Positions 1 to 64,000 of a stretch of DNA of 64,000 nt are shown here, one piece after another. Numbering within the stretch: the stretch's first letter is position 1; the number at the start of each line of letters is the position of its first letter. Location: the IMG/VR virus record IMGVR_UViG_3300027836_000007, positions 42,813 through 106,812 of that record. One strand, 5' to 3'. The notes beneath the pieces are model-generated. The model did no database searches. It had not been told where the DNA came from and was given only the letters and a program-made list of their open reading frames with translations. Source of the stretch: a virus. The position numbers and the translations under genes are program-made.

Positions 1-2719
1 GATAGAAAATACCTAAGTATTCGTCTGAGCTTACTAAGCCAGTATCATTATCTTCTACTGCGCCAGCTGTGTTCTTGCCCCAGTTGTTCAAGCTAGTAGC
101 ATCACTAGTTAAACGTGCTGGTGTATCGCCAACTACGAATGCTGTTAAGCCTCTATCGTAGTTTAGACTTACTAACTCACCAATTAATTCAGGATATCCT
201 GGGCAAGCAATCAAGTTAAACACACGAGATTCTTCGTCACGAATTTCTTGATTGGCATTAACAAGTGCTTGTAGAGCTTGTACAACAACTTTACGTTGTG
301 CTTTACGTCCAAATGTTCCAACGCCATTTTCTTGGTTGCCAGACTCTGTAACCCAACGATGTGGATAGTAGTCAGTCATCAATTCGCCGTTGTTAAAACG
401 AGCGTTTTCGCCGTTAACATCAACGTAATCACGTACAAATTTCTTAACGTTAAATCCGCTTCTACGCAAGTTCCATAACAACATACCTGTTGGATATAGT
501 GCTGGATCTGGAGCGTCAAAGTCTAAGAAATTACTGTCTAGTAGTTCAACAATAGTGCTAGATGTTTGAGCAGTAGCAGTACCACCGTTTATTGCCCAAC
601 GAGCATCAGCAAATAAAATGCCGTCTTCTGTTGTTTGGTCAGTAGTGTCTACAGAAACCCATTTTTGTAAACTTACATTAAATTTGTAAATTGATGGATA
701 GTTTTCAATGTCACTTGTGTCAATCCACAAGTCGCCTTGACGTAATGTTCCGCCATCTGGATTTAGTTTTGGCTTAGTAGCCGCTACCATCGGGCCACCT
801 GCCCAAGGCTCTTGACCACTGTTCCATGTATAATTTTGATAGCCAACCCATGTTGTACCGTTGTTAATCATGACATCAACTTCGTCGACTAAACTGCTGT
901 ACCATAACTGGCCGTCAGCGGCTTCTGTTACCGGAGCAATTGCTGAAGTTGTAATATCTGCGTATGGGCTCCATAAACTAGCAACGTACTCGCCTGCTGT
1001 TGCGCCTGCGTAAAAGTTTACAGTTGTTGAGCTGTTATTAACATTAAACACGGTAAACAAATCAGTAATAGCAGTACCAGTTGTATCGTCAAATAATATT
1101 TCGCCGCCGTCATTGTGAGTAATTACCACTGCGCCGGTTGTAGTCTTAGATACTGTAATTCTAGAAGTAATCGGCAAGCCGTCCCATGTAGCATCAGCTA
1201 GTTTTGCTGTTAGTGCGGCAATAAAGCCGTCAACTCCAGTTGAACCTGTAAATGATACGCTTAGTGCGTCGGACAATGTATCTTTGCCTTTTACAGTTTC
1301 TTGAATTGTGAATACATTACTTGTAGATGTTGTGAACGATGTAATTACATCAGATGTAATTGTTGTCGAGCCGGCAGATCTACGAGCGTAAACTTTGAAT
1401 GTTGCTTCAGAAGCAGTTAATTCTTCGATATTTGACTTGATGTACAATGCGCCCTGTGCTAAATTGATACCGCCGCCTGATGAATCTAAACCTTTTAAAG
1501 CGTAAGCCGAATCTTGATAAATTGGGGCTGTTTTTTCAATCCACGCACCAGTTGCTTCGCTGTATACTTTAACTCTCCAACGCGAACCTAAGTTAGGCTC
1601 AGTTGTTTTAATCCATAAAGAACCAGTCGGATTGCCGTCATTATAAGTGCTTGGACTAATTAGACGTTTAAAGTTTGGTACTACAGTATGAGTACTGATT
1701 TGTAATGATGGAGCTCTGTATGTGCCAGACGCCATGCCTACTTTAACTAACGCAGAACCTGACAGTACAATACTTACACCAGTTGAATATAATTCTAAAC
1801 GGTTGTTAATAATTGCAGCAGTAACACCTGGGATTGCTGATGTTGCGTCGCCTTCGCCAGCGTCGCCTAGTTCAGCACCAGTCATGATGTCTGTAACTAA
1901 TGAGCTTAATGTAGTGTGTCCAGTATAAATGTATTCGTCAGTACCATTAATAGTGATAACAAACGCATCGCCTGATGCTAGTGTTGGGCTTGAAATTGAA
2001 CCTTGTACCACTGGCCAGCTGGCACGCCATGCTGTTGAACCTACCGCTACCCATGTACCTGCTGGTGTTGCTGTTTTAGCTTTCTTAAACCAAAGAGCAT
2101 AATTGCCTTCGTCTAAAGTAATAGCATAATCGCCTACTGCGCCGATGCTTGCTTTAGGAGATGCTCCGTTGCCGCCGTTGCCAGCTTCTAATTTACTAGC
2201 TTCAGTAATGATTGTTGGGACTTGATTAACAAATGTTTGACCAGTGGTTACAGTTGCTTCTGCGCTGTTCCATTGGAAAATACCAAATTTACTATTAGCA
2301 GTATCTAACCAATATTGGCCATCTACTGGTGAGCCAGCTGGTGCTTCGGACTGGGCATCTAATTGATCCAAGTCTAAATTAGCACGAATAACATAAGCAC
2401 GATTGCTTACGCCCAAATAGCTGTATGCTGTTTGTAGTCCGTATTCGTTCTGTTCGCCAGCATGAATAGGATTGTTGTTTGCGTCTGTTTTAAACGTAGG
2501 TGTACCAAACGTATCTGCCAAGTCTTTCTGACTTGTTAGCAAATATGTCTTGCCAGCATTGGCCGCTAGTGTGCCAGTTGCTGTTCCTGTGTTTGAGCCA
2601 TTGGCTTTATTTTCAGCCGATGCTACGATGATTAAAGGGGTTGTGCCCGGTGCCGCTGGTGTGTAAAAACTTTCGTCTATTACGGTAACTGCTACGCCCG
2701 GTGAACTTAATTGAGCCAT
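1..2719 (-). CDS. g18: Contractile tail sheath protein (T4 gp18-like), enlarged; 3' end runs off the window
   Basis: Not in the ORF track because no stop lies in the window. Manual translation from ATG at 2719 (SD GGAG upstream) gives MAQLSSPGVAVTVIDESFYTPAAPG...LTSQKDLADTFGTP...EQNEYGLQTAYSYLGVSNRAYVIRA, a typical sheath N-terminus. The same frame near 300-1 reads ...FNLIACPGYPELIGELVSLNYDRGLTAFVVGDTP..., the sheath core. I checked both ends but not every internal codon. Confidence 0.9.
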   Translation of the reverse strand, partial: MAQLSSPGVAVTVIDESFYTPAAPGTTPLIIVASAENKANGSNTGTATGTLAANAGKTYLLTSQKDLADTFGTPTFKTDANNNPIHAGEQNEYGLQTAYSYLGVSNRAYVIRANLDLDQLDAQSEAPAGSPVDGQYWLDTANSKFGIFQWNSAEATVTTGQTFVNQVPTIITEASKLEAGNGGNGASPKASIGAVGDYAITLDEGNYALWFKKAKTATPAGTWVAVGSTAWRASWPVVQGSISSPTLASGDAFVITINGTDEYIYTGHTTLSSLVTDIMTGAELGDAGEGDATSAIPGVTAAIINNRLELYSTGVSIVLSGSALVKVGMASGTYRAPSLQISTHTVVPNFKRLISPSTYNDGNPTGSLWIKTTEPNLGSRWRVKVYSEATGAWIEKTAPIYQDSAYALKGLDSSGGGINLAQGALYIKSNIEELTASEATFKVYARRSAGSTTITSDVITSFTTSTSNVFTIQETVKGKDTLSDALSVSFTGSTGVDGFIAALTAKLADATWDGLPITSRITVSKTTTGAVVITHNDGGEILFDDTTGTAITDLFTVFNVNNSSTTVNFYAGATAGEYVASLWSPYADITTSAIAPVTEAADGQLWYSSLVDEVDVMINNGTTWVGYQNYTWNSGQEPWAGGPMVAATKPKLNPDGGTLRQGDLWIDTSDIENYPSIYKFNVSLQKWVSVDTTDQTTEDGILFADARWAINGGTATAQTSSTIVELLDSNFLDFDAPDPALYPTGMLLWNLRRSGFNVKKFVRDYVDVNGENARFNNGELMTDYYPHRWVTESGNQENGVGTFGRKAQRKVVVQALQALVNANQEIRDEESRVFNLIACPGYPELIGELVSLNYDRGLTAFVVGDTPARLTSDATSLNNWGKNTAGAVEDNDTGLVSSDEYLGIFY

Positions 2720-2752
2720 TTGTTGATCTCCAATGAATACGATTCCTACTTG

Positions 2753-2759
2753 TATTTAG
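2753..2759 (-). promoter_or_regulatory. Putative late promoter (CTAAATA) for the tail sheath gene
   Basis: TAAATA core of the T4 late promoter TATAAATA, about 35 nt upstream of the sheath ATG; the motif recurs before other structural genes. Confidence 0.65.
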
Positions 2760-2814
2760 TGGATTTTGGCAATTCGGCCTACATATACCGCCGTAAAAAG
2801 GTTTCAAAAAGGCT

Positions 2815-2820
2815 TAAATA
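2815..2820 (+). promoter_or_regulatory. Putative late promoter (TAAATA) for the HNH gene
   Basis: TAAATA 4 nt before ATG 2825, divergent from the sheath promoter. Confidence 0.55.
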
Positions 2821-2824
2821 AAAT

Positions 2825-3151
2825 ATGAGACCATTATGTAGTTGTGGACGTAGTCCTGTAGCAATTAATTATTATAAAGAAGGCCAACCTTTTTATAGAA
2901 AGTATTGTGGACCTTGTTTACGCGGTGTAAAAGCACCACGTTGGTCTACTGCTGGCTACAAAATAAAAAACACTTGTGATAAGTGCGGTTTTAAAAGCCC
3001 TTATTCAGAAGTGTTTAATGTGTTTCATGTGGACGGCGATTTAAACAACTGCCGCCACACTAATCTCAAGACTGTATGTTCAAACTGTCAGCGACTGCTT
3101 CATCGTGAAGGCGTGAAGTGGCGTCAAGGTGATCTTGTACCAGACCTTTAA
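2825..3151 (+). CDS. Small zinc-binding HNH-family protein
   Basis: CxC and CxxC pairs, then CDKCG...FHVDGDLNNCRHTNLKTVCSNCQRLLH, an HNH-like signature. Confidence 0.75.
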   Translation: MRPLCSCGRSPVAINYYKEGQPFYRKYCGPCLRGVKAPRWSTAGYKIKNTCDKCGFKSPYSEVFNVFHVDGDLNNCRHTNLKTVCSNCQRLLHREGVKWRQGDLVPDL

Positions 3152-3764
3152 CTTGAGCAAACAAGTCATCGATTGATCCATTGTTATCTAGTATAGCATC
3201 AAACTTGGTTCCAACCCATGCTGTTTCGCTAGCATGTATACCAGCTTTTTCAAGTTTGCTACGGCTAGTAGACCATGAAAAATTACCAACTTCGCCACGA
3301 TTAGCATTGATAGCATCTTCGTACCATTCGGGTTCTTCGCCACGGACAACACGTACAACAATGCCGCCTGCTGATTTAATTGATTTAATTTCGTTGGGGA
3401 AACGACAGTCTGAAATGACTACATCGTCCTTGCTGTTACGCAGTTTGTTTTCCAATGACGCAATCCAAATATCATCGTGAAATCCTCTACGGCAAACTTC
3501 TGTGCCCCAATATTGTAGTACCCAGCGAGGAGTCAAATTAGGCATGTTCAAGCGTTCTGCCCACCATGGATCTACTTGTTCACGCCATTCACGGGCGGAT
3601 TTTGTGCGCCCTTCTAGCATTGTTCTGTCCCAACCAAATACATTGGCTACCGCATCTTTAAGAGTGTTGGCAAAACTTTCTCGTCGAAATTCGTGAAAGT
3701 TAGTTAAGTAATCTGCTATTGTATCTTTACCAGAACCAATAAAACCGCATACGCCAATAATCAT
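3066..3764 (-). CDS. Deoxynucleoside monophosphate kinase (T4 gp1-like)
   Basis: N-terminal P-loop IIGVCGFIGSGKDT, plus SFANTLKD, TPRWVLQYWGTE, VVISDCRFPNE, HASE and NNGSIDDL motifs. Confidence 0.9.
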   Translation of the reverse strand: MIIGVCGFIGSGKDTIADYLTNFHEFRRESFANTLKDAVANVFGWDRTMLEGRTKSAREWREQVDPWWAERLNMPNLTPRWVLQYWGTEVCRRGFHDDIWIASLENKLRNSKDDVVISDCRFPNEIKSIKSAGGIVVRVVRGEEPEWYEDAINANRGEVGNFSWSTSRSKLEKAGIHASETAWVGTKFDAILDNNGSIDDLFAQVKGLVQDHLDATSRLHDEAVADSLNIQS

Positions 3765-3786
3765 AGTAGTCTCCTAATGAACTACT

Positions 3787-3815
3787 AGTATATAACAGTT
3801 TTATTACAAGGTCAA
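3787..3815 (-). promoter_or_regulatory. Sigma70-type (early/middle) promoter for the dNMP kinase
   Basis: Minus strand reads TTGACC-17 nt-TATACT, followed by SD AGGAG and ATG 3764. Confidence 0.75.
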
Positions 3816-3823
3816 ACTATTTG

Positions 3824-4615
3824 TTAGCCAATTACAAATGTCATCGGGGTTCCGCCTGACACATATTCAACCAATTCTTTGTCCATTGCAGCCAATTCTT
3901 CTTTGCCGGCTGACAATAATGCTGTGCCGTTAAGGGTAATAGGACTTCCTGGACCAGCGATAGATCCAAACTTGCTACGTGCTTCACCTAGCATCATTTT
4001 AGCTACTGCTAGAGTATAATCTTTCAACCATTGCCCTGAATAAATGTCTTGCAGTAATACAAAATCAGGACGGTAGTTGTGTGTGCGAATTAATACTTGT
4101 TCGCCTTCAGCAAAAGGACGTTGTAGTATTGTTAGTGTGTGATTACTTTGACGCCATTTAAATTCAATGTATGCGCCAAACATACGTCCTACTAATTTTT
4201 GATATCCGCTAAACAATTCGTATGTTGCTAGTCCACCCATCATACTTCCGCTCAACAAATAGCTGTTGGTATAAGCCAAGTTGAATGGTTCAAAAAGGGT
4301 ACCGCCTGCCCCTAACCCACTTCTACTTCCTATTGCTCTTCTAAAAATACTCTGCACTTCTATTACTTCATTGGGCAAGCGGTACTCGTTTTGATCTTTA
4401 ATTAATTCTAAAAACATGTAACTTTCTTCTACACTCGCTGAACTACGTTGTCTAAAACGTGCGATAGCACGATCTAAAGCAGTTTCATAGTGCTTTGGAT
4501 CTAGTTCAACTTCGACCATGCCGTCCGCCAGCATTGTACGCACATAATCAAACACTTTATTGCGTTCGATTGTGCTATCTGACAGTCCGGGATCGGTTGG
4601 GTAAGTATCTGACAT
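3824..4615 (-). CDS. Neck/head-tail adaptor protein (T4 gp13-like)
   Basis: L.DGMVEVELDP.HY..ALD.A, YRLPNEVIEV, WLKDYTLAVAK..LGEARSKF..I.GP...I.LNG and C-terminal P.TFVIG. Start moved from 4633 to 4615 because SD GGAG precedes MSDTY. Confidence 0.8.
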   Translation of the reverse strand: MSDTYPTDPGLSDSTIERNKVFDYVRTMLADGMVEVELDPKHYETALDRAIARFRQRSSASVEESYMFLELIKDQNEYRLPNEVIEVQSIFRRAIGSRSGLGAGGTLFEPFNLAYTNSYLLSGSMMGGLATYELFSGYQKLVGRMFGAYIEFKWRQSNHTLTILQRPFAEGEQVLIRTHNYRPDFVLLQDIYSGQWLKDYTLAVAKMMLGEARSKFGSIAGPGSPITLNGTALLSAGKEELAAMDKELVEYVSGGTPMTFVIG

Positions 4616-4631
4616 AATAAGTTCTCCACTC

Positions 4632-4653
4632 ATATTTATCTTACGATAAATAT
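4632..4653. promoter_or_regulatory. Back-to-back divergent late promoters (ATAAATA on each strand)
   Basis: atatttatc-ttac-gataaatat is a perfect 9-bp inverted repeat between the divergent neck genes. Confidence 0.75.
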
Positions 4654-4657
4654 CACT

Positions 4658-6070
4658 ATGCCAAGAATATCATTATACCGACCAGAAAAAAGCAACGATT
4701 ACAAGTTCATTGACCGCCAAGTTTCAGAGATGTTTCAAGCGGGTGGAACTGACGTTTATATACACAAATACCTGGGCCCTAAGCTGGCTACAGAGGGTAC
4801 TGCTGACCAACCTATCTATAATGCGGTTAAAGAAACTAACATTCAAGATTTGCTGTTCTTAGAAAACCGCGATAGAAAATACGCTGAAGAAATTTACCGT
4901 ATTCGTGGATTATATAATGTACAAAACATAGATTTTAACCTAAGTCAATTTGGTTTGTTTATTGACCAAGGCACATTGTACATGACTGTACATATTAACG
5001 ATTTTATCAAACATCTTGGACGTAAACCTATTAGTGGTGATGTTATCGAATTGCCTCATCTACGTGATGATTTTGCTCTTAACGATTACGATATCAGTTT
5101 GCCACGTTACTATGTTATTGAAGATGTGGGCCGTGCTAGCGAAGGATTTAGTGTTACTTGGTTCCCGCATTTGTACAGATTAAAACTTAACAAGATTACT
5201 GATAGTCAGCAGTTTGCTGACATATTAGACAAGCCTGCTAAAGATGCTAACGGTGATAGTTCTAATCAAACATTGCGCGAATTACTCAGTACTCACAGTA
5301 AAGAGCTGGAAATCAACGATGCTATTTTACAGCAAGCAGAAGCAGACGCTGGACAAAGTGGTTACGAAACTAGACAATTTTATACTCTAGCAGTTGATCC
5401 AACTACTGGCAAGCCAGTGCTTAATACTTCAGACACTTCCACGTTAGACGCTAGTATCACTAGCATTACTGCTCTTGAAAGTAACGCTCGTCCACAACGT
5501 ACTGGCTACACTGGCTACTTGGTAGCTGACGGATTTCCTAGCAACGGTTATGACTTTGGACACGGAATTCAATTTCCAGAAAACCCAGGCCCGGATGATT
5601 TCTTCTTGCGTACTGATTACTTGCCTAACAGATTATACAGATTTGACAGCACACGTTGGGTTAAAGTTGAAGATAATGTACGCATGACAATGACCAATAC
5701 TGATACTCGTGCTACGCAGAAAACTGGATTTATTAATAATTCAACTTACATTTATAACGAGGCAGTAGTACAAGATTGGATCCAGCTTGCTGTTGGTGCC
5801 ACAACAATTACAACCACTATCGATTATCCGCAGACAGCAGTATATCTAGTGTTGAAATTAGAAACTACAGAAATTGCCTTTACAATAGCAGACCACACTG
5901 GCATTGTTACCGATAACGGGTCTGGTAAAATATTAGTAACATTACCAATTATTGCCGCTGAGCAACAAGCAATTCCTTATGCGGGTACATGGAAATTAAG
6001 TCTATGTAATAATCGTGAAGCGCAAAGACAAAGTTTATCGAAAGCTCTTAGACCAAAGGCAGATTTATAA
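4658..6070 (+). CDS. Neck/head-closure protein (T4 gp14-like) with C-terminal extension
   Basis: DRQVSEMFQAGGTDVYIHKY, DLLFLENRDRKY, LSQFGLFI and P.SGDVIELP motifs; position between gp13-like and gp15-like genes. Confidence 0.7.
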   Translation: MPRISLYRPEKSNDYKFIDRQVSEMFQAGGTDVYIHKYLGPKLATEGTADQPIYNAVKETNIQDLLFLENRDRKYAEEIYRIRGLYNVQNIDFNLSQFGLFIDQGTLYMTVHINDFIKHLGRKPISGDVIELPHLRDDFALNDYDISLPRYYVIEDVGRASEGFSVTWFPHLYRLKLNKITDSQQFADILDKPAKDANGDSSNQTLRELLSTHSKELEINDAILQQAEADAGQSGYETRQFYTLAVDPTTGKPVLNTSDTSTLDASITSITALESNARPQRTGYTGYLVADGFPSNGYDFGHGIQFPENPGPDDFFLRTDYLPNRLYRFDSTRWVKVEDNVRMTMTNTDTRATQKTGFINNSTYIYNEAVVQDWIQLAVGATTITTTIDYPQTAVYLVLKLETTEIAFTIADHTGIVTDNGSGKILVTLPIIAAEQQAIPYAGTWKLSLCNNREAQRQSLSKALRPKADL

Positions 6071-7530
6071 TGCAACATTTTTACGATGGACAAATAAGAA
6101 GATATCTCACACAAACTATTCGTGTGTTTAGTAATTTTGTTGTCAAATACGGTGATGGAACACTTGTGCGTGTACCTGTTATGTACGGCGATGCCGATAA
6201 ACAAGCCGCTACTGTTGTACGTCAAAACTCAGAAAATAAAATTAACTCAGTACCTAAAATTGCTGTTTATATTTCTGGCCTGGCAATGGACACTACTAGA
6301 CTAAGCGATTCAACTTATGTAGGTAAGGTACATGTGCGTGAACGTGATATTAACGGTGATGTTTACACTACTGGACAAGGTAAGAATTATACTGTTGAAC
6401 GTATGATGCCTACTCCGTTCAAACTTACAATTAAAGTAGACATATGGACGGCCAACACTGACCAAAAATTACAACTACTTGAACAGATTTTAGTGTTGTT
6501 TAATCCAAGTTTAGAACTACAAACAACAGACAACTATATCGACTGGACTAGTTTAAGTGTTCTTAACTTAACCGGAGTTAATTGGTCAAGTAGACAAGTT
6601 CCAGTGGGAACAACTGACGCCATTGACATTGCTTCACTGACTCTCGAAACTCCAATTTGGATTAGTCCGCCAGTTAAAGTTAAACACCTTGGTGTTATTA
6701 CAAAAATTATTACCAGCTTGTATCAAGGATCTAGCACAGATTCTACCTACATTGACGGATTAGGTCAACCGTTAACAAATCCAGATGTAACACTGTCTTC
6801 ATTGTTGGCACAAGATGTTGTCACTATTACAGATTACAACATACAAGTGTACAACGGGCAAGCAATTTTATTAGCAAAAACTGAAAGCAGTGTTCCTAGA
6901 GAACCTACATTAGATATTCCTGTACGTCAAGGTACACCAATTCAATGGCAAGATGTATTCGATGTATATCCTGGCAAATACACTGCCGGGTCCAGCGCAT
7001 TGTATCTAACACAGCCTAACGGGGTTGAAGTAGTAGGAACTGTTGCTATCAGCCCGTTAGATCCAACACTACTTACTGTGGCGTGGGATAGTGACACTAT
7101 TCCAAGTGATACACTAATTGATAGCCAAGGACGATTAGATAATCATCCAGACTATGGAGATGGTGTACAACATCGCAGTGGCAGTCCAGGAACATTTGAT
7201 GCTATTGTTAATCCGCTTACATATAACCCAGCAACTCCAGATGCTGGTACTAGGTTGCTAATTGTAGAAGATATTGGCAGCGCAAATAATAGCGTACCAG
7301 CTGCCGCTTGGGGTACGTTAGTTGCTAATGCTAACGATATTATTGAGTGGACTGGCACTGAATGGAATGTAGTGTTTAATTCTGTTCAAGAAACCAGCAC
7401 TATGGTGTGGCAAACTAATATATACAAGAGCCAAGCAAACTTTAGAGTACAGTATGTCTGGAATGGCGTACAGTGGGCTAAGAGCTTTGAAGGCGAATAT
7501 AGGGTAGGCGAATGGAGACTAGAGCTTTAA
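6070..7530 (+). CDS. Tail completion/sheath stabiliser protein (T4 gp15-like) with C-terminal extension
   Basis: MQHFYDGQIRRY, RVPVMYG, MPTPFKL...DIW...QKLQLLEQILVLFNP motifs; TAATG coupling to the previous gene. Confidence 0.8.
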   Translation: MQHFYDGQIRRYLTQTIRVFSNFVVKYGDGTLVRVPVMYGDADKQAATVVRQNSENKINSVPKIAVYISGLAMDTTRLSDSTYVGKVHVRERDINGDVYTTGQGKNYTVERMMPTPFKLTIKVDIWTANTDQKLQLLEQILVLFNPSLELQTTDNYIDWTSLSVLNLTGVNWSSRQVPVGTTDAIDIASLTLETPIWISPPVKVKHLGVITKIITSLYQGSSTDSTYIDGLGQPLTNPDVTLSSLLAQDVVTITDYNIQVYNGQAILLAKTESSVPREPTLDIPVRQGTPIQWQDVFDVYPGKYTAGSSALYLTQPNGVEVVGTVAISPLDPTLLTVAWDSDTIPSDTLIDSQGRLDNHPDYGDGVQHRSGSPGTFDAIVNPLTYNPATPDAGTRLLIVEDIGSANNSVPAAAWGTLVANANDIIEWTGTEWNVVFNSVQETSTMVWQTNIYKSQANFRVQYVWNGVQWAKSFEGEYRVGEWRLEL

Positions 7531-7961
7531 CAGATAGAATAGTATGTAGCGGAGCATTGTTCTACGCCAAGTCTACACGAAGATTTCTACTGTTACAAAA
7601 AGCTCATGGTAAACATACTGGCACGTGGGGATTAGTTGGGGGTACAAACTTACAACACGAAAATCCATGGCAAGGTCTACAGCGTGAAGTCCAAGAAGAA
7701 ATTGGATCTATGCCCGCAGTAATTAAAACAATTCCATTAGAAACATTTGTGTCTAACGATAAAATCTTTAATTTTCACACATACTTGTGTGTAATACAAG
7801 ATGAATTTATTCCTGTATTAAGCGATGAACATTGTGCGTGGGCATGGTCAACTATTGATTATGCGCCAAAGCCCTTACATCAGGGACTGCGTAACAGCTT
7901 TTCAAACAAAACAATTCGTACTAAATTACAAACTGTATTTGATATAGTGGAGTTAATCTAA
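7512..7961 (+). CDS. NUDIX hydrolase
   Basis: Complete Nudix box G-TNLQH-E-NPWQGLQ-REVQEEIG, preceded by GTWGLVGG; later L.DEH..WAW. Confidence 0.9.
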   Translation: METRALTDRIVCSGALFYAKSTRRFLLLQKAHGKHTGTWGLVGGTNLQHENPWQGLQREVQEEIGSMPAVIKTIPLETFVSNDKIFNFHTYLCVIQDEFIPVLSDEHCAWAWSTIDYAPKPLHQGLRNSFSNKTIRTKLQTVFDIVELI

Positions 7962-8533
7962 TGATTAAAAAAGCAGAATGTTGGATATTTCCGACCATTA
8001 TAAATGTTTATAATTTGTTAGATGTGGTCGATCTAACAGAAGTTAACGAAAAAATTGAAGAAACTGAAGTAGTTAACACTTATCATAAGTTGTTTAATGG
8101 CAAGGGTTTAAGAAGTAACTCTTCTCAGTTTTTGGATTCAAACGCAACTCTCAAGAATGCTATTCAGGAATGTATAGATCTGTATGCTGATCAACTAGGA
8201 CTATATCCGTGTAAACTAACCTATAGTTGGTGTAACATATATAGAGACGGCAGTACAATAAAGCCTCATCGACATGAACTCAGTTTAGTAAGCGGAGTAT
8301 TTTATAGTAAAACCGATGATGATTCAGGGCAACTGGTGTTTGATAACCCATGTCAGCCTTTTAAAGTCAATGAAATTTCTACGAGATTAACTGAATACAA
8401 CAGACAAGCATTTAACTTTGAAATTTCACCTGGAGATTTAATATTATTTCCCAGTTGGATGATGCATTATACTGAAAATAATTTTTCTAATCAACGATAC
8501 GTGGTTAGTTTTGACACAGGATTAAAACAATGA
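7961..8533 (+). CDS. Putative Fe(II)/2OG oxygenase, TIGR02466-like (HxH...H)
   Basis: FPT, SWCN, PHRH..SLVSGVFY, GDLILFPSWMMH, RYVVSF. Confidence 0.85.
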   Translation: MIKKAECWIFPTIINVYNLLDVVDLTEVNEKIEETEVVNTYHKLFNGKGLRSNSSQFLDSNATLKNAIQECIDLYADQLGLYPCKLTYSWCNIYRDGSTIKPHRHELSLVSGVFYSKTDDDSGQLVFDNPCQPFKVNEISTRLTEYNRQAFNFEISPGDLILFPSWMMHYTENNFSNQRYVVSFDTGLKQ

Positions 8534-9117
8534 GCTGGTTTATAAAAGATTTAAATTATACAAATGAGCCGTTTGCATACGCAACGGGTGTTCTTACAGA
8601 TGATGAAATAAAATTAGTAGAAATATTGGCTAGCAAAAGTACTATGCAAGGAGATGGCGCTTTAGAAGGCGGTATTTCTGACGAGGCAATACGTAAAAAT
8701 AAAATTTCCTGGCTTGAAGTCTGTGAAGAGTCTAAAGACCTTTACATAAAAATATCAAATGTTGTTCAGCAGCTAAATGAAAGATTTTATAGATACGATT
8801 TAACAGAAATGGAAAATTTACAGTATGCCGAATATCACTCAGATACACTAGGGCATTACACAACACACAGCGATGACGGTTACAAATATAATCTTTTTAG
8901 AAAATTAAGTCTAAGTATTCAACTGTCGGATGAATCGGAGTATCAAGGCGGCGAATTAGTATTCCATCGATTTTCAACAAACCATCCAGAAGCCGCGCCT
9001 AAAACCAAAGGAACACTAATTCTGTTCCCTAGTTATGTACTACATGAAGTAACTCCTGTAACAGAAGGCGTAAGAAAAAGTTTAGTTTCGTGGGTAGTAG
9101 GGCCAAGATTTAAATGA
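8530..9117 (+). CDS. PKHD/prolyl-4-hydroxylase-type Fe(II)/2OG dioxygenase
   Basis: LQYAEY...HYTTHSD, RKLSLSIQLSD..EYQGGEL, FPSYVLHEVTPVTEGVRKSLVSWVVGP. Confidence 0.9.
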   Translation: MSWFIKDLNYTNEPFAYATGVLTDDEIKLVEILASKSTMQGDGALEGGISDEAIRKNKISWLEVCEESKDLYIKISNVVQQLNERFYRYDLTEMENLQYAEYHSDTLGHYTTHSDDGYKYNLFRKLSLSIQLSDESEYQGGELVFHRFSTNHPEAAPKTKGTLILFPSYVLHEVTPVTEGVRKSLVSWVVGPRFK

Positions 9118-9740
9118 GATATTATATTGATACACTGTTTCCAACTTCGGTATATTATTCAGACCTTAACTGTATGGATAAACTGTTTGACTATGAACTC
9201 GATGTCTTTAAAATTTTTAAAGATATTGAAAACGATCCGCATCCGTTTGGCGAAAGTAGTTTAAGCACTTCCTTTTGGCACACTGAACACGGACACTTAT
9301 ACAACGATAGCAGATTTTCTGAGTTATCTTCAACTATACGTAAACAGGCAGTGTTATTCTGTGAAGCTTTGGGATATACTTCTTTAAAAGAAAATCAGTT
9401 AGTGTTCACAAACATGTGGGCAAACTTAATTGGACCTTACGATTATCATGCCCAACATATTCATAGTACTACTGGTAATGCTGCCATTAGTGGCGTATTT
9501 TATGTAGATTCCCCGCCTGGCGCAAAAATAAGTTTTGGTTCGCCTTATAGAGATTCCTACGAACCATTTAAGCCGTGGATTGATAATCCAGCAAATTTTT
9601 CTAAAGTATCATATGATTGTGTTCCTGGAAGATTAGTTATGTTTAAGTCTAATGTTTATCACGGTTATGATAGTCATCGTCAAGAAAAAAACAAAATAAG
9701 TATTCCATTTAATTTATCAATTATACCATATGCCGGTTGA
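9114..9740 (+). CDS. Putative Fe(II)/2OG oxygenase, TIGR02466-like
   Basis: LFPTSVY, MWAN, QHIH...ISGVFYV, GRLVMFKSNVYH, KISIPFN. Confidence 0.8.
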   Translation: MRYYIDTLFPTSVYYSDLNCMDKLFDYELDVFKIFKDIENDPHPFGESSLSTSFWHTEHGHLYNDSRFSELSSTIRKQAVLFCEALGYTSLKENQLVFTNMWANLIGPYDYHAQHIHSTTGNAAISGVFYVDSPPGAKISFGSPYRDSYEPFKPWIDNPANFSKVSYDCVPGRLVMFKSNVYHGYDSHRQEKNKISIPFNLSIIPYAG

Positions 9741-10305
9741 ATATTTTTTTCCTACTCCTATATACTATTCTTTTGTAAAGAATTTAGAATCGATTCACTG
9801 CGAAGTTGATTCTCATCTTGCGTCAGTTAAAGATATTGACTTGATAAATCCCTGGGGAGATACCGTACAAACGACATTTAAGTACAGACAGCATAATCGT
9901 GTTTTAGATAATATGCCTACTCTGCTATCAGAAATTAAAGAAAATTGTCAAAATTTTTTAGAGACAATGAACCATCAAGTTGATAGCGTTGATATCGAAC
10001 AATCGTGGTGTAATATTTCAAACAGAGATTCATTTCAACATTTTCATATACACGGAGCTATGGATTTGTCAGGTGTGTATTACCATCAGACTACAAGTAA
10101 CGACGGGGACATTGTTTTTAGAAACCCGTCGCTAGTAAATAGATTTCATAAATTAACATATAATATTAACAATTCTGTCAACTATAAACCAGAAGTTGGT
10201 AAAATTATATTATTTCCTAGTTTTTTAGAACATGCTGTATTTCATAATACTTCAGACGATAAACGAATTAGTATATCATTTAATATAAACGTAAATTTAA
10301 AATGA
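9730..10305 (+). CDS. Putative Fe(II)/2OG oxygenase, TIGR02466-like
   Basis: FFPTPIY, SWCN, QHFHIH..DLSGVYY, GKIILFPSFLEHAV, RISISFN. Confidence 0.85.
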   Translation: MPVEYFFPTPIYYSFVKNLESIHCEVDSHLASVKDIDLINPWGDTVQTTFKYRQHNRVLDNMPTLLSEIKENCQNFLETMNHQVDSVDIEQSWCNISNRDSFQHFHIHGAMDLSGVYYHQTTSNDGDIVFRNPSLVNRFHKLTYNINNSVNYKPEVGKIILFPSFLEHAVFHNTSDDKRISISFNINVNLK

Positions 10306-10922
10306 AAGAAAATTACAAAATTTTACGAAATTTCTTTAAAAAAGAAAAATGTTTAGAGATGACTACTAAACTTAGTAATTTATTACAACGAGGAATTTAT
10401 AGAAATCCAGATTCGTTATGTACTTTGAGTCCTGCGTTCTACGGAATATTTAATGACGAGATGATAGAAATTCAAAAAAATATCGAAACACTAGTAGGAG
10501 AAGAATTATATCCATGCTATTCGTATGCTAGAATATATCAAAAACACGATATCCTCCCGCCACATACTGACAGACCAAGTTGTGAAATTAGCCTTACCGT
10601 AACTTTAAATTATGAAAAACATACATGGCCAATTTGGTTGATAGATCAGGGACAAGTTACAAGTATTGAACTAGATATTGGGGATATGTTACTGTATAAA
10701 GGAACAGAAGTCATGCATTTTAGACACCCCATGCAAGGACAAGAGTTTCAATATCAAGTGTTTTTTCACTACGTTAAAAAACAAGGCAATTACGCAAATT
10801 ACAAATACGACTTGAATACAAGTTTACTATCAAACTTAGAAGCAGAAGAACAAAATTTCCCAGAATGGACTGATGATCAGCCGGACCGGATCATAAATAG
10901 AGACGATAAGGATACAAATTAA
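10302..10922 (+). CDS. Fe(II)/2OG dioxygenase-like protein (HxD...H)
   Basis: LYPCYSYARIY....LPPHTDRPSCEISLT, WPIW, GDMLLYKGTEVMHFR, QVFFHY; a family common in aquatic phages. Confidence 0.8.
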   Translation: MKENYKILRNFFKKEKCLEMTTKLSNLLQRGIYRNPDSLCTLSPAFYGIFNDEMIEIQKNIETLVGEELYPCYSYARIYQKHDILPPHTDRPSCEISLTVTLNYEKHTWPIWLIDQGQVTSIELDIGDMLLYKGTEVMHFRHPMQGQEFQYQVFFHYVKKQGNYANYKYDLNTSLLSNLEAEEQNFPEWTDDQPDRIINRDDKDTN

Positions 10923-10923
10923 T

Positions 10924-11529
10924 ATGAATACCAAACCATCTGAAATATTTTATTTAGAAGATGTACTAAGACAAAATACGTTTGACAACATTGTTGCCGA
11001 ATTAAAAAAACCAATCTGGCAATACGGTAGAGTTACTAATCCCGATCTGTGGGACGAGGATACAACAGTATTTTGGCAAGCCGATTTAAGTCTAAATACC
11101 CTAGTAGGGGAACAAGCATTTTATGAAATTATTGATAAATTGAACCAAATTGACTCTACTACACAGAATTACCAGTTTAAACTTTATAGTGCTATTGCTG
11201 GCGGTAAAACATTCGGGTTAGATGGCGGAATTCATACTGATAAAGACGTAGAATTTAACAACATGGGCGACGGATTCATGACCTTTTGTTTTTTCCCAAA
11301 CAGAGAATGGAATCCAGAATGGGGCGGCGAGTTTCAGTTCTTTGATCAGGAAGGAAATATAATTGCAACATACTATCCTAAGCCAAACACATGTTTAGTA
11401 TTTGATAGTAACATTCCGCACAGAGGGCTTGCACCTAATAGAGATTGTAAAAAGCTCAGGATGTACCTTTCTTTCAAAACATTTGTGAGTAAAAAATGGT
11501 ACTTGGACCAAAATAACAATGATTCTTAA
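10924..11529 (+). CDS. Prolyl-hydroxylase-like Fe(II)/2OG dioxygenase
   Basis: GGIHTD, WNPEWGGEFQF, PKPN.CLVFDSNIPHRGLAP, LRMYLSFK. Confidence 0.85.
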   Translation: MNTKPSEIFYLEDVLRQNTFDNIVAELKKPIWQYGRVTNPDLWDEDTTVFWQADLSLNTLVGEQAFYEIIDKLNQIDSTTQNYQFKLYSAIAGGKTFGLDGGIHTDKDVEFNNMGDGFMTFCFFPNREWNPEWGGEFQFFDQEGNIIATYYPKPNTCLVFDSNIPHRGLAPNRDCKKLRMYLSFKTFVSKKWYLDQNNNDS

Positions 11530-12238
11530 TTTATTTTCATTACCGATATATAAAGTTAATATTTTAGATCAAATTGATACTGGTAATCTTGAAGAAAAGT
11601 TACAGTCTGAATTTGCTCGATCTTCTTCTGACCCAAGTGGTCTAGAAAAAAATGGCGGAGTAAGCACTTACGATACTAATTGTAATTTACATTTGGAAGA
11701 ATATACAAAAACAATATCAAATATTGTGTTACAACATGCTAGATTATATTGGAAAGTATTAGATGTTGATCCTAGATTAGAACCTAGGATCGATCAGTGC
11801 TGGTCAAATATACATTATAATAAAAGCATTACTATAGAACATTCTCATAGTTTATATCCTATTGTTGCTACCCTATATGTAAAATCTGAAAAACATTCAG
11901 GAGATTTAGTAATGATAAATCCAATGGAGTATGGGCTAACTCATATTCCGTACGGAGTTGCTATTGAAAATAAAACAGAAACTTCTATTAAAGTTTCGAC
12001 GGGAGATTTAGTATTGTTTCCAGGGTGGATTAGACATAAGACAACAGAAAATCTTTCAGATCAATCTAGAATTGTATTAAGTTTTAATATTCATTACCAA
12101 GGAACATATCTTGCGTCAAACAGTGACTATCTTGTGGATCATACGGTACATACTAGCGAAATTGATCAGTTACAGAATAAAATTCTAAAATTAGAATTTA
12201 TCATAGATCATATGCAACGGAGTTTAAAAAATGATTAA
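11519..12238 (+). CDS. Putative Fe(II)/2OG oxygenase, TIGR02466-like, with C-terminal coiled-coil tail
   Basis: CWSN, EHSH, GDLVLFPGWIRHKT, RIVLSFN; tail EIDQLQNKILKLE. Confidence 0.85.
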   Translation: MILNLFSLPIYKVNILDQIDTGNLEEKLQSEFARSSSDPSGLEKNGGVSTYDTNCNLHLEEYTKTISNIVLQHARLYWKVLDVDPRLEPRIDQCWSNIHYNKSITIEHSHSLYPIVATLYVKSEKHSGDLVMINPMEYGLTHIPYGVAIENKTETSIKVSTGDLVLFPGWIRHKTTENLSDQSRIVLSFNIHYQGTYLASNSDYLVDHTVHTSEIDQLQNKILKLEFIIDHMQRSLKND

Positions 12239-12455
12239 AAAACCAAGAAGAATGCATTTAAATGAAAAAATACTACGTGTTCCTACGAAACTTTATGAAG
12301 AGCGACTAGCAATTTGTAAAACTTGTTACGCCTTCGATGCCGCTGGAGAAACAGGAGGTACTTGTAAAATTATAAATGTGCCTGTTACAGCTAAATGCGC
12401 TTTAAAATCTGGTTCTTGTCCGATGGGATTCTGGTCGTCTAATTATGACAATTAA
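12231..12455 (+). CDS. Small Cys-rich, probably metal-binding protein (DUF6171-like)
   Basis: ERLAICKTC...TCKI...KC...SCPMGFW; overlaps both neighbouring genes. Confidence 0.65.
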   Translation: MIKKPRRMHLNEKILRVPTKLYEERLAICKTCYAFDAAGETGGTCKIINVPVTAKCALKSGSCPMGFWSSNYDN

Positions 12456-13146
12456 AATTGGTTACTGTCCTTGGTTTGAAAAAAATAATCGAACTACAAA
12501 TACTGCTCTTAACTATTATGGCTGGGCAGATTTGGCTTACTTTGATTTAGAACCGCTAGATACTTGGGAAAATTCAACAGCAAGGTATCATCAGTGTCCT
12601 GCGTTTGTAAAATATGTAAAAAATACATTTGTATTAAGAAATACAGTAGATTTAGTATTGCACTGGGACAAATATAACCAAGTAGTAAGCACAAATTTAC
12701 CCAAGGATGCGGCCGATGCGTTGGTAAGAACTCACTGGGGAGATTTTGATACTGACAAAGATCGCCCAATTGTTGCAATTAGTAATAGTTTTGTGTTTGT
12801 TGCAGATCAGCCAGTCTATGTCGAATTCTTACCTCCGTTTAATCATATTGATCATTCGTGGAGATTAATTCCCGGAATGTTTAATATCTTTTCGTGGCAA
12901 CGGCCTGTAGTAACTACTATTGAAATGTTAACAGACGAAGTTATTCTAAAACGTGGTCAGCCCATGGCTTATATTAGATTTAGATCTGACAACCCAAGTG
13001 ATAAGTTTGTTTTGAAAAAAATAGAACGTACTGAACAACTAGAACATGCTGTAAACAGTTGTCTCACATTAAAACAATATATGCCAAAATTAAGTTGGAA
13101 AATACATAACGCTATTAATAAGTTAAGGCCTAAAAAATGGCTGTGA
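12445..13146 (+). CDS. Hypothetical protein (QCP-motif, beta-rich; paralogue of 18326..19087)
   Basis: HQCPAF....NTFVL, IPGMFNI..W.RP, LKRGQPMAYIRF; translationally coupled within the cassette. Confidence 0.6.
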   Translation: MTIKIGYCPWFEKNNRTTNTALNYYGWADLAYFDLEPLDTWENSTARYHQCPAFVKYVKNTFVLRNTVDLVLHWDKYNQVVSTNLPKDAADALVRTHWGDFDTDKDRPIVAISNSFVFVADQPVYVEFLPPFNHIDHSWRLIPGMFNIFSWQRPVVTTIEMLTDEVILKRGQPMAYIRFRSDNPSDKFVLKKIERTEQLEHAVNSCLTLKQYMPKLSWKIHNAINKLRPKKWL

Positions 13147-14606
13147 AGAAAGTAGCGATTCTAGGCGGGGGCACTTCTGGCTGGCTAACAGCAATATTTT
13201 TTAAAAAAGTTTGGCCGGCACTAGAAATTACAGTAATTGAAGATCCAAAACATCCTCCAATTATAGCAGGAGAAAGTTGCACAGCACCCTTTGTCGACTT
13301 GTTAGATTTTTTAAATATTGACGTAAACGACTGGATTAAAAAAGTAGATGCTTTTCCTAAATTAGGGGGAAAGTTTGAAGGCTGGGGCCCCAATAATTCT
13401 GATTTTGTACAACCGTTATTTTCTTCTTATAAGAATCGGTGGGATTATAAAAATCCAGAGTTTGGCAAAGATAATGTTCTACTCAAAGGATTACTTGCTA
13501 CAGGTTTACCCTTACATAAGATTACGGTGTCTGGTCATTTATTAGAAAATAATATAACACCTTTTACTTCTACCGGATTCGTAACTAGACCAATGTATCA
13601 TTTTGACAGCAGAAAAAATGCAGAATATTTTAAAAATATCGGCAAATCATTAAACATTAATCTAATTTTATCAAAATATCAGTCTTGTAAAATATCCGAT
13701 AATGGAATTGAAAGTTTAACTTTAGAAGATCAAGAAGTTTGTGCAGATTTTTATATCGATTGTAGTGGATTTAATCAGTTGTTATTAAAAAAAGCATTAG
13801 GAGTTGAATTTAAAAATTTTTCTAAATATTTCCCAGCAACTAGTGTAATAGCTTGGTGGGACGAATCAGATTTAAAACCATATTCAAGAATGATTGCCAT
13901 GGATTATGGCTGGCGATTTAATATAGACTTACGGTCTAGAAGTGGAAACGGTTATGTCTACGACGGGTCTTTAATTTCATCAGAACAAGCACAACAAGAA
14001 GTTGAAAGAAAACTTAATAAATCCGTTAATTTAGTTGCCAAAGCATCTTGGCAAGCTGAAATGGCTATTGAACCTTGGCAGAAAAATGTAATAGCAATAG
14101 GACTTAGTTCAGGATTTTTAGAACCGTTAGGATCAGGTGGTCATACTATGATTGCCTTGACTTTACAACTACTTTCAGAATTTTGGAACCCAGAAAAAGA
14201 AACACACGGCCATGCAACTACGCTATTAAATTCTCGATATAAAGACATTGTTGATGATACTGTAGATTTTATTTCATTACACTATCGAAATAACAGAAGT
14301 GATACTGAATTTTGGAGGAAACATTTATCGGAAGAAACTGTTCCTCAATCGTTAAAACTAAAAATTGAACAACTTAAATCTGGAAACTTTTACGATATTG
14401 GGGTTGCATACTCTTTAGAAAATTATGCCGTAGTATTACAAGCATACGAGTTAATTGATAAATCATTGTTAGCTAATATTATTCGTTACAAAAATGAAAA
14501 GTATTTAGATCAATGTATAGAAGAATATAACTTACTAAACAATCAAGCAAAACTAATAATCAAAGACTGTATTCCTACAACAGAATGGAAAAAATTATAT
14601 GATTAA
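13137..14606 (+). CDS. Tryptophan-halogenase (PrnA)-family flavoprotein, non-canonical active site
   Basis: GGGTSG FAD motif, AGES, AFPKLGGKF, YHFD, FYIDCSGF. WxWxIP appears as WRFNID and FxEPLEStG as FLEPLGSGG. Confidence 0.85.
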   Translation: MAVKKVAILGGGTSGWLTAIFFKKVWPALEITVIEDPKHPPIIAGESCTAPFVDLLDFLNIDVNDWIKKVDAFPKLGGKFEGWGPNNSDFVQPLFSSYKNRWDYKNPEFGKDNVLLKGLLATGLPLHKITVSGHLLENNITPFTSTGFVTRPMYHFDSRKNAEYFKNIGKSLNINLILSKYQSCKISDNGIESLTLEDQEVCADFYIDCSGFNQLLLKKALGVEFKNFSKYFPATSVIAWWDESDLKPYSRMIAMDYGWRFNIDLRSRSGNGYVYDGSLISSEQAQQEVERKLNKSVNLVAKASWQAEMAIEPWQKNVIAIGLSSGFLEPLGSGGHTMIALTLQLLSEFWNPEKETHGHATTLLNSRYKDIVDDTVDFISLHYRNNRSDTEFWRKHLSEETVPQSLKLKIEQLKSGNFYDIGVAYSLENYAVVLQAYELIDKSLLANIIRYKNEKYLDQCIEEYNLLNNQAKLIIKDCIPTTEWKKLYD

Positions 14607-16083
14607 CAATTTAATAATTCTCGGCGGCGGAACTAGTGGACTAGTTAACGCAATTATATTAAAGTCTATCTACCAAAAGCTCAACATTACTATAGTAAAG
14701 TCCTCTGATGTTGGCATCATCGGCGTAGGTGAAGGTTCAACTGAACACTGGGCTCGTTTTATGCAAGTTGCAGGAATCTCCGTACACGAACTGTTAAAAG
14801 AAACAGATGCAACGTTTAAATCTGGTATAAAATTTATCAATTGGAATGGAGACGATGACTATTATTTCCATAGTGTTCACAGTCAATTTTTAACAGAAAG
14901 TTACAATGGTTCTAATAATATATATTTAAACATGATTGCAGGAGGAAAAACTCACCACGATATTATTCCTGATAACATTCATAAGTCAGTTCATTACGAA
15001 CCTTTAGAAGGAACAGTCAATCAATTTCATTTCAATACCATGAAACTTAATGATTATCTCATTAAGCAATGTTTAGTTAGAGATATAAAAATTATTGACG
15101 ATACAGTAGACGATGTTATTTTAGATGACACGGGCCATGTTTCAAAACTAATAGGCAAGTTAGGTGAATATTCGGCAGATTTTTTTATTGATTGTAGCGG
15201 TTTTAAACGTGTTATATCTTCTAAATTAGGTGCAAAGTGGGTAGACTGTTCAGACTATCTACCAATGAATTCAGCATTTGCATTCCCTACAGAAAAAATG
15301 GAAGATATTCCTTCACACACCCTTAGCACTGCAATGAGTTCAGGATGGATGTGGCGAATACCAACTAATGATAGATTTGGAAATGGTTATGTATATTGTG
15401 ATAAATTTATTACAGACGAACAAGCTATTGCAGAAGCACAATCTGTATTTCAAAAGCCTATCAACATTGCAAAGACATTTAAATTCACTGCTGGATATGT
15501 AGATAAATTTTGGATTAAAAATTGTGTGGCTGTTGGGCTGGCTGGGAGTTTTGTTGAACCGTTAGAAGCCAGTAGTATAGGAACTTCTATTCAACAGGCA
15601 TTTGGCATCGCCAACTCTTTAATAAATTACGAGGACGGTGATCAATCATTGATTGACAAATACAATTATGATTTTGAAAGCGTGGCTAAAAATATTATTG
15701 ATTTTGTTCAACTACATTATATAACTAAAAGAGAAGATTCTGCTTTTTGGAAAAATTGTAAAAATTTAAAATTAACTGAATTTAATCAACAAACATTAGA
15801 GCATTTTAAAAAATACGGTCCTAATACAACTTTCTTTAGTAAGCCATATATGCTTTTTAGGGAAGTAAATTGGTTATTAGTCATGCACGGCTTAAAAATG
15901 CTCGACATAGAAAGTATAAAGAATATGATGTCACAACAAAATGACGATATATTGTTTTCAACAAACGAACTTCAAAAAGATTTTAGTAAATTTGTTGAAA
16001 AACAAACTATGATTACTCATAGAGAATGTTTAGAAATTTTAAAATCTAGAAACTCCGTTCATGTTATCAGTATGGAACAGTGA
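14599..16083 (+). CDS. Tryptophan-halogenase (PrnA)-family flavin-dependent enzyme
   Basis: GGGTSG, GVGEGS, ATFKSGIKF (catalytic Lys position), FFIDCSGF, GWMWRIP, FVEPLEASS. Confidence 0.9.
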   Translation: MINNLIILGGGTSGLVNAIILKSIYQKLNITIVKSSDVGIIGVGEGSTEHWARFMQVAGISVHELLKETDATFKSGIKFINWNGDDDYYFHSVHSQFLTESYNGSNNIYLNMIAGGKTHHDIIPDNIHKSVHYEPLEGTVNQFHFNTMKLNDYLIKQCLVRDIKIIDDTVDDVILDDTGHVSKLIGKLGEYSADFFIDCSGFKRVISSKLGAKWVDCSDYLPMNSAFAFPTEKMEDIPSHTLSTAMSSGWMWRIPTNDRFGNGYVYCDKFITDEQAIAEAQSVFQKPINIAKTFKFTAGYVDKFWIKNCVAVGLAGSFVEPLEASSIGTSIQQAFGIANSLINYEDGDQSLIDKYNYDFESVAKNIIDFVQLHYITKREDSAFWKNCKNLKLTEFNQQTLEHFKKYGPNTTFFSKPYMLFREVNWLLVMHGLKMLDIESIKNMMSQQNDDILFSTNELQKDFSKFVEKQTMITHRECLEILKSRNSVHVISMEQ

Positions 16084-16715
16084 TGGCTATAGAGCAAAAG
16101 TCTTTTCCAAATTACGGGTATTCAATGTCAGTTTTGCCCGACGACGTGTTATGTATAATTAAAGAAGAAATTAATAATTTACAAACTAACAGTAAAATTT
16201 ATAAAAATCTAGCAGGGCATTTAGAATCGCAACATTATCTAACAGAATCTCGAAACACATTATCTCCAATTATTTTAGAAATGGCGGCTGAGTATCTGCT
16301 TTCTTGGAATTTTAAAAACGAAGTACTTAGAAATAATCCAAAGGCAGATGTTATCTCTTTTAAATTAGATGATATTTGGGTAAATTTACAGAAAAAGACA
16401 GAGTATAATCCGTTACACGACCATTCTGGAGTTTTTAGTTTTGTTGCTTGGATCAACATACCCTACAATTTAGAAACAGAAATGAAACTGCCGAATGTCG
16501 AATCTTCAAATAACCCGTTAGCAACAACTTTTAACTTTGTCTATACTAATGTGTTTGGAGAGATTATTGCCTTGCCATTTTTTGCTGAGAAAAAACACGA
16601 AGGAACTATCATTTTTTTCCCGGCAAAGTTAAAACATTTAGTTTATCCATTTTTAACTTCAGAAGAGCATAGAATAACTATTTCAGGAAACGTGTCCCTT
16701 AACACCGCTGTGTGA
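16080..16715 (+). CDS. Putative Fe(II)/2OG oxygenase (HxH...H)
   Basis: WVNLQKKTEYNPLHDHSGVFSFV.W, GTIIFFPAKLKHLVYPF, RITISGN. Confidence 0.85.
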   Translation: MMAIEQKSFPNYGYSMSVLPDDVLCIIKEEINNLQTNSKIYKNLAGHLESQHYLTESRNTLSPIILEMAAEYLLSWNFKNEVLRNNPKADVISFKLDDIWVNLQKKTEYNPLHDHSGVFSFVAWINIPYNLETEMKLPNVESSNNPLATTFNFVYTNVFGEIIALPFFAEKKHEGTIIFFPAKLKHLVYPFLTSEEHRITISGNVSLNTAV

Positions 16716-16743
16716 TAATTACATATATCACATTAGGAGACAT

Positions 16744-18333
16744 ATGAGTAACGTGAATAAAATAGTGATAGTCGGTGGTGGTAGTGCTGGTTGGATGAGC
16801 GCAGCCACTCTGATTAAACATTTTCCAAATAAAGAAATTTATGTTATAGAAAGCCCCAATGTTCCCACTGTCGGTGTTGGTGAAAGCACTATTGGGCAAA
16901 TAAACGAATGGCTGTACGATCTTGATATCAAGGATGATGACTGGATGAAACAATGTGATGCCAGTTATAAGATGAGCATCAAGTTTACTAATTTCTATAA
17001 AGAAGATGCGGGTGCCTTTCACTATCCATTTGGTGTTCCAGTAGTTGAAGCCAAATTTTTTCCGTACGGAGTCAATGACTGGTATGTGAGGAAATCTGTT
17101 CATCCTGAGATACCGGTTTCTAATTTTGCGGACACATATTTCCCCGCAATGACATTAATTAATAAAAATAAAATTACCGACAATAAAAACAATGAAATAC
17201 CAGGCTGGAACTTTGATCGAGATGTGGCCTATCATTTTGATGCGGCAAAGTTCGGTGCTTGGCTGAGAGATTCGTATGCTGTTCCTAAAGGGGTAACACA
17301 TATACCTGCTGAAGTAACATCTATACAAACAAACAGCGAAGGTGTTGAACATCTTGTATTAGATAATGGCGATAAAGTTACTGCTGATTTATTTTTAGAC
17401 TGCACAGGATTTAAATCTATTATTTTAGATAAGACGATGAAGGTTCCTTTTGAAAGTTATAGTGATTTACTACCCAATAACAGTGCATGGGCTACACGTA
17501 TCCCATTTCAAGATAAAGAAAAAGAATTAGAACCGTTTACTAACTGTACTGCTATAGGTAATGGTTGGGTTTGGAATATTCCGCTATGGAGTCGAATTGG
17601 AACTGGATATGTTTACAGTGACGAATATATTTCAGACCAAGATGCATTAGAAGAATTTAAAGAATATTTACAAAAAGAAAGAGAAGTGCCAATTCCAAAA
17701 TCTGTCATTGACTCTTTAGAATTTAAAAATATTAAAATGCGTGTAGGAATACACAAAGAAATTTATCACAAAAATGTCTGTGGTATTGGGTTAGCTGCAG
17801 GGTTCATTGAACCATTAGAATCTAATGGTTTGTATACTGTTCACGAATTTTTATTAAAATTAGTTGCAATACTTAATAGAAATTCTGTAAGTCAATTTGA
17901 TAAAACTGCCTTTAATGAAGGATGTAGAGGAGATTTTAGAGCTTTTGCTGAATTCGTAGCCTTACACTATGCTATGAGTCACAGGGACCAAACTCCTTAT
18001 TGGCAGGCTGTGCAACATCGTGTATTTCCAAAAACTATGCCGTTGGGCGTATATGCTACATCTGGAATTGACAGTATAATACATAGAAAGTTTGTAAGCC
18101 ATTTATATGATATGGACATGGGCGGCACGTTGATGATAGCAACTGGCATGAACTTGTTTCCGTTTGACAGTAGTCTACTAAAAAGAACGCTGTTTAGAAA
18201 TTCTAATGCAGAATATCTGACCTACTTACAAGATGTTTGTTGGCATAAATGGGATGCTGACTTAGATCAAAGAAATGAATTTGCTGATTCTGCTCCAACA
18301 CTATATCAATATTTAAAAAGCAAATATGATTAA
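16744..18333 (+). CDS. Tryptophan-halogenase (PrnA)-family flavin-dependent halogenase, canonical motifs
   Basis: GGGSAG, GVGEST, ASYKMSIKF, AYHFDA, LFLDCTGF, GWVWNIP, FIEPLESNG; has its own SD AGGAG. Confidence 0.92.
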   Translation: MSNVNKIVIVGGGSAGWMSAATLIKHFPNKEIYVIESPNVPTVGVGESTIGQINEWLYDLDIKDDDWMKQCDASYKMSIKFTNFYKEDAGAFHYPFGVPVVEAKFFPYGVNDWYVRKSVHPEIPVSNFADTYFPAMTLINKNKITDNKNNEIPGWNFDRDVAYHFDAAKFGAWLRDSYAVPKGVTHIPAEVTSIQTNSEGVEHLVLDNGDKVTADLFLDCTGFKSIILDKTMKVPFESYSDLLPNNSAWATRIPFQDKEKELEPFTNCTAIGNGWVWNIPLWSRIGTGYVYSDEYISDQDALEEFKEYLQKEREVPIPKSVIDSLEFKNIKMRVGIHKEIYHKNVCGIGLAAGFIEPLESNGLYTVHEFLLKLVAILNRNSVSQFDKTAFNEGCRGDFRAFAEFVALHYAMSHRDQTPYWQAVQHRVFPKTMPLGVYATSGIDSIIHRKFVSHLYDMDMGGTLMIATGMNLFPFDSSLLKRTLFRNSNAEYLTYLQDVCWHKWDADLDQRNEFADSAPTLYQYLKSKYD

Positions 18334-19087
18334 CTTTATTAAAGAGCTGTTTTCTAAAAAGAAAGAAATTATTACTTTTAGTTGCAAGGACTGGGCTATA
18401 CGAAAATATTCACCGGTTGAATTAGGGGAGCAAAAATTACCTCAGGAATATTTAGATTTACCTGTGGGGAAAATTTGCCCGTTTGAAAGAAAAAATCAAA
18501 GTTATCAACTTTCAGCAAGACAATGTCCGTCGATTAATTCTTTTTTAAAGTATGGATATGTTATCTCTGCTTGGTGCGATATAGAAATTAGTTTTGAAGA
18601 CGATCATGTGTACATCAAATATAGTAATTTAGATTATAATCACGATGTACACACAGAAAATCAATATCAAAAAATTATAGGTGATCAATTTGATGTTAGA
18701 CTAATTATAAAAATAAACAACCCGTGGCATATAAAAACCTTAGATGGATATAGTTGTTTCTGGATGCCAATTTACTATACAAATAAGAATTATCAAGCTA
18801 TTCCTGCTATAGTGGATACTGATTTGATGTTAAATGACTTACCAATTAATCTAGCATTTTTTGAAAAAAAATATACTTTGATAAAAATGGGAGAACCCTT
18901 AGTTAAAGTTATTCCTTTTCGTCGAGAGCCAATTGACGCTGTAAGCAAAAAATACGACTCTGCTGATGAAAATAGATTTTTAAATATCCTGGGATTAAAT
19001 GGACTTAGTAGATATAATTGGCGAGGGTTTATTACTGCAAAAAATAAGTTTAGTTTGGATAAAAAAGACTTAGACATTGAATCATGA
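18326..19087 (+). CDS. Hypothetical protein (DUF6065-like; paralogue of 12445..13146)
   Basis: RQCPSI..FLKYGYVI.AWCD, KINNPWHIKT..GYSC, IPAIVDTD, IKMGEPLVKVIPFRRE. Confidence 0.65.
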   Translation: MINFIKELFSKKKEIITFSCKDWAIRKYSPVELGEQKLPQEYLDLPVGKICPFERKNQSYQLSARQCPSINSFLKYGYVISAWCDIEISFEDDHVYIKYSNLDYNHDVHTENQYQKIIGDQFDVRLIIKINNPWHIKTLDGYSCFWMPIYYTNKNYQAIPAIVDTDLMLNDLPINLAFFEKKYTLIKMGEPLVKVIPFRREPIDAVSKKYDSADENRFLNILGLNGLSRYNWRGFITAKNKFSLDKKDLDIES

Positions 19088-19671
19088 TCAACTTGGAACC
19101 TATCAATCTTTGGCCTAGTTTAATACATAAATCTGTTTACCCTGGAGATTTGACAAATATTTCTAGTAAATTTTTGACACTCTTTAATGAAAATTCAAAT
19201 CATAATTTAGAAAAAAACGGTGGCAAGTCTACATACAGTACTGTAAACAACCTAATTACCGACCCAGTGTGCGGCAAACTAAAAGAATGGTTAATTCAAC
19301 AAAGTAAACTAGTTTGGGATTTATCTAATTTTGTTGATCGTCCAAGACGTGTGCATAGAAGTTGGGTAAACTTACATCCTCCAGGGGCATGGACTGATGA
19401 ACACGACCATGCAATGTGTCATCAAAACATTGTTGTTTATTTAAAACAACCTGAATTAGGTGGTAACATAATGTTTAAAGATCCTCTACAATACACATTT
19501 TCTGGATTTCCAAAAAATAATAAAAATGACTGGACAACATTGGAAGTTAAACAGAACGATGTAGTTTTTTTTCCTGGATTTTTACATCATAAAACAGAAA
19601 TTAACTCTAGTCAAGAAGATAGAATGGTTATGACTCTAACTATATCCGTGGATATATTTGCTGATGAATAA
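19084..19671 (+). CDS. Putative Fe(II)/2OG oxygenase, TIGR02466-like
   Basis: SWVN, EHDH, GGNIMFKDP, DVVFFPGFLHHKT, RMVMT; shares LEKNGG.STY with 11519..12238. Confidence 0.85.
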   Translation: MINLEPINLWPSLIHKSVYPGDLTNISSKFLTLFNENSNHNLEKNGGKSTYSTVNNLITDPVCGKLKEWLIQQSKLVWDLSNFVDRPRRVHRSWVNLHPPGAWTDEHDHAMCHQNIVVYLKQPELGGNIMFKDPLQYTFSGFPKNNKNDWTTLEVKQNDVVFFPGFLHHKTEINSSQEDRMVMTLTISVDIFADE

Positions 19672-20254
19672 TTATAGAAACGTAACATTATTAGGAAAAA
19701 TTCCACTACTCACTAGTCAGTGGTCAGAATTCGATAACTATAAAAAAGACATCGTTGATCTTTGTTTAAAACTTGAAGTTCCTAATACGATAGAATCTAA
19801 TATAGCAGTTCATGCGAAATCAGATTTGTGGGAATCGTCTTTCGATTTTTTAGAAAAACAAACAGATATTAATAATTTAAAATTATGGCTGATACAGGAA
19901 TCTACTGAATTAATCAATAATTTTAACAATAGTAATTACAGAACAGTTATAACAGAAAGTTGGGCACATGTTACTAGGGCAAGTGGATATCATAAACCTC
20001 ATTATCACTGTGGCTCAACTTGGTCCGGCATTTTTTATGTTGCTGGTGAAACTAATAAAGGAGGAAGTAATAATTGGTACTTGCCTTATTACGTAGAAAG
20101 ACAGCCTGGGTTAGAATTTGCAGATAGTATGTACACTGTTAATTGCCAGCCCGGAACATTAGTGTTATTTCCCAGTATGCTACTTCATGATGCTGATGTG
20201 TATCAAGGAACCCAACCGAGGATAGTTATTTCTTTTAATTCCATATGCTTATAA
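19658..20254 (+). CDS. Putative Fe(II)/2OG oxygenase, TIGR02466-like
   Basis: ESWAH, HKPHYH..STWSGIFYV, GTLVLFPSMLLH, RIVISFN. Confidence 0.85.
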   Translation: MLMNNYRNVTLLGKIPLLTSQWSEFDNYKKDIVDLCLKLEVPNTIESNIAVHAKSDLWESSFDFLEKQTDINNLKLWLIQESTELINNFNNSNYRTVITESWAHVTRASGYHKPHYHCGSTWSGIFYVAGETNKGGSNNWYLPYYVERQPGLEFADSMYTVNCQPGTLVLFPSMLLHDADVYQGTQPRIVISFNSICL

Positions 20255-20841
20255 TAGACGACGTTATTGTGTTAGACGATATTGTTCCTAAACAATATCA
20301 AGATTTGATAGAAACTCAAATGTTAGGTGACAATATACATTGGCACTACATGAGAGACATAACCTTTGATGTTGAAAAACTCAATGAGTTAAAGGTTACT
20401 GTTGCTAAACCTGCATTTGCTCACAAATTTTACGACAGGACTGCTGGGATTATTAGCCCTGGATATGGATTAGTATTGCCCATTGTGTACAATGCTTGCG
20501 AAAAAATTAAGTTTCATGTAAACGAAGTTATTGCCGCAAGGAGTTTTTTAACTATTCCCCTTCCAAATCTAGAAAGCGCCCTAGATCATCCGCATGTTGA
20601 TAGAGAAGTTTCTCACATAGTAGTTCTATATTATGTTACAGATTCTGACGGAGATACTGTGATATATGACAAAACTTTTAGAGATGTCTCTCCTGATCAT
20701 CTTAGAAAAGAAGATTTACAAATTTTTAAAAGTGTTACGCCTAAAAAGGGAAGAGCCATCGTATTTGATGGCTCTCGATATCACACTAGCACTAGGCCAA
20801 CTACTGGACACAGATGTGTAGTTAACTTTGGTGTATGGTAA
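20245..20841 (+). CDS. Fe(II)/2OG dioxygenase-like protein (HxD...H)
   Basis: HPHVD, VVLYYV.DSDGDTV, PKKGRAIVFDG..YHTS, RCVVNF. Confidence 0.85.
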   Translation: MLIIDDVIVLDDIVPKQYQDLIETQMLGDNIHWHYMRDITFDVEKLNELKVTVAKPAFAHKFYDRTAGIISPGYGLVLPIVYNACEKIKFHVNEVIAARSFLTIPLPNLESALDHPHVDREVSHIVVLYYVTDSDGDTVIYDKTFRDVSPDHLRKEDLQIFKSVTPKKGRAIVFDGSRYHTSTRPTTGHRCVVNFGVW

Positions 20842-21237
20842 TTATGTTGGTGGAAGGTAATTTCCTGGATCGCCTTCTGCACCTGGCTTAGGCACCGCAC
20901 TTTTAACTGTTTCAATCGACTTAAACCATTGGCCAGTAGGCGATATAGTTCCTGTATCGCGAATCTCTTTAAACAACATATCTAATTGATCTCCCATTGG
21001 AGGATACGCTCTCATTCGTTGCATATAAAATGGCTCAACTGGATTTCCAAATTCGTCTCTAGAATGGGAGTGTGGGTCAGAAAATTCGCCAGTTTCCTCA
21101 CTATATCCCCAGCCAGTTTCACAGTTATCAGGGCAATCAACCCAGAAGAAATCTGTAGTTGTTTCAAAATCAGTTTCATCTGGTCCTAGTATCTGAGTTA
21201 CTTGCCAAAATCTTTTATCAATTAATGCTCTTTTCAT
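20842..21237 (-). CDS. Tail-fibre assembly/chaperone-like protein
   Basis: WVDCPD...GW.Y followed by QRMRAYPPMGDQLDML...W...I..VK..VPKP, a motif typical of genes downstream of phage fibres. Start moved from 21348 to MKRAL at 21237 (SD AGGA; removes overlap with the upstream gene). Confidence 0.6.
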   Translation of the reverse strand: MKRALIDKRFWQVTQILGPDETDFETTTDFFWVDCPDNCETGWGYSEETGEFSDPHSHSRDEFGNPVEPFYMQRMRAYPPMGDQLDMLFKEIRDTGTISPTGQWFKSIETVKSAVPKPGAEGDPGNYLPPT

Positions 21238-21253
21238 GTTCCTAATTCCTATT

Positions 21254-22201
21254 TTATTTATACTCGTAGACGATACAAATTCCGCCCTTGCCATTTCTGC
21301 CGCCTTGGCTGTTGTGTGCCGGGTTAGTTGCTGTGCCGCCTGATCCAAAGGCTGCTACATCTTGCGGCTGCTGACCTCCATGTCCACTAGGTTGGCCGCC
21401 TCCAAAGAAACTTATTCCGCCATGTCCTGGAGCACCGTTACCGTTATACTGATCTTGATTATTATGGCCACCACCTCCACCACCCCATACATTTAGTTGC
21501 CCAGAAGATCCAAGGCCACCCAGGCCACCGTTATGTTGTATGTGAGCATTGGCGCCACCACCACCGGTAGCCGCTACAAATGCACCAAAACTAGTAGTGC
21601 CTCCGCCTGGGCTAAATCCAAAGTATACTCCGCCAGCGCCACCACCACCAACAGTAACCGTAACTGTAGTAATAGCTGTAGCATCTATTACTCTTTCAGC
21701 ATAACCGCCTGCGCCACCTGATTCAGCATACGCACGGCCGCCTCCTCCTCCTCCGCATACAATCACATGTAGTAATCTTACATCAGGACCAGATTTAGTA
21801 TAAGTACCAGGGCCTGTAAAAGTATAGACATTTTTTATTTTTTCGCCAGCTTTCAAAATGTTTTCTCGAGCTGCATAATTGGTCATTAATGTACCGTTGG
21901 CGGCTGTACTTTCAGGATCATCTGTTACATTTGAAATAGTTGTTCCGTTGACAACAATTGCTGTTCCCGTTGCTGCCAAAGGCGTTACGGTACCTACAGA
22001 CGTTACACTCATAGAACCGCCACTTATAGCAACGTTGTTTGAAGCCTGTTTTCCTAGTGTATCAATCACTTTGGTAACAACTGCTGAGGCATTTCCTTGA
22101 AACGCTTTACCGTCTTGTACATTAATTGCAAATTCTCCTGCTATTAAAGAACCAGGTACTTGCGTTGTTGTGTTAGAATTTTTAAATTTATATTTTGGCA
22201 T
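21254..22201 (-). CDS. Short tail fibre/adhesin with C-terminal glycine-rich domain (paralogue C)
   Basis: N-terminal GEFAIN..DGK module; C-terminal VIVCGGGGGG...GGAGGYAE...VTVGGGG...GGTTSFG...GICIVYEYK. Confidence 0.75.
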   Translation of the reverse strand: MPKYKFKNSNTTTQVPGSLIAGEFAINVQDGKAFQGNASAVVTKVIDTLGKQASNNVAISGGSMSVTSVGTVTPLAATGTAIVVNGTTISNVTDDPESTAANGTLMTNYAARENILKAGEKIKNVYTFTGPGTYTKSGPDVRLLHVIVCGGGGGGRAYAESGGAGGYAERVIDATAITTVTVTVGGGGAGGVYFGFSPGGGTTSFGAFVAATGGGGANAHIQHNGGLGGLGSSGQLNVWGGGGGGHNNQDQYNGNGAPGHGGISFFGGGQPSGHGGQQPQDVAAFGSGGTATNPAHNSQGGRNGKGGICIVYEYK

Positions 22202-22207
22202 AATTTT

Positions 22208-23713
22208 TTACCTTAGTTCATATACAATACAGATACCACCACGACCAACACTGCCTTCGCCACCTGACCCGCCGACTGATCCAGTACCGCCTGCGCCCGG
22301 TGCGCCATGGTCTGCTGGTCGAGAAGCACTATGATGACTATTTCTAGATCCTCCAAAGAAGCTGGAGCCTCCGCGACCCACAGCTGAATTACTAGGATTG
22401 TTTACACCATTATTGTGACCCATGCCGCCGCCGCCGTATGCATTTACATCGCCGTTTGAGCCGATACCGCCATGCCCTCCTATGTGACTACCGTGCTGGT
22501 TAGCACCATAACCGCCGCTAGCACTTAGATACGAGCCAAAACTAGTAGTGCCTCCATTGGCGCTAACTCCAAAATAGTTGCCACCGGCACCGCCGGTGCT
22601 TGAAACTGTCACAGTAATTGTTGAAATGCTGGCCGCGTCAAATGTTCTCTCAGCATAACCTCCAGAGCCGCCACTTTCTCCATAGCCGCGGCCACCGCCG
22701 CCGGCGCCAACACAGATAACTCTAATTCTTCTAACATCGGTGCCTGATTTGGTATAAGTAGAACTTGCGGTATATGTAAAAACATTCTTTACTAATCCTC
22801 GGGTGTTACTATCAATATATGTTTTTATTGCATTTTGTGTTGCAATGGTACTGGAAGAGGCATCAAGAGCTGTAGAAGTTGATACACTGGTAAATGCTTT
22901 ATTGCCGCCTCTAATCCACAGTCTTACATGAGAAAGATATACTGCTTCGTCCGCTGGGGCTTGTTCTACGTTGGAAAGATGTCTAGCTGAAAATGTTGAT
23001 GGAGTATGTGCATACCATCCGGTATCAATAATAAAATACCCATTGCCGCCAAGACCTTCTGGAGCACGACCTACGCCGCCCCATGGCGCTGTTGAATACC
23101 ATCTATTTCCGTGCCAATTTAAAGTTGTTCCTGAAGCAGTTGTAGCTATTACTGGATAGCTTGACGCACTTTTAGTAAAAGTAGTTCTCGAAACTTCTGC
23201 GCCACCGTTGTCTGTAGTGAATAACTGGTTAGTTTCGCCGTCAACGCTGTCTACTAAATGCCAAAATACTTGATATCGTACTTCAGTGTGCGCGGGGATT
23301 CCTGTTAGGTTCAATGTGTAACTTCTAGGCCCTGCGGTCCAGCCGTGAGCACTAATGTTGCCCAAGCCGCCAAATTCAGTCATAGTAGTTGTGGTTGCAT
23401 CGTTCCATACTGCTGTATTTCCTGCGGCATTGCCACCTTCATCATACCAAATTCTTTCTGCCGGTAATCCTAAAGATGTAAGATTCGCATTTGTTGTAGA
23501 AACTGTTGTTGCATCAATTGTTCCGCCAGTGATTGTTATAGCATTTGAATCTTGTCTTCCTAATGAATCACCAATTAATACCGGATTAAGTGAGGCATTT
23601 CCCATCCAAAGTTTAGAATCTGCAAGGTTTACAGCAAGTTCGCCTTGCTCTAAACTTCCAGCTGCCGGAACCGCCGAAGCAGTGGTTGATGTTTTAATTT
23701 TTATTTTAGGCAT
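22208..23713 (-). CDS. Tail fibre/adhesin with inserted lectin-like domain and C-terminal glycine-rich domain (paralogue B)
   Basis: Same N-terminal GELAVN..D.K module and Gly-rich C-domain as its neighbours, plus a roughly 190-aa Trp/His-rich central insert. Confidence 0.75.
   Translation of the reverse strand: MPKIKIKTSTTASAVPAAGSLEQGELAVNLADSKLWMGNASLNPVLIGDSLGRQDSNAITITGGTIDATTVSTTNANLTSLGLPAERIWYDEGGNAAGNTAVWNDATTTTMTEFGGLGNISAHGWTAGPRSYTLNLTGIPAHTEVRYQVFWHLVDSVDGETNQLFTTDNGGAEVSRTTFTKSASSYPVIATTASGTTLNWHGNRWYSTAPWGGVGRAPEGLGGNGYFIIDTGWYAHTPSTFSARHLSNVEQAPADEAVYLSHVRLWIRGGNKAFTSVSTSTALDASSSTIATQNAIKTYIDSNTRGLVKNVFTYTASSTYTKSGTDVRRIRVICVGAGGGGRGYGESGGSGGYAERTFDAASISTITVTVSSTGGAGGNYFGVSANGGTTSFGSYLSASGGYGANQHGSHIGGHGGIGSNGDVNAYGGGGMGHNNGVNNPSNSAVGRGGSSFFGGSRNSHHSASRPADHGAPGAGGTGSVGGSGGEGSVGRGGICIVYELR
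22674..22725. repeat. 52-bp exact direct repeat, copy 1 (copy 2 at 24198..24249)
   Basis: ctttctccatagccgcggccaccgccgccggcgccaacacagataactctaa is identical in two fibre paralogues. Confidence 0.95.
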
Positions 23714-23719
23714 AATATT

Positions 23720-24682
23720 TTATTTGTACTCGTAAACTACGCAAACGCCGCCTTGACCATCAAATCCTCTGTCATAGTTGTTGGCGCCGTTATTATAAAA
23801 ATTTGATCCTGTGCCGCCTGCGCCAAACGCACTGTTATCCTGCGATCTAGCAGTGTAGTGTACTCCTGGAGTAGACCCACCAAAGAAACTGTTTCCGCCA
23901 TGCCCTGGATTGTGATGACTTGATGTGTGGCAGTTAATGTGGCCACGGCCGCCGCCGCCGTGAAAGTTCAAATTACCGCCTGAGCCTATGCCGCCTTGGC
24001 CGCCGGTGTGGTCTTGATTGTTATTTGCGCCGGCACCGCCACTTGCTGAACAAAATCCGCCAAAACTAGTAGTCCCGCCGCTAGGGCTATAACCATAATA
24101 CACGCCACCGCCGCCACCGGTGCTTGAAACTGTCACAGTAACAGTAGTTATACTAGTGGCGTCTATCCATCTTTCTGTAAAGCCGCCGGCGCCGCCGCTT
24201 TCTCCATAGCCGCGGCCACCGCCGCCGGCGCCAACACAGATAACTCTAAGTTGTCTTACATCAGTGCCTGATTTAGTATAAGTGTTACTGCTGGTATATG
24301 TAAAAATATTCTTTAAAGATCCTCTTCCTAAATTAACATTTCCCTGCACAGCAAGTCTTGTTGGTAATGTAGTATTGCTAGAACCTAATCCGTCGGCGTT
24401 TGCAACAGCATTGATTGTGGCTCCACTGTTTAGTTGCAAGTTAGTTGTAGAAATCTGTGCAGGCACTGTTGCCCCAATACTAGTACCATTAATTGTTCCG
24501 CCAGTAATTGCCACAGAATTAGCAGCATTCCTTGCCGCAGTTCCAACTATTTTTACAACGCCGCCCGCAGTTCCAACAAACATATTACCATCGCCGGTGT
24601 TCATAGCAAGCTCGCCTACGTCTAAGCTGGCAGGTACTGCTCCTGGTGTAGTACTACTTTTTAGTTTAATTCTTAATGGCAT
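23720..24682 (-). CDS. Short tail fibre/adhesin with C-terminal glycine-rich domain (paralogue A)
   Basis: GELAMNTGDG N-module; RVICVGAGGGGRGYGESGG...GVCVVYEYK C-domain. Confidence 0.75.
   Translation of the reverse strand: MPLRIKLKSSTTPGAVPASLDVGELAMNTGDGNMFVGTAGGVVKIVGTAARNAANSVAITGGTINGTSIGATVPAQISTTNLQLNSGATINAVANADGLGSSNTTLPTRLAVQGNVNLGRGSLKNIFTYTSSNTYTKSGTDVRQLRVICVGAGGGGRGYGESGGAGGFTERWIDATSITTVTVTVSSTGGGGGVYYGYSPSGGTTSFGGFCSASGGAGANNNQDHTGGQGGIGSGGNLNFHGGGGRGHINCHTSSHHNPGHGGNSFFGGSTPGVHYTARSQDNSAFGAGGTGSNFYNNGANNYDRGFDGQGGVCVVYEYK
24198..24249. repeat. 52-bp exact direct repeat, copy 2
   Basis: Identical to 22674..22725. Confidence 0.95.
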
Positions 24683-25260
24683 TAAAACGTGCCCCCGTCA
24701 ATAGTGCCGTTTCCTGTCAATGTAGTATTTAGAGTAACTGTATTGAATGTTGCATCGGCTGCGTTTGTTGCTCCAATGTTAACTCTGTTCATAGTGCCTG
24801 CTACCGCAGGATTTATTGTAACAGTTCCCGTTCCAGTTGGACTAATAATAACGTTGCCGCTAGCTGGGTTAATATTAACTGCCGCGGCGCTTGGGCTTAA
24901 TGTAATTGCTCCAGTAGCACTAAATGTTGTTGCTAAAACTGGGCCGCCTTCGTTGTTAACAATAACATAATTTGTACCGTCTGATGTTAAGGTATAGGTT
25001 GCATTAGCTGGTATTGTTTGCGATGAAGCCGCAGTAAAACCTGCACCTAAAATGTTTCCTGAAGGTGTTGTTAACGTAACAACGCCGCCTGTATTATTAA
25101 AAAAGCTCTGTGTAATACCAGAAAACTGCATGGGCGAAGCCAAAGTTACTGTGTATGGCGGGGTGCCGGTTAGTGTTGTTAATAGGCCCTGTGCAGGCGT
25201 ACTAAACGAAGCTGCACCGCTACTTGTTGCTGCCGTATTAATAGTATTATAACGTGCCAT
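24682..25260 (-). CDS. Putative fibre connector/structural protein
   Basis: Thr/Gly-rich; TVTLASP, TLTSDGTNY and terminal IDGGTF are typical of phage fibre proteins; TAATG-coupled to the first Gly-rich fibre. Confidence 0.6.
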   Translation of the reverse strand: MARYNTINTAATSSGAASFSTPAQGLLTTLTGTPPYTVTLASPMQFSGITQSFFNNTGGVVTLTTPSGNILGAGFTAASSQTIPANATYTLTSDGTNYVIVNNEGGPVLATTFSATGAITLSPSAAAVNINPASGNVIISPTGTGTVTINPAVAGTMNRVNIGATNAADATFNTVTLNTTLTGNGTIDGGTF

Positions 25261-25283
25261 GTTTTATCTCTCTATAGTTTTAA

Positions 25284-25640
25284 TTATGATGTTGATGTTT
25301 CAATGCCGTAAATGTTTACATTTACTGTTGCCGTCGAAGCCCACACCGTAATATATTTTGCGCCACTTGCAGCAGCTAAAACTAAGCCTGTACGCTCAAA
25401 TACGCCGCTTGGTGTAATAGCTGTTCCAAATTCGATAGCTTCACTAGCTACTAACGAACCAGTTGGTGTTCCAGCACTTCCTAAACTAGCACCTATATAC
25501 AAACGAATAGTTGCCGGCGCAGATGTACTAGTATTAGTAAAACTAACGTTAACTACGCTGTATGTATTATTAGGTACTACGTAGGTTGTAGTAGCAGTCG
25601 ATGCTGCCGGTGTACCTGTGTATAAAATTCCTGTTGCCAT
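25284..25640 (-). CDS. Small beta-rich virion adaptor-like protein
   Basis: YVVP...SVVNVSFTN...IRL...IEF...GVFERTGLVL...VN.YGIE; SD GGAG; similar layout to 46704..47036 and 55590..55913. Confidence 0.6.
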   Translation of the reverse strand: MATGILYTGTPAASTATTTYVVPNNTYSVVNVSFTNTSTSAPATIRLYIGASLGSAGTPTGSLVASEAIEFGTAITPSGVFERTGLVLAAASGAKYITVWASTATVNVNIYGIETSTS

Positions 25641-25661
25641 TTTTGTTTCTCCAAATTTATT

Positions 25662-28600
25662 TTATCGTTGCCCGAAGAATATAAGAGCAACAGGTGCTCC
25701 ATCAATTCCGCCGACGAAATTCATCTTGCTTGTTACCAAGATCTGTGTGCCGTTAGTATTACTTATCGTATTTCCAGCAATGTATATCTGGCCGGATGTT
25801 ATTGTATTTACGTTCAACGAACTTTGACCGCCACCAATTTGGGCTGTAATAAACGATTTAATTGCTTTTTGCGTTGGTACAATACTATCGCTGTTGGCTG
25901 TAAAGTATGGATCTGTACTAAATTGGGTAATTGTAGCCGATCCAACTCCTAAACTAACCGAGCCAAGTGTCAAACTCTGCAATCCTGACAAGTTAAACGC
26001 ACTAGCGTTCAATGTAGCAGTACCAGTTGACTGTTGAACTCCAAACAAGTTACCAACGTTAAAGTTACCGTCTTGGTCAGTACTTGTAAAGAACACTCGT
26101 CCACCGCCGACAAACAACTGTTGGTTAGCCGCTACAGCTTTTGTAGGATCGACATACGGATAATTAGTTGCTGAGAAGCCGCCAGTACCGATGTACAAGA
26201 AGTCATGTCCAGTTAGTCGAACGTTACTATATAGTAAGTTTGTAGTAACTTTATCGTCATGGGCAGGTGCCAATAATGTTGATATTCCTGGATTAATTTG
26301 GAATGTAGCACTATAATTACCTGGGATACCTAATATGTTAGTCACTTGAACTAGTTTGTACCATCTTTGTGTTCCGGTAATACTGTAAAACACCACGTTA
26401 CATCCTGCTTTCGGAATTTCAAATAGTCCGCTTATGTTGACAAATGTGCCTACTTGATATAAATCAGCATATCCGTCACCAGCATAACTAGCTGTCGCTG
26501 TTGTATTAGTAATACCACGATGATTGAAACTTGGATTTCCTAATGCGCCATTGCCAATACGGCCAACTAATGGCGCTGTATTAACTTTGTTAGGATCTGT
26601 TTGTGTAATAGTTGGCCCTGCAAAATATGTCATTCCACTTATTGTTGCGGCAGTTAAAGCAATAACTGTTCCGCCAGCTGTTGCTGAAATTTGAAATGTA
26701 TTTGCAGTTGGGGTTCCTTTAACAAAATAATATGTTCCAGGACTAATACCTCCAGGACTATTGTGTGCAGTACTATTAAACACAATTGGTTGATTTGCTG
26801 TTAAGTTAATAATGTTGTCAACTGTAATTGTTCCGCCACTTGCAGTACTTGTTGATACAACATTGCCTCGAGGAAAACCACTACCTGGTTCAACCATTCT
26901 AATTTCACTAACTTGATTGTTAACTACTCTTGCACGAGCACTTGGTGTTGCACCAGTATAAATTCTGGCAGCTATTTTTCCACTAGTATTAGATACCGAT
27001 ACCCACGTTGGAACTGCTCCTAGTGTTGCGTTGTTTGGATTGCCAAATGCAAGACCTAGCCAGTTGCTGGAACTTGGCATTCCGGTTGCATAGTAAGTCC
27101 AATTTACGCCGTCTGGGCTAGTTGCTACAGCTTGACTTGAAGTTGCAATTGCTACAAACAGACCTTGGCCGTAGCTAATTTTGCTCCAAGTTGTTATGCC
27201 ATTTGCAAACAATGGATTATTTGCTGTTACTACCCATGTATTATTTGCGACATTTGACGGAGTAATTGTCCACGCATTTGGTTGCCAATCAGTTGTATAA
27301 TTAATTGTACCATCGCTGGCCAGTGCTACAAATCGTCCGTTACCGTAGGCAATACTTGCCCAAGTTTTATTTGATAATGCAGCTCCAGCATACCATTTTG
27401 TTGGATCTGCTGCCGTAAACGAACTTATAGTGCTCGATGTTCCGCCAATCGCACAGAACACGCCGGCGCCGTATGCAACTGCGCTGTACCCTTGTCCACT
27501 AGTTGTAATATTAGTTGATTGGTCAGTCCATGTTGTACTTGTTAAACTACTTACAGTTCCTGGATAGTATGATACTGCTACTGCTGATGTTGTTCCACCA
27601 ACTGCTATGTATAAATTATTACCATACGCTAATGATTTAAGATTAGTTTTTCCTGTAGTACTTACAGTTGCAGTCCATGTTGTTCCTTGATCTGTACTGT
27701 ACGCCGATGAGTCGGTAGCTGTAGAAATAGCCATAAATGCTGCATTTGGATCTCTCACTGTTACTGCCGGAGTTGTAGTATAACCGTATCCTGCGTGTGA
27801 TACAGTATAACTTGTTACACCATAACCTGCTGCATTTGTATTTGTATTAGCAGTAGCAACAGCTTGTGTGCCAACGTAAGTTAATGTTACATCTGTTCCG
27901 TAGCCAGTGCTGAATACACCCGGTGCGCCCCAGCCGGATTTACCATAAATTGAGTTAGTAAATGTTGGCTTAGTTGAACTAAACGTTGTTCCTGATCCGC
28001 TAGCTAGATAAAAGTTAGTTTCGTTAGGTGATATAGTTGTATCAACTGCTGAATAATAATTTCCAGCTGTAACAGCGCCGCCTGAACTCCAACCAGTTGC
28101 AGTAAATGGAGAATCAATAGTTACTACAGGTACCGCATAATATCCTGAGCCCCATGTTGTAGCAGTAATGCTTGATACACCACTAGTAACAGCAGTAATA
28201 ATTGGAGCTGTGTAAATGCTACCAGTAATGATCATATCTACAGCTTTAATTTGTCCGTTTAAAACTCTAGCTGTTGCTGTTGCACCTGCTCCTGTTGCAT
28301 CTGTAATTACGATGGTTGGAGGAGTTGAGTAATTATAGCCGCCGTCGATAACAGTCACGCTAATAATCTGTCCAGCAGTATTTCCTGTGCCAAGAACTGC
28401 TTGGAATATTGCTCCAGATCCATTAAGACCTCCAACTACTGCGGTTGCGTTAGCGGCTTGTCCGCCACCATATACTAAACTGCTCCACTTAGAACTTGCA
28501 TCTGTAGGCAATGCTCCGCCTGCTGACCATGTTGTGCCGTCTGTTGTGTATGCTGTACTTGCAACTCCAGTTTCATTTGAGGTAGCAACAAATCTGCCTT

Positions 28601-31600
28601 GGCCGTAAGCTACACTAGCCCATGTTGTAGTAGCAGCCGCAGTCATTGTAACTGCTACTTTATCATATCCAGGGCCCGTGTAAGATAATGCTGGTTCAAT
28701 AACATAAGCAGATGTAGCATCTAATATTGCATTAACTGTTTGTCCCGGTACTACATGATCCCATCCTGCTTCGTACACTGGAACACTCACTGTACCAGTT
28801 AATGTTGTACTTGCTAAGTTTTGACTTACACTTACTCTCCAAGTTGATCCAGCACCACTGCCTGATATGTTAGAAGAAATATAAGTGTTAGGTAATATTG
28901 ATCCGCCAGTTAAACGCATTCCTGGATAAATTACGCCAGAGCTTAATGTTCCTACAGTTAATACAGATCCAACAATAAGCGAACTTGGCATTACTGCTGG
29001 TGTTGCACTGGTTGCGGTTAATGTAATATCAGTACCAGCAAGAGCATTTACTAATGTTGTAGCAAGTCTAAATGTTGTACTAGTAAAACTTGTTACACTT
29101 ACAAAGTATACTGTAGGTAAATATCCACCATCAAGCAGGCTTAACCCTGCGATTGCCGCGCCCATGTATATTGGTTGTCCTACATACATAGTAGCTGTAC
29201 TAGCCACAGTAAATACTGTAGTATTATTTGTTGTAATTGTTAATGTTGCAAAACTTGGACGGATTATATTGGTAAATTTGTCTGCTTGTCTATATCCAAT
29301 AATATTTGCAAACTGGCCTACTCCAGTACCGCCTATAATTTGAATTCTCATTCCAATATATGCTGAACTTAACTGAATGTCAGAGTTAGCAATATTTACG
29401 CTACCAACTGCACCAACCTGTGCCACGTTTGCCGCTGTTAGATAATTAGATCCTCCAATTCCTTGACCGTTATCTAAGTCAACTAATCGTGTTTCAAATA
29501 CTGCTGAGTCACGGAATTCATCATGTATCGGTACAATGTTGTAACCAGAACCGTTAAGAGTTGGCAAGGCATTTGTATAATGATTACCTGCATTTTGGAA
29601 TTCTAGTCGTAGAATTTTATCAGTACTGTCAGTTACCACGTTTGTAACGTATGCTGGATTACCACGGTTATTTAATCTGCCAACAATTGGAGCTTCGTAA
29701 CTGTCGATACCTTCAGCAATAACACCGTATGTACCGTATGAACTGTTACCGTTTGTAGCACGGATACGTCCACCGTATTCTGCCATGTAGCCTGCGTATG
29801 AGTAATATGCAAACACAGATACAAGTTCTGTTAATGCTCCACTACCAGTACACCATACACCGAAACCGTCACTGATAATAGTTGTGTAGTCGTTAGCAAC
29901 AATAGATTTGTTACCACCGTTGTGTAATGCAGCGTCAATTTTCATGCCTGAACAACCTGCACCAAACAATGTTAAGTTTTGTGTGTAAGGTGAACGGAAA
30001 CTAATCCATGCATTAGCATCGTTTGGTCCAAATCCTGCGTCAAGACTTGAGTACGATCCTGCTGTTGGACGTCTAGTTCCTAATGCATTAGGTAATGACA
30101 TTGCTCCGGTCATACCGTTTAATGTCATATTTCTTAAACCAGAACCGTTACGTAGATGGAACAAATCGGTTGTTTGTGCGCCGGCTTGTGCTGTATTATA
30201 TAATCGTGCAGAACGAGTTGAAGCATAATTTCCTGTTATACCTAAATCATAAACTAAACCATCGATATGATATACTGCATCTCGGATGGCTTGTGCTGTA
30301 CGGATATAATAAACTACTGACATTGATCCAGTAGCACCTGTTAACATTTTAACAACTTGAATTCCTTTTCCGGGAGGAGTTGTTGTAATAGTAAATGTTG
30401 ATGCAGACGGTGTAGACAACACCCAATATACAGTGCCTATTTCTATTGCAGTGTCAAAAGCTACAGCTGATAAACTAGGTGGAATAATTGGAGTATCAAA
30501 CACCACTGGATCACCTACATCAAAACAATGCGGTGCTGAGCAAGTAATTGTTCCGTTACTATTAGTAGTTGTTACGGTCCCGCCAAATACTGAGCGCACA
30601 TATTCAACTGCTTCGGTTGCCAAGAATGTTTTATTAGCACGAATTAGTTCAGCACCATTGATTGTAGTCAATGTGTTGTTATAACCAGTTGCTTTTTCGT
30701 ATGTTCCAAACGCATTATTCCATGGTTGAATTGTACCATTAGTAATTTTATCATTAATACCTTGATTTGTTGGCATACCTGCGGTGCAAGTTGCTGTTAA
30801 ACTTCCAACAGTATTAGTAATTGCAAACGCTGTTCCACTCTTATATGATTCAGTAACTGTAATAGTTGTGCCAGCTGCAGGATATGTTCCAGCAGTTACA
30901 CTATTAATCCAGTATTGTGCGCCATTTACTAAACCACCAGCTGCATTAAAGTTTGCTGTTAGTGCTAATCCTGTAGCATCAGTTAATGTTAAAGCTGTTC
31001 CACCAAAAGTTGTGGCGATAGTAATTGCGCTAGCACTGGCTGTGTTAACATAATAAACTTGATTAGAAATAATACTAGATTGTGTTGTAGTAGCTTGCGG
31101 AGTAAATCCTGTAAACCAAACTTTTTGTCCAACTACTACACCCAATGACGCTACTGTGTCGCCAAGTGTGATTGAACTGCTAGAAATTGTAGTTGCAGTT
31201 GTAGTAATATTTGCTGGTAAACCAGTGAATGTAATTGGCATATCAACTAACATGCCTTTATTACTAGAAACAGTAATTAAGTTTGTGCTTGTAGTTACAG
31301 TTGTTACAGGAATAGTTGGTCCACTTGCTGTAATATCTGTATTTAAACCAAGGCCGCCGTAAATACCGTAAACCACTGCTGTCATTGCACCAGTTGCTGT
31401 CTGAGTGATAGAAAATACAGGTCCAAGATAAGTTGTGCTTACTGTAAACTGTGTTGAACTCAGCACTTGTTTAATATAATACGTTCCGGCTTCTAAACTA
31501 TTAATTTTTGGTCCAGTAATAGTAATAACTAGTCCAGGAACGAAACCACTTGTAGTACCTGCGGTAAGAACATCATTATATGTATTTCCGTTTAATATTA

Positions 31601-34600
31601 TGCTAGTAGTTGCGCTAATGATAGAAGTTGTTGTTGAGCTGACTGATTGATTATAATTTAATAACCAATTTGTTCCGCTACCTGAGACAATACTTGTTCC
31701 AACCGCGATACCAGTTCCGCTCAATTGCATTCCAACCGCAATTGTACCTGTTACTGAACTATTAACTACTAATTGTGTGCCAGTTATTGTTCCATTGAAT
31801 GTTGCAGTTGTTGTAGGTTGGCCAAAAATTTGTGCAATCATTTCGTCAACAACAGTTTGTGTTTGTATTACAGAACCGTTTGAAGCAATAATTTTAACAC
31901 GTTCGCCAATAAAACCAAGTGCGCCATATGTTGAATCTGCTAACGATGTATGCAATGTTGCAACTGATGGAACTAACCTGTTATATGAACGTCCTGCTTG
32001 GATACTTTGGAAGTTACTGCCAAACAATACGTCATATGCCATGGCTGATACAACATAACCTGCGTCGCGATTTGTCAATACTAAGATAGGACTTTCATTT
32101 TGATAGAATCGTGTTACCCATGATTGAGCATCGTTGGCTATTTCTGCAGCACGAGCTTGAATTGCATCATAAGATGCTCTATTTGCTGTAGTTGCTAGTG
32201 CGTATGCTCCAGATGTTACTGGTGTAAAGATGTTAGTAGAGCCTGTTGCAGTGGCTGTTTGACTTGGGCCTAGTAACGAATAAGTACCTGCGCCGCCATA
32301 TGTTGAGCCAGTTAGTTGAGTGCCAATATAAGTTCCTGAAGCAACTGTGCCGCCCGTAACAATTTCTCCAGGCTGGATGCCGCCTGTTACTGAGCTAGCT
32401 GTTAGTGTATTACCACTTATTGTTCCGGTAAATGTTGCGCCTGACTCAGCGAAATTGCCTTGGTATATCCAAGTAACTACATTGCCTACACGATTTGCGG
32501 CAAACGCAGCCGCGGCAACCGAGCCTGCAGTTCCTGTTGTGTACTGTGTAGTTGTATTTCCTGAACTACGTGTAATTGCTGTCTTTAAAACAATTTCTCC
32601 AATAATTGTTTCTAAACGACCTAACGCCCTAAGTACACCATTTAAATATGGAGCAAATAATTGAGGTGTATTTAGACTATAGTATGAGCTACCTACAATT
32701 AACGACTGTGTGTTACAACCGTATGTCATATCGTAACAAACTGCATCTAGAATGAATCCTAAATCTCGTTTTGTTTCTGCTTGATAAGTTGGGCTGTAAT
32801 TTACCCACGCCTCAGGTCCTGTTAGGGTAAGATCGGTGTTTAAATAAGCAACAATTTCATCTTTAATAAACTGATAGTTAGCTTTTATCAAAGCTACTGC
32901 ATCTCCGTACCCTGGTAGAAAAGTAGTATTATAGCCAGTAACTGTTGGCATACTAATTGCTGGTTCGTATGGAAGGCCGTTAGGGTAGTTAGGATTTACT
33001 GGCCCAGTAATAACTCCGCCAGCTGAAAACATATCTTGAATAATCTTAGTGTTATTAACTACAAGATTAACCGCAGGAAGATTTCCTCTGTCACCAACTG
33101 TTGCTGGTAACGTGCCTAAATTAGCTGAAATACTACCAAGTACATAACTAATAGAATCAATAGAATCTCTAGTAGCTTGAAGTTGTTTTCCAGCAATCAG
33201 TCGTTGAGCTGATACGTTTGCTCTGTAAAATGCACGGCCTGCTACAATACTAAAGTAATTAGTACCCAACAACATGTCATAAGATAGTGCATCGATAATA
33301 GTGCCTGCATCGCGATATGTTAAAGCAAGATCATCTACAACACTTGGATATTGTACAGATACAAATGTTCTAATTTGTGTCTGAATGTAAGCTCTTCTTG
33401 ATTGAATATCTGTGTAAGCTGCTAAGTTTGCAGCACTTTGCCAAGACAACGCTGGAAGAACTGTACTTGCTAGGCCAGCGCCTGTACTTAAACTGCCACC
33501 GCTTGCTGGAGTGTTGGTACCGTTAATCCAATTAATAACATTTTTAACCAATGCTTGAGCATACAAAGCGGCGTTAGCAAATGGTCCAACTACGCTTAAT
33601 ACCTGAGTTCCGTTATTATTTGCAGATGGTGTCCAACCAGATGTTGTACCGTTTACAATATAAGGAATAATACTTTCTACACGAGTTAGTGCCGCTGTAG
33701 TACCAGCAATAATTGCTGCACTTGTTAATGTATTGTTTGTTAATGACCAGTAAGCTAGTCCATCAATTTGACTTTGTGTGTTTCCACCATAAGTTAAATC
33801 GTACATAACTGATTGTAGTAAGAAAGCAATATCTCGCAAAGTTTGACTTTGTTGTCCTGCTGACAATGCGCTCCAGCTGAATCCGCCGCCTGTATAAGTT
33901 TCTAAATAAGCTGCAATTTCTCTTTGTAGAAATAACACGTTGGCACTAATGTTTGTAACAGCAGAATTGTAACCAGTTGTTGCGCCAGTAACGTTTCCAG
34001 TATAGCCAGCAACTCCTAATCCTGTTACAGAGTAGGCTGTGTTAGTTAAACTTGTACCAAAACCTGTTGGCGTTGATAATGTTTGTGATCCTGCGCCACT
34101 TACAGTATAACTAGCAGTACTTGTAGTAACAGTTGCTAGAGCGTATCCTGGCAGAGCAGTTAATCCATTAGTTAAAATATTTTGTAAAGTTTCTACATTT
34201 GTTACAATACTTTGTGTAGTAGTTGCAAGTGTTTGTGCGCTGCCATTGATATATTTTTGTGTAGCAGTAACACCTGTAGTAGTTCTAACTGGCACATTGT
34301 TTACAATAGCAGGTATCAATTGTTGAATACGACGAATTGCAGATGTAGTTTTTGGTTTATCTGTGCCTAGATACGGTTGTGCTGGTGCTACTTGTACGAT
34401 AGTACTACGTAATTCGTCGCCAACAACAGCAGTATCTATAGGAACTACTATTGGACCATATTCATTGTACGTACCAGTTTTTAAATATATGGTTGCATGT
34501 GGACGAGATAACTGAGGAATATTTCCGTATGATTTATTAACTAGCGAACTGGTAATGATGTTTAACAAATTTTGTGAAGTCGTTAATGCACTAGTTTCTA

Positions 34601-36947
34601 TAGTGGTTGTAACAACTCCAGTTGTGTTTTGAACAGCACAACTTGTTGCCGTAATTCCATTTATTGTTTGATAGTTATTTGTAGGAGCACTGTTAGTTAA
34701 TACTGCTGTCAACAATGTGTCTTTTAAGTATATTAAACTTCCTGCAAAAACAGGAGATTGTTGTGTAGTACCAGTGCCAGTAAAACTTGTTAATGTTTTA
34801 AAGTATGCTTTTGTAGCAGTTATACTGTATAAATTACTGCCGTGTGTTAAGTCGAAAATAATTCCGTCAATTACAGTTCCAGTATCACGTTCTGCTTTAC
34901 TTTGTGTATAGTTAAATCTTGCTATAGAGGCTGTTCCATCACTAGGAGTAACTGAAAGAACTATGCCGTTTTGATATTCCGTGCTAACTGTAAATGTTGT
35001 ACTTGATGGAATAGTATTAACATAATATACAGTTCCGATAGTCACGCCACCAGTTGCGGCAGAAAATGTAATAGGCATGCCATAATACATGTTGGCAGTA
35101 GTTGTTTGACTGGTAGTACTTGAACCACCTACTATAAATGTACTTCCGCTTCCGCTTGTGCCAGTTACATTAAACGAATATTGATTTAAGATGAATTGAT
35201 TTACTTCTTTAATCATAAACTGTTTATTAATTTTCAATGCTTGCCCTGCATTGTAATTTAAATAACCTTCTTCAACTTGACGGCAAGCATATAATAAAGT
35301 TAACCATGGCTTGTCTAAAGTTAGACCTTGGCCGTTTCCGGCAGAATCTTTACCACTTGGAGCAACATATACAACGTTTTCAAGCTCGCCGTAGTATTTC
35401 CAAACTGGTTGGTCGCCGTCGACTCGCAATACCTGACCATCTGTACCGATTGGTAAGCGTACTGGGCCATCGGCTCCATAATATACCATGTCACCCTGGG
35501 TAGTTAATGCACCAGTGTCTGCTCCGCTGGCTAAAATATTCCAGAATGTTGAATTTGTATCGCTAAGAGGATCGTTAACACCTGTAGAACCAACGTGAGC
35601 ACTAATACAAATAAAGCTACTGTTTCCATAGTATACTGCATCTCCTGCAACATAAGTTATACCAGTTTTCCATGTTGCTGCATATCCAGATGCAACACTA
35701 ACTGTTGCAATAGGACCGGTTGCGCCGCCGCCTGAAATAGTTGCTACTTTAACAACTAAATCGTTACCTGGGCTCGAACCTCCTAGATTGCTACCTAAGA
35801 TTTTTAATGTATCATCAACTGTATAACCTGTTCCTGCTGTACTACCGATGACTGCTGAATAAGCAGTGCCAGTACGAGTTACAGTAAATGTTGGACTTCC
35901 ACTGCCTGTTGCTGTCACATTACTACTAGAAATATTTGTATAGTTTGTGTTAGCTGCAGAGTTCCAACGAATGCCAGAACTTAATTGTCCCCAACTTACG
36001 CTTGGAGGTTTTGAAGCTAAATTATCTTCTTTTGCTACGTAACTAAATGCTCCTAATGTTACAATGTTACCAATTTTGTAACTTGTACCGGTATCCCATT
36101 CGCCAGAATAATTTAATCCAGATGTAAATACTTTCCAATATAAAGTAGCTGTACTTGGTGTTTGAGGACTAGCAGATGTGCTGTTTTGTATTGCAGTATA
36201 TGAGTAGCCGCCGTATGTTACAACATCGCCAGTTTGATAATCATTAGTAGCACTCCAAGATCCTTCAAATTGGAATCCGTTAACAAATACAGCAAAATTT
36301 ACAGTGTCAATACTTGTACCCGTTGATGTATGGTATGCTGTACAAATCCATAGATCAGGACCAAATTTAACAACATCATTTAATTTGTAGCGTACACTAC
36401 TACCACTCCAATCACCTAGATAGGTAATACTTTGATTAAAGATGTCCCATTTGCTTAAATCATTTTCTAAGCCCGATGAAGCAGTTGAAGCTGACGTATG
36501 TTGAGTCTTACATACATAAGTGCTCCCACCGTAATAAATTAAATCACGAACTTTATATCGTGTACTTGTAGACCACGCACCTAGCCATTTAAATCCTGCA
36601 GAAAACAAGTCCCATTTGCTTTGATCATCTTCCAAAAATGCTTGGCTAGTATGCGCTGTTTTACAAATGTATACTGTTCCACCCCAAATGACAATATCTC
36701 CTAAATTATAATAGGTAGTTGCAGCCCAGTCATTGCGCCACGTTGTGCCATCAGCAATTAGATTCCACTTTGTAATTCCAACGCCGCCTGCTAAATCTGT
36801 AGCAAAAGCAGCCGACGAAGCGTGGCTAATTACACAAATGTAAGTTTTTCCACCGTTTGTAACAATGTCGTCAACAAGATAGTTGCGACTTGTTGTCCAT
36901 GTACCTTGGTACACAAACTTAATTCTACCTAATTTAAATTCTGCCAT
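25662..36947 (-). CDS. Giant multidomain tail fibre/appendage protein (3761 aa)
   Basis: N-terminal W..Y...D.V..GG..Y.C repeats, an interrupted pectin-lyase-like beta-helix, RD.G..DA..YD..G.N helical repeats, W.S.AYG.G.FVA propeller repeats, and C-terminal HDFLYIGTG...GRVFFTSTDQDGNF. Confidence 0.85.
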   Translation of the reverse strand: MAEFKLGRIKFVYQGTWTTSRNYLVDDIVTNGGKTYICVISHASSAAFATDLAGGVGITKWNLIADGTTWRNDWAATTYYNLGDIVIWGGTVYICKTAHTSQAFLEDDQSKWDLFSAGFKWLGAWSTSTRYKVRDLIYYGGSTYVCKTQHTSASTASSGLENDLSKWDIFNQSITYLGDWSGSSVRYKLNDVVKFGPDLWICTAYHTSTGTSIDTVNFAVFVNGFQFEGSWSATNDYQTGDVVTYGGYSYTAIQNSTSASPQTPSTATLYWKVFTSGLNYSGEWDTGTSYKIGNIVTLGAFSYVAKEDNLASKPPSVSWGQLSSGIRWNSAANTNYTNISSSNVTATGSGSPTFTVTRTGTAYSAVIGSTAGTGYTVDDTLKILGSNLGGSSPGNDLVVKVATISGGGATGPIATVSVASGYAATWKTGITYVAGDAVYYGNSSFICISAHVGSTGVNDPLSDTNSTFWNILASGADTGALTTQGDMVYYGADGPVRLPIGTDGQVLRVDGDQPVWKYYGELENVVYVAPSGKDSAGNGQGLTLDKPWLTLLYACRQVEEGYLNYNAGQALKINKQFMIKEVNQFILNQYSFNVTGTSGSGSTFIVGGSSTTSQTTTANMYYGMPITFSAATGGVTIGTVYYVNTIPSSTTFTVSTEYQNGIVLSVTPSDGTASIARFNYTQSKAERDTGTVIDGIIFDLTHGSNLYSITATKAYFKTLTSFTGTGTTQQSPVFAGSLIYLKDTLLTAVLTNSAPTNNYQTINGITATSCAVQNTTGVVTTTIETSALTTSQNLLNIITSSLVNKSYGNIPQLSRPHATIYLKTGTYNEYGPIVVPIDTAVVGDELRSTIVQVAPAQPYLGTDKPKTTSAIRRIQQLIPAIVNNVPVRTTTGVTATQKYINGSAQTLATTTQSIVTNVETLQNILTNGLTALPGYALATVTTSTASYTVSGAGSQTLSTPTGFGTSLTNTAYSVTGLGVAGYTGNVTGATTGYNSAVTNISANVLFLQREIAAYLETYTGGGFSWSALSAGQQSQTLRDIAFLLQSVMYDLTYGGNTQSQIDGLAYWSLTNNTLTSAAIIAGTTAALTRVESIIPYIVNGTTSGWTPSANNNGTQVLSVVGPFANAALYAQALVKNVINWINGTNTPASGGSLSTGAGLASTVLPALSWQSAANLAAYTDIQSRRAYIQTQIRTFVSVQYPSVVDDLALTYRDAGTIIDALSYDMLLGTNYFSIVAGRAFYRANVSAQRLIAGKQLQATRDSIDSISYVLGSISANLGTLPATVGDRGNLPAVNLVVNNTKIIQDMFSAGGVITGPVNPNYPNGLPYEPAISMPTVTGYNTTFLPGYGDAVALIKANYQFIKDEIVAYLNTDLTLTGPEAWVNYSPTYQAETKRDLGFILDAVCYDMTYGCNTQSLIVGSSYYSLNTPQLFAPYLNGVLRALGRLETIIGEIVLKTAITRSSGNTTTQYTTGTAGSVAAAAFAANRVGNVVTWIYQGNFAESGATFTGTISGNTLTASSVTGGIQPGEIVTGGTVASGTYIGTQLTGSTYGGAGTYSLLGPSQTATATGSTNIFTPVTSGAYALATTANRASYDAIQARAAEIANDAQSWVTRFYQNESPILVLTNRDAGYVVSAMAYDVLFGSNFQSIQAGRSYNRLVPSVATLHTSLADSTYGALGFIGERVKIIASNGSVIQTQTVVDEMIAQIFGQPTTTATFNGTITGTQLVVNSSVTGTIAVGMQLSGTGIAVGTSIVSGSGTNWLLNYNQSVSSTTTSIISATTSIILNGNTYNDVLTAGTTSGFVPGLVITITGPKINSLEAGTYYIKQVLSSTQFTVSTTYLGPVFSITQTATGAMTAVVYGIYGGLGLNTDITASGPTIPVTTVTTSTNLITVSSNKGMLVDMPITFTGLPANITTTATTISSSSITLGDTVASLGVVVGQKVWFTGFTPQATTTQSSIISNQVYYVNTASASAITIATTFGGTALTLTDATGLALTANFNAAGGLVNGAQYWINSVTAGTYPAAGTTITVTESYKSGTAFAITNTVGSLTATCTAGMPTNQGINDKITNGTIQPWNNAFGTYEKATGYNNTLTTINGAELIRANKTFLATEAVEYVRSVFGGTVTTTNSNGTITCSAPHCFDVGDPVVFDTPIIPPSLSAVAFDTAIEIGTVYWVLSTPSASTFTITTTPPGKGIQVVKMLTGATGSMSVVYYIRTAQAIRDAVYHIDGLVYDLGITGNYASTRSARLYNTAQAGAQTTDLFHLRNGSGLRNMTLNGMTGAMSLPNALGTRRPTAGSYSSLDAGFGPNDANAWISFRSPYTQNLTLFGAGCSGMKIDAALHNGGNKSIVANDYTTIISDGFGVWCTGSGALTELVSVFAYYSYAGYMAEYGGRIRATNGNSSYGTYGVIAEGIDSYEAPIVGRLNNRGNPAYVTNVVTDSTDKILRLEFQNAGNHYTNALPTLNGSGYNIVPIHDEFRDSAVFETRLVDLDNGQGIGGSNYLTAANVAQVGAVGSVNIANSDIQLSSAYIGMRIQIIGGTGVGQFANIIGYRQADKFTNIIRPSFATLTITTNNTTVFTVASTATMYVGQPIYMGAAIAGLSLLDGGYLPTVYFVSVTSFTSTTFRLATTLVNALAGTDITLTATSATPAVMPSSLIVGSVLTVGTLSSGVIYPGMRLTGGSILPNTYISSNISGSGAGSTWRVSVSQNLASTTLTGTVSVPVYEAGWDHVVPGQTVNAILDATSAYVIEPALSYTGPGYDKVAVTMTAAATTTWASVAYGQGRFVATSNETGVASTAYTTDGTTWSAGGALPTDASSKWSSLVYGGGQAANATAVVGGLNGSGAIFQAVLGTGNTAGQIISVTVIDGGYNYSTPPTIVITDATGAGATATARVLNGQIKAVDMIITGSIYTAPIITAVTSGVSSITATTWGSGYYAVPVVTIDSPFTATGWSSGGAVTAGNYYSAVDTTISPNETNFYLASGSGTTFSSTKPTFTNSIYGKSGWGAPGVFSTGYGTDVTLTYVGTQAVATANTNTNAAGYGVTSYTVSHAGYGYTTTPAVTVRDPNAAFMAISTATDSSAYSTDQGTTWTATVSTTGKTNLKSLAYGNNLYIAVGGTTSAVAVSYYPGTVSSLTSTTWTDQSTNITTSGQGYSAVAYGAGVFCAIGGTSSTISSFTAADPTKWYAGAALSNKTWASIAYGNGRFVALASDGTINYTTDWQPNAWTITPSNVANNTWVVTANNPLFANGITTWSKISYGQGLFVAIATSSQAVATSPDGVNWTYYATGMPSSSNWLGLAFGNPNNATLGAVPTWVSVSNTSGKIAARIYTGATPSARARVVNNQVSEIRMVEPGSGFPRGNVVSTSTASGGTITVDNIINLTANQPIVFNSTAHNSPGGISPGTYYFVKGTPTANTFQISATAGGTVIALTAATISGMTYFAGPTITQTDPNKVNTAPLVGRIGNGALGNPSFNHRGITNTTATASYAGDGYADLYQVGTFVNISGLFEIPKAGCNVVFYSITGTQRWYKLVQVTNILGIPGNYSATFQINPGISTLLAPAHDDKVTTNLLYSNVRLTGHDFLYIGTGGFSATNYPYVDPTKAVAANQQLFVGGGRVFFTSTDQDGNFNVGNLFGVQQSTGTATLNASAFNLSGLQSLTLGSVSLGVGSATITQFSTDPYFTANSDSIVPTQKAIKSFITAQIGGGQSSLNVNTITSGQIYIAGNTISNTNGTQILVTSKMNFVGGIDGAPVALIFFGQR

Positions 36948-36967
36948 TTTATATCATCCTCTGATAG

Positions 36968-36974
36968 TATTTAT
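36968..36974 (-). promoter_or_regulatory. Putative late promoter (ATAAATA) for the 3761-aa gene
   Basis: Minus strand GATAAATACTATCAGAGGATGATATAAAATG. Confidence 0.7.
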
Positions 36975-37002
36975 CTTTGTTGTATCTTAAGGTTTTCAAA
37001 CG

Positions 37003-40000
37003 TTATCTCTCACGTCGCTGCATAAACATTTTAAATGCTGGGATTGCGCCGTCTGGAATCTTAGTAAGAGTAGTTTTATTTTCCATTCTAATTCCTGAGC
37101 CAGGTAATCCAGGTATTACTGTTGAACTCATGAAGTATGGGCCGCCAACAAATACTGTTCCTGCAATAAAACTACCGGTAAATGTGTTTGCGCCACCTTG
37201 ACTTAAACGTCCTGTTAAGAAAGATTTAACTGCTCGCTGTGTTGGAACAATAGTATCTAAATTAGCTGCAAATGTATTATCTGTACTAAACTGATTAACT
37301 ACAACACTTGCACTTCCAACAGCAATGCCGCCTAAACTTAGTGTTTCTAATCCCGATAATCCAAATTGTGTTGCACTAAGCGTAACTGTACCTGTTGCCT
37401 GTTGTACTCCAAATAATCCACCTACAGTAAAATTACCGTTTTCGTCTGTGCTGGTATAGAATACACGGCCCTGATTTGTTTCAACTGCCTGTTGATTTAC
37501 TCGAGCTGCTTCGCTATCAGTAAACGGATAGTTAGCTCGTTGTTTATTACCGGTGCCTACTAGTAAAAAGTCATGGTTGGTTACACGACACTGACTATAA
37601 AACTGACGTAGCAGTATAGTTGCGCCGTTATCTGGACTTAGCGCCGTTGACATCTCTGGAGATACTTGCACTGTAGCTTCAATAAACGGAGCAGTTGACC
37701 CAAACACTGCCGATGCATTGGTAATTTTATAAATTTGAGGATTGCCTGCAATTGACAAGCTACTGCCTACTAACGGAACTGATACTAAGTTTTTAAGAAT
37801 TAAATTTAGTCCAACTTGGTAAGTGTCTGCATATCCGTTACCAGTAATAGTTACTACAGTAGATGTTGTGTTGTACCCTGTTCCTCTATTGATGAATGTT
37901 GGATTCGCTAGTGTGCCGTTAGAAATTCTAGGAACTAATAGTACTGGCACAGATACGTTGTAGTCTACAAGATTAACAGCCGGTGTTATTGAATAATTTG
38001 ATCCTGGCTCCCATACTGAGACTGAACTAATTACACCACCATCAACCGCTGCTCTGCCTTGTGCTCTAGCTCCTTCGTAAATTGCGGTTGCATTCCCAAC
38101 AGAATCTCCAGTTCCTGTCAATGTTGCAAACACACCAATATTATCACTGGTGAAACCAAATGCTATAGCACTAATACTACCGTATGTTAATGTTCGAGAT
38201 TTCCAATATACTCCATGTTCACTAACCCATGCAGCGGTACTGTCTGAATTTACAGCAACAAACACACCTTGGCCGTATCTTATACTAGTAGCAGACATGT
38301 AATTATTCGATTGTGTCCAATTAACCGCATCAAAGCTAAGTGCAGAACGTAAGCCAGCACCGGATTGTGTAGCTATAAATCTACCAGCACCAAATGCTAC
38401 ATCAGTATATACTGGTGCTCCAACTTCAAATTCTAAACCAAATACAGTACCAGCACTAGTGGATATTGGATTAGTTCCCTGGATAGCGTTAATATAAGTA
38501 GTTGCCAGTGTGAACGACGATTTTCCATTAGTTGCACTAATATAGTATGTTCCGTTTGTTACGGCACCTTGTCCGCCGGTTACAGACAATGCTCCGGATA
38601 TTTTTATACTTTGCCCAATTATTAATTGAGTGTCGGTTATAGTTGTGCAATTAAACTGACCAGCGCCGCCGATAATTGTAACGCCACTGAGTGTTAAATC
38701 ACTTGTTGGTAATGTAGATGCGTTCCATGTCACTCCATTAGTGCTCCAGCTGGTTTGGCCGTTGCTGTTGACTGCAAGGAACACGCCACTACCATAAGTC
38801 AATCCAACCCAATCCCCAATAGAACTAGTAATAGCAGTACTATTGTTAAAATCGTCAAGATGCATTAATAACATAGTATTTGCATCTGAATCAAATTGCG
38901 GGCCGGATGGTGTGAATGCTGTTGTATATCTACTTACACCTCTGGTAACTCGTACTTCGTCAATATATCCAGTAGCTATATTTCCTCCTGTGAATGATGC
39001 TCCTATTCTTATTGGTCTAGCTACATACACATTAGAATCTGTATAAGTTGTAGGAGTCAATATTCCGTTAACGAACAATCTAGTTACACCGCTAGTTCTT
39101 GACACAGCTACATGCGAGAATGCACCTGGCAAAAGAGTCGAGCTAGATGTGATCTGATAAGCATTGTTGACAAATAATCTTATATTTCCAGATGTATCCA
39201 TTTCTAAATAAATTGCTGCTTCGTTAGCAATACTTCGTTGATCAATTAGTACCTGTTGTGTGCCTAATGATGCTGGTCTCCAAAAGAATTCAATAGTAAA
39301 ATCTTCATTGTTATACGCAAATTTTTCATCGCTGGCCACAGTAATATAACTTGAGCCGTCTAAGTATAAGCTAGAAATACCAGTTCTATATTGTGCTGTA
39401 CTTATTACCGGTGCGCCTGTTAATGTTATATCAGTACTGCTTGATAAACTACTTGCATTCCAAGTTAAGCCTTGATTAGTCGAATATGCAGCTCGAGTAT
39501 TATCGCTACTGATGGCTACAAAAGTTCCGTTACCATAAACAATCGAGCTCCAAGTAGAAGTTGTCGGTAGTTGACTAGTTCTCCATCCTAATCCGTTAGA
39601 TGCAGAATATGCTACTAAAGAATCACCTAGTACAACCCAATAACAATTTCCGTATGCAACATTAGTCCACACACCCGATGGTAGTGTCAATTCTGTCCAT
39701 TCTACTCCATCCGTTGATACTGCTCCAACAGTACCTGTAGTTGGTATTGCCATAAAATAATTATCACCGTAGGCAATATGGTTAAATGATCCGGTAAGTA
39801 ATGGGGTTTCTACAGTACCGGATACTTGGCTGTATGGTGGAAGATCGTACACTGTTCTAGGTTCAATAAAATATGCACTAGTAGAATCGAGTGAAATTGC
39901 AGGAGGAGTGCCTTGATTAATGTTATCCCAACCACTTGCTGCCATTTGCATATTACCTACGCCAGACGTCAAGGTTAACGGAGTTCCTGCTTTTGAAGTG

Positions 40001-43000
40001 CTGATTGATATACTTGGGGTTGCTGGATTTGATATATCTATTGCTGTTATATAGTAAACAGTGTAAGAATTAACTCCTCCAAACAAGCTAGTAGAGAAGG
40101 TACCGTTCATAGTGCTAGGATTACCTACGCTGTGCGTAATATTTAATCTAGTACCAGTACTTGTTAATGTCATTGATCCTGTGCCTGCACCTAATGATAA
40201 CGGTTCGGGGCAAGTTCTAGCCTGTATCAAACCATCTTCATCAGTTAAACCAAAAGTATTTGTTTTATCTGAACTAATTGTAATTTGTTTTGATACTACA
40301 TTAATAGTTAAAATATAATATACTGTTTCAGGAACAATATTACCAAATGTTTGTCCAAGTCGTATTCCGCTGAATATGATCGGTTGTCCTACAACAAAAC
40401 CAGTTACTGATTCTAATGTAACTACGTTCGTACCAAAGGTAGTGTTAGTTGCCGTTGTTCTAATAATACTTTCTGTAATATTAAAACTAGTACCATCGAC
40501 AATCTTACTAATGTAATAAGTTACACCCGGTGAAATGGCCGCATCAAAAATTGTTCCGCTGAACACTACTGGGTTCATAGGAATCAAACTTGTTGTTGTA
40601 ACAACTATAGTGTTTGTTGATCCGCCAATTGTCGAAGTCGATGTCAACGTTACCTTGATTGTGGAAATTGTAAAGTTATTTGCATCAATGATATCATTAA
40701 TAAAATAATTTGTTCCTAATATAATTCCGCCCAGTGATACTCCGGTAAATTGAATATTAATATTTGGCACCATGTTTGCTGTTGATGCTGATATAAGGTT
40801 AGAGTATCTTGGATAAGTCATGGTCATAGTTACTGCATTGCTTACCGGTACATTGGTTAACTGTATAGCATTGCCTGATATTGTTGTTGATATTTGTATA
40901 AGATCATTTACATAATCGATATCAACAATATAATATTCAAAACCTGTTGTAATATTAAAACCCGTGCCTGTAAATGTAACTGGCATGTTTAGGAAAAGAC
41001 TATCCGTAGGTATTGAAATAGTATTGGTTGTTCCGCCAACAGTTGCGGTAGCAACAACAGTATCAACCGAAGTTGATGTTGCAGTTGTTGTATAATATGT
41101 TGGAACAAATTGTACTGCTTGATTAACATACCAAGAACTTAACTCAGTTCCGTTAGGCAAGGCTAGTCTATTAAGTGCTGGAGTTGCATTAAACGTTGAT
41201 GTTACTATAGTTACTGGATCAACACTTTCTTTAAGCACTAATGCGGTTTTTCCATCAATTCCGTTTGCATCAGTTGTTGCTAAATTGTTGTAATATGAAA
41301 TAAATCCATATTGTCCGGCACCAGTACCGCCATTAACAAACACACGCATGCCTAAGTAGTTAAAAATTCCTTGATCAGTACCTGCAAGTTTAATAGTATT
41401 TGGACTTCCTTCTTGAGCAGTATTTAAACTAGTTGCATACCCTGCGCCACCAGTGCTGCCATTAGAGTCTGTGGTAATTCTAGAATTAAAAACAGCCTGA
41501 CTACGAATTTCGTCGCCCGATAAAAGAGCGTTGGAGCCGGCTCCAACTACTTGGAAATTTGCGTATGCACTAAATCTATTAATAGTTGTTTCAAGATAAA
41601 AATTTGGAGCAAACGTTGATTCTGATATTTCTAACTGGGCACCGTAAATTATAGAATATGTATTGGCAATTGGTGAGTGTGCGCTTTGCGGGAAGAATTT
41701 ATAAGTTACTGTGTTATTAACGCCAGTTGAATCACTTATTGACATCCACACACGGTACCAGCCAGTTGCTAACGTTTTTTGTGCGCCGTATTGAGTCGGT
41801 GCCGTGCCGCCGTTTGCCGAACTTAAAATACTAGTTCCGCTGTATGGAGTTACTGTATTACTAGTGACGTTGTAGTTGATACCGCTAGTTACAGTAGTTG
41901 TTCCAGAAAATACAGCTTGTATATCAACACTTGATGATGTGCCGGCGAACACATACATGCTTAATGTATATCCTTGATTAGTTCCGGTTGGCACTGTACC
42001 AGACGTTGAAGCAATTGTTGAAATTCCAGTTCCGGCTAAATCGCCAACAACTATTGTTAGATCATTAACAATGTTTTTTCCACCAAGCAGGGCTCCACTA
42101 ATTTTAATGGTATTACCAGATTGATACAATGATCCTGCAATATTTACTGTCACTACGTACCCTGCAGGCGCAATAGTAACATTAAATGTTGCGCCGTCGC
42201 CTGAAGCACCGTCTTGTGTTACACCTGCTAAATTAGTATAGGTATATCCAGCCGGATTAATGCTTACTGATTGTTGAATATATCCAGTTCCAGGTGTGTT
42301 TGTCGAACCAGTAAGTAACCACCCTTCAGTGTAACCGTTAGGAGCAATGTTATTTTTAGTAAATGCAACGTTACTATCGCTAGTCCAAGTAGTAAGGAAA
42401 TCGTTACTCCAATTTAACATATTAGTTGTAGACAAATTATATGCTGAGCCGGCATTGGTATAATTTAATTTTAATACTTGGTCTGTAGTACCAAAAGCAC
42501 TTTGAACGTTGGCTTGAACTTGCTGTGATTGATTATTCACAACACCTGTTAACGGAACTTCTGTTGGGTCAAACCCTTCGCCAATGATGCCAAATGTGCC
42601 GTATGAACTGTTACCGTTAGCTGAACGAATTCTACCGCCATCTTCTGACAAATAGCCTGCATAGCAGTAGTATGAGAATACTGAAATTGCTTCTGTAATC
42701 GCGCCTGGACCTCTACACCATAAGCCAATGCCATCACTTAGTACCATGGTATAGTCGTTTGATACAATCGACTTACTTCCGCCGTTGTGCAAGTATCCAT
42801 CAATCTTTATACCAGCACACCCTTCACCAAACACTGTAATATTTTGAACATATGGGCTTCGACGGGATATCCAAACAGTAGAATCGTTTGGACCGTTTCC
42901 TGGATCTAAGCTGGTATATGCTCCGCCAGTTGTTCTTGCAGTACCAAATTGATTATCTGCTGATACTGTGCCTTTTAACCCAAAGAATGACACGTTACGC

Positions 43001-46000
43001 ATGCCTGAACCGTTACGCATGTAGAACATGTCTTTTAGACAATCACCGGCGTACACTGTCATATTACCAGAACCACTAGTAAATTCTACTAGATTGCCGC
43101 TGGCAGTAAATGTTTGAAGTATTCCAGTTAAAGTTGCATTTGAAGGTTCATAGTAATACACACTGAGAATGTTATCAAATTCTACAGTGCTTAAAGTAAT
43201 TGTGGCAATACTATTAGCCTCTTGAGAAAATGCCGATACAACAGTATTTGCTGGTATTCCAGGGCCTGTTATTTTCATGCCAACTGATAACTTGGTAATA
43301 CTAGTTACATTTGATAGTATGTTGCTGTTAGTTGTTGTACTACCTTTAAATGTAAATGTTGGAGCATCGTTAATTTTTAATGTTGTGCTAGTAATACTGC
43401 TACCTACAACATAGTATGTTTGGCCAGATACAACGCCTCCAAACGTTGTACTTGCATTGTTCACAAACGGGCTGATAAATTGTAAAGGCATTTGATCAGT
43501 CAGCCCAGCAGTACTATTAACAACCATGGTGTTTGATAATGTCCCGTTGCCTGCTGAAAAAGTTTCTTTACAATATAAAGTAATATTAGTAGCTGGTTGG
43601 ATTACAGCACTACGCAATTCGTCTCCAACAACTGCTACGTTTTCTGGAACAATTATTGGAAGAAACTCGTTATACGTACCTGTTTTAACATAGATAGTTG
43701 CAGATATACCTGTATTTGCAGCAGGAAGTAAGTAAGTGTTTTTATTAGATAATGCTGTTAGAATAATATCCATTAAACTTGTAATGTTGGCAGTCGTTAA
43801 TGGTTCTGCTACAAGATCAGTATCGATATATTGATTAACAATGCTGGTAACGGGTACATTATTCAATGTTTGATAGCTAATTAATGCTACATTTTCTACA
43901 ACGCTGGTCATTAAAGTTAGTAAGTAGTCAAGAGCCGGAACATAATATACAACAGATGATTCAACTAAACTGTTTATAAGTTGCGTCTTACTTCCAACAA
44001 AGAAAAACGACAGAGCCGCGGCAACTGATTGACTGTTTCCGCCACGTTTTAAATCATATATAACTGCATCAATAATTTGTGCGGCATCGCGCTGTGCCTT
44101 ATAGGCACTCCATAAACTGTCTGGGTCGAATGGACTAATACTTTCACTCATCTGATAAAGCATCCATTCGTACATTTCTGCAACTAGGTAGGCTTGGTTT
44201 GCTTCTAATAATGTTACAGCATTTTTAAAATAAAATCCTTGATTGATAGTGTCGCAGGCATACTTAATAGTTTTCCAAGGTTGATCCCAGTCAACGCCAT
44301 AATGTGCAGCATCTACTCCAATATTATTGTCAACATAGTATACTGCCGCTATTACATTCAACTTTCTCCAGTTGGGAAGATCGCCTGATACACCTAATAT
44401 GTAAGTATCAATTTCAGTAGTACTGGTAATTGGCAACGTTGACGGTTTATTGTCTTTGAATGTTCTTAGATCTCCTTGAACATTTAAAGAGTTATTAGGA
44501 TCGTGTGCAATTAATACAATCCAATACACAGAAGTAGTATCAGTATCAGGTCTGTAATTTCCTGTGTGATTGTTTATACAAACATACGTTACGTTATTCC
44601 ATTTAACTATATCTCCAACTGCATACGACGCACTCGGGATCCAACGATTGCTCCATTTTTTGCCTGGGATTACTAATGCCCAATATTCTGAGTTTACTCC
44701 TCTGAATGTAATTGGCGAGCCTTGAGTGATAGTGTCGTCTGTATGTTTTGATAATTGAATTGCGTACAGTGTTCCTGTAATAAGTGACGATGCTACAACT
44801 TGATCGGTACTTATCTTCCACGATGTTCCAGAGCCAGATACAATATATACATTACCACTAAAACCTGAAACTATCATTCCAACTGCAAATGTTCCTGTAA
44901 TAGTGCCGGCAAGTGTTAAAATATTTCTATTAGATGGGCTTATTGTAGTTGTACCTGATCCGTATACTCCCGGATCAGTAGTATAACTTACAGTAATACT
45001 GGTAGTAGAACTATCTGTACATGTAACCGATCCGTTATAAGATACATTACTATTTCCAGCTATAGTATATTGTGTATTAATTTCTGGAGCAATTGCCTGT
45101 GAAGGAATTGCAAAAGTAACTAAAAACAGTAATGAATTAGAAGTATCTTTACTAGTAAAAGAGCTAATGGTAATTGGTACTGATGCCGTAACAGTTGCGG
45201 CAGTTGCTGATGCCGTTGATGTGGTGATTGTTGAAACTGTTTGTCCGCTAGTGAGTCCAAGTCCAGATGCTATATTACCAACAGCTATGCCGGCTACAGA
45301 AGTAAGATTTATAATACTACTCGAGGTGCTAGTTGTATAAGACGATACAACTGCACTAGAATTTGGATCCTGTGCTGTATTATTTGTAACTGCTTCATAT
45401 AATACACCGTTGCGAGATACTAAATCACCTGGTGCATAACTCGATCCACCACTCCACATATTTTTTACAGTGTATCCAATGTTAAATAATCCCCAATCAG
45501 TTGTACTAGTATTTGGATCGTTATTTAAATTGTTTGCTGTTTTACTAATATATGCATCACCGCCATACACAACGGTATCGCCGAGTTGATAAGTAGTTCC
45601 TGGTGACCATATTAGGTCAAACATCTGTCCTGGAATCCATAATGTAAAATTATTTGTATCAAATGTAGCAATTGATGTATGATATTGAGTACAAATATAA
45701 ATGTTTGAATCTAGTTTGACTAAATCGTTTAATTTATATCTATAATTAGATTGCCAGTCGCCTAAATACACGTTGCCAGAATAATAAACAGTCCAACTGG
45801 CCTGATTAGCTTCTAATCCAAGTGTAGTGCTAGCGGAACTAACATGATTTGCAATACACTTGTAGACAATTCCACCCCAACGAACAACATCGTTTAATCC
45901 GTATACTGTGTTAGGAGTCCAGTCTGTTTTCCAACCGTCAAATTCTGTATATACGGCCCAGTTTGCTACGTCAGCTGCAAACGTAGTACTTGTGTGTGCA

Positions 46001-46287
46001 ACTATAGATGTATATGTTTTTCCGCCAAAGATAACAATATGTCCAACTCCGTACGAATAATTGGCAGTCCATGGACCAACAACTGTTTTACCATCGGTCA
46101 TTTGTTGCCAGATTGGAAACGTAGCGTACAGATCAGTATAGAAATTTGGGCTTGCTGTATTTGGAATTAAGCAAGAATATGCTTTTCCATCGTTTAAGAT
46201 TACATCATCTCGAGAATATACATTACCTGGAGTCCATGTGCCTGACCAGTTATATCGTAATCTTCCAAGTTTAAATTCTTGTGCCAT
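37003..46287 (-). CDS. Giant multidomain tail fibre/appendage protein (3094 aa), paralogue of the 3761-aa protein, with LamG-like domain
   Basis: Begins MAQEFKLGRL (compare MAEFKLGRI); has the same repeats, beta-helix and C-terminus (HDFLLVGTG...GRVFYTSTDENGNF); contains a DFTIEFFW...GYIDEVRV LamG-like domain. Confidence 0.85.
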   Translation of the reverse strand: MAQEFKLGRLRYNWSGTWTPGNVYSRDDVILNDGKAYSCLIPNTASPNFYTDLYATFPIWQQMTDGKTVVGPWTANYSYGVGHIVIFGGKTYTSIVAHTSTTFAADVANWAVYTEFDGWKTDWTPNTVYGLNDVVRWGGIVYKCIANHVSSASTTLGLEANQASWTVYYSGNVYLGDWQSNYRYKLNDLVKLDSNIYICTQYHTSIATFDTNNFTLWIPGQMFDLIWSPGTTYQLGDTVVYGGDAYISKTANNLNNDPNTSTTDWGLFNIGYTVKNMWSGGSSYAPGDLVSRNGVLYEAVTNNTAQDPNSSAVVSSYTTSTSSSIINLTSVAGIAVGNIASGLGLTSGQTVSTITTSTASATAATVTASVPITISSFTSKDTSNSLLFLVTFAIPSQAIAPEINTQYTIAGNSNVSYNGSVTCTDSSTTSITVSYTTDPGVYGSGTTTISPSNRNILTLAGTITGTFAVGMIVSGFSGNVYIVSGSGTSWKISTDQVVASSLITGTLYAIQLSKHTDDTITQGSPITFRGVNSEYWALVIPGKKWSNRWIPSASYAVGDIVKWNNVTYVCINNHTGNYRPDTDTTSVYWIVLIAHDPNNSLNVQGDLRTFKDNKPSTLPITSTTEIDTYILGVSGDLPNWRKLNVIAAVYYVDNNIGVDAAHYGVDWDQPWKTIKYACDTINQGFYFKNAVTLLEANQAYLVAEMYEWMLYQMSESISPFDPDSLWSAYKAQRDAAQIIDAVIYDLKRGGNSQSVAAALSFFFVGSKTQLINSLVESSVVYYVPALDYLLTLMTSVVENVALISYQTLNNVPVTSIVNQYIDTDLVAEPLTTANITSLMDIILTALSNKNTYLLPAANTGISATIYVKTGTYNEFLPIIVPENVAVVGDELRSAVIQPATNITLYCKETFSAGNGTLSNTMVVNSTAGLTDQMPLQFISPFVNNASTTFGGVVSGQTYYVVGSSITSTTLKINDAPTFTFKGSTTTNSNILSNVTSITKLSVGMKITGPGIPANTVVSAFSQEANSIATITLSTVEFDNILSVYYYEPSNATLTGILQTFTASGNLVEFTSGSGNMTVYAGDCLKDMFYMRNGSGMRNVSFFGLKGTVSADNQFGTARTTGGAYTSLDPGNGPNDSTVWISRRSPYVQNITVFGEGCAGIKIDGYLHNGGSKSIVSNDYTMVLSDGIGLWCRGPGAITEAISVFSYYCYAGYLSEDGGRIRSANGNSSYGTFGIIGEGFDPTEVPLTGVVNNQSQQVQANVQSAFGTTDQVLKLNYTNAGSAYNLSTTNMLNWSNDFLTTWTSDSNVAFTKNNIAPNGYTEGWLLTGSTNTPGTGYIQQSVSINPAGYTYTNLAGVTQDGASGDGATFNVTIAPAGYVVTVNIAGSLYQSGNTIKISGALLGGKNIVNDLTIVVGDLAGTGISTIASTSGTVPTGTNQGYTLSMYVFAGTSSSVDIQAVFSGTTTVTSGINYNVTSNTVTPYSGTSILSSANGGTAPTQYGAQKTLATGWYRVWMSISDSTGVNNTVTYKFFPQSAHSPIANTYSIIYGAQLEISESTFAPNFYLETTINRFSAYANFQVVGAGSNALLSGDEIRSQAVFNSRITTDSNGSTGGAGYATSLNTAQEGSPNTIKLAGTDQGIFNYLGMRVFVNGGTGAGQYGFISYYNNLATTDANGIDGKTALVLKESVDPVTIVTSTFNATPALNRLALPNGTELSSWYVNQAVQFVPTYYTTTATSTSVDTVVATATVGGTTNTISIPTDSLFLNMPVTFTGTGFNITTGFEYYIVDIDYVNDLIQISTTISGNAIQLTNVPVSNAVTMTMTYPRYSNLISASTANMVPNINIQFTGVSLGGIILGTNYFINDIIDANNFTISTIKVTLTSTSTIGGSTNTIVVTTTSLIPMNPVVFSGTIFDAAISPGVTYYISKIVDGTSFNITESIIRTTATNTTFGTNVVTLESVTGFVVGQPIIFSGIRLGQTFGNIVPETVYYILTINVVSKQITISSDKTNTFGLTDEDGLIQARTCPEPLSLGAGTGSMTLTSTGTRLNITHSVGNPSTMNGTFSTSLFGGVNSYTVYYITAIDISNPATPSISISTSKAGTPLTLTSGVGNMQMAASGWDNINQGTPPAISLDSTSAYFIEPRTVYDLPPYSQVSGTVETPLLTGSFNHIAYGDNYFMAIPTTGTVGAVSTDGVEWTELTLPSGVWTNVAYGNCYWVVLGDSLVAYSASNGLGWRTSQLPTTSTWSSIVYGNGTFVAISSDNTRAAYSTNQGLTWNASSLSSSTDITLTGAPVISTAQYRTGISSLYLDGSSYITVASDEKFAYNNEDFTIEFFWRPASLGTQQVLIDQRSIANEAAIYLEMDTSGNIRLFVNNAYQITSSSTLLPGAFSHVAVSRTSGVTRLFVNGILTPTTYTDSNVYVARPIRIGASFTGGNIATGYIDEVRVTRGVSRYTTAFTPSGPQFDSDANTMLLMHLDDFNNSTAITSSIGDWVGLTYGSGVFLAVNSNGQTSWSTNGVTWNASTLPTSDLTLSGVTIIGGAGQFNCTTITDTQLIIGQSIKISGALSVTGGQGAVTNGTYYISATNGKSSFTLATTYINAIQGTNPISTSAGTVFGLEFEVGAPVYTDVAFGAGRFIATQSGAGLRSALSFDAVNWTQSNNYMSATSIRYGQGVFVAVNSDSTAAWVSEHGVYWKSRTLTYGSISAIAFGFTSDNIGVFATLTGTGDSVGNATAIYEGARAQGRAAVDGGVISSVSVWEPGSNYSITPAVNLVDYNVSVPVLLVPRISNGTLANPTFINRGTGYNTTSTVVTITGNGYADTYQVGLNLILKNLVSVPLVGSSLSIAGNPQIYKITNASAVFGSTAPFIEATVQVSPEMSTALSPDNGATILLRQFYSQCRVTNHDFLLVGTGNKQRANYPFTDSEAARVNQQAVETNQGRVFYTSTDENGNFTVGGLFGVQQATGTVTLSATQFGLSGLETLSLGGIAVGSASVVVNQFSTDNTFAANLDTIVPTQRAVKSFLTGRLSQGGANTFTGSFIAGTVFVGGPYFMSSTVIPGLPGSGIRMENKTTLTKIPDGAIPAFKMFMQRRER

Positions 46288-46309
46288 TTTTTATTTTTCC
46301 TTGACTTTA

Positions 46310-46693
46310 TTAGCTAACAATTTGTTCTGGGCCATATGTGTACGCTTGATTAATACGAACAATTAATTCTCCAGCAGCATTTATATAATAATAACAATTT
46401 TTGCTGTCCCATCGATACTGATCAAATTGTAAATTGGTATATGGGCGGCTATGGTCAGATGCTTTTCTCCCGTCAAAAAAGTCAACGCCGTATTCAAAAC
46501 TTTCAAAATTGTTTTCGTATGCGCCGGGAACATTTATTGTAATTGTATCTATGCTAGAAAGTTGGTCTACTTTTGTAAAAAATAAAGTACCGTCATCGGC
46601 GCCAGTATCTTGTCTACGGAGACCGTAGAAGAATCTTGGATTACCTTCCCCTAGTAGTTCAACTGAACTAAGCTGTCCAACATAATATGTCAT
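46310..46693 (-). CDS. Hypothetical (probable virion) protein
   Basis: 127-aa ORF tightly packed in the fibre operon with SD AAGGA; QYRWD...YYIN..GELI.R. Confidence 0.6.
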   Translation of the reverse strand: MTYYVGQLSSVELLGEGNPRFFYGLRRQDTGADDGTLFFTKVDQLSSIDTITINVPGAYENNFESFEYGVDFFDGRKASDHSRPYTNLQFDQYRWDSKNCYYYINAAGELIVRINQAYTYGPEQIVS

Positions 46694-46703
46694 AATTTAT
46701 TCC

Positions 46704-47036
46704 TTATGTAATTGATACATAACTCATTACTAGATCTAAACTAGCATCCTGGCTAGCTGTCATAATGATGCTGGTATTAGTACCAATAATTAATTTTTCG
46801 CCACCGTTAATAACACGTAAACTTTGATTTGGCGGCACTGGGATGCCCTTGATGTAATGAGCACTGTCACCAGTAGTGAGATTTTCTATAAGAATAGTTG
46901 CTAAAATAATACTGTCTGTTAAGTTAGTTAGACTTAGACCAATAACAGTGACACGAGCATTAACAGCCGATGTTAGAGCAGTTGTTGGAGTTGTTCCAAG
47001 TTCTGGTATTAAAGAGTTTCCAAATGTGGTTGCCAT
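46704..47036 (-). CDS. Small beta-rich virion adaptor-like protein
   Basis: MATTF.N, TVIGLSLTN, IPVPPNQSL..I.GGEKLII, SLD.VMSYV.IT. Confidence 0.65.
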   Translation of the reverse strand: MATTFGNSLIPELGTTPTTALTSAVNARVTVIGLSLTNLTDSIILATILIENLTTGDSAHYIKGIPVPPNQSLRVINGGEKLIIGTNTSIIMTASQDASLDLVMSYVSIT

Positions 47037-47039
47037 ATT

Positions 47040-50000
47040 TTATCCAAATGTTAAAACGTATTCAATTGCAATGTTTGTTGCGTCATTAAAGTTAATACCG
47101 CCGCCAACACCAGATACACCGGTCCATATTGATCCGTTATAAACTTCAACAAATTCCTGTTCTGTGTTAAAGCGTATCATACCTGCTTCAGTTACACCTG
47201 GACGTGTAGAGTCTGTGCCTGATGGAATTACAATTCCGTAAGTTCCTGCAACCTTTACATACCCTGTGCCTGTTTGACTAAATTCAGTTATTGCGCCTGA
47301 TACTACGTTGGTAATTGTATTATTCTTAATACTTAAATTTCCAACACGTACACTACCGGTGCCAGTTGGTGTTAAATTAATATCACTATCAGTACTTATC
47401 GAACTAATAGTATTGCTTTCTATATTTAAGTTACTAGTTTGTAACCGCTCTGCGTATAATTTAGTACTGTCAATAGTAGCCATCAAACTACCATCTGCGT
47501 AAAATCTTAAAGTATTATCGTTTGCGCCCGGAGTTAATTCAGCAGTAATATATGTATTGCCGTCTGAATCTGCAACTCCGCTCATAGTTAACCAGAGACC
47601 GTTATTATAACCTTCATAGCGTTCAATTTGGTTATTGTAACGAATCATACCATTTACAGGTGTGCCTGGTCGTTGGCTGTTGTCTCCGACTGGAAGTTTT
47701 AAACTTTGATTACTGTCAATTGTAACAATGCCAGTTCCTTGCGGAGTTAGCACAATGTCTGAATTTGTTACAGTGCTTTTAATTACATTGTCTTCAACTT
47801 TTAAGCCTTCAATTACAACATTGCCAGTGCCGTTTGCACTTAATTGTAAATCAGTTCCAGCAGTTCTAGTTGTAATGGTACTACCACTAATTTCAATATT
47901 AGGTAATCTTAAGTATCCTGTTCCTGTTATGTTGCCAGTAACCTCAGTATTACCACTAGTAGTAAAATTACCAGTTTGATTAATGTCGCCTGTTTGAGTA
48001 ACAGTGCCAGTAATACTAGTATTCTTTAAATATGTTGTTCCTGTAGTAACTGTTAAATCAGTTGTAACAGTTAAATTTTGATCTATTTGTACATTGTTAC
48101 TTGGGATTGAAATTATTCCACTACCGTTAGCTTGTAATGTTAAATTATCATTACCCACAGTAGTTTGAATAGTGTTACTATCAATTACAAGTCCGTCAAT
48201 TTCTGCTCTGCTTAGGAATACGTTATTCCAACGTAACGGAGTTACTCCGCCTTGCCCTAAGTTATAAGTTGCTGTTGTCGCAGGTACTAGGTTACTGCTG
48301 ATTCCACCGACAAAATTAATTGTATCTGTACTAGCATCACCAATAGTAATATTGCCGCCTAGCGTAATATCGCCTGTAACATCTAAGTTACCAGTAATGA
48401 ATGTATTATTCTGTAGATTAATTGTACCGCTGGCCGCAGTTACATTAACATCACCGGTTAAACTTTCAATAGTATTACCACTAATACGCATATTTCCAGT
48501 GTCAATACCATCTGCTGAAATTATTGTAGTGTTTATACCATCAGTAAAGGTAACGCCTGCTGGAGTTGTTATTGTTAATAGTTCGCCGTTGAATAATACT
48601 TCGCCAGTTTTTTGATTTACAAAAAACGCATCGCCTACACTAAAATTACCTTCATTATCTACAGACGTTCTGTAGATACGTGCGCCATTAAGTTCAACTA
48701 CTTCATTAGCCGCAATTCTATCGTTAGGATCGTTAGTTGTTAATTTGCCGGTGCCTACATAAGCAAAGTTTTGTGATATTAAGTAACCAATAACTCCTGG
48801 GCCGTCACCGTATGCGCCGTATGTTCCGTATACGTTAGCACTACCAATAGCACGAATCTCAGCACCAAAGTCTGAGTAGTCTGCAAACTGTATTAAACTT
48901 GCTGTTCCTAATGCACTTGTTCTTAAATCTTGTAAAGTTACACCGTCGTCAACAAATGTTGTTGAATTGTTTGCGCCGTTAAAGTGTAATAACAATACTG
49001 TTGATAAGTCGCCTGCAAGTGGCGCTGTTGGAACTGTTACTGAAGTTGTGTATTTTGCTACACCTTTAACAACACGAACTTCATCAATGTATCCTGTACT
49101 TGGTGCTCCGTCAGTCCAGCTTGCCCCCATTCTAACTGGTCGTGCTGGATAGTTAGTAGTGTCTGCCCATGTTGTTGGTGTTAAAGTTCCGTTGACTGCT
49201 AATTTGGTGACGCCGCCAACTCTAAATAGTGCTATGTGATTAAATGCGCCTGCTGAACAAGCCACAGATGAAGTTATTCTATAGGCGTTGCTAACAAATA
49301 ATCGAATGTTACCAGCAGTATTCATTTCCAAATACAGTGCGGTATCGTTACTGGCAGTTCTACAGTCTAGTAAAATTTGTTGTGTTCCGAGCGCAGTTGG
49401 TCTCCAGAAAAACTCAAAAGTAAAATCTCCAGTGCCGTATTCAAAATCTGGTTGTGAAGATATAGTAATATAGTCTCCAACACCATCTAAAACTAAACTT
49501 GCTGTGCCAAATTTCTTTTGCGCTATTGATAATTTAGCATCGCCTTGGGCGTATACTGTTTTACCTACACGGTCTGTGATTGTTTCAAAGCCTAATTCGC
49601 GTCCTGTTAGGTTAACATAATCGCCATCAATACTAGCAATAGTTCCTGTACCTAATACTGTTGTTCCGTCAGTATCGTAGTAGTTTACAGTATTACCAAC
49701 TGCCCACGTACCTGTACGAGTTTCAATACGTAAGCGTGTTAAACCTGCGCCAGCAAAACCGCTGGCGCTTGAATAAGCGTATAACCCTTTATCAGCAAAG
49801 TAAGTAAATGAGTTCAACCACTCGATACGTACACCGTTAGTTGCTACAATGGTTTCTTGGTTTGGTGTAAAGAACGTACAGCTATGAAACAACATAGCCG
49901 CTTCTCTGCTTAGTATATTAGCTACACTACCGTCTATTAACGCACCTTTACCAGCATCGTTTTGATCAAAGCCGTACGGGTCTCCGGCACTAGTTACGCT

Positions 50001-51110
50001 TCCGCGAGTTAGTACTGTTATATTTCTAATATACGGACTACGAGTAGATACTGTAAAAGATGGAGCAAAACGGAATCCATATCCTGTATTGTTTCCGCTG
50101 TTAAATCTAAATCCAGTTACTGTTAGTTCTTCAACAGTAGTTTCTCCATTCATTAAGAACGCATCTTTATCAACGGTTCCAACTGTAGGCTGAATAGTTA
50201 CGGCACGTAGTCCGGCGCCTTTAACAGTAACGCCAACTGGTACAGTTAATGGAAATATTTCAGAATACGTACCTGGATAAATGTAAACAGTGTCGCCCGG
50301 TGATGTCAAACTTAACGCATACTTAACTGTTAATACTGGGTCGTGTTCATGCTCACCTGAATTGGTGTCGCTGCCATTTTCAGCAACATAATAGATATTG
50401 CCTTGAGTAGATACTACGTTGATACTACTTACTGTAATTGTATCTGCTGTAAAATCTGTAGCAAATATCTCTTTAGCGTAAGTGTTGCGCCATCTTTTAC
50501 CAAAATTACCTGGAGTAATTTCAACTGCTGGATTACTACCTAGGTCGTATGTTTCAGTAATATCTGGAATAATATTACTAGTAATGTCAGCATTAAATGT
50601 AATGCTGTCAGTGTCAGCGTCACCTAGTGTTAAGTTGCCGTCTGCTGTAATAGTTCCGGTTGCGTGTAAATTGCCGTTAACTAACACATTGCTGTTGATG
50701 TTTACTTCGCCGATGCCGGTAGTATTGATTTCTAAGTCACTATCAGTTACAGTTGTTTCAATAATGTTTGACGATATTCTTAAATTGTCGTCGACTAAAA
50801 TTTTAGCTTGATAGATAACAGCATTAGCGCCAGCGGGCTCTAAGCTAATTATTGAATTTGAACTTGATATTTTGTTACCAAATATTGTAATCTCAGCTAT
50901 GTCAGCTTGATTGGTAACTTCTAAATCTGTGGTACGTGTTGTACCGTTGATTCCTAATTGGTAGTCGTCGAGGGCTGTTGGGGTTGTCTTTACGCCGACT
51001 TTACCATTAATAACATCTAAATATAAAAGGTCGGTCTCAAAAGCCAGATCAACCCCGTCACGAAGCAGATTTGCTTTTAAGAGCGGACCGGTAATACGAC
51101 CAACAGCCAT
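47040..51110 (-). CDS. Large fibre/baseplate-appendage protein with beta-helix and LamG-like domain (about 1356 aa)
   Basis: Start moved from 51128 to MAVGRITGPLLKANL at 51110 (SD AGGAG). Contiguous YYVAENGSD...PGTYSE.FPL.VP.GV.V.G..LR beta-helix, LamG-like insert, and P.G....RP....GMIR.N repeats. Confidence 0.8.
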   Translation of the reverse strand: MAVGRITGPLLKANLLRDGVDLAFETDLLYLDVINGKVGVKTTPTALDDYQLGINGTTRTTDLEVTNQADIAEITIFGNKISSSNSIISLEPAGANAVIYQAKILVDDNLRISSNIIETTVTDSDLEINTTGIGEVNINSNVLVNGNLHATGTITADGNLTLGDADTDSITFNADITSNIIPDITETYDLGSNPAVEITPGNFGKRWRNTYAKEIFATDFTADTITVSSINVVSTQGNIYYVAENGSDTNSGEHEHDPVLTVKYALSLTSPGDTVYIYPGTYSEIFPLTVPVGVTVKGAGLRAVTIQPTVGTVDKDAFLMNGETTVEELTVTGFRFNSGNNTGYGFRFAPSFTVSTRSPYIRNITVLTRGSVTSAGDPYGFDQNDAGKGALIDGSVANILSREAAMLFHSCTFFTPNQETIVATNGVRIEWLNSFTYFADKGLYAYSSASGFAGAGLTRLRIETRTGTWAVGNTVNYYDTDGTTVLGTGTIASIDGDYVNLTGRELGFETITDRVGKTVYAQGDAKLSIAQKKFGTASLVLDGVGDYITISSQPDFEYGTGDFTFEFFWRPTALGTQQILLDCRTASNDTALYLEMNTAGNIRLFVSNAYRITSSVACSAGAFNHIALFRVGGVTKLAVNGTLTPTTWADTTNYPARPVRMGASWTDGAPSTGYIDEVRVVKGVAKYTTSVTVPTAPLAGDLSTVLLLHFNGANNSTTFVDDGVTLQDLRTSALGTASLIQFADYSDFGAEIRAIGSANVYGTYGAYGDGPGVIGYLISQNFAYVGTGKLTTNDPNDRIAANEVVELNGARIYRTSVDNEGNFSVGDAFFVNQKTGEVLFNGELLTITTPAGVTFTDGINTTIISADGIDTGNMRISGNTIESLTGDVNVTAASGTINLQNNTFITGNLDVTGDITLGGNITIGDASTDTINFVGGISSNLVPATTATYNLGQGGVTPLRWNNVFLSRAEIDGLVIDSNTIQTTVGNDNLTLQANGSGIISIPSNNVQIDQNLTVTTDLTVTTGTTYLKNTSITGTVTQTGDINQTGNFTTSGNTEVTGNITGTGYLRLPNIEISGSTITTRTAGTDLQLSANGTGNVVIEGLKVEDNVIKSTVTNSDIVLTPQGTGIVTIDSNQSLKLPVGDNSQRPGTPVNGMIRYNNQIERYEGYNNGLWLTMSGVADSDGNTYITAELTPGANDNTLRFYADGSLMATIDSTKLYAERLQTSNLNIESNTISSISTDSDINLTPTGTGSVRVGNLSIKNNTITNVVSGAITEFSQTGTGYVKVAGTYGIVIPSGTDSTRPGVTEAGMIRFNTEQEFVEVYNGSIWTGVSGVGGGINFNDATNIAIEYVLTFG

Positions 51111-51224
51111 TTGCGCTCCTGAATACACCGAGTTTCACGGATAACCACTTTTTCAGCTTTCGCTCTATGCGGGTTTACCACAGGTTAATCATACAGTGGA
51201 TTGGTCGTCCCTTGTAATCATTAG
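51111..51224 (-). ncRNA. Candidate structured 5' leader RNA
   Basis: About 115-nt non-coding leader with stems UAACC/GGUUA, UGUGG/CCGCA, AGC-GAAA-GCU and CCG/CGG; folded by eye only. Confidence 0.4.
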
Positions 51225-51231
51225 TATTTAG
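51225..51231 (-). promoter_or_regulatory. Putative late promoter (CTAAATA)
   Basis: Intergenic TAAATA motif just after the stop of the 886-aa gene. Confidence 0.65.
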
Positions 51232-51244
51232 CTGTTTTGGTTTT

Positions 51245-53905
51245 TTACCCTAGGATCAGGGTCCAAAGTTCAAGAACGTCAAGAACATCTTCAGCGGAAA
51301 CTGTTGCATTATTTCCTACAGCACTGATCCATTGGGTGCCATTGAAGATTTCTAGAACTCCGGCTGCTTGTGTATTATATCGAAGTTCTCCAAGATCAGG
51401 AGTTCCTCGTCTACTGCTCTCATTTCCTGTAGGAACTACAAGGCCGCCGCTACCTGAAAATTTAATATAACCAGTGCCAGTCGTATTCAAATCTAACGAA
51501 GTGTTTAATGAATTTACAATATAATTTTGGCTGATTGGTAATCCGTTTAACACTGTATTTCCAACGCCGTCTGGAGAGAATGTTAAATCATTTCCAGAAA
51601 CTTTATTTGATAACGTATTCCCTGTCAGTCGAACATTGCCTGCTTCAAAAATATCAGAATTAAGAGATGTGCTGTTTAATGTAGTTTTAACAACATTATT
51701 AATTCCAAAATAGATAGTATTATCAGTTGCTCCGGTTGTTATATATGTGTTTCTATCTGAATCGTATAAGCCATTAAAGCTAATCAACCCAGTACCAGCA
51801 CCACCTTCGTATAAATTTGTTAAATTGTTATAACGTATTTCGCCTGCTGCAATAGTTCTTGTAGTTGTATTTCCAACTGGGATTTTTGCCGCATTTGTTC
51901 CTGTAATTGTTACACTTCCAGTACCGTTAGGTTGAAGTATAACACTTCGCTGTGTATCGGTTGTTGGACTAGCCCACACGTTACTAATAGTAGATCCGTC
52001 AATTTTTAAACGTTGATCGAGAACAACAGCGCCAGTTGTTGCGCCAGTTAATGTTAAATCACTGTCAGTTGCCGTAACACTGATTTCACTATTTTGCAGT
52101 TTGATATCTGGAACCGCAAAATACGAACTGCCTGTAATTTCGATATTAGTATTAGCGAACAGTCCAGTAATATATGCGTTACTGCTACCAATTTGATCCC
52201 AATCGCCTGTTTGAGTTATTGTTCCTGTTAGCTCAGTATCTTGTAAACTGCTAACACCGTTTACAGTTAATGTATTGCCAACTATTAAATCGTTAGCAAT
52301 CGTCACATCCGTATTTGTAACTTGTACTTGCCCAGTGCCGGCAGCTGAAAGAACTAGATTTGTATCAGTAGTTAAAGTCGAAACAGTATTAGATGATAGT
52401 TGTGTAACATTGTCAACATTTAATAAAGTTGCAAATAGTGTGTTCCATCGTGTAGTATCTGTACCTAGAGAGAACGGGCCGCCAACATCGTCTGGAACTA
52501 AATCTTGTGTTAAGTTAGAAAATACTGTGATAGTATCTGTTGATTGATTGCCAAGAAATAAATTGCCATCAACATTAATATTTGAGGAAACTGTAGTATT
52601 TCCTGTAACGAATACATTGGTATTTAGGTAAGTCGATCCTGAGCTGGCTAGAAAGTTAACTGGGCCTAATAAGCTATCAATATTATTATCGTATATTCTA
52701 ATATTTCCAGTTTGAACTATGTTTCTATCAACATACGACGGGCTAGTTCCACCTTCTACACTAATAGCTCCTAATGGATTAAATGTAATTGACTGTGCGT
52801 TAAACGCAATCGCGCCAGTTTCCTGATTTACATAAAAAACATCACCTACTCTAAAGTCGCCTTTATGATCAACACTTTCATAATAAATTCGGCCATTGTT
52901 AGATTCTACTACTTCAAATGCTTGTATTGCCTGTGATGGATCATTAGTGCTAACTATTCCTGAACCAATATAACCAAAATTGTGGCCAATCAAGTAACCT
53001 AAAGTGTTTGCGCCGTCTGCTACTGCGCCGTAAGTTCCGTATACGTTTGCGCTGTTAATACTACGAATTTCTGCCCCATAGCGAGTTATTGTACCAATGC
53101 CTGGGGCAGAAAAAATAGGAATACCAACACCTGCTACCAATGACGTTGTGACATATATTCTCCACATGTTAGTATTAACAGGATCTTCAATTATATAATC
53201 AACAATGTAGATTGTTCCAGCAACATTTATAGTCCAGCCTGGACTAACTGTAGTAATAAAGTCAATTGGTAAATTAGTTTTATACCAAGCTACCCATTTT
53301 TCTCCAATCGAGTTGCCGGTCGTGTCCCAAATATCATTTGAAAATACCAATGCTGTGCCAGAGTCTGGATAGAAACTAATAGGTTTAAGCTGGCCAGCCG
53401 GATTAAAAGTTGTATCAACAGTCATTCTCCACTCTGTTGGAGACAATGGCTCTGTGGCAATTGATACAACTGTGTAAAATAAAGGAGCTGCAGGATACCT
53501 ATCAATAACTGCTGTTTGACCTACTAACGAATCTACAAGAACTTGACTATAAAATGATTTGGACAGAGTCACGCTGTTACTAGATAACGAAATCCCAGTA
53601 GGGTTTGGGCCAACAGTGATAGCTGTAGGAGCAGTGCCGCCTGGTGCGTCAAATCCTAGAGTGCCTTCAGTTAAGTAGATACCGCGATAAGCAAAGTATG
53701 TAAATGAATTCAACCACTCGACACGGGCGCCGTTGGTAGCTGTAATTCCATCTGCGTCCGGAACTATCATAGTAACAGCATGGAATAACATGCTTGCTTC
53801 TTTGCTGCCACTACTAACAACGCTTCCGTCGACTAGTGCTCCGTTTCCAGGAAATATAGTTGTTGTTGGAGGGCCGCCTATACCGCCGCCGCCTGATATT
53901 GGCAT
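51245..53905 (-). CDS. Fibre/appendage protein, C-terminal part of a split paralogue of 47040..51110
   Basis: GNGALVDGS...EASMLFH...ATNGARVEWLNSFTYFA, GAEIRSINSANVYGTYGA and RIYYESVDHKGDF.VG align with the middle and end of the 1362-aa protein. Confidence 0.8.
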   Translation of the reverse strand: MPISGGGGIGGPPTTTIFPGNGALVDGSVVSSGSKEASMLFHAVTMIVPDADGITATNGARVEWLNSFTYFAYRGIYLTEGTLGFDAPGGTAPTAITVGPNPTGISLSSNSVTLSKSFYSQVLVDSLVGQTAVIDRYPAAPLFYTVVSIATEPLSPTEWRMTVDTTFNPAGQLKPISFYPDSGTALVFSNDIWDTTGNSIGEKWVAWYKTNLPIDFITTVSPGWTINVAGTIYIVDYIIEDPVNTNMWRIYVTTSLVAGVGIPIFSAPGIGTITRYGAEIRSINSANVYGTYGAVADGANTLGYLIGHNFGYIGSGIVSTNDPSQAIQAFEVVESNNGRIYYESVDHKGDFRVGDVFYVNQETGAIAFNAQSITFNPLGAISVEGGTSPSYVDRNIVQTGNIRIYDNNIDSLLGPVNFLASSGSTYLNTNVFVTGNTTVSSNINVDGNLFLGNQSTDTITVFSNLTQDLVPDDVGGPFSLGTDTTRWNTLFATLLNVDNVTQLSSNTVSTLTTDTNLVLSAAGTGQVQVTNTDVTIANDLIVGNTLTVNGVSSLQDTELTGTITQTGDWDQIGSSNAYITGLFANTNIEITGSSYFAVPDIKLQNSEISVTATDSDLTLTGATTGAVVLDQRLKIDGSTISNVWASPTTDTQRSVILQPNGTGSVTITGTNAAKIPVGNTTTRTIAAGEIRYNNLTNLYEGGAGTGLISFNGLYDSDRNTYITTGATDNTIYFGINNVVKTTLNSTSLNSDIFEAGNVRLTGNTLSNKVSGNDLTFSPDGVGNTVLNGLPISQNYIVNSLNTSLDLNTTGTGYIKFSGSGGLVVPTGNESSRRGTPDLGELRYNTQAAGVLEIFNGTQWISAVGNNATVSAEDVLDVLELWTLILG

Positions 53906-55005
53906 TATGGACCTCCTGTTATAATTGTTACATTTTGAATGTAAGGACTTCTAGTTGTAATTGTACAACCAGTAGCAAATCTAAAACCGTACCCGGTGTC
54001 AGTCAGTGAATTATATAAAAAATCTTTAATAGTTAAAAACGATACAGTAGTTTCTCCGTTGAGTAAGAAAGCATCTTTATCAATTGTTTCAATAGTTGGC
54101 TGTATATTTACAGCACGTATACTTGTGCCGCGTACACTAACTCCTTGCGGAACAGTTAGTGGAAATTCTTCTTCGTATGTTCCTGGAAATATAACAACTT
54201 CATCTCCAGAAACTGCTTGACTTAACGCATACTTTACAGTTCTATACGTTGCGTGATCGTGTGCTCCAATGTTGCCATCGCTGCCATTAACACTAACATA
54301 TAATGTTTTATTAATTAAGGTAGATAAATTAATATTGTTAACTATAAGATTGCCACTAATAGTAGCTGATGTTGCTAATATATTTTTGCTATAAAGAGAA
54401 TTCCAACGTTTAAGACTAGTGCCTAAATCGTAAGTTTCATTCAAATCTGGAACAATATGACTAGCAATGTCGGCACTAAATGTTAGACTGTCTAAATTAT
54501 TATTACCAAATGTGATTGATCCGTCAAATGTTATATCACCGGTAGCGTGTAAGTCGCCGTCAATATTGACTTGGGTAGTTGTAAACACAACGCGGCCGGC
54601 ACCGTTAGGATTAAGATTAATATCACTACCATTAGTGACATTTTCAACAGCGTTTGTTGTAAATTTAAAATTAACAGTATCGAATCGAAGACCTTTTACA
54701 GTTGGGTCTGTTGTTTGATCGGGCTCGATAGTAATCGCACTAACTAAGTTTTGAATACGGTTAGTACTAATGTAAAAATTAGGAGTTTCTAAATGAGTGT
54801 CAACTACTAGGTTAGTAGTTAATGTTTTACCTAAAACAGTTAGCGCATTATTTGTAGAATCGGTATTGATTCCAATCTGTCGTGCGCCAACATTTAAAAA
54901 TAAAACTGGATCGCTAAGATCATTATTTTTAAATGTAAGGTCGTCGTCGCGTCTTAGATTTTCCGCAAGTAGCGTACCACTAATTCTACCTAGTTCTAAA
55001 CCCAT
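53905..55005 (-). CDS. Fibre/appendage protein, N-terminal part of the split paralogue
   Basis: LGRISGTLLAENL.RD, LYVSVNGSD...PGTYEEEFPLTVP.GV, DAFLLNGETTV and RSPYIQNVT align with the first ~370 aa of the 1362-aa protein. Confidence 0.8.
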   Translation of the reverse strand: MGLELGRISGTLLAENLRRDDDLTFKNNDLSDPVLFLNVGARQIGINTDSTNNALTVLGKTLTTNLVVDTHLETPNFYISTNRIQNLVSAITIEPDQTTDPTVKGLRFDTVNFKFTTNAVENVTNGSDINLNPNGAGRVVFTTTQVNIDGDLHATGDITFDGSITFGNNNLDSLTFSADIASHIVPDLNETYDLGTSLKRWNSLYSKNILATSATISGNLIVNNINLSTLINKTLYVSVNGSDGNIGAHDHATYRTVKYALSQAVSGDEVVIFPGTYEEEFPLTVPQGVSVRGTSIRAVNIQPTIETIDKDAFLLNGETTVSFLTIKDFLYNSLTDTGYGFRFATGCTITTRSPYIQNVTIITGGP

Positions 55006-55020
55006 GGCGATTCCTTAGGG

Positions 55021-55587
55021 TTATTGATCAAACCCGTGTAATACTGTAACTGGTTCAGTTGTTCCTGATGTTACTCCTGGAACAGCACCTTGAAACTGGA
55101 GGTATTTTGTGCCAGTAGTATATGGGCCTAATGCTCCGGCTCCAATGGTAATATCTGCGCCATCAATAACTACATAATTAGTATTGGCCAGTTGAATTAC
55201 ATTACCCACTATCACAATAATATTTTTAGCCATTTGGCTGACATCCCAAGTTACACCGTTAGCAACAATTGATGATGGTTGCGGACTTAATGGGAATACT
55301 GTATTAACGCCGTCACCTGTGCCTGCTGGCTGTACTGTGATACCGTTAGACTCTCTGTAACGTAATGCTCGCCAAGTGGCTGCTCCGCCTGTGCCTTGGA
55401 ATACTTCAATGTCATTTGTAGAAGTATTATATCGTATCATACCTATTACACCTGTTACTGCTGAACTGCTCTTAGGTAAAGTCATCACAGTGCTATCAGC
55501 TACTGTAAAATTATTACTAGTATCCAATGCTACGCGACTATCGTAAATTGCTCTACGATTAAGTGTAAGAGTTTTTAAAAATCGCAT
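55021..55587 (-). CDS. Putative virion structural protein
   Basis: GMIRYNT motif shared with the fibres; GDGVNTVFPL, V.VGNVIQ...NY and VTVLHGFD. Confidence 0.6.
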   Translation of the reverse strand: MRFLKTLTLNRRAIYDSRVALDTSNNFTVADSTVMTLPKSSSAVTGVIGMIRYNTSTNDIEVFQGTGGAATWRALRYRESNGITVQPAGTGDGVNTVFPLSPQPSSIVANGVTWDVSQMAKNIIVIVGNVIQLANTNYVVIDGADITIGAGALGPYTTGTKYLQFQGAVPGVTSGTTEPVTVLHGFDQ

Positions 55588-55589
55588 TC

Positions 55590-55913
55590 TTATACCACCA
55601 ATACACTTACTGTAGCTGTTAAACCAGTGCCACTTCCTACAGCAACTAATGTATCTGTTGCTCCAAGAACTACTTTTTCTTGGTCAAAACTCACAGTGTC
55701 TCCTGCTGGTACTATTAGTGCGTTTACAATCATACTGGTTGTGCCTGCTGTGGTTTGAGTTCCTGTTCCGTCTTTGCCTAAGGCAAATATAGTTAAAGTT
55801 CTATCCGTTACGCCAGTATTACAAACAATAATAGTAGTTACTGCTCGCTCTACAGCAGAGCCTGACACTAATGTAGTATTTGTTGCTAAAATTTCTGTGT
55901 TGTAAATTGCCAT
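55590..55913 (-). CDS. Small beta-rich virion adaptor-like protein
   Basis: AVTTIIVCN, L.VPAGDT.SFD.EKVVL...D, ATVS; SD AAGGA. Confidence 0.65.
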   Translation of the reverse strand: MAIYNTEILATNTTLVSGSAVERAVTTIIVCNTGVTDRTLTIFALGKDGTGTQTTAGTTSMIVNALIVPAGDTVSFDQEKVVLGATDTLVAVGSGTGLTATVSVLVV

Positions 55914-55922
55914 ATTCTTTCC

Positions 55923-56870
55923 TTAAAATAGTATGCTAAACAATAAGGCTCTATTCTTAGCCACTAGTTCGTCAGTATTTAAATTGTTTGTAAAATAGAT
56001 TCCAGTATCTCCTGGAGTGTATGTTGATGCTCCAACATTTGAATAAATTCTGCTGGACCCGCCAGTTGCGCTAGGTGCCACTGAACGCTCATCTAAGTTT
56101 AAATAACCGTCTATATATACATGATTGTTTAGTGATGTTAATACTAAATCCGCCGCGGTTGAATTACGAATAGTGTCGCCAAATATGTTAACATTATCAA
56201 CGTCTAAACCGGCTGCTGTAACTTGAGCACGTTGTTGTAGAACACCTGTTGTTTTAACATAAAATCTAACACTAGATATACCTGCTTCAACTGAAGTGTC
56301 TTGTAAACCCACAGGAGAAGTAACTGGATAAACTATTTTGTCAACTATAGCAGAACCGCCACTAGCGTAAACATAATCACTTACATATTTTCTATTTGGA
56401 ATATCATCGTCGTCTAGTACACGATCTTCATAGTCTGTAGAATTAATCACGCGAAGTGTGCCTGCGCCACTTTGCATGTCGAATTGAAGATTGCTAGTTG
56501 GATCTGTAGCAATAGTTCCTACTACAATATTTGATAATGTGCCTACACCTACGTCGGTAATAGTTTGAAATCTAAATTTATCAACTGCTTCATCCCAAAC
56601 TAACTGAGCGTCATCTAAACTGCCCCGATCAATTTGAAGTCCTGACGTAACTTCTGTTACGCCAGTACCCGTTTCACCTTTGTTCAATAAGATAATATTA
56701 TCTTCAATAGTCAAGTTAGCTGTGTCGATAGTCGTAGTAGTACCTTGGACTTCTAAGTTGCCAGTTACATAAACTGTGCCAACGTTAGATCCAGTGTCTA
56801 GTGTTATATTACCACCAGACTGTACTTTAAGACGATAATCGCTTTGACTAACTTTAACTATTTTAGACAT
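55923..56870 (-). CDS. Putative virion fibre-like structural protein
   Basis: V.GNL.VQGTTTT.DT.NL.IEDNII.LN.GE.G.GV...SGLQIDRG...WDE is typical of phage fibre shafts; ends KNRALLFSILF. Confidence 0.65.
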   Translation of the reverse strand: MSKIVKVSQSDYRLKVQSGGNITLDTGSNVGTVYVTGNLEVQGTTTTIDTANLTIEDNIILLNKGETGTGVTEVTSGLQIDRGSLDDAQLVWDEAVDKFRFQTITDVGVGTLSNIVVGTIATDPTSNLQFDMQSGAGTLRVINSTDYEDRVLDDDDIPNRKYVSDYVYASGGSAIVDKIVYPVTSPVGLQDTSVEAGISSVRFYVKTTGVLQQRAQVTAAGLDVDNVNIFGDTIRNSTAADLVLTSLNNHVYIDGYLNLDERSVAPSATGGSSRIYSNVGASTYTPGDTGIYFTNNLNTDELVAKNRALLFSILF

Positions 56871-56883
56871 TTATAAATCCTAA

Positions 56884-57609
56884 TTATTGATTGCTAATAG
56901 TAACAGTATCGTCTACTATAGCAGATCCAAATGTCCACTTAGCGCCGGTGCCGCTAGCAAATTGTGTTCCAGCAGAGCTTGATCCACCGTGAGCGTTTGC
57001 TGTTGGAACTAGTACTGCTTGACGAGCTGTTAATTTAGCAACAAGATATGTGCCTCCAGCACTGTCTGTAGCCATAATACTCATTTCGCCTTCGCCTTTA
57101 GTTTCAGTTGTAACTAGTTTGAAAATGCTAGTAGCTTGGCTTGTTTGTACTTTGTAACGACGTGTACTAACTTGTTTGATAACGTCACCAGTTAAAATTT
57201 CTGCGTCGCCTGAACCGTATTGTGTTTCAGCTTTAATACCGTTTTGACGAGCAGATGCGCCAGAAGTCATTGTTGCTGTTAGTACAACAGTACCTGTACC
57301 AGCGCCACCTAATGCTTGTAGGGCCGCGCCACTGATTGTTACTGCTGTTAAATAACCAGATCCTGGTGTAACTACAGCAACAGATGCAGTGTCTTCTGTT
57401 AACATTGTTAATGTTAATGTTGGTTTTACCCCGCCGGTAATACCTGGAGCACTGATTACTGATGCTGGAATATCATAAGTGCCTAGAGTTTTGCCGGCAA
57501 ACGTACCAGTAACTGCTACGCTAGCTGTACTTTCGCCGCCAACACCTGCTGTACCAAAATCTTGATAGTTTGTGTTAGCGAAATATTTTTTATTTAAAGG
57601 ACGTCCCAT
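56884..57609 (-). CDS. Putative virion structural protein immediately downstream of the major capsid gene
   Basis: MGRPLNKKYF start, strong SD AAGGAG, its own late promoter, and V..PGSGY and IKQ...RRYKV motifs. Confidence 0.6.
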   Translation of the reverse strand: MGRPLNKKYFANTNYQDFGTAGVGGESTASVAVTGTFAGKTLGTYDIPASVISAPGITGGVKPTLTLTMLTEDTASVAVVTPGSGYLTAVTISGAALQALGGAGTGTVVLTATMTSGASARQNGIKAETQYGSGDAEILTGDVIKQVSTRRYKVQTSQATSIFKLVTTETKGEGEMSIMATDSAGGTYLVAKLTARQAVLVPTANAHGGSSSAGTQFASGTGAKWTFGSAIVDDTVTISNQ

Positions 57610-57630
57610 TTTGATTTCTCCTTAAGAAAA

Positions 57631-57686
57631 ACGGCGTTCTAGGCCGTACGCGGTGGGTTACCGCATAAAATCCACACCATGCGGAT
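57631..57686 (-). ncRNA. Candidate structured 5' leader with three tandem hairpins
   Basis: AUCCGCA-UGG-UGUGGAU, UAUGCGGU-AACCC-ACCGCGUA and ACGGC-CUAGAAC-GCCGU lie between the promoter and the RBS. Confidence 0.55.
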
Positions 57687-57696
57687 CATTACTATG

Positions 57697-57703
57697 TATT
57701 TAG
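57697..57703 (-). promoter_or_regulatory. Putative late promoter (CTAAATA)
   Basis: Immediately downstream of the capsid terminator and upstream of 56884..57609. Confidence 0.7.
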
Positions 57704-57708
57704 CTCTC

Positions 57709-57740
57709 AATAAAAAAGGACCCGAAGGTCCTTTTTATTT
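57709..57740 (-). terminator. Rho-independent terminator after the major capsid gene (possibly bidirectional)
   Basis: Minus strand AAAAAGGACC-TTCG-GGTCCTTTTTT: C(UUCG)G tetraloop plus U tract, as in T4-type terminators. Confidence 0.92.
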
Positions 57741-57758
57741 GTAACTTTAAGTAACGGA

Positions 57759-58919
57759 TTACTTGAAAGAAACGTTGCTGATAGACACTTTACCTAAGTA
57801 ATCAGCTGCATTACCTAGAGAAGATGCTGTGTTTGTCAACTCAACATAACCATAACGTGTCATGAATGATACGACTGGTTCGAATGTTGATGGATCTAAA
57901 ACAACGCCACTGCTCATCAATGGAATGTATGGGCAATAGAACGCGGCTGCGTCAGATTCGCTAGAACCTTTGTAACCGATTAGAACATCTGTACTGTCTG
58001 TTGCGTATGTGTTAACATAAATCTTCATAGCACCGTTCAATGTACCAACAAACTTGGTGTTTGTAGGAGCTTCGAAAACGCCTTCTGTTGTACGAGCAAA
58101 TGCGCTAGTAGTAGCAGACTGAAGAATTGTTAAAGCAAATGGACTTACTACAGCCCAGTTACCAGCACCACGACGTGTACGCTGAGCGATCAAGTTAGAT
58201 ACACGATTGATCTGAACAGCTAATGCAGCGTGTTCGTCACCAACGAATGTAGCTGTACCTGAAACAGCGTTTTGGTCATAAGACTCAACAGCACTACCAG
58301 CCAATGATGCTAGGCTAGCTAGGATCTCTTGGTCGATTTCAGCTGTAATTTCTTGTGCTAGAGCAGCCATGATTTCTGCTTCGATGTCAATACCTTGTTG
58401 GGCTTGTGCATCTTGAGCAGCCTCAAATGTCCAACGAGCAGACAATTTACGAGTCTTGGCTTCAACTGTCTGTTTCAAGATTTGAATAGACATTTTCTTA
58501 CCTGCTGCACCTTCAAGCGTTGCTGTGGATGCTGCACGTGCTACGGCTGCATCATTACCTGAATAAGCCTCAGCAATTTTGAATGGGCTTAGTGCCTCTT
58601 CACCAGCAGTAACGCCAGTACCGCTGTCTGCGTAACGCACACGTAAGGTATGGATTTGACCAACTGGTCCAGTCATTGGTTGTACACCTACCAACTCGTT
58701 AGCGATAACTGTTGGCATAACACGGCGGATTACTGGAAGAATCACGCGGTTTAAAGTTGCGACGTTGCCGGCAGAAGTGGCACCAGCTGTAGCAGATTCT
58801 TGAAGATAACGTTTAGTATTCTCAAGAGTCACACCCATTACTGATTTTTTAGTGCCTGATAAGCCTTCTAATAGGGCTTCTTTTGTTTCTGCCCAACGGC
58901 CATTAAGTAGTTCTGACAT
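57759..58919 (-). CDS. g23: Major capsid protein (T4 gp23-like)
   Basis: VIRRVMP..IANELVGVQPMTGPVGQI..LR.RY, K.TVEAKTRKL.ARWT.E.AQD, EI.AEIDQEI, GYKG..E.DA..FYCPY.PL, F.P...FMTRYG. Confidence 0.97.
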   Translation of the reverse strand: MSELLNGRWAETKEALLEGLSGTKKSVMGVTLENTKRYLQESATAGATSAGNVATLNRVILPVIRRVMPTVIANELVGVQPMTGPVGQIHTLRVRYADSGTGVTAGEEALSPFKIAEAYSGNDAAVARAASTATLEGAAGKKMSIQILKQTVEAKTRKLSARWTFEAAQDAQAQQGIDIEAEIMAALAQEITAEIDQEILASLASLAGSAVESYDQNAVSGTATFVGDEHAALAVQINRVSNLIAQRTRRGAGNWAVVSPFALTILQSATTSAFARTTEGVFEAPTNTKFVGTLNGAMKIYVNTYATDSTDVLIGYKGSSESDAAAFYCPYIPLMSSGVVLDPSTFEPVVSFMTRYGYVELTNTASSLGNAADYLGKVSISNVSFK

Positions 58920-58930
58920 TTAATTTCTCC

Positions 58931-60025
58931 TTAAAATTTTAGTCCAGCAAGGCGACGGATATCAATGATGTTGCCATCTTCCTCGCTGCTACGGTTGCTG
59001 TTGGAAACTTTGTTTCCTGTAATTTCTTTAGCCTCTACTAGTGCCTGTTTCTTCTGCGGAGCTTTACCAGCGATAACTGCTGGGAGATACTTGTCAAAAC
59101 TTTCTACAAGTTTTGAGGTTTTCACACTCTCCATTAACTCACCCATGATTTCTTTTTGCTCTGTGTTTAACGGAGACAATAGTTCATTCATGATTGTTTT
59201 TCTTTGTTGCGATTCTTTTAGTCCCGCAATTTCTGCTTCTTTACTTTCTACGATTTGTTGCGCTTCCTCAATAGCTTGTTTAGCTTCGTGGACCGCCGCA
59301 TCTTTCATGTCTATGACCTTGAGTAATTTTGCAGTTTCTGATTTCTCGTTTAGGTAGCTAGCTTGATATTCAGAAGCAAAAGCTTCAAATAACTTGCGAC
59401 CAAAATCTGCGCGACGTGCAGCTTCGATGTCTTCTTTCAATGAAGTTAGTTCAGAACGTAAATTCTGATTAACTACACCTTCAACCATCTTAGCGGCTTT
59501 AGCAACAAATTGTTGTTTAACCTGTTTGAGTTCTTCGCGACCTTCGCGAACTAAGCGTACCTTAGTTTCAGCTAAGTCTTGTTTATCTTTATAAAACTCT
59601 GCGATTTCTTGAGCTAGAGCCTCTACTACGAAAGTTTCTAATGTGCCAAATTTCTCAGCCATAGCAACTTGATCTTCATGTAACTCTTTAACTTCAGCTG
59701 ATAGTTGACGTGTTACGAATTCCTTCATAACGCCAGCATCTGCTTTCATTTTTTGAGCGTACTTGACTTTCATTTCTGCTAATGACTTACGATCGTCGGC
59801 AAATTCAACAAGTTCTTGTGATAATTGGTCAGTGATCATACGATCAACTGCTTCAATCATTGTGTTCTTGTCGTGCTCATATTTTTGAGCAAATTCTTCG
59901 CGTAATTGTTCAGCTACCTGAGTGCGATTCTCGTTGATCTTCGCGTCCCATGCTTGCTGAATTGACTCTTGGATCTCTTCAGAAATCACATTGTTTTCAA
60001 ATAATTGTTTAATTGCATCCAACAT
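58931..60025 (-). CDS. Prohead core scaffold protein (T4 gp22-like)
   Basis: Glu/Lys/Ala-rich coiled-coil protein between protease and capsid genes; ends IRRLAGL. Confidence 0.75.
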   Translation of the reverse strand: MLDAIKQLFENNVISEEIQESIQQAWDAKINENRTQVAEQLREEFAQKYEHDKNTMIEAVDRMITDQLSQELVEFADDRKSLAEMKVKYAQKMKADAGVMKEFVTRQLSAEVKELHEDQVAMAEKFGTLETFVVEALAQEIAEFYKDKQDLAETKVRLVREGREELKQVKQQFVAKAAKMVEGVVNQNLRSELTSLKEDIEAARRADFGRKLFEAFASEYQASYLNEKSETAKLLKVIDMKDAAVHEAKQAIEEAQQIVESKEAEIAGLKESQQRKTIMNELLSPLNTEQKEIMGELMESVKTSKLVESFDKYLPAVIAGKAPQKKQALVEAKEITGNKVSNSNRSSEEDGNIIDIRRLAGLKF

Positions 60026-60037
60026 GTGATTCTCCTT

Positions 60038-60667
60038 TTATTGGAGTTTGCTTATTACGGATAATAAGCTCTCTTTGAGATATTTCTGTGCTTTAGGATC
60101 ACCCTTAACCTCTTGCGCTATGCGTAAGGCATTAAAACCACCACGACTGTTCATCAGGTGTTCATAAATTGGTGTTGGGTATGCTCCAGGAGCACTAGGT
60201 TGAGCTACCATATCTACTGTGATAATCTCAAAATCTGATACTTCACCGGAGCCGTCTTCTTTGACATTTCCGGATCCGCGACTTGAAACGCCTAACTTAA
60301 CTCCGCTTTCCAGCATTGTTTTAATTAGTTGTCCCATAGGTGTTGGAAGTATTTTCAACTTCCCGTAACCGTTTGGACCGTCCATCCACATATTTGTAAT
60401 CATGTGTGATACACGGTCCAGGTTAATTTTTAGATCATCTGGATGATCCACTTCTCCGAGAACTGAATAGCCGTTTTGAATCTGATCGTTAAGGGTTTTG
60501 ACAGCCTTGCCAATCTCATTTACAGGGTAGACACGCTGATTAGCGTTGCGTATACCGCCTTGGATACAAATCCCAGACATGTATAAGCTCTTCCCATCTT
60601 TGTCATCAGACTCAACGACCATTTTTGCTTCGTTGAAACTGAGATTCTCTCGGAGGTATAAAGACAT
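60038..60667 (-). CDS. g21: Prohead protease (T4 gp21-like)
   Basis: N.NQRVYP, LGEVDHP, INLDRVSH, TPMG, LGVSSRGSG, D.VAQPSAP.A. Confidence 0.95.
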   Translation of the reverse strand: MSLYLRENLSFNEAKMVVESDDKDGKSLYMSGICIQGGIRNANQRVYPVNEIGKAVKTLNDQIQNGYSVLGEVDHPDDLKINLDRVSHMITNMWMDGPNGYGKLKILPTPMGQLIKTMLESGVKLGVSSRGSGNVKEDGSGEVSDFEIITVDMVAQPSAPGAYPTPIYEHLMNSRGGFNALRIAQEVKGDPKAQKYLKESLLSVISKLQ

Positions 60668-60688
60668 ATTTTTAATAGTCTCGTTTAA

Positions 60689-61537
60689 TTACTTGCCACC
60701 GACAATACTTTTCTTATTGTCAGCTTGTTCACGTGAACCTTTCTTCTCAGCACCATGACCTGGTTCAGTTTTCTTGAACGCTGTCTTGCCTGCTTTTCCG
60801 CCTGGAACATTAATGTTACCAGCGTTTTGTAATGTAGTTGATGTCTTAGCTAAACCACCGTCAGCGCCGCCGCTTGTTGTGCTAAAAGACTTAGCAATGT
60901 TAGCAGTTGTGCCACCCATGTTGTTTGACTTAGCTACGATTGACTTAGCGTTTGCGCCGTTGTCACCGTGCTTTGGCAAAGCAACTTTTTGTGTGTATTC
61001 CATCATACGCTCTAATTCGTCTTGTTCGTCACCCATTTCTGGTGCGCCCATTGCGTCCATGCCGCCCATGTCGTCGCCGCCCATTTCTGGCTCAGCACCC
61101 ATTTCTGGCTCATTGCCTTCATCGGCCATTAACTGTTCAAATTCTGCTTTTAATTCTTCTAGTGCGTCTTCTAGATCCATGATGCGAGCTTCTTGGTCGC
61201 CTTCACCTTCTTCGCTTTCACCGTCCATATCACCTTCTTCTTCACCTTCGTCGTCTGTGACGTCGTCGATAAAGTCGTCAGTAGCATCGCCACCAACGTC
61301 GTCTGATTCTTCGCTATCGTCAGCTTCTTCGCTGTCGTCAGCTGGCTCTTCTTCGCTGTCGTCAGCTTTTGCGAATGGGTTTTCACCTTCTTCTAAATCA
61401 AAGTCTTCAGATAGCAATTCTTCGTAAATTTCGCGAGATTTCGCAACTACGATGTTGTGGAAAATTTCTTGTGCTGTTTCTTGATCTTCGTTGATCAATG
61501 CCTCAAGCATGGCTTCAAATTGTGTACGATCAGTCAT
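60689..61537 (-). CDS. Highly acidic prohead core/internal protein (gp67/gp68-like position)
   Basis: Asp/Glu low-complexity centre, RIMDLEDALEELKAEFEQLM helix, basic C-terminus; SD AGGAG; lies between portal and protease. Confidence 0.6.
   Translation of the reverse strand: MTDRTQFEAMLEALINEDQETAQEIFHNIVVAKSREIYEELLSEDFDLEEGENPFAKADDSEEEPADDSEEADDSEESDDVGGDATDDFIDDVTDDEGEEEGDMDGESEEGEGDQEARIMDLEDALEELKAEFEQLMADEGNEPEMGAEPEMGGDDMGGMDAMGAPEMGDEQDELERMMEYTQKVALPKHGDNGANAKSIVAKSNNMGGTTANIAKSFSTTSGGADGGLAKTSTTLQNAGNINVPGGKAGKTAFKKTEPGHGAEKKGSREQADNKKSIVGGK
61308..61367. repeat. Three near-identical 18-bp units encoding ADDSEE
   Basis: tcttcgct(a/g)tcgtcagct at 61308, 61326 and 61350. Confidence 0.85.
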
Positions 61538-61573
61538 TTATATCTCCTGTAGTATGATGACAAGGCTGTATTA

Positions 61574-61580
61574 TATTTAC
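61574..61580 (-). promoter_or_regulatory. Putative late promoter (GTAAATA) for the core-protease-scaffold-capsid operon
   Basis: Intergenic TAAATA about 37 nt upstream of ATG 61537. Confidence 0.65.
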
Positions 61581-61657
61581 ACATATATTAAAAATCACTA
61601 TTAAAACAGCCGTAAAACGACGTCTTTTTAGTGATTTATGTAAATTCAGTTTGTTAT

Positions 61658-61894
61658 TTATGCGGGTGCCGCAGGCATCATGTACATGCTGTGTACAAAT
61701 GCCATTTCTTTTTCTTGTTCTAGTATGTGCGCTTCGCTTGATTTGCGTAATTGATTTATCTGGCGCAATGTTAAACGTGTTTTACGAGTATCGTCCCTGT
61801 GCATAGTAGTCGTGTCGCGATCGGGCTCGTAACGAAAATCGTTACTAACGTTACGAGTATCTGGATCAATGTAAAACAATTCTCTAAGGATCAT
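61658..61894 (-). CDS. Small head-module protein
   Basis: Start moved from 61936 to MILRELF at 61894; DTRKTRLTLRQINQLRK...MY; lies between portal and core genes. Confidence 0.65.
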   Translation of the reverse strand: MILRELFYIDPDTRNVSNDFRYEPDRDTTTMHRDDTRKTRLTLRQINQLRKSSEAHILEQEKEMAFVHSMYMMPAAPA

Positions 61895-61898
61895 GATG

Positions 61899-61905
61899 TA
61901 TTTAT
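61899..61905 (-). promoter_or_regulatory. Putative late promoter (ATAAATA) overlapping the portal stop codon
   Basis: Minus strand GCA-TAA-ATA-CATC-ATG. Confidence 0.6.
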
Positions 61906-63638
61906 GCTGCCGGTGGTGTAGCTGGTGCCGGAGCAACCGCTGTTGGACCTAATCCAAGATCTTCACCGCCCAAGTCGTCTTCCATGTCTTCAGGTGGTGA
62001 AAAGTCACCTGCGGCGCCTAAGTCGCCTTCGATGCCTGCGGCACTTAGGCCTGCGCTACGTAACTCACCTGCCGCATCTGTGTAAGTTGGCTGACCTTTG
62101 CCGTTTTCTTCTGCCCACATGCGTTCGTTTTCTGCCACATCCTCGTCTGTTAAGCCTAGGAAACGTTTTAAAGCAAAACGCTTAGACATATATGGCACTG
62201 TTTGAATTGTATTAAATGTGTTAATACGTTCAGCATCCAGCGCACTTTGACGTGTGCTTGCGAAGTTTAATGGTGGATTAAACTTTAATTCAAACAAGTT
62301 TGCGTCAATATTCACTCCACGTGAATGCATGTATAACTTAAATTCTTCGTCAAAAACACTAGTAACTAGTGATTGTAAACGTTCACAGTACTTGTTAAAA
62401 CGTAGTTCTTGAATGTATGCTGTGCCAACGCGACCGTCATTATATGATGCTTGGCTATCATCTGCGCCAGTTGGCAGATAGCTTGATGGAATTCTTAAAC
62501 CACGGAATAATTTGTTTGTAAAGTATTTTAAATCGTCAATTTCGCCTAGGTTAGTACCGCCTGGCAATGTGTCAACTTTACTACCACGACCGTCTGCCGT
62601 CATAGGAAAGAAGTAATCTTCGTTGATGCTTAATGGATTGTAAGCAGAGTCAATAACGTTTTGTCCACCGCCTGTTTGGCTTGGAATACGACGTTGATGT
62701 ATTTCGTTTTTAACACGTTCTACGAATGCCATAGCCATGTGACTTGGCATATTACCTACGTCAATGTGAAAAATTCTACGTTCAGGAGCACGTTGTATAC
62801 GATAGATTAAGATAGCATCTTCAAGCAGTTCTTTCTGCTTATAAACTTTAAAAATGTTTTCAAGTAAGCTGTTACCAAACGGATAGTTATTGTCTAATCC
62901 TTCGCTAACACTTAGGTGTATCACGTGTTCTGCGCCCACTGCGTGTTCTGATTCTGTTGTACCAAAACGACTGCTGTTACCGCCAGCATATGGACTTTGT
63001 GCGCCTTTGCTTGCTTGGCCAGCGCCAAGATAACCACCAGAGCCACTCAGGCCACCGCTACCTTGTCTTGGATTAATATTAGGAGTAATCTGTGTTGCTA
63101 CTAGATCCATAAGGTTAGGAGCAATGTCTTTGATCACATACTGTTCTGGCTTTTTGCCATCACTTTCATTTACAATAATCTTTGTAACTTTACTTGGATC
63201 AACGTAAGTCCACTTTTGTGTTTCTGGATCACGGATGAAGAAAGCATCGCCAAATTTAAACACATTACGTAATATACGAAAAATTCGTGTGTCAAACTTT
63301 TGTAGTTTAGTCCACTGTTGTAGGTACTCGCCTAAGATTTTAATCTCGGTGTTGGTAGCTTTGTGGCGCCATTGTACACTGAAAGGTGTCTTACCGTCTT
63401 TGTTTTTTTGTGTACAAAATTCTGCTAAAATGTCTAATGCGGCATTAACTTCTGGATCACTGTCCATAACTTCGTATTGCTGATAACGCTCAACACGATT
63501 TGGACTGCCGGTATAAACATCAGGTAGATAACTGGAATAGTTTGTTTTAGCAGGACCAGCTTTAGCTGATGCTATTCCGTTAATCGGACTAACGTTACCG
63601 CCAACAGGTACTGGTGTAAAATATTTTTTCCAACTCAT
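61902..63638 (-). CDS. g20: Portal protein (T4 gp20-like)
   Basis: Y..MD.DPEV..ALD, LEDAILIYRI.RAPERRIF.IDVGNMP...A, EDYFFP...GRGSKV.TLPGG.NLGEIDDL.YF..KLFRGL.IP.S, ELRF.KYC.RLQ. Confidence 0.97.
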   Translation of the reverse strand: MSWKKYFTPVPVGGNVSPINGIASAKAGPAKTNYSSYLPDVYTGSPNRVERYQQYEVMDSDPEVNAALDILAEFCTQKNKDGKTPFSVQWRHKATNTEIKILGEYLQQWTKLQKFDTRIFRILRNVFKFGDAFFIRDPETQKWTYVDPSKVTKIIVNESDGKKPEQYVIKDIAPNLMDLVATQITPNINPRQGSGGLSGSGGYLGAGQASKGAQSPYAGGNSSRFGTTESEHAVGAEHVIHLSVSEGLDNNYPFGNSLLENIFKVYKQKELLEDAILIYRIQRAPERRIFHIDVGNMPSHMAMAFVERVKNEIHQRRIPSQTGGGQNVIDSAYNPLSINEDYFFPMTADGRGSKVDTLPGGTNLGEIDDLKYFTNKLFRGLRIPSSYLPTGADDSQASYNDGRVGTAYIQELRFNKYCERLQSLVTSVFDEEFKLYMHSRGVNIDANLFELKFNPPLNFASTRQSALDAERINTFNTIQTVPYMSKRFALKRFLGLTDEDVAENERMWAEENGKGQPTYTDAAGELRSAGLSAAGIEGDLGAAGDFSPPEDMEDDLGGEDLGLGPTAVAPAPATPPAA

Positions 63639-63647
63639 TTATTATCC

Positions 63648-64000
63648 TTAGGCAAGTATGTTGCCGCCGGAAGTTCTAACAGCTTTAACATTAGCTGATG
63701 ACCCTTCGACAACCGCCGTAATTAGTTCTCTCACTTGTGTATTTAACAGTTGAACGTGCTTAATCAGCTCATTACTGGCAGTATTATCCTGTGGCATTTG
63801 TGGTAATTGTTTTGGCAACGCCGCTGTTACGCGACTCATTGCTTCTTCTAACTGCCCGGCTGTTAGCGTACTGCTTTTCAAATCTGCTATCTTACTGCGC
63901 ATTTCAGATTGTAAACTACTTGTGGCATTGCGTAAATCTGTATCTGCTTCGCCAAACAAACTTCTTAAGTTTTTATTAGATAATAAATTACTATCTTTAT
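63648..64000 (-). CDS. C-terminus of a larger helical protein (possibly tape-measure/baseplate hub); 5' end outside the window
   Basis: The frame of ORF 63648..63959 stays open to the window edge; helical Ala/Leu/Ser/Gln-rich sequence. Function is a guess. Confidence 0.4.
   Translation of the reverse strand, partial: KDSNLLSNKNLRSLFGEADTDLRNATSSLQSEMRSKIADLKSSTLTAGQLEEAMSRVTAALPKQLPQMPQDNTASNELIKHVQLLNTQVRELITAVVEGSSANVKAVRTSGGNILA

Follow-up and report, generated by a model that had tools for sequence, protein, structure and literature searches.

The window analysed here spans 64,000 nt of a large uncultured water phage (IMGVR_UViG_3300027836_000007, positions 42,813–106,812). Its plus strand carries 17 open reading frames in unbroken succession (g01–g17, 7961–20841), namely 11 genes of the Fe/2OG-oxygenase fold, three VirX1-family flavin halogenase genes, two 'QCP' genes and one Cys-rich gene; this composition, proposed in an earlier sequence-only reading, was confirmed by the ORF list, Pfam and PHROG matches and motifs. 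Neighbouring genes of the array overlap by 4–14 nt or abut, the sole gaps being of 1 nt (10922/10924) and 28 nt (16715/16744), and three plus-strand genes lead gaplessly into it: a virion structural protein in the gp14 position (4658–6070; phrog_11591, E = 1.8e-88), a long form of the gp15 tail sheath stabiliser (486 aa, 6070–7530; PF16724 T4-gp15_tss, E = 1.2e-24) and a NUDIX hydrolase (7512–7961; PF00293, E = 1.7e-13). The ORF coordinates bear out the near-universal overlap and the continuous run from gp14 that the same reading had described, as well as its statement that the cassette ends where a converging operon of glycine-rich fibres ends, since g17 stops at 20841 and the converging ORF at 20842. 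NRPS/PKS, transporter and methyltransferase domains were searched for in the cassette by Pfam and none was found, in agreement with the claim that NRPS/PKS and transporter partners are missing.

Nine genes (g01–g04, g06, g07, g12, g15 and g16) matched 2OG-FeII_Oxy_5 or 2OG-FeII_Oxy_3 above the Pfam gathering score, and g05 and g17 were counted in on the basis of signature residues and PHROG matches, which gives 11 oxygenase-fold genes. The PF13759-type enzymes are g01 (7961–8533; 67 bits, also of TIGR02466 type, with the H-x-H...H signature), g03 (9114–9740; 51.2 bits), g04 (9730–10305; 70.5 bits, and TIGR02466 with 84.5 bits), g07 (11519–12238; 56.2 bits), g12 (16080–16715; 40.1 bits), g15 (19084–19671; 46.3 bits) and g16 (19658–20254; 62.5 bits), and these paralogues share just 19–25% pairwise identity. 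A P4H/PKHD(YbiX)-like enzyme is encoded by g02 (8530–9117; PF13640, 54.7 bits; NF003974, E = 1e-18; HSD...H) and a PF13640-type enzyme by g06 (10924–11529; 36.1 bits, with a weak FlmC-family match), while the PF13640-like g17 (20245–20841) scores 23.7 bits, below the cut-off, and is assigned through phrog_274 (E = 1.2e-32) and its H-V-D...H residues. The Pfam search returned no match for g05 (10302–10922), which belongs to phrog_2954 (E = 1.6e-43) and keeps H-T-D...H. In phage records phrog_2954 is labelled 'ferrochelatase' and the g17 family 'endonuclease V'; we consider both to be misnomers.

The three halogenase-family genes match Trp_halogenase (PF04820) with E-values from 2e-76 to 6.5e-104. 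The motifs are intact in g11 (14599–16083; 333 bits) and degenerate in g10 (13137–14606; 258 bits), which keeps GxGxxG and the Lys and has W-R-F-N-I-D in place of WxWxIP and Gly in place of the second Glu of E-P-L-E-S; g13 (16744–18333; 349 bits) is a VirX1-type flavin-dependent halogenase (6QGM, VirX1, E = 3.6e-117). The QCP genes are g14 (18326–19087; phrog_7084), with an invariant Cys-Pro, and g09 (12445–13146; phrog_17480), placed by family alignment as a divergent subtype; neither had a match in the Pfam search. The AF2 model of g14 (pLDDT 79) aligns with 8y1q_A over 134 aa (VIA-align; Z 10.9, rmsd 4.0), and its top 22 structural matches are dUTPase/dCTP deaminase or dUTPase-like-fold viral proteins (plus TLP20, Z 5.6), after which the next match drops to Z 3.4. 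The QCP proteins are thus predicted to have a dUTPase fold. Next to g09 lies g08 (12231–12455), a small Cys-rich protein of 74 aa (phrog_13558; DUF6171, weak, 26.2 bits), a homologue of which adjoins the g09-type QCP gene in relatives.

The converging operon, on the minus strand, encodes three PF21722 glycine-rich proteins and a small protein in the fibre-chaperone position (20842–21237; phrog_1787, match from residue 40), whose ORF is readable from 21348 with a likely start at 21237; it lies downstream of the fibres like Pam3 gp25 (PMC9608196) and may share its function. The fibres are g19 (21254–22201; 36.3 bits), the long form g20 (22208–23713; 31.4 bits) and g21 (23720–24682; 23.9 bits, just under the cut-off of 24.3), with g21 59% identical to g19, both short fibres, across the Gly-rich domain. 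The best fold match of the g19 model (AF2, pLDDT 79) is the Pam3 fibre 7ypx_A (E = 1.2e-8, TM 0.52/0.64), so that these proteins are predicted to fold like Pam3 gp24, a receptor-binding fibre. Ahead of the Gly-rich fibres, both here and in relatives, lie two small proteins rich in Thr and Ala (192 and 118 aa; 24682–25640, minus strand).

A late-type promoter box, ATAAATA, lies at 4646–4652 (plus strand), 5 nt before the ATG of the gp14-position gene at 4658, and places the array downstream of a late-type promoter, as had been proposed; where 29 would be expected, the window has 7 copies of this motif, most of them close upstream of gene starts and one inside the array (10893–10899, plus strand), 25 nt before g06. 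On the minus strand, the late box TATAAATA (21255–21262), the sole exact copy in the window, precedes the chaperone-position gene, and the late-type box search found CTAAATA (24726–24732) before the first fibre gene. Terminator-like hairpins were identified for the fibre operon within the 3' end of g17 (20751–20776, minus strand; 10 pairs and a T-rich tail) and for the cassette within the 3' end of the chaperone-position gene (20940–20960, plus strand; 9 pairs). Among 54 marine loci, late-type boxes stand before 28 of 39 chaperone genes, 24 of 54 first fibre genes and 19 of 75 halogenase genes, with a background rate of 3.8%, and almost never before oxygenases further along the run (5/121 and 0/66), which fits a single late transcript. 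On the basis of this motif, the array is predicted to be transcribed late, with virion assembly.

The array directly adjoins the fibre/chaperone operon here, in close relatives, in Syn9, S-RIM44 and Sf-CH11, and in pelagiphage HTVC008M. A halogenase was present in 73/73 IMG/VR loci that were anchored on the fibre and extended 3 kb or more downstream, and within 3 kb in 62, a figure biased by a search profile built from array-linked fibres and by its restriction to the best 80 loci. Across 17 complete isolates, the Gly-rich fibre and a full-length halogenase occur together in four, the fibre alone in five, the halogenase alone in two and neither in six; an oxygenase array starts at most 5 kb downstream of the PF21722 fibre in eight of the nine fibre-bearing isolates, and S-SM2, with no PF21722 domain, nevertheless has a four-oxygenase array between genes annotated as tail fibres. 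One relative contig is 66–79% identical over gp14-gp15-NUDIX and 95–99% identical from ~7.9 kb through the cassette into the fibres. Four same-backbone relatives without the fibres also lack the halogenase and PF13759 genes at this site, and Vibrio phage 2.275.O, the nearest cultured relative, has none of the three. As judged from these comparisons, array and fibres are inherited and lost as one block. Of the adjacency and co-variation expected in relatives, adjacency and block inheritance were thus found and strict halogenase–fibre co-occurrence was not, and the array–fibre link is real but weaker than it first appears.

We hypothesize that the array enzymes tailor the fibres late in infection, a best guess that we hold tentatively and at less than even chances, on the grounds of adjacency, block inheritance, the differing backbones, late-type boxes, enzyme families, VirX1 traits and the lack of scaffold genes. 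The enzymes would act on protein side chains, most probably of the co-inherited fibre proteins folding on their chaperone: in the variable tips, the oxygenases would hydroxylate, for example, Asn, Asp, His, Pro or Lys, the halogenases would halogenate Tyr, Trp or His, and a trimeric dUTPase-fold protein would be the partner of the halogenase. In favour, the characterised relatives of the P4H/PKHD-like and JmjC ribosomal-oxygenase-type families are mostly protein modifiers. The Syn9 array includes a member of the JmjC type (PMC2938197), and VirX1, which forms trimers, has an open active site of unusual size and comes without an associated biosynthetic cluster (PMC8407142). Pfam revealed no scaffold-building genes in the cassette, which also counts in favour. 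The 'RiPP-like' assembly line of the sequence-only reading was not sustained, as neither a leader/core precursor nor a recognition domain was seen. On the other side, the Gly-rich fibres of Pam3 and Bxb1 function, to our knowledge, without such enzymes; in the Syn9 record Gly-rich gp38/gp39 carry no virion-structural flag, whereas gp33/gp34 do; the closest solved structures to the PF13759 paralogues, 2RG4 and 3BVC, both belong to uncharacterised proteins; and the genome has one further oxygenase gene outside the array.

Secondary-metabolite tailoring and an insertion hot-spot are live alternatives. In the former, which we regard as possible though rather improbable, the array would, in the infected cell, make or alter a halogenated and hydroxylated metabolite derived from an amino acid, acting on a free amino acid or host metabolite, with the fibres adjacent by accident. 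Secondary-metabolite synthesis was proposed for the homologous array of Syn9 by Iyer et al. (PMC2938197), who also predicted that bacterial dioxygenase/halogenase/TonB-type receptor neighbourhoods make siderophore-like compounds; moreover, VirX1 halogenates small heteroaromatics in vitro (PMC8407142), and the weaker profile matches of the PF13759 paralogues are the small-molecule enzymes PtlH and SyrB2, both points against fibre tailoring. Yet no array examined contains a peptide synthetase, precursor-supply, carrier-protein or export gene, late-type boxes and co-directional packing with fibre genes would be odd for a metabolic pathway, and the module is common to cyanophage, pelagiphage and jumbo lineages with such different hosts and backbones that a host-specific metabolite is unlikely. 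The hot-spot explanation, which we consider unlikely, holds that the fibre–neck gap is a recombination site collecting accessory genes, whose enzymes act elsewhere (e.g. on host translation factors or ribosomal proteins) and hitch-hike with mobile fibre genes. Synteny is shared in all carriers, and the gap may be a hyperplastic region of the kind known in cyanomyoviruses (PMC3037559); close relatives have anywhere from 0 to 17 genes in the post-gp15 island, G+C is 0.32–0.34 in the cassette against 0.39–0.46 in the flanks, oxygenase genes lie at several other sites in 17/17 isolates, halogenases lie away from fibres in S-RIM44, Sf-CH11, Syn1, S-PM2 and P-SSM2, and halogenase–fibre co-occurrence is loose. 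A hot-spot should, however, hold mixed cargo, whereas the same few families recur beside the fibres in one core order (halogenase, dUTPase-fold, PF13759, PF13759, PF13640-like) across backbones with 36%-identical capsid proteins, array and fibres are jointly present or absent in the jumbo lineage, and one mosaic boundary is common to both.

Two other explanations carry less weight. The dUTPase fold and the NUDIX gene abutting the cassette could indicate nucleotides, an observation that counts against fibre tailoring, and these proteins would then handle nucleotides modified or repaired by the oxygenases and halogenases; this reading includes an older idea of AlkB-like 'DNA repair', and DNA repair has been suggested for the oxygenases of Syn9 by Weigele 2007 (cited in PMC2984593 and PMC3037559). 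The QCP alignment keeps dUTPase-like motif patterns around an invariant Asp, but the g09 subtype lacks the motif-3 Asp, viruses commonly encode non-enzymatic dUTPase-fold proteins (pp71, ORF10 and TLP20 are among the g14 matches), no cassette gene matched AlkB or TET/JBP families by Pfam, late-type promoters fit nucleotide-pool chemistry poorly and marine versions of the module have no NUDIX gene, so we find this very unlikely. Still more improbable is an auxiliary metabolic role of the oxygenase genes, in which 2OG consumption would steer host nitrogen-status signalling via NtcA, as proposed for cyanomyovirus 2OG oxygenases (Sullivan et al., 2010; PMC3037559): burning one co-substrate needs no 11 paralogues of several families, with a PF13759 set so divergent, the halogenases and dUTPase-fold partners are left unexplained, and the module is likewise present in a SAR11 phage and on this jumbo backbone, for which the closest cultured phages have Vibrio, Pseudomonas and Sinorhizobium as hosts, with no psbA on this contig.

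Arrays of this type are already known, in contrast to the earlier view that aquatic phages carry such genes singly: in Syn9, a homologous array was described that comprises 10 dioxygenases and 2 halogenases along with a dUTPase-fold protein bearing a conserved Cys (Iyer et al., 2010; PMC2938197), and S-SCSM1 has 24 2OG oxygenase genes (PMC9602691). In the Syn9-type module, Gly-rich Pam3-gp24-like short fibres and a small chaperone-position protein are followed by genes for at least one VirX1-type halogenase, a conserved-Cys dUTPase-fold protein and several unrelated Fe/2OG oxygenases. The array described here is an expanded, inverted copy of this module, in which g13–g17 form the conserved core and g01–g12 add two halogenase-family genes, a second dUTPase-fold gene, the Cys-rich gene and eight oxygenase genes. 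Its novelty lies in the backbone, that of a jumbo PA5oct/Vibrio-2.275.O-like myovirus: the major capsid protein shares 72% identity with that of Vibrio jumbo phage 2.275.O and only 36% with that of a Kyanoviridae phage, and gp13/gp15 reach only 26–28% in the Kyanoviridae comparison, whereas the halogenase and fibre are 40–47% and 36–43% identical, respectively, to those of Syn9/S-RIM44, a difference which suggests that the fibre–enzyme block has moved between phage lineages.

The array type to which the cassette belongs is already known; the cassette is a new member of it, enlarged and inverted, on an unexpected jumbo-phage backbone. The ORF list gives 17 plus-strand ORFs in a row at 7961–20841, with adjoining ORFs abutting or sharing 4–14 nt, which confirms the tight packing described in the sequence-only reading. 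Nine of these genes score above the Pfam curated cut-off for 2OG-FeII_Oxy_5 or 2OG-FeII_Oxy_3 and g17 lies slightly under it; g05, blank in Pfam, matches phrog_2954 (E 1.6e-43) and keeps H-T-D...H, so that, together with the Pfam-positive genes and g17, 11 oxygenase-fold genes are reached, the same number of Fe/2OG oxygenases as claimed earlier and now borne out by Pfam, phrog_2954 and motif reading. Seven of the 11 (g01, g03, g04, g07, g12, g15 and g16) are members of TIGR02466/PF13759, a family for which we know of no established reaction. Pairwise identity among these paralogues is just 19–25%, and all of them share W, H-x-H, F and H instead of the canonical H-x-D; H-x-H...H is also present in 2RG4 and 3BVC, their nearest solved relatives, both uncharacterised. 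In the 2OG oxygenase superfamily, where H-x-D/E...H is the norm, an iron site made of three His would be unusual. The remaining four genes, g02, g05, g06 and g17, have the canonical H-x-D...H, and g02 is similar to PKHD/YbiX-type hydroxylases. The labels "ferrochelatase" (g05) and "endonuclease V" (g17) of phage records were dropped, since both proteins carry the oxygenase triad, and so were Fe/2OG halogenases, as the H-x-A/G triad occurs in none of the oxygenase-fold genes. A twelfth oxygenase gene (PF13759) is located outside the window, on the minus strand of the same contig, ~25 kb upstream of the array (G000:C1:26209-26502).

The RiPP-like assembly line proposed from sequence was rejected: no leader/core precursor, RRE domain or leader peptidase was observed among the cassette proteins, and there is no spare intergenic room for a hidden small gene, the sole small ORF of the cassette being the Cys-rich g08 (74 aa). 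Megablast of the region against phage records matched nothing.

PF04820 is matched over its full length by g10 (258 bits), g11 (333 bits) and g13 (349 bits), and g13 can be aligned end to end with VirX1 (PDB 6QGM; E 3.6e-117). In a 25-sequence alignment that includes the three proteins, Gly residues 11, 12, 13 and 16 (GxGxxG) and K76 are invariant; the catalytic Lys of the VirX1-group alignment is what we take to be the equivalent of PrnA K79, and the Glu of E-P-L-E-S presumably corresponds to PrnA E346. The motifs read W-M-W-R-I-P and E-P-L-E-A in g11, and W-V-W-N-I-P and E-P-L-E-S in g13. In g10 the catalytic Lys is kept, WxWxIP reads W-R-F-N-I-D and E-P-L-E-S reads E-P-L-G-S, with the second Glu gone, and g10 may therefore not be a halogenase. 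Of the three halogenase-family enzymes claimed before, all stand as family members, and WxWxIP and the second Glu are missing in g10; judged by these motifs, g11 and g13 are probably two halogenases and g10 a divergent family member. No flavin reductase (PF01613) was found on the 107-kb contig, itself a genome fragment; host reductases are able to serve flavin-dependent halogenases. VirX1 is trimeric, has a large and open active site and prefers iodide; its gene cluster and native substrate are unassigned (PMC8407142). GxGxxG, the catalytic Lys, WxWxIP and E-P-L-E-S are common to g13 and VirX1 of cyanophage Syn10; identity between g13 and the Syn9 orthologue of VirX1 is ~40%.

The two QCP proteins, g09 and g14, belong to a family in which Cys67-Pro68, Asp85, Gly189 and Pro191 are invariant across 31 aligned members. 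The structure model of g14 (pLDDT 79) gave in Foldseek, among the matches listed, only dUTPase or dCTP deaminase entries (E from 5e-4), and VIA-align against representatives gave a best Z of 10.9, to a dUTPase (rmsd 4.0, 134 residues); the top 22 consisted of dUTPases, dCTP deaminases and viral proteins of dUTPase-like fold, with TLP20 in addition, after which Z fell to 3.4. On this predicted model, g14 is a dUTPase-fold protein. A full HMMER search recovered 3818 cluster representatives of the family at E <= 0.001, a word-indexed search 21 metagenome-derived homologues, and DUF6065 was matched weakly. In most mapped loci the QCP gene adjoins a halogenase.

The converging operon (minus strand, 20842–24682) ends at 20842, one base past the end of g17, so the meeting of cassette and fibre operon at one base, noted from the sequence, is confirmed (20841/20842). 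At 20751–20960 the two operons abut without a spacer, and each operon's terminator-like hairpin is embedded in coding sequence at the 3' end of the opposite one. The operon comprises three PF21722-domain Gly-rich proteins (g19, g20 and g21; 21254–24682) and a small terminal protein (20842–21237). The model of g19 (pLDDT 79) has as its best Foldseek match 7ypx_A, the Pam3 fibre gp24 (E 1.2e-8, TM 0.52/0.64), with the Bxb1 tail tip and ALK/LTK Gly-rich domains next in order. In Pam3, receptor binding is the role of the fibre gp24, whose trimeric chaperone is encoded by gp25, the gene that comes after it (PMC9608196). Like g19, Pam3 gp24 (PDB 7YPX/7YFW) combines a TNF-like domain with a Gly-rich domain (23% identity), and gp25 follows gp24 as the gene for the small 131-aa protein follows the fibre genes here, a likeness in position only; Pam3 gp24 differs from the window fibres in giving no sequence-level match and in that three paralogues are present here. 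To our knowledge, Pam3, which has a small genome, has no oxygenase or halogenase genes linked to its fibre. Given the fold match to gp24 and the gp24/gp25 gene order, the label "Gly-rich adhesin plus chaperone" is reasonable for the fibre operon, its chaperone part by position only. Against phages, the Gly-rich domain gave no tblastn match, probably because of the low-complexity filter, and tblastn of the chaperone-position protein gave only 8 weak records, a number too small for counting co-occurrence. In the Syn9 record, the structural flag is absent on the Gly-rich gp38/gp39. Directly upstream of the small fibre genes are two giant minus-strand ORFs (25662–36947, 3761 aa, and 37003–46287, 3094 aa), and giant "structural proteins" occupy the same place in marine relatives too.

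We identified seven copies of the late-type box ATAAATA in the 64 kb, against 29 expected (a four-fold depletion), at 4633, 4646, 10893, 21255, 36968, 61655 and 61899, most of them shortly before gene starts: that at 4646 precedes the gp14-position gene, that at 10893 g06, that at 21255 the chaperone-position gene and that at 36968 the gene of the 3761-aa giant. The box at 21255 is also the sole full TATAAATA of the window. The divergent gp13 and gp14-position genes are separated by 24 nt, a gap taken up by two copies set back to back, and an ATAAATA just 5 nt from the ATG at 4658 would result in a nearly leaderless transcript; a CTAAATA box lies ahead of the first fibre gene. Sigma-70-like sites are not enriched in the window (88 found versus 78 expected). 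In 54 non-redundant marine relatives, we counted the genes that have a late-type box in the 80 nt ahead of them: 28/39 for chaperone genes, 24/54 for first fibres, 19/75 for halogenases and just 5/121 and 0/66 for the downstream oxygenases, with a background of 3.8%. Such a distribution of boxes would fit late transcription initiated at the fibre, chaperone or halogenase genes, with read-through into the oxygenases.

The window is the final 64 kb of a 106.8-kb IMG/VR contig, whose CheckV completeness of 29% implies a genome of ~370 kb. The major capsid protein (57759–58919, minus strand) shares 72% identity with its counterpart in Vibrio jumbo phage 2.275.O and ~70% with those of PA5oct-group and Sinorhizobium jumbo phages, whereas identity to pelagiphage HTVC008M (Kyanoviridae according to its record) is only 36%, which argues against a classical cyanomyovirus. 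Genome size and capsid identity suggest that the source is an uncultured jumbo phage of ~370 kb and not a classical cyanophage. No psbA was found on the 106.8-kb contig. The gene of the head-tail adaptor gp13 (3066–4633, minus strand) lies on the strand opposite gp14-gp15, beside a deoxynucleoside monophosphate kinase gene; the gp13/gp14-gp15 arrangement of T4 and marine cyanomyoviruses is unlike that of the window.

Among 80 relatives sampled through gp15 (identity 60–97%), the island after gp15 ranges from nil up to the full array. Whole-record searches showed that in fibre-bearing records the enzyme genes adjoin the fibres, and that four relatives (G003, G006, G010 and G012) have neither Gly-rich fibres nor halogenases, PF13759 being represented only by a sub-cut-off trace in G006. 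Vibrio phage 2.275.O, the closest cultured relative, is likewise without Gly-rich fibres, halogenases and PF13759. Some relatives without Gly-rich fibres encode a short halogenase-family protein (~400 aa, PF04820 ~77 bits), either beside gp15 or far from it: four loci (L049, L057, L059 and L061, ~1.9–3.1 kb after gp15) and the records G004 and G005. IMG/VR contig 3300020205_002066 is 66–79% identical to the window over gp14-gp15-NUDIX; at a sharp mosaic boundary at ~7.9 kb (window 7800–8000) identity rises to 95–99%, and is ~98% through the cassette into the fibres, a jump implying that cassette and fibres share one recent history, distinct from that of the neck genes. Compared with S-RIM44 and Syn9, the halogenase is 40–47%, the fibre 36–43% and the g05-type oxygenase 30–38% identical, and gp13 and gp15 only 26–28%, over part of their length. 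Taken together, these identities would fit exchange of the array–fibre block between lineages.

For a fibre-anchored sample we took the best 80 IMG/VR loci from a Gly-rich-domain profile, which replaced a single-protein scan that had yielded 4 loci. A halogenase was found in 73/73 of the loci with at least 3 kb downstream (within 3 kb in 62/73), a figure inflated by the way in which the loci were found. The usual order in these loci is fibres, chaperone, halogenase(s), dUTPase-fold, PF13759, PF13759 and PF13640-like, with 58 loci co-directional and 15 convergent; by best-hit assignment, g13–g17 represent this core, inverted. Syn9 (gp38–gp54), S-RIM44 and Sf-CH11 show the same layout, and in HTVC008M an ORF with 33% Gly is followed by five oxygenase genes in a convergent array. 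Because of the sampling bias, 17 complete isolates were searched: a PF21722 fibre and a full-length halogenase occur together in four (Syn9, S-SSM7, P-SSM2 and HTVC008M), five have the fibre only, two the halogenase only and six neither. The halogenase–fibre tie is thus loose, and a strict co-occurrence rule is refuted; a strict pairing of one fibre with one halogenase was also dropped, as the counts do not track each other (3 fibres with 1, 2, 3 or 4 halogenases). PF13759 and PF13640 genes are present at several sites in 17/17 isolates. In 8/9 fibre-bearing isolates an oxygenase array begins no more than 5 kb downstream of the fibre, so that, of the linkage expected by the sequence-only reading, the oxygenase–fibre tie holds better than the halogenase–fibre tie. 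S-SM2, without a PF21722 domain, has a four-oxygenase array between two genes annotated as tail fibres. The sole halogenase match of S-PM2 (NC_006820.1, 121319–122608) contains an in-frame TAA and may be a broken gene.

For about twenty years, the 2OG oxygenases of cyanophages and the halogenases of PrnA/VirX1 type have been listed as "auxiliary metabolic genes" with no substrate assigned to them. The reading that we place first, tentatively, is late protein tailoring of the Gly-rich fibres by the array enzymes. Late in infection, the variable tips of the Gly-rich tail fibres would have their side chains hydroxylated and halogenated, a trimeric dUTPase-fold protein would dock the trimeric halogenase onto the trimeric fibre, and host recognition would be tuned by enzymatic chemistry on top of sequence; that halogenases and oxygenases are virion-maturation enzymes modifying variable fibre tips, with the QCP protein as the docking element, is the more doubtful form of this proposal. 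Tailoring of small molecules comes second in order and appears rather unlikely to us; it is the published reading for the Syn9 array, for which halogenated, hydroxylated amino-acid-derived metabolites were proposed as products and the adjoining fibres left undiscussed (Iyer, Abhiman, de Souza and Aravind, 2010; PMC2938197). In the literature we found no paper tying phage arrays to adjoining fibres.

The association of the array with the fibre module, in shared neighbourhood, inheritance and absence, is real and leaves an enzyme–substrate relation unproven; synteny is common to all the isolate genomes searched, so that the occurrences in them are not independent events. A position effect, with enzyme targets unrelated to the fibres, ranks third and is unlikely. 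Nucleotide chemistry would be a distant fourth, very improbable, and a drain on 2OG, the last in order, hardly credible; for cyanomyoviruses, with at most 5 oxygenases and 2 prnA genes each, 2OG/nitrogen-status control was proposed by Sullivan et al. (2010; PMC3037559), and Clokie et al. pass on two suggestions of Weigele, DNA repair and antibiotic protection (PMC2984593). Were fibre tailoring true, it would be the first case of a phage receptor-binding protein being tailored by enzymes, and it would provide the native substrate of VirX1-type viral halogenases. The Syn9-type enzyme set moves as one block with a defined receptor-binding fibre type, here on a backbone far from cyanophages, and this block turns a vague substrate question into a concrete experiment on cultured carriers such as Syn9, Syn10 and S-RIM44: modified fibres would mean that phage host range is determined at one further level and would reclassify abundant marine "metabolic" viral genes as virion-maturation genes, while unmodified fibres would strengthen the published secondary-metabolite reading.

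Several systems resemble the one in the window. Bacterial operons combine beta-hydroxylase/PhyH-type dioxygenases with tail-collar or secreted Gly-rich collagen-like proteins, their predicted substrates (PMC2938197); the logic of several dioxygenases beside a fibre-like or Gly-rich putative substrate is the same, although the enzyme families are others, sulfotransferases are included, the operons are cellular and not viral, and the substrates are predicted only. Cyanophage S-SCSM1, for which 24 2OG-Fe(II) oxygenase genes spread over the genome were described and halogenases not mentioned (PMC9602691), is like the window in having many divergent PF13759/PF13640 paralogues in a single phage genome.

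The closest system is that of Syn9 (with Syn10), whose genome was reportedly described by Weigele in 2007. Families and core order are the same: gp38 and gp39 are Gly-rich, gp40 has the chaperone position, gp41 and gp42 are halogenases and gp43 is a conserved-Cys dUTPase-fold protein, followed, as in the window, by many unrelated Fe/2OG oxygenases, and in both arrays the paralogues are old and divergent, not recent duplicates. Two features of a Syn9-type array, tandem unrelated dioxygenases with Trp-type halogenases (11 plus 3 here) and a Cys dUTPase-fold gene beside a halogenase, are present in the cassette. Syn9 gp49 is a JmjC-type member (PF08007, E 1.3e-16), whereas no cassette protein has a Pfam match to JmjC (MINA/NO66-type), and such a member is not defining for every Syn9-type array. 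The window array also differs in having three halogenase-family genes, two dUTPase-fold genes and one Cys-rich gene, in being inverted, so that it converges on the fibre operon, and in following gp15-NUDIX, where that of Syn9 precedes gp13; the Syn9 array is carried on a Kyanoviridae backbone and the window array on that of a jumbo phage.

Follow-up and report, generated by a model that had tools for sequence, protein, structure and literature searches.

The T-even adhesin gp38 comprises a gp37-docking domain, a beta-helix and a three-layer polyglycine-II sandwich, and metal-binding histidines are established in the T4 gp37 fibre tip. In the fibre protein gp24 of cyanophage Pam3, six loops with two Gly motifs each run along the fibre axis, and their distal tips were proposed as the receptor site; the small gene after the fibre gene encodes the chaperone gp25, and the superposition with gp38 given in the available part of the paper covers only 52 residues (PMC9608196). 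For the neighbourhood of halogenase and dioxygenase genes in Syn9 and Syn10, the available part of Iyer et al. 2010 proposes the synthesis of secondary metabolites, i.e. small molecules, and does not mention fibre genes; it also describes bacterial neighbourhoods of a halogenase and a Syn9-gp52-like dioxygenase that contain TonB-type receptors, with a halogenated siderophore-like compound as the predicted product (PMC2938197). Control of the 2OG level has been proposed as the role of phage 2OG oxygenases (PMC3037559). The literature examined names no natural substrate for VirX1 and other cyanophage halogenases, and for the arrays of tandem 2OG oxygenases in marine and freshwater phages it offers no more than conjecture as to their role.

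The window analysed here is a stretch of 64,000 nucleotides from an uncultured freshwater jumbo myovirus. psbA was not found in the 106.8-kb record, and its gp15-like protein is closest to those of the jumbo phages Phosso, PA5oct and Atu_ph07; the guess of a T4-like cyanophage was therefore dropped. All segments quoted in the original prediction were found in three ORFs on the minus strand, paralogues A (23720..24682, 320 aa), B (22208..23713, 501 aa) and C (21254..22201, 315 aa), and the range given there, 21254-24300, spans C, B and the Gly-rich domain of A. The common scaffold it described for the three Gly-rich domains was borne out by the alignment, in which B and C are 54% and 52% identical to A and the glycine motifs are invariant. 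A consists of a conserved N-terminal docking segment, a linker and a TNF-like plus Gly-rich tip domain; B has the same N-terminus and tip domain plus an insert of about 190 aa. The TNF-like plus polyglycine-II (TG) domains occupy residues 122-320 of A (23723..24319, by alignment mapped to coordinates), 307-501 of B (22211..22795, by alignment and fold model) and 121-315 of C (21257..21841, by alignment, fold match and conservation), all on the minus strand. The three copies are adjacent in 68 of 78 loci. At the joints between paralogues in related contigs, short sides of 20-26 nt were seen.

Against the PF21722 (Gly_rich_2) profile, C and B scored 36.3 and 31.4 bits, above the cut-off of 24.3, and A stayed just below it at 23.9 bits, yet is 52-54% identical to the other two. 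Neither the N-terminal 80 residues of the three paralogues nor the chaperone candidate described below gave a meaningful Pfam match. The structures of C and B were predicted as monomers. The model of C reached a pLDDT of 82 and a pTM of 0.69, with values of 59-65 in the loop blocks 251-260, 271-280 and 291-300, and that of B a pLDDT of 70. In fold comparison, C matched the Pam3 fibre gp24 (7ypx_A) with Z 19.5 and an rmsd of 2.6 over 179 aa at 28% identity, and the in-virion Pam3 chain 7yfw_a with Z 18.7; the tip domain of B matched 7ypx_A with Z 17.8. Lower scores were found for C with the Bxb1 tail tip (PDB 9D93 chain Q; Z 14.8, 26% identity) and with the TG domains of ALK/LTK (7NX3, 7LS0, 7NX1; Z 8.2-9.8, 17-20% identity). 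By this comparison, C and B each have a TNF-like jelly roll into which glycine-rich hairpins are interleaved. Visual inspection of the translation of C and of the conservation column table gave about 12 Gly motifs, which were used to label the regions in the comparison of variability below. A phmmer and profile search of the PDB sequences gave no true match, so that Pam3 and Bxb1 emerged from fold comparison only. Neither Megablast nor tblastn retrieved any match to the region from the phage collection; since homologues do exist in Syn9, the low-complexity filter is the probable cause. On this evidence, all three paralogues are predicted fibre-tip proteins that carry a TNF-like plus polyglycine-II domain, and Pam3 gp24 is their nearest solved relative. 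The idea of an adhesin whose polyglycine-II strands display loops thus survives in the Pam3 gp24 fold, in which the loops are brought together at one end of the domain. T-even gp38 as the model for it is not supported: the closest type is that of Pam3, Bxb1 and ALK, and gp38 of Salmonella phage S16 (6F45) was absent from the match lists (Foldseek and VIA) of three fold searches.

The insert of B (residues 83-269; 22907..23467, minus strand) was predicted with a pLDDT of mostly 80-92. At fold level only, it is a beta-sandwich like those of carbohydrate-binding modules (CBM61 2xom, Z 10.2; CBM27, Z 9.9) and phage receptor-binding domains (phi812, Pa193 and Kp7 fibre domains, Z 8.8-9.7). If anything, this modelled likeness suggests glycans; nothing points to the TonB-dependent receptors that had been put forward.

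The amino acid composition was determined for the non-Gly residues in the C-terminal half of the three domains and compared to that of the other structural proteins of the window. His accounts for 21 of 186 residues (11.3% versus 0.6%, a 17-fold enrichment with a binomial p of 1e-19) and Asn for 17.7% versus 7.6% (2.3-fold, p 5e-6). The predicted richness in His, Asn, Gln and Tyr therefore holds for the first two and marginally for Gln (2-fold, p 0.02), and it fails for Tyr (2.7% versus 4.7%). Asp is not enriched. A, B and C contain HH, HxxH and wider-spaced His and no HxH motif.

Conservation was evaluated over 211 halogenase-linked domains, with the residue numbering of paralogue C used throughout. 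H223 is kept in 209, H246 in 205 and H274 in 176 of them, and the three occur together in 171. Y193 is found in 210, N237 in 198 and N218 in 189 domains. Position 158 is His in 121 and Tyr in 73, and 114 domains carry four His. At position 274, Arg replaces His in 25 domains; it occurs only alongside Tyr158 (25/25, about five origins), and this covariation suggests that the two positions are coupled. The core residues are Y158, Y193, N218, H223, N237, H246, N248 and H274 in the TG domain of C, Y159, Y195, N220, H225, N239, H248 and H275 in that of A, and Y344, Y380, N405, H410, N424, H433 and H461 in that of B.

Several of the His and Asn quoted as part of hypervariable loops are thus invariant family positions. 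Across 30 orthologues of C, variability is lower in the loops than in the N-terminal linker, with entropies of 0.0-0.77 for the loops overall and 0.0-0.18 for loops 217-224 and 246-248, compared to 1.66 for the linker. For a lake strain diverged by 0.6%, the 16 differences listed out of 21 are 11 synonymous and five conservative non-synonymous changes, none of which alters a His or Asn; at the sequence level, the comparison indicates purifying selection. The inter-glycine segments do differ between paralogues in three excursions, at C 249-258 (10-20% identity between paralogues), 270-285 (25-38%) and 290-299 (10-40%), and nowhere beyond these, and each excursion is conserved inside its orthologue group. 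This corrects the picture of the tips, which are conserved and paralogue-specific rather than hypervariable.

A cassette on the plus strand (7961..20841) converges on the fibre genes. It holds 10 genes with Pfam 2OG-Fe(II) oxygenase matches, three Pfam-less ORFs and three Trp-halogenase-like genes (families PF13759, PF13640 and PF04820), and its GC content is 32-34% compared to 41-46% for the fibre genes. Between the two, directly after C, lies a small gene (20842..21237, minus strand, 131 aa from an internal ATG) with 31.6% identity to Syn9 gp40 (E 8e-11), which likewise sits between the tip genes and the halogenases of Syn9. It falls into PHROG 1787, of unknown function, and by analogy with Pam3 gp25 its position and size make it a candidate fibre chaperone. 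A link to His hydroxylation via ribosomal-type enzymes was considered and rejected, as blastp detected no homologue of Syn9 gp49 (MINA/NO66 clade) in the cassette.

In 71 of 73 informative viral loci a Trp-halogenase-like gene is located at most 3.3 kb from the fibre-tip genes (median 637 bp), on the same strand in 61 and inverted in 10; neither of the two exceptions has the complete set of His. The linkage persists across the inversion and down to about 33% identity. Seven unlinked bacterial relatives and the viral domain L052 lack every core His and have a His content of 0-1.1%. The His content is 0-1.9% over unlinked domains, including those of bacteria and Bxb1 gp33, which has no His at all, and 0.88% in 16 bacterial PF21722 domains. 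The halogenase-linked domains group in a single clade, to which L079 and L052 are successive outgroups. As judged from these alignments, the His signature is confined to this single clade, the one inherited with a flavin-dependent halogenase and usually with 2OG oxygenases. A single clade means a single evolutionary event, and the association of His and halogenase could therefore reflect shared ancestry rather than function. Syn9 gp38 and gp39, homologues of A, B and C, carry the same signature.

We consider that A, B and C are most probably three paralogous tail-fibre tip (receptor-binding) proteins with TG tips, a conserved cap and paralogue-specific excursions. In each protein, the conserved docking segment would be followed by a variable linker, expanded in B by the carbohydrate-binding-like beta-sandwich, and the TNF-like jelly roll would send about six glycine-rich hairpins (about 12 polyglycine-II strands) to the distal end, as in Pam3 gp24. 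The cap would comprise H223, H246, H274, His or Tyr at 158, Tyr193 and Asn218, Asn237 and Asn248, located 1-3 residues from the ends of the glycine strands and at similar depth, 7-9 residues from the beta-sandwich. Judging from the Pam3 topology and the residue spacing, these residues may lie distally in one layer. Through the three excursions, each paralogue probably presents a receptor surface of its own. We infer both receptor binding and any chemistry at the cap. For the cap itself, a purely structural, hydrogen-bonded role or a conserved receptor contact is a serious possibility, if somewhat short of probable.

The cap residues (Tyr193, His/Tyr158, the His triad and Asn) may instead be natural substrates, or a docking point, of the halogenase and oxygenases inherited with them, in which case the tip would be halogenated and/or hydroxylated in its mature form; we regard this as a tentative reading. 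Flavin-dependent halogenases with protein or peptide substrates (MibH, SrpI, ChlH type) modify Trp or another electron-rich aromatic residue and are encoded alongside the substrate. In the loci studied here the enzyme lies alongside in 71 of 73, Tyr193 is all but invariant and position 158 is His or Tyr; the loops have no conserved Trp, the only Trp-rich column falling in the beta-sandwich part, and this counts against the reading. Hypohalous species react with His and Tyr, and FIH, MINA53 and NO66 are hydroxylases of Asn or His. The retention of the linkage over inversion and divergence, and the restriction of the His signature to the linked clade, argue for a modified cap, with the reservation that the association has a single origin. 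To our knowledge, no such post-translational halogenation or hydroxylation is known for any phage adhesin. If the tips were modified in this way before assembly, the cap would be the long-sought target of the viral halogenases and would represent a new post-translational chemistry for phage adhesins. In this specific form, with the cap as natural target or metal-assisted docking site of VirX1-type halogenases and tandem 2OG oxygenases, the proposal is doubtful, and the published views differ from it, favouring secondary-metabolite synthesis in the available part of one source (PMC2938197) or 2OG level control (PMC3037559). The question now concerns specific residues: the cap consists of three to four His together with an invariant Tyr and three Asn, and within this fibre-tip domain family, whose structure is known, the clade that bears the cap is the clade inherited with the halogenase. 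Since Syn9 gp38 and gp39 share the signature, the idea is testable on a cultured phage.

An intrinsic metal site of the Zn, Fe, Ni or Cu type, independent of the neighbouring enzymes, which would clamp the ends of the glycine hairpins or bridge an anionic receptor group, appears rather unlikely. Consistent with such a site are the three to four invariant His, which four different hairpins contribute at roughly equal depth, the many four-His domains, the apparent coupling of Arg274 to Tyr158 and the precedent of metal-binding His in other fibre tips, e.g. T4 gp37. The same-layer geometry is deduced from spacing and the Pam3 topology, however, and hydrogen bonds of His and Asn could cap the strands as well. 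As far as checked, the solved relatives have no such site: Bxb1 gp33 lacks His, and the available part of the Pam3 paper mentions no metal (PMC9608196).

It is improbable that the three proteins, like T4 gp38, serve to assemble the giant fibre proteins encoded upstream and are missing from the mature particle. PHROG 863, which matches A (E 8e-40), and the Syn9 annotation do carry the label 'tail fiber assembly', but this label comes from gp38. Pam3 gp24, structurally the nearest relative, is present in the intact-virion structure (7yfw_a), the Bxb1 homologue belongs to the tail tip, and a separate small chaperone-like gene comes after the tip genes. Least likely is the mechanism originally envisaged, in which Fe/2OG hydroxylases would convert loop His, Asn or Asp to beta-hydroxy forms that chelate Fe(III) and mimic a ferric siderophore at a TonB-dependent receptor: the enrichment in His and Asn is real, the oxygenase cassette adjoins the fibre genes and the bacterial TonB-type neighbourhoods provide a contextual echo only (available part of PMC2938197), but no HxH motif like that of the 'Ferrojan horse' tip of T4 gp37 is present, the His positions belong to a conserved scaffold rather than to variable ligand-display loops, Asp is not enriched, the cassette has no gp49 homologue and the insert of B suggests glycan binding.

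Compared to the described systems, the tips resemble Pam3 gp24 (7YPX, 7YFW; Wei et al. 2022) in their TNF-like jelly roll with Gly-rich hairpins to the distal tip and in the small gene that follows the fibre gene. They differ in the absence of the long helical shaft of the Pam3 N-terminus and in the presence of three tandem paralogues instead of one fibre, and the His/Tyr/Asn cap and the obligatory halogenase linkage are not mentioned for Pam3 in the available part of the paper (PMC9608196). The tail-tip protein of mycobacteriophage Bxb1 (9D93 chain Q; gp33 by its length of 267 aa) shares the TG fold at a phage tail tip; Bxb1, however, is a siphovirus, its gp33 is free of His and no halogenase is annotated in its 18-kb tail region. 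The extracellular TG domain of ALK/LTK has the same interleaved architecture in an animal receptor kinase, which binds cytokines laterally. With T-even gp38, after which the cyanophage homologues are named in databases, the principle of polyglycine-II strands that hold non-Gly loops at the distal fibre end is shared, whereas here the middle domain is TNF-like and the loops are conserved. The T4 gp37 needle tip is likewise a fibre tip bearing His, but it has HxH iron sites and a different fold, and any metal site in the tips described here would be formed by a single subunit. Finally, Syn9 shows the same gene order, with gp38/gp39 followed by gp40, two halogenases and oxygenases; compared to Syn9/Syn10, the cassette described here is inverted and larger, with three halogenases and 13 oxygenase-type ORFs, and is set in a jumbo phage backbone.

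The tail-fibre tip genes A (23720-24682, 320 aa), B (22208-23713, 501 aa) and C (21254-22201, 315 aa) are three paralogous minus-strand ORFs arranged in tandem downstream of two giant fibre-like genes (3761 and 3094 aa). A low-GC plus-strand cassette, convergent with A-B-C, contains ten genes with Pfam 2OG-Fe(II) oxygenase matches, three Trp-halogenase-like genes and three Pfam-less ORFs. The small gene after C was listed at 20842-21348 (168 aa), so that 95 nt were shared with the end of C. Since its homology to Syn9 gp40 and PHROG 1787 opens at Met38, it probably starts at 21237 (131 aa), 17 nt past C, and its position makes it a candidate fibre chaperone. The IMG/VR record holding the window is 106.8 kb long with a CheckV completeness of 29%, consistent with jumbo phages of 287-490 kb as best cultured relatives; the nearest relatives of the gp15-like tail-sheath stabiliser are found in the jumbo phages Phosso, PA5oct and Atu_ph07. 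At 6070-7961 a NUDIX hydrolase follows this stabiliser, a pair also annotated in PA5oct-like Pseudomonas jumbo phages. Near-identical DNA, covering the whole or part of the stretch, is present in freshwater and lake metagenomes (20 runs among those listed, from 11 studies). Of the words sampled from the A-B-C region (21254-24700), two freshwater metatranscriptome runs contained 99%, which is consistent with in situ expression or with carry-over of phage DNA.

All the segments quoted in the original prediction, which described hypervariable loops rich in His, Asn, Gln and Tyr between polyglycine motifs, were found. Composition was counted on the non-Gly residues in the C-terminal half of the three TG domains (TNF-like plus polyglycine-II), with the window's other structural proteins as reference. 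His made up 11.3% of the tip domains versus 0.6% of the reference (17-fold, p 1e-19) and Asn 17.7% versus 7.6% (2.3-fold), so that the enrichment of these two residues is real and far above chance. Gln was marginally enriched; Tyr was not, and neither was Asp in the same count.

The loops are not hypervariable. Across 75 homologues that are 44-96% identical, H223 and H246 (C numbering) were invariant, N248 was kept in 74, N237 in 72, H274 in 63, with Arg in the others, and H296 in 60. Mean column entropy over 30 orthologues of C was 0.18 for loop 217-224, 0.00 for 246-248 and 0.45-0.77 for the three longer excursions, all below the 1.66 of the N-terminal linker. A, B and C diverged strongly only in the excursions 249-258, 270-285 and 290-299 (10-40% identity). 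A natural strain, represented by contigs from two lake studies, differed at 21 of 3447 bases. Eleven of the 16 differences listed were synonymous and five were conservative replacements (S483A, V480A, S441T and R305Q in B, R143K in A), none of these 16 changing a His or Asn. Entropy, paralogue identity and strain differences together indicate that purifying selection acts on the tips, which are paralogue-specific. The paralogues share direct DNA repeats (21254-24700) that fall on the conserved scaffold, one of 266 nt (B versus A, 79% identical) and shorter ones common to A, B and C; six strain differences cluster in a 32-nt stretch of B (22267-22298) next to one such repeat.

Profiles built from the tip domains, halogenases and oxygenases of the window were used to scan 78 viral and 13 bacterial-genome related loci, and yielded 211 domains at most 6 kb from a halogenase, hereafter linked domains. 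These had a mean His content of 4.8% and retained H223 (209/211), H246 (205/211), H274 (176/211, with Arg in 25), Tyr193 (210/211), Asn218 (189/211) and Asn237 (198/211); at position 158, 121 domains had His and 73 had Tyr. All three core His were present in 171 and four His in 114. Domains with no halogenase nearby looked different. Those of viral locus L052 and of seven bacterial relatives contained 0-1.1% His and no core His, and no Trp-halogenase gene was found anywhere in three of the genomes of these bacterial relatives. Sixteen bacterial PF21722 domains averaged 0.88% His, and Bxb1 gp33 contained none. Two bacterial genomes (G152 and G074, loci L097-L112) carry very long open frames (18,106 and 29,206 aa) in which many Gly_rich_2 domains stand in tandem; the domains, with eight and three matches, are His-poor (0.4-1.9%). 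In 71 of the 73 informative viral loci a halogenase lay no more than 3.3 kb from the tip genes (median 637 bp); 61 of these loci had it on the same strand, and in the other 10, the window's kin among them, it was inverted. The two loci without a close halogenase were L052, with no His, and L079, with two of the three. In the tree, L079 and then L052 were successive outgroups. Because the linked domains form one clade, the association of signature and halogenase arose once and was kept without loss; it does not represent several independent events.

Of the 78 viral loci (L003-L080), 68 had exactly three tip genes in tandem, and at all deep nodes of the tree (supports 0.97-1.0) the copies grouped by phage lineage and not by the position of the gene, which points to concerted evolution by gene conversion or to repeated triplication. 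As three co-evolving TNF-like subunits form a fixed set, a heterotrimer, as in C1q, is a possibility.

The conserved His lie at the glycine runs: H223 two residues ahead of 225-229, H246 immediately after 240-245 and H274 after 267-273, and Y158 and Y193 fall midway along hairpins one and two. In the AlphaFold model of C (pLDDT 82, based on 75 homologues), all five are 7-9 residues away from the flanking beta-strands, so that at the polyglycine-II rise they would form a single transverse layer, a cap, at the distal end. Arg274 occurred only with Tyr158 (25/25 domains, about five origins) and His158 always with a non-Arg residue at 274; this exclusive pairing hints that positions 158 and 274 touch. 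The cap is a conserved, clade-specific cluster of metal-ligand-type and halogenation- or hydroxylation-prone residues, predicted to lie at the receptor-binding end. A purely structural role, or a conserved receptor contact, is the reading we tentatively favour. The receptor-binding domain with its cap is co-inherited with the halogenase and oxygenase enzymes, and the cap might be their target, which we regard as possible though doubtful. For such phage arrays PMC2938197 proposes synthesis of secondary metabolites, and PMC3037559 alternatively an adjustment of 2OG levels; a full-text literature search found no paper tying halogenases to tail fibres. An intrinsic metal site, for which the ligand-type side chains would be suited, is rather unlikely. 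The chain originally predicted, from hydroxylation through Fe(III) chelation and siderophore mimicry to a TonB receptor, has a single echo in its favour, the bacterial halogenase-dioxygenase neighbourhoods with TonB-type receptors for which a halogenated siderophore-like small molecule was predicted (Iyer et al. 2010, PMC2938197). It is highly improbable and found no support; against it stand that A, B and C have no HxH motif, Asp is not enriched, the cassette has no blastp homologue of the Syn9 MINA/NO66-clade protein gp49 and B has a CBM-like insert.

This insert (residues 83-269, window 22907-23467) is a well-predicted beta-sandwich, kept in 31 orthologues of ~500 aa. Its model was nearest to the carbohydrate-binding modules CBM61 (Z 10.2) and CBM27 (Z 9.9), and also resembled receptor-binding domains of phages phi812, Pa193 and Kp7.

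Pfam PF21722 (Gly_rich_2), with A slightly under the cut-off, and PHROG 863 match all three tips. Residues 121-315 of C aligned with the cyanophage Pam3 fibre gp24 at Z 19.5 (rmsd 2.6 Å, 179 residues, 28% identity) and with gp24 of the intact virion at Z 18.7, followed by the Bxb1 tail tip (Z 14.8) and the ALK/LTK TG domains (Z 8.2-9.8); the B model gave the same match (Z 17.8). The predicted fold is a TNF-like jelly roll, which glycine-rich hairpins leave along the fibre axis; for Pam3, PMC9608196 proposes the distal ends of the loops as the receptor site. As S16 gp38 was absent from the fold searches with the C model, the likeness to gp38 adhesins is one of way of working, and membership is not supported. 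The present analysis contributes a signature defined at the level of single residues, shows that it is confined to the linked clade, refutes hypervariability and adds the CBM-like insert in B. In cultured Syn9 the tip genes and halogenases are arranged alike: gp38/gp39 (tip homologues with the His signature) are followed by gp40, two halogenases and then oxygenases, and there the His/Tyr cap offers a precise, testable target. A, B and C are a variant of a known fibre-tip fold, set apart by the conserved His/Tyr cap.
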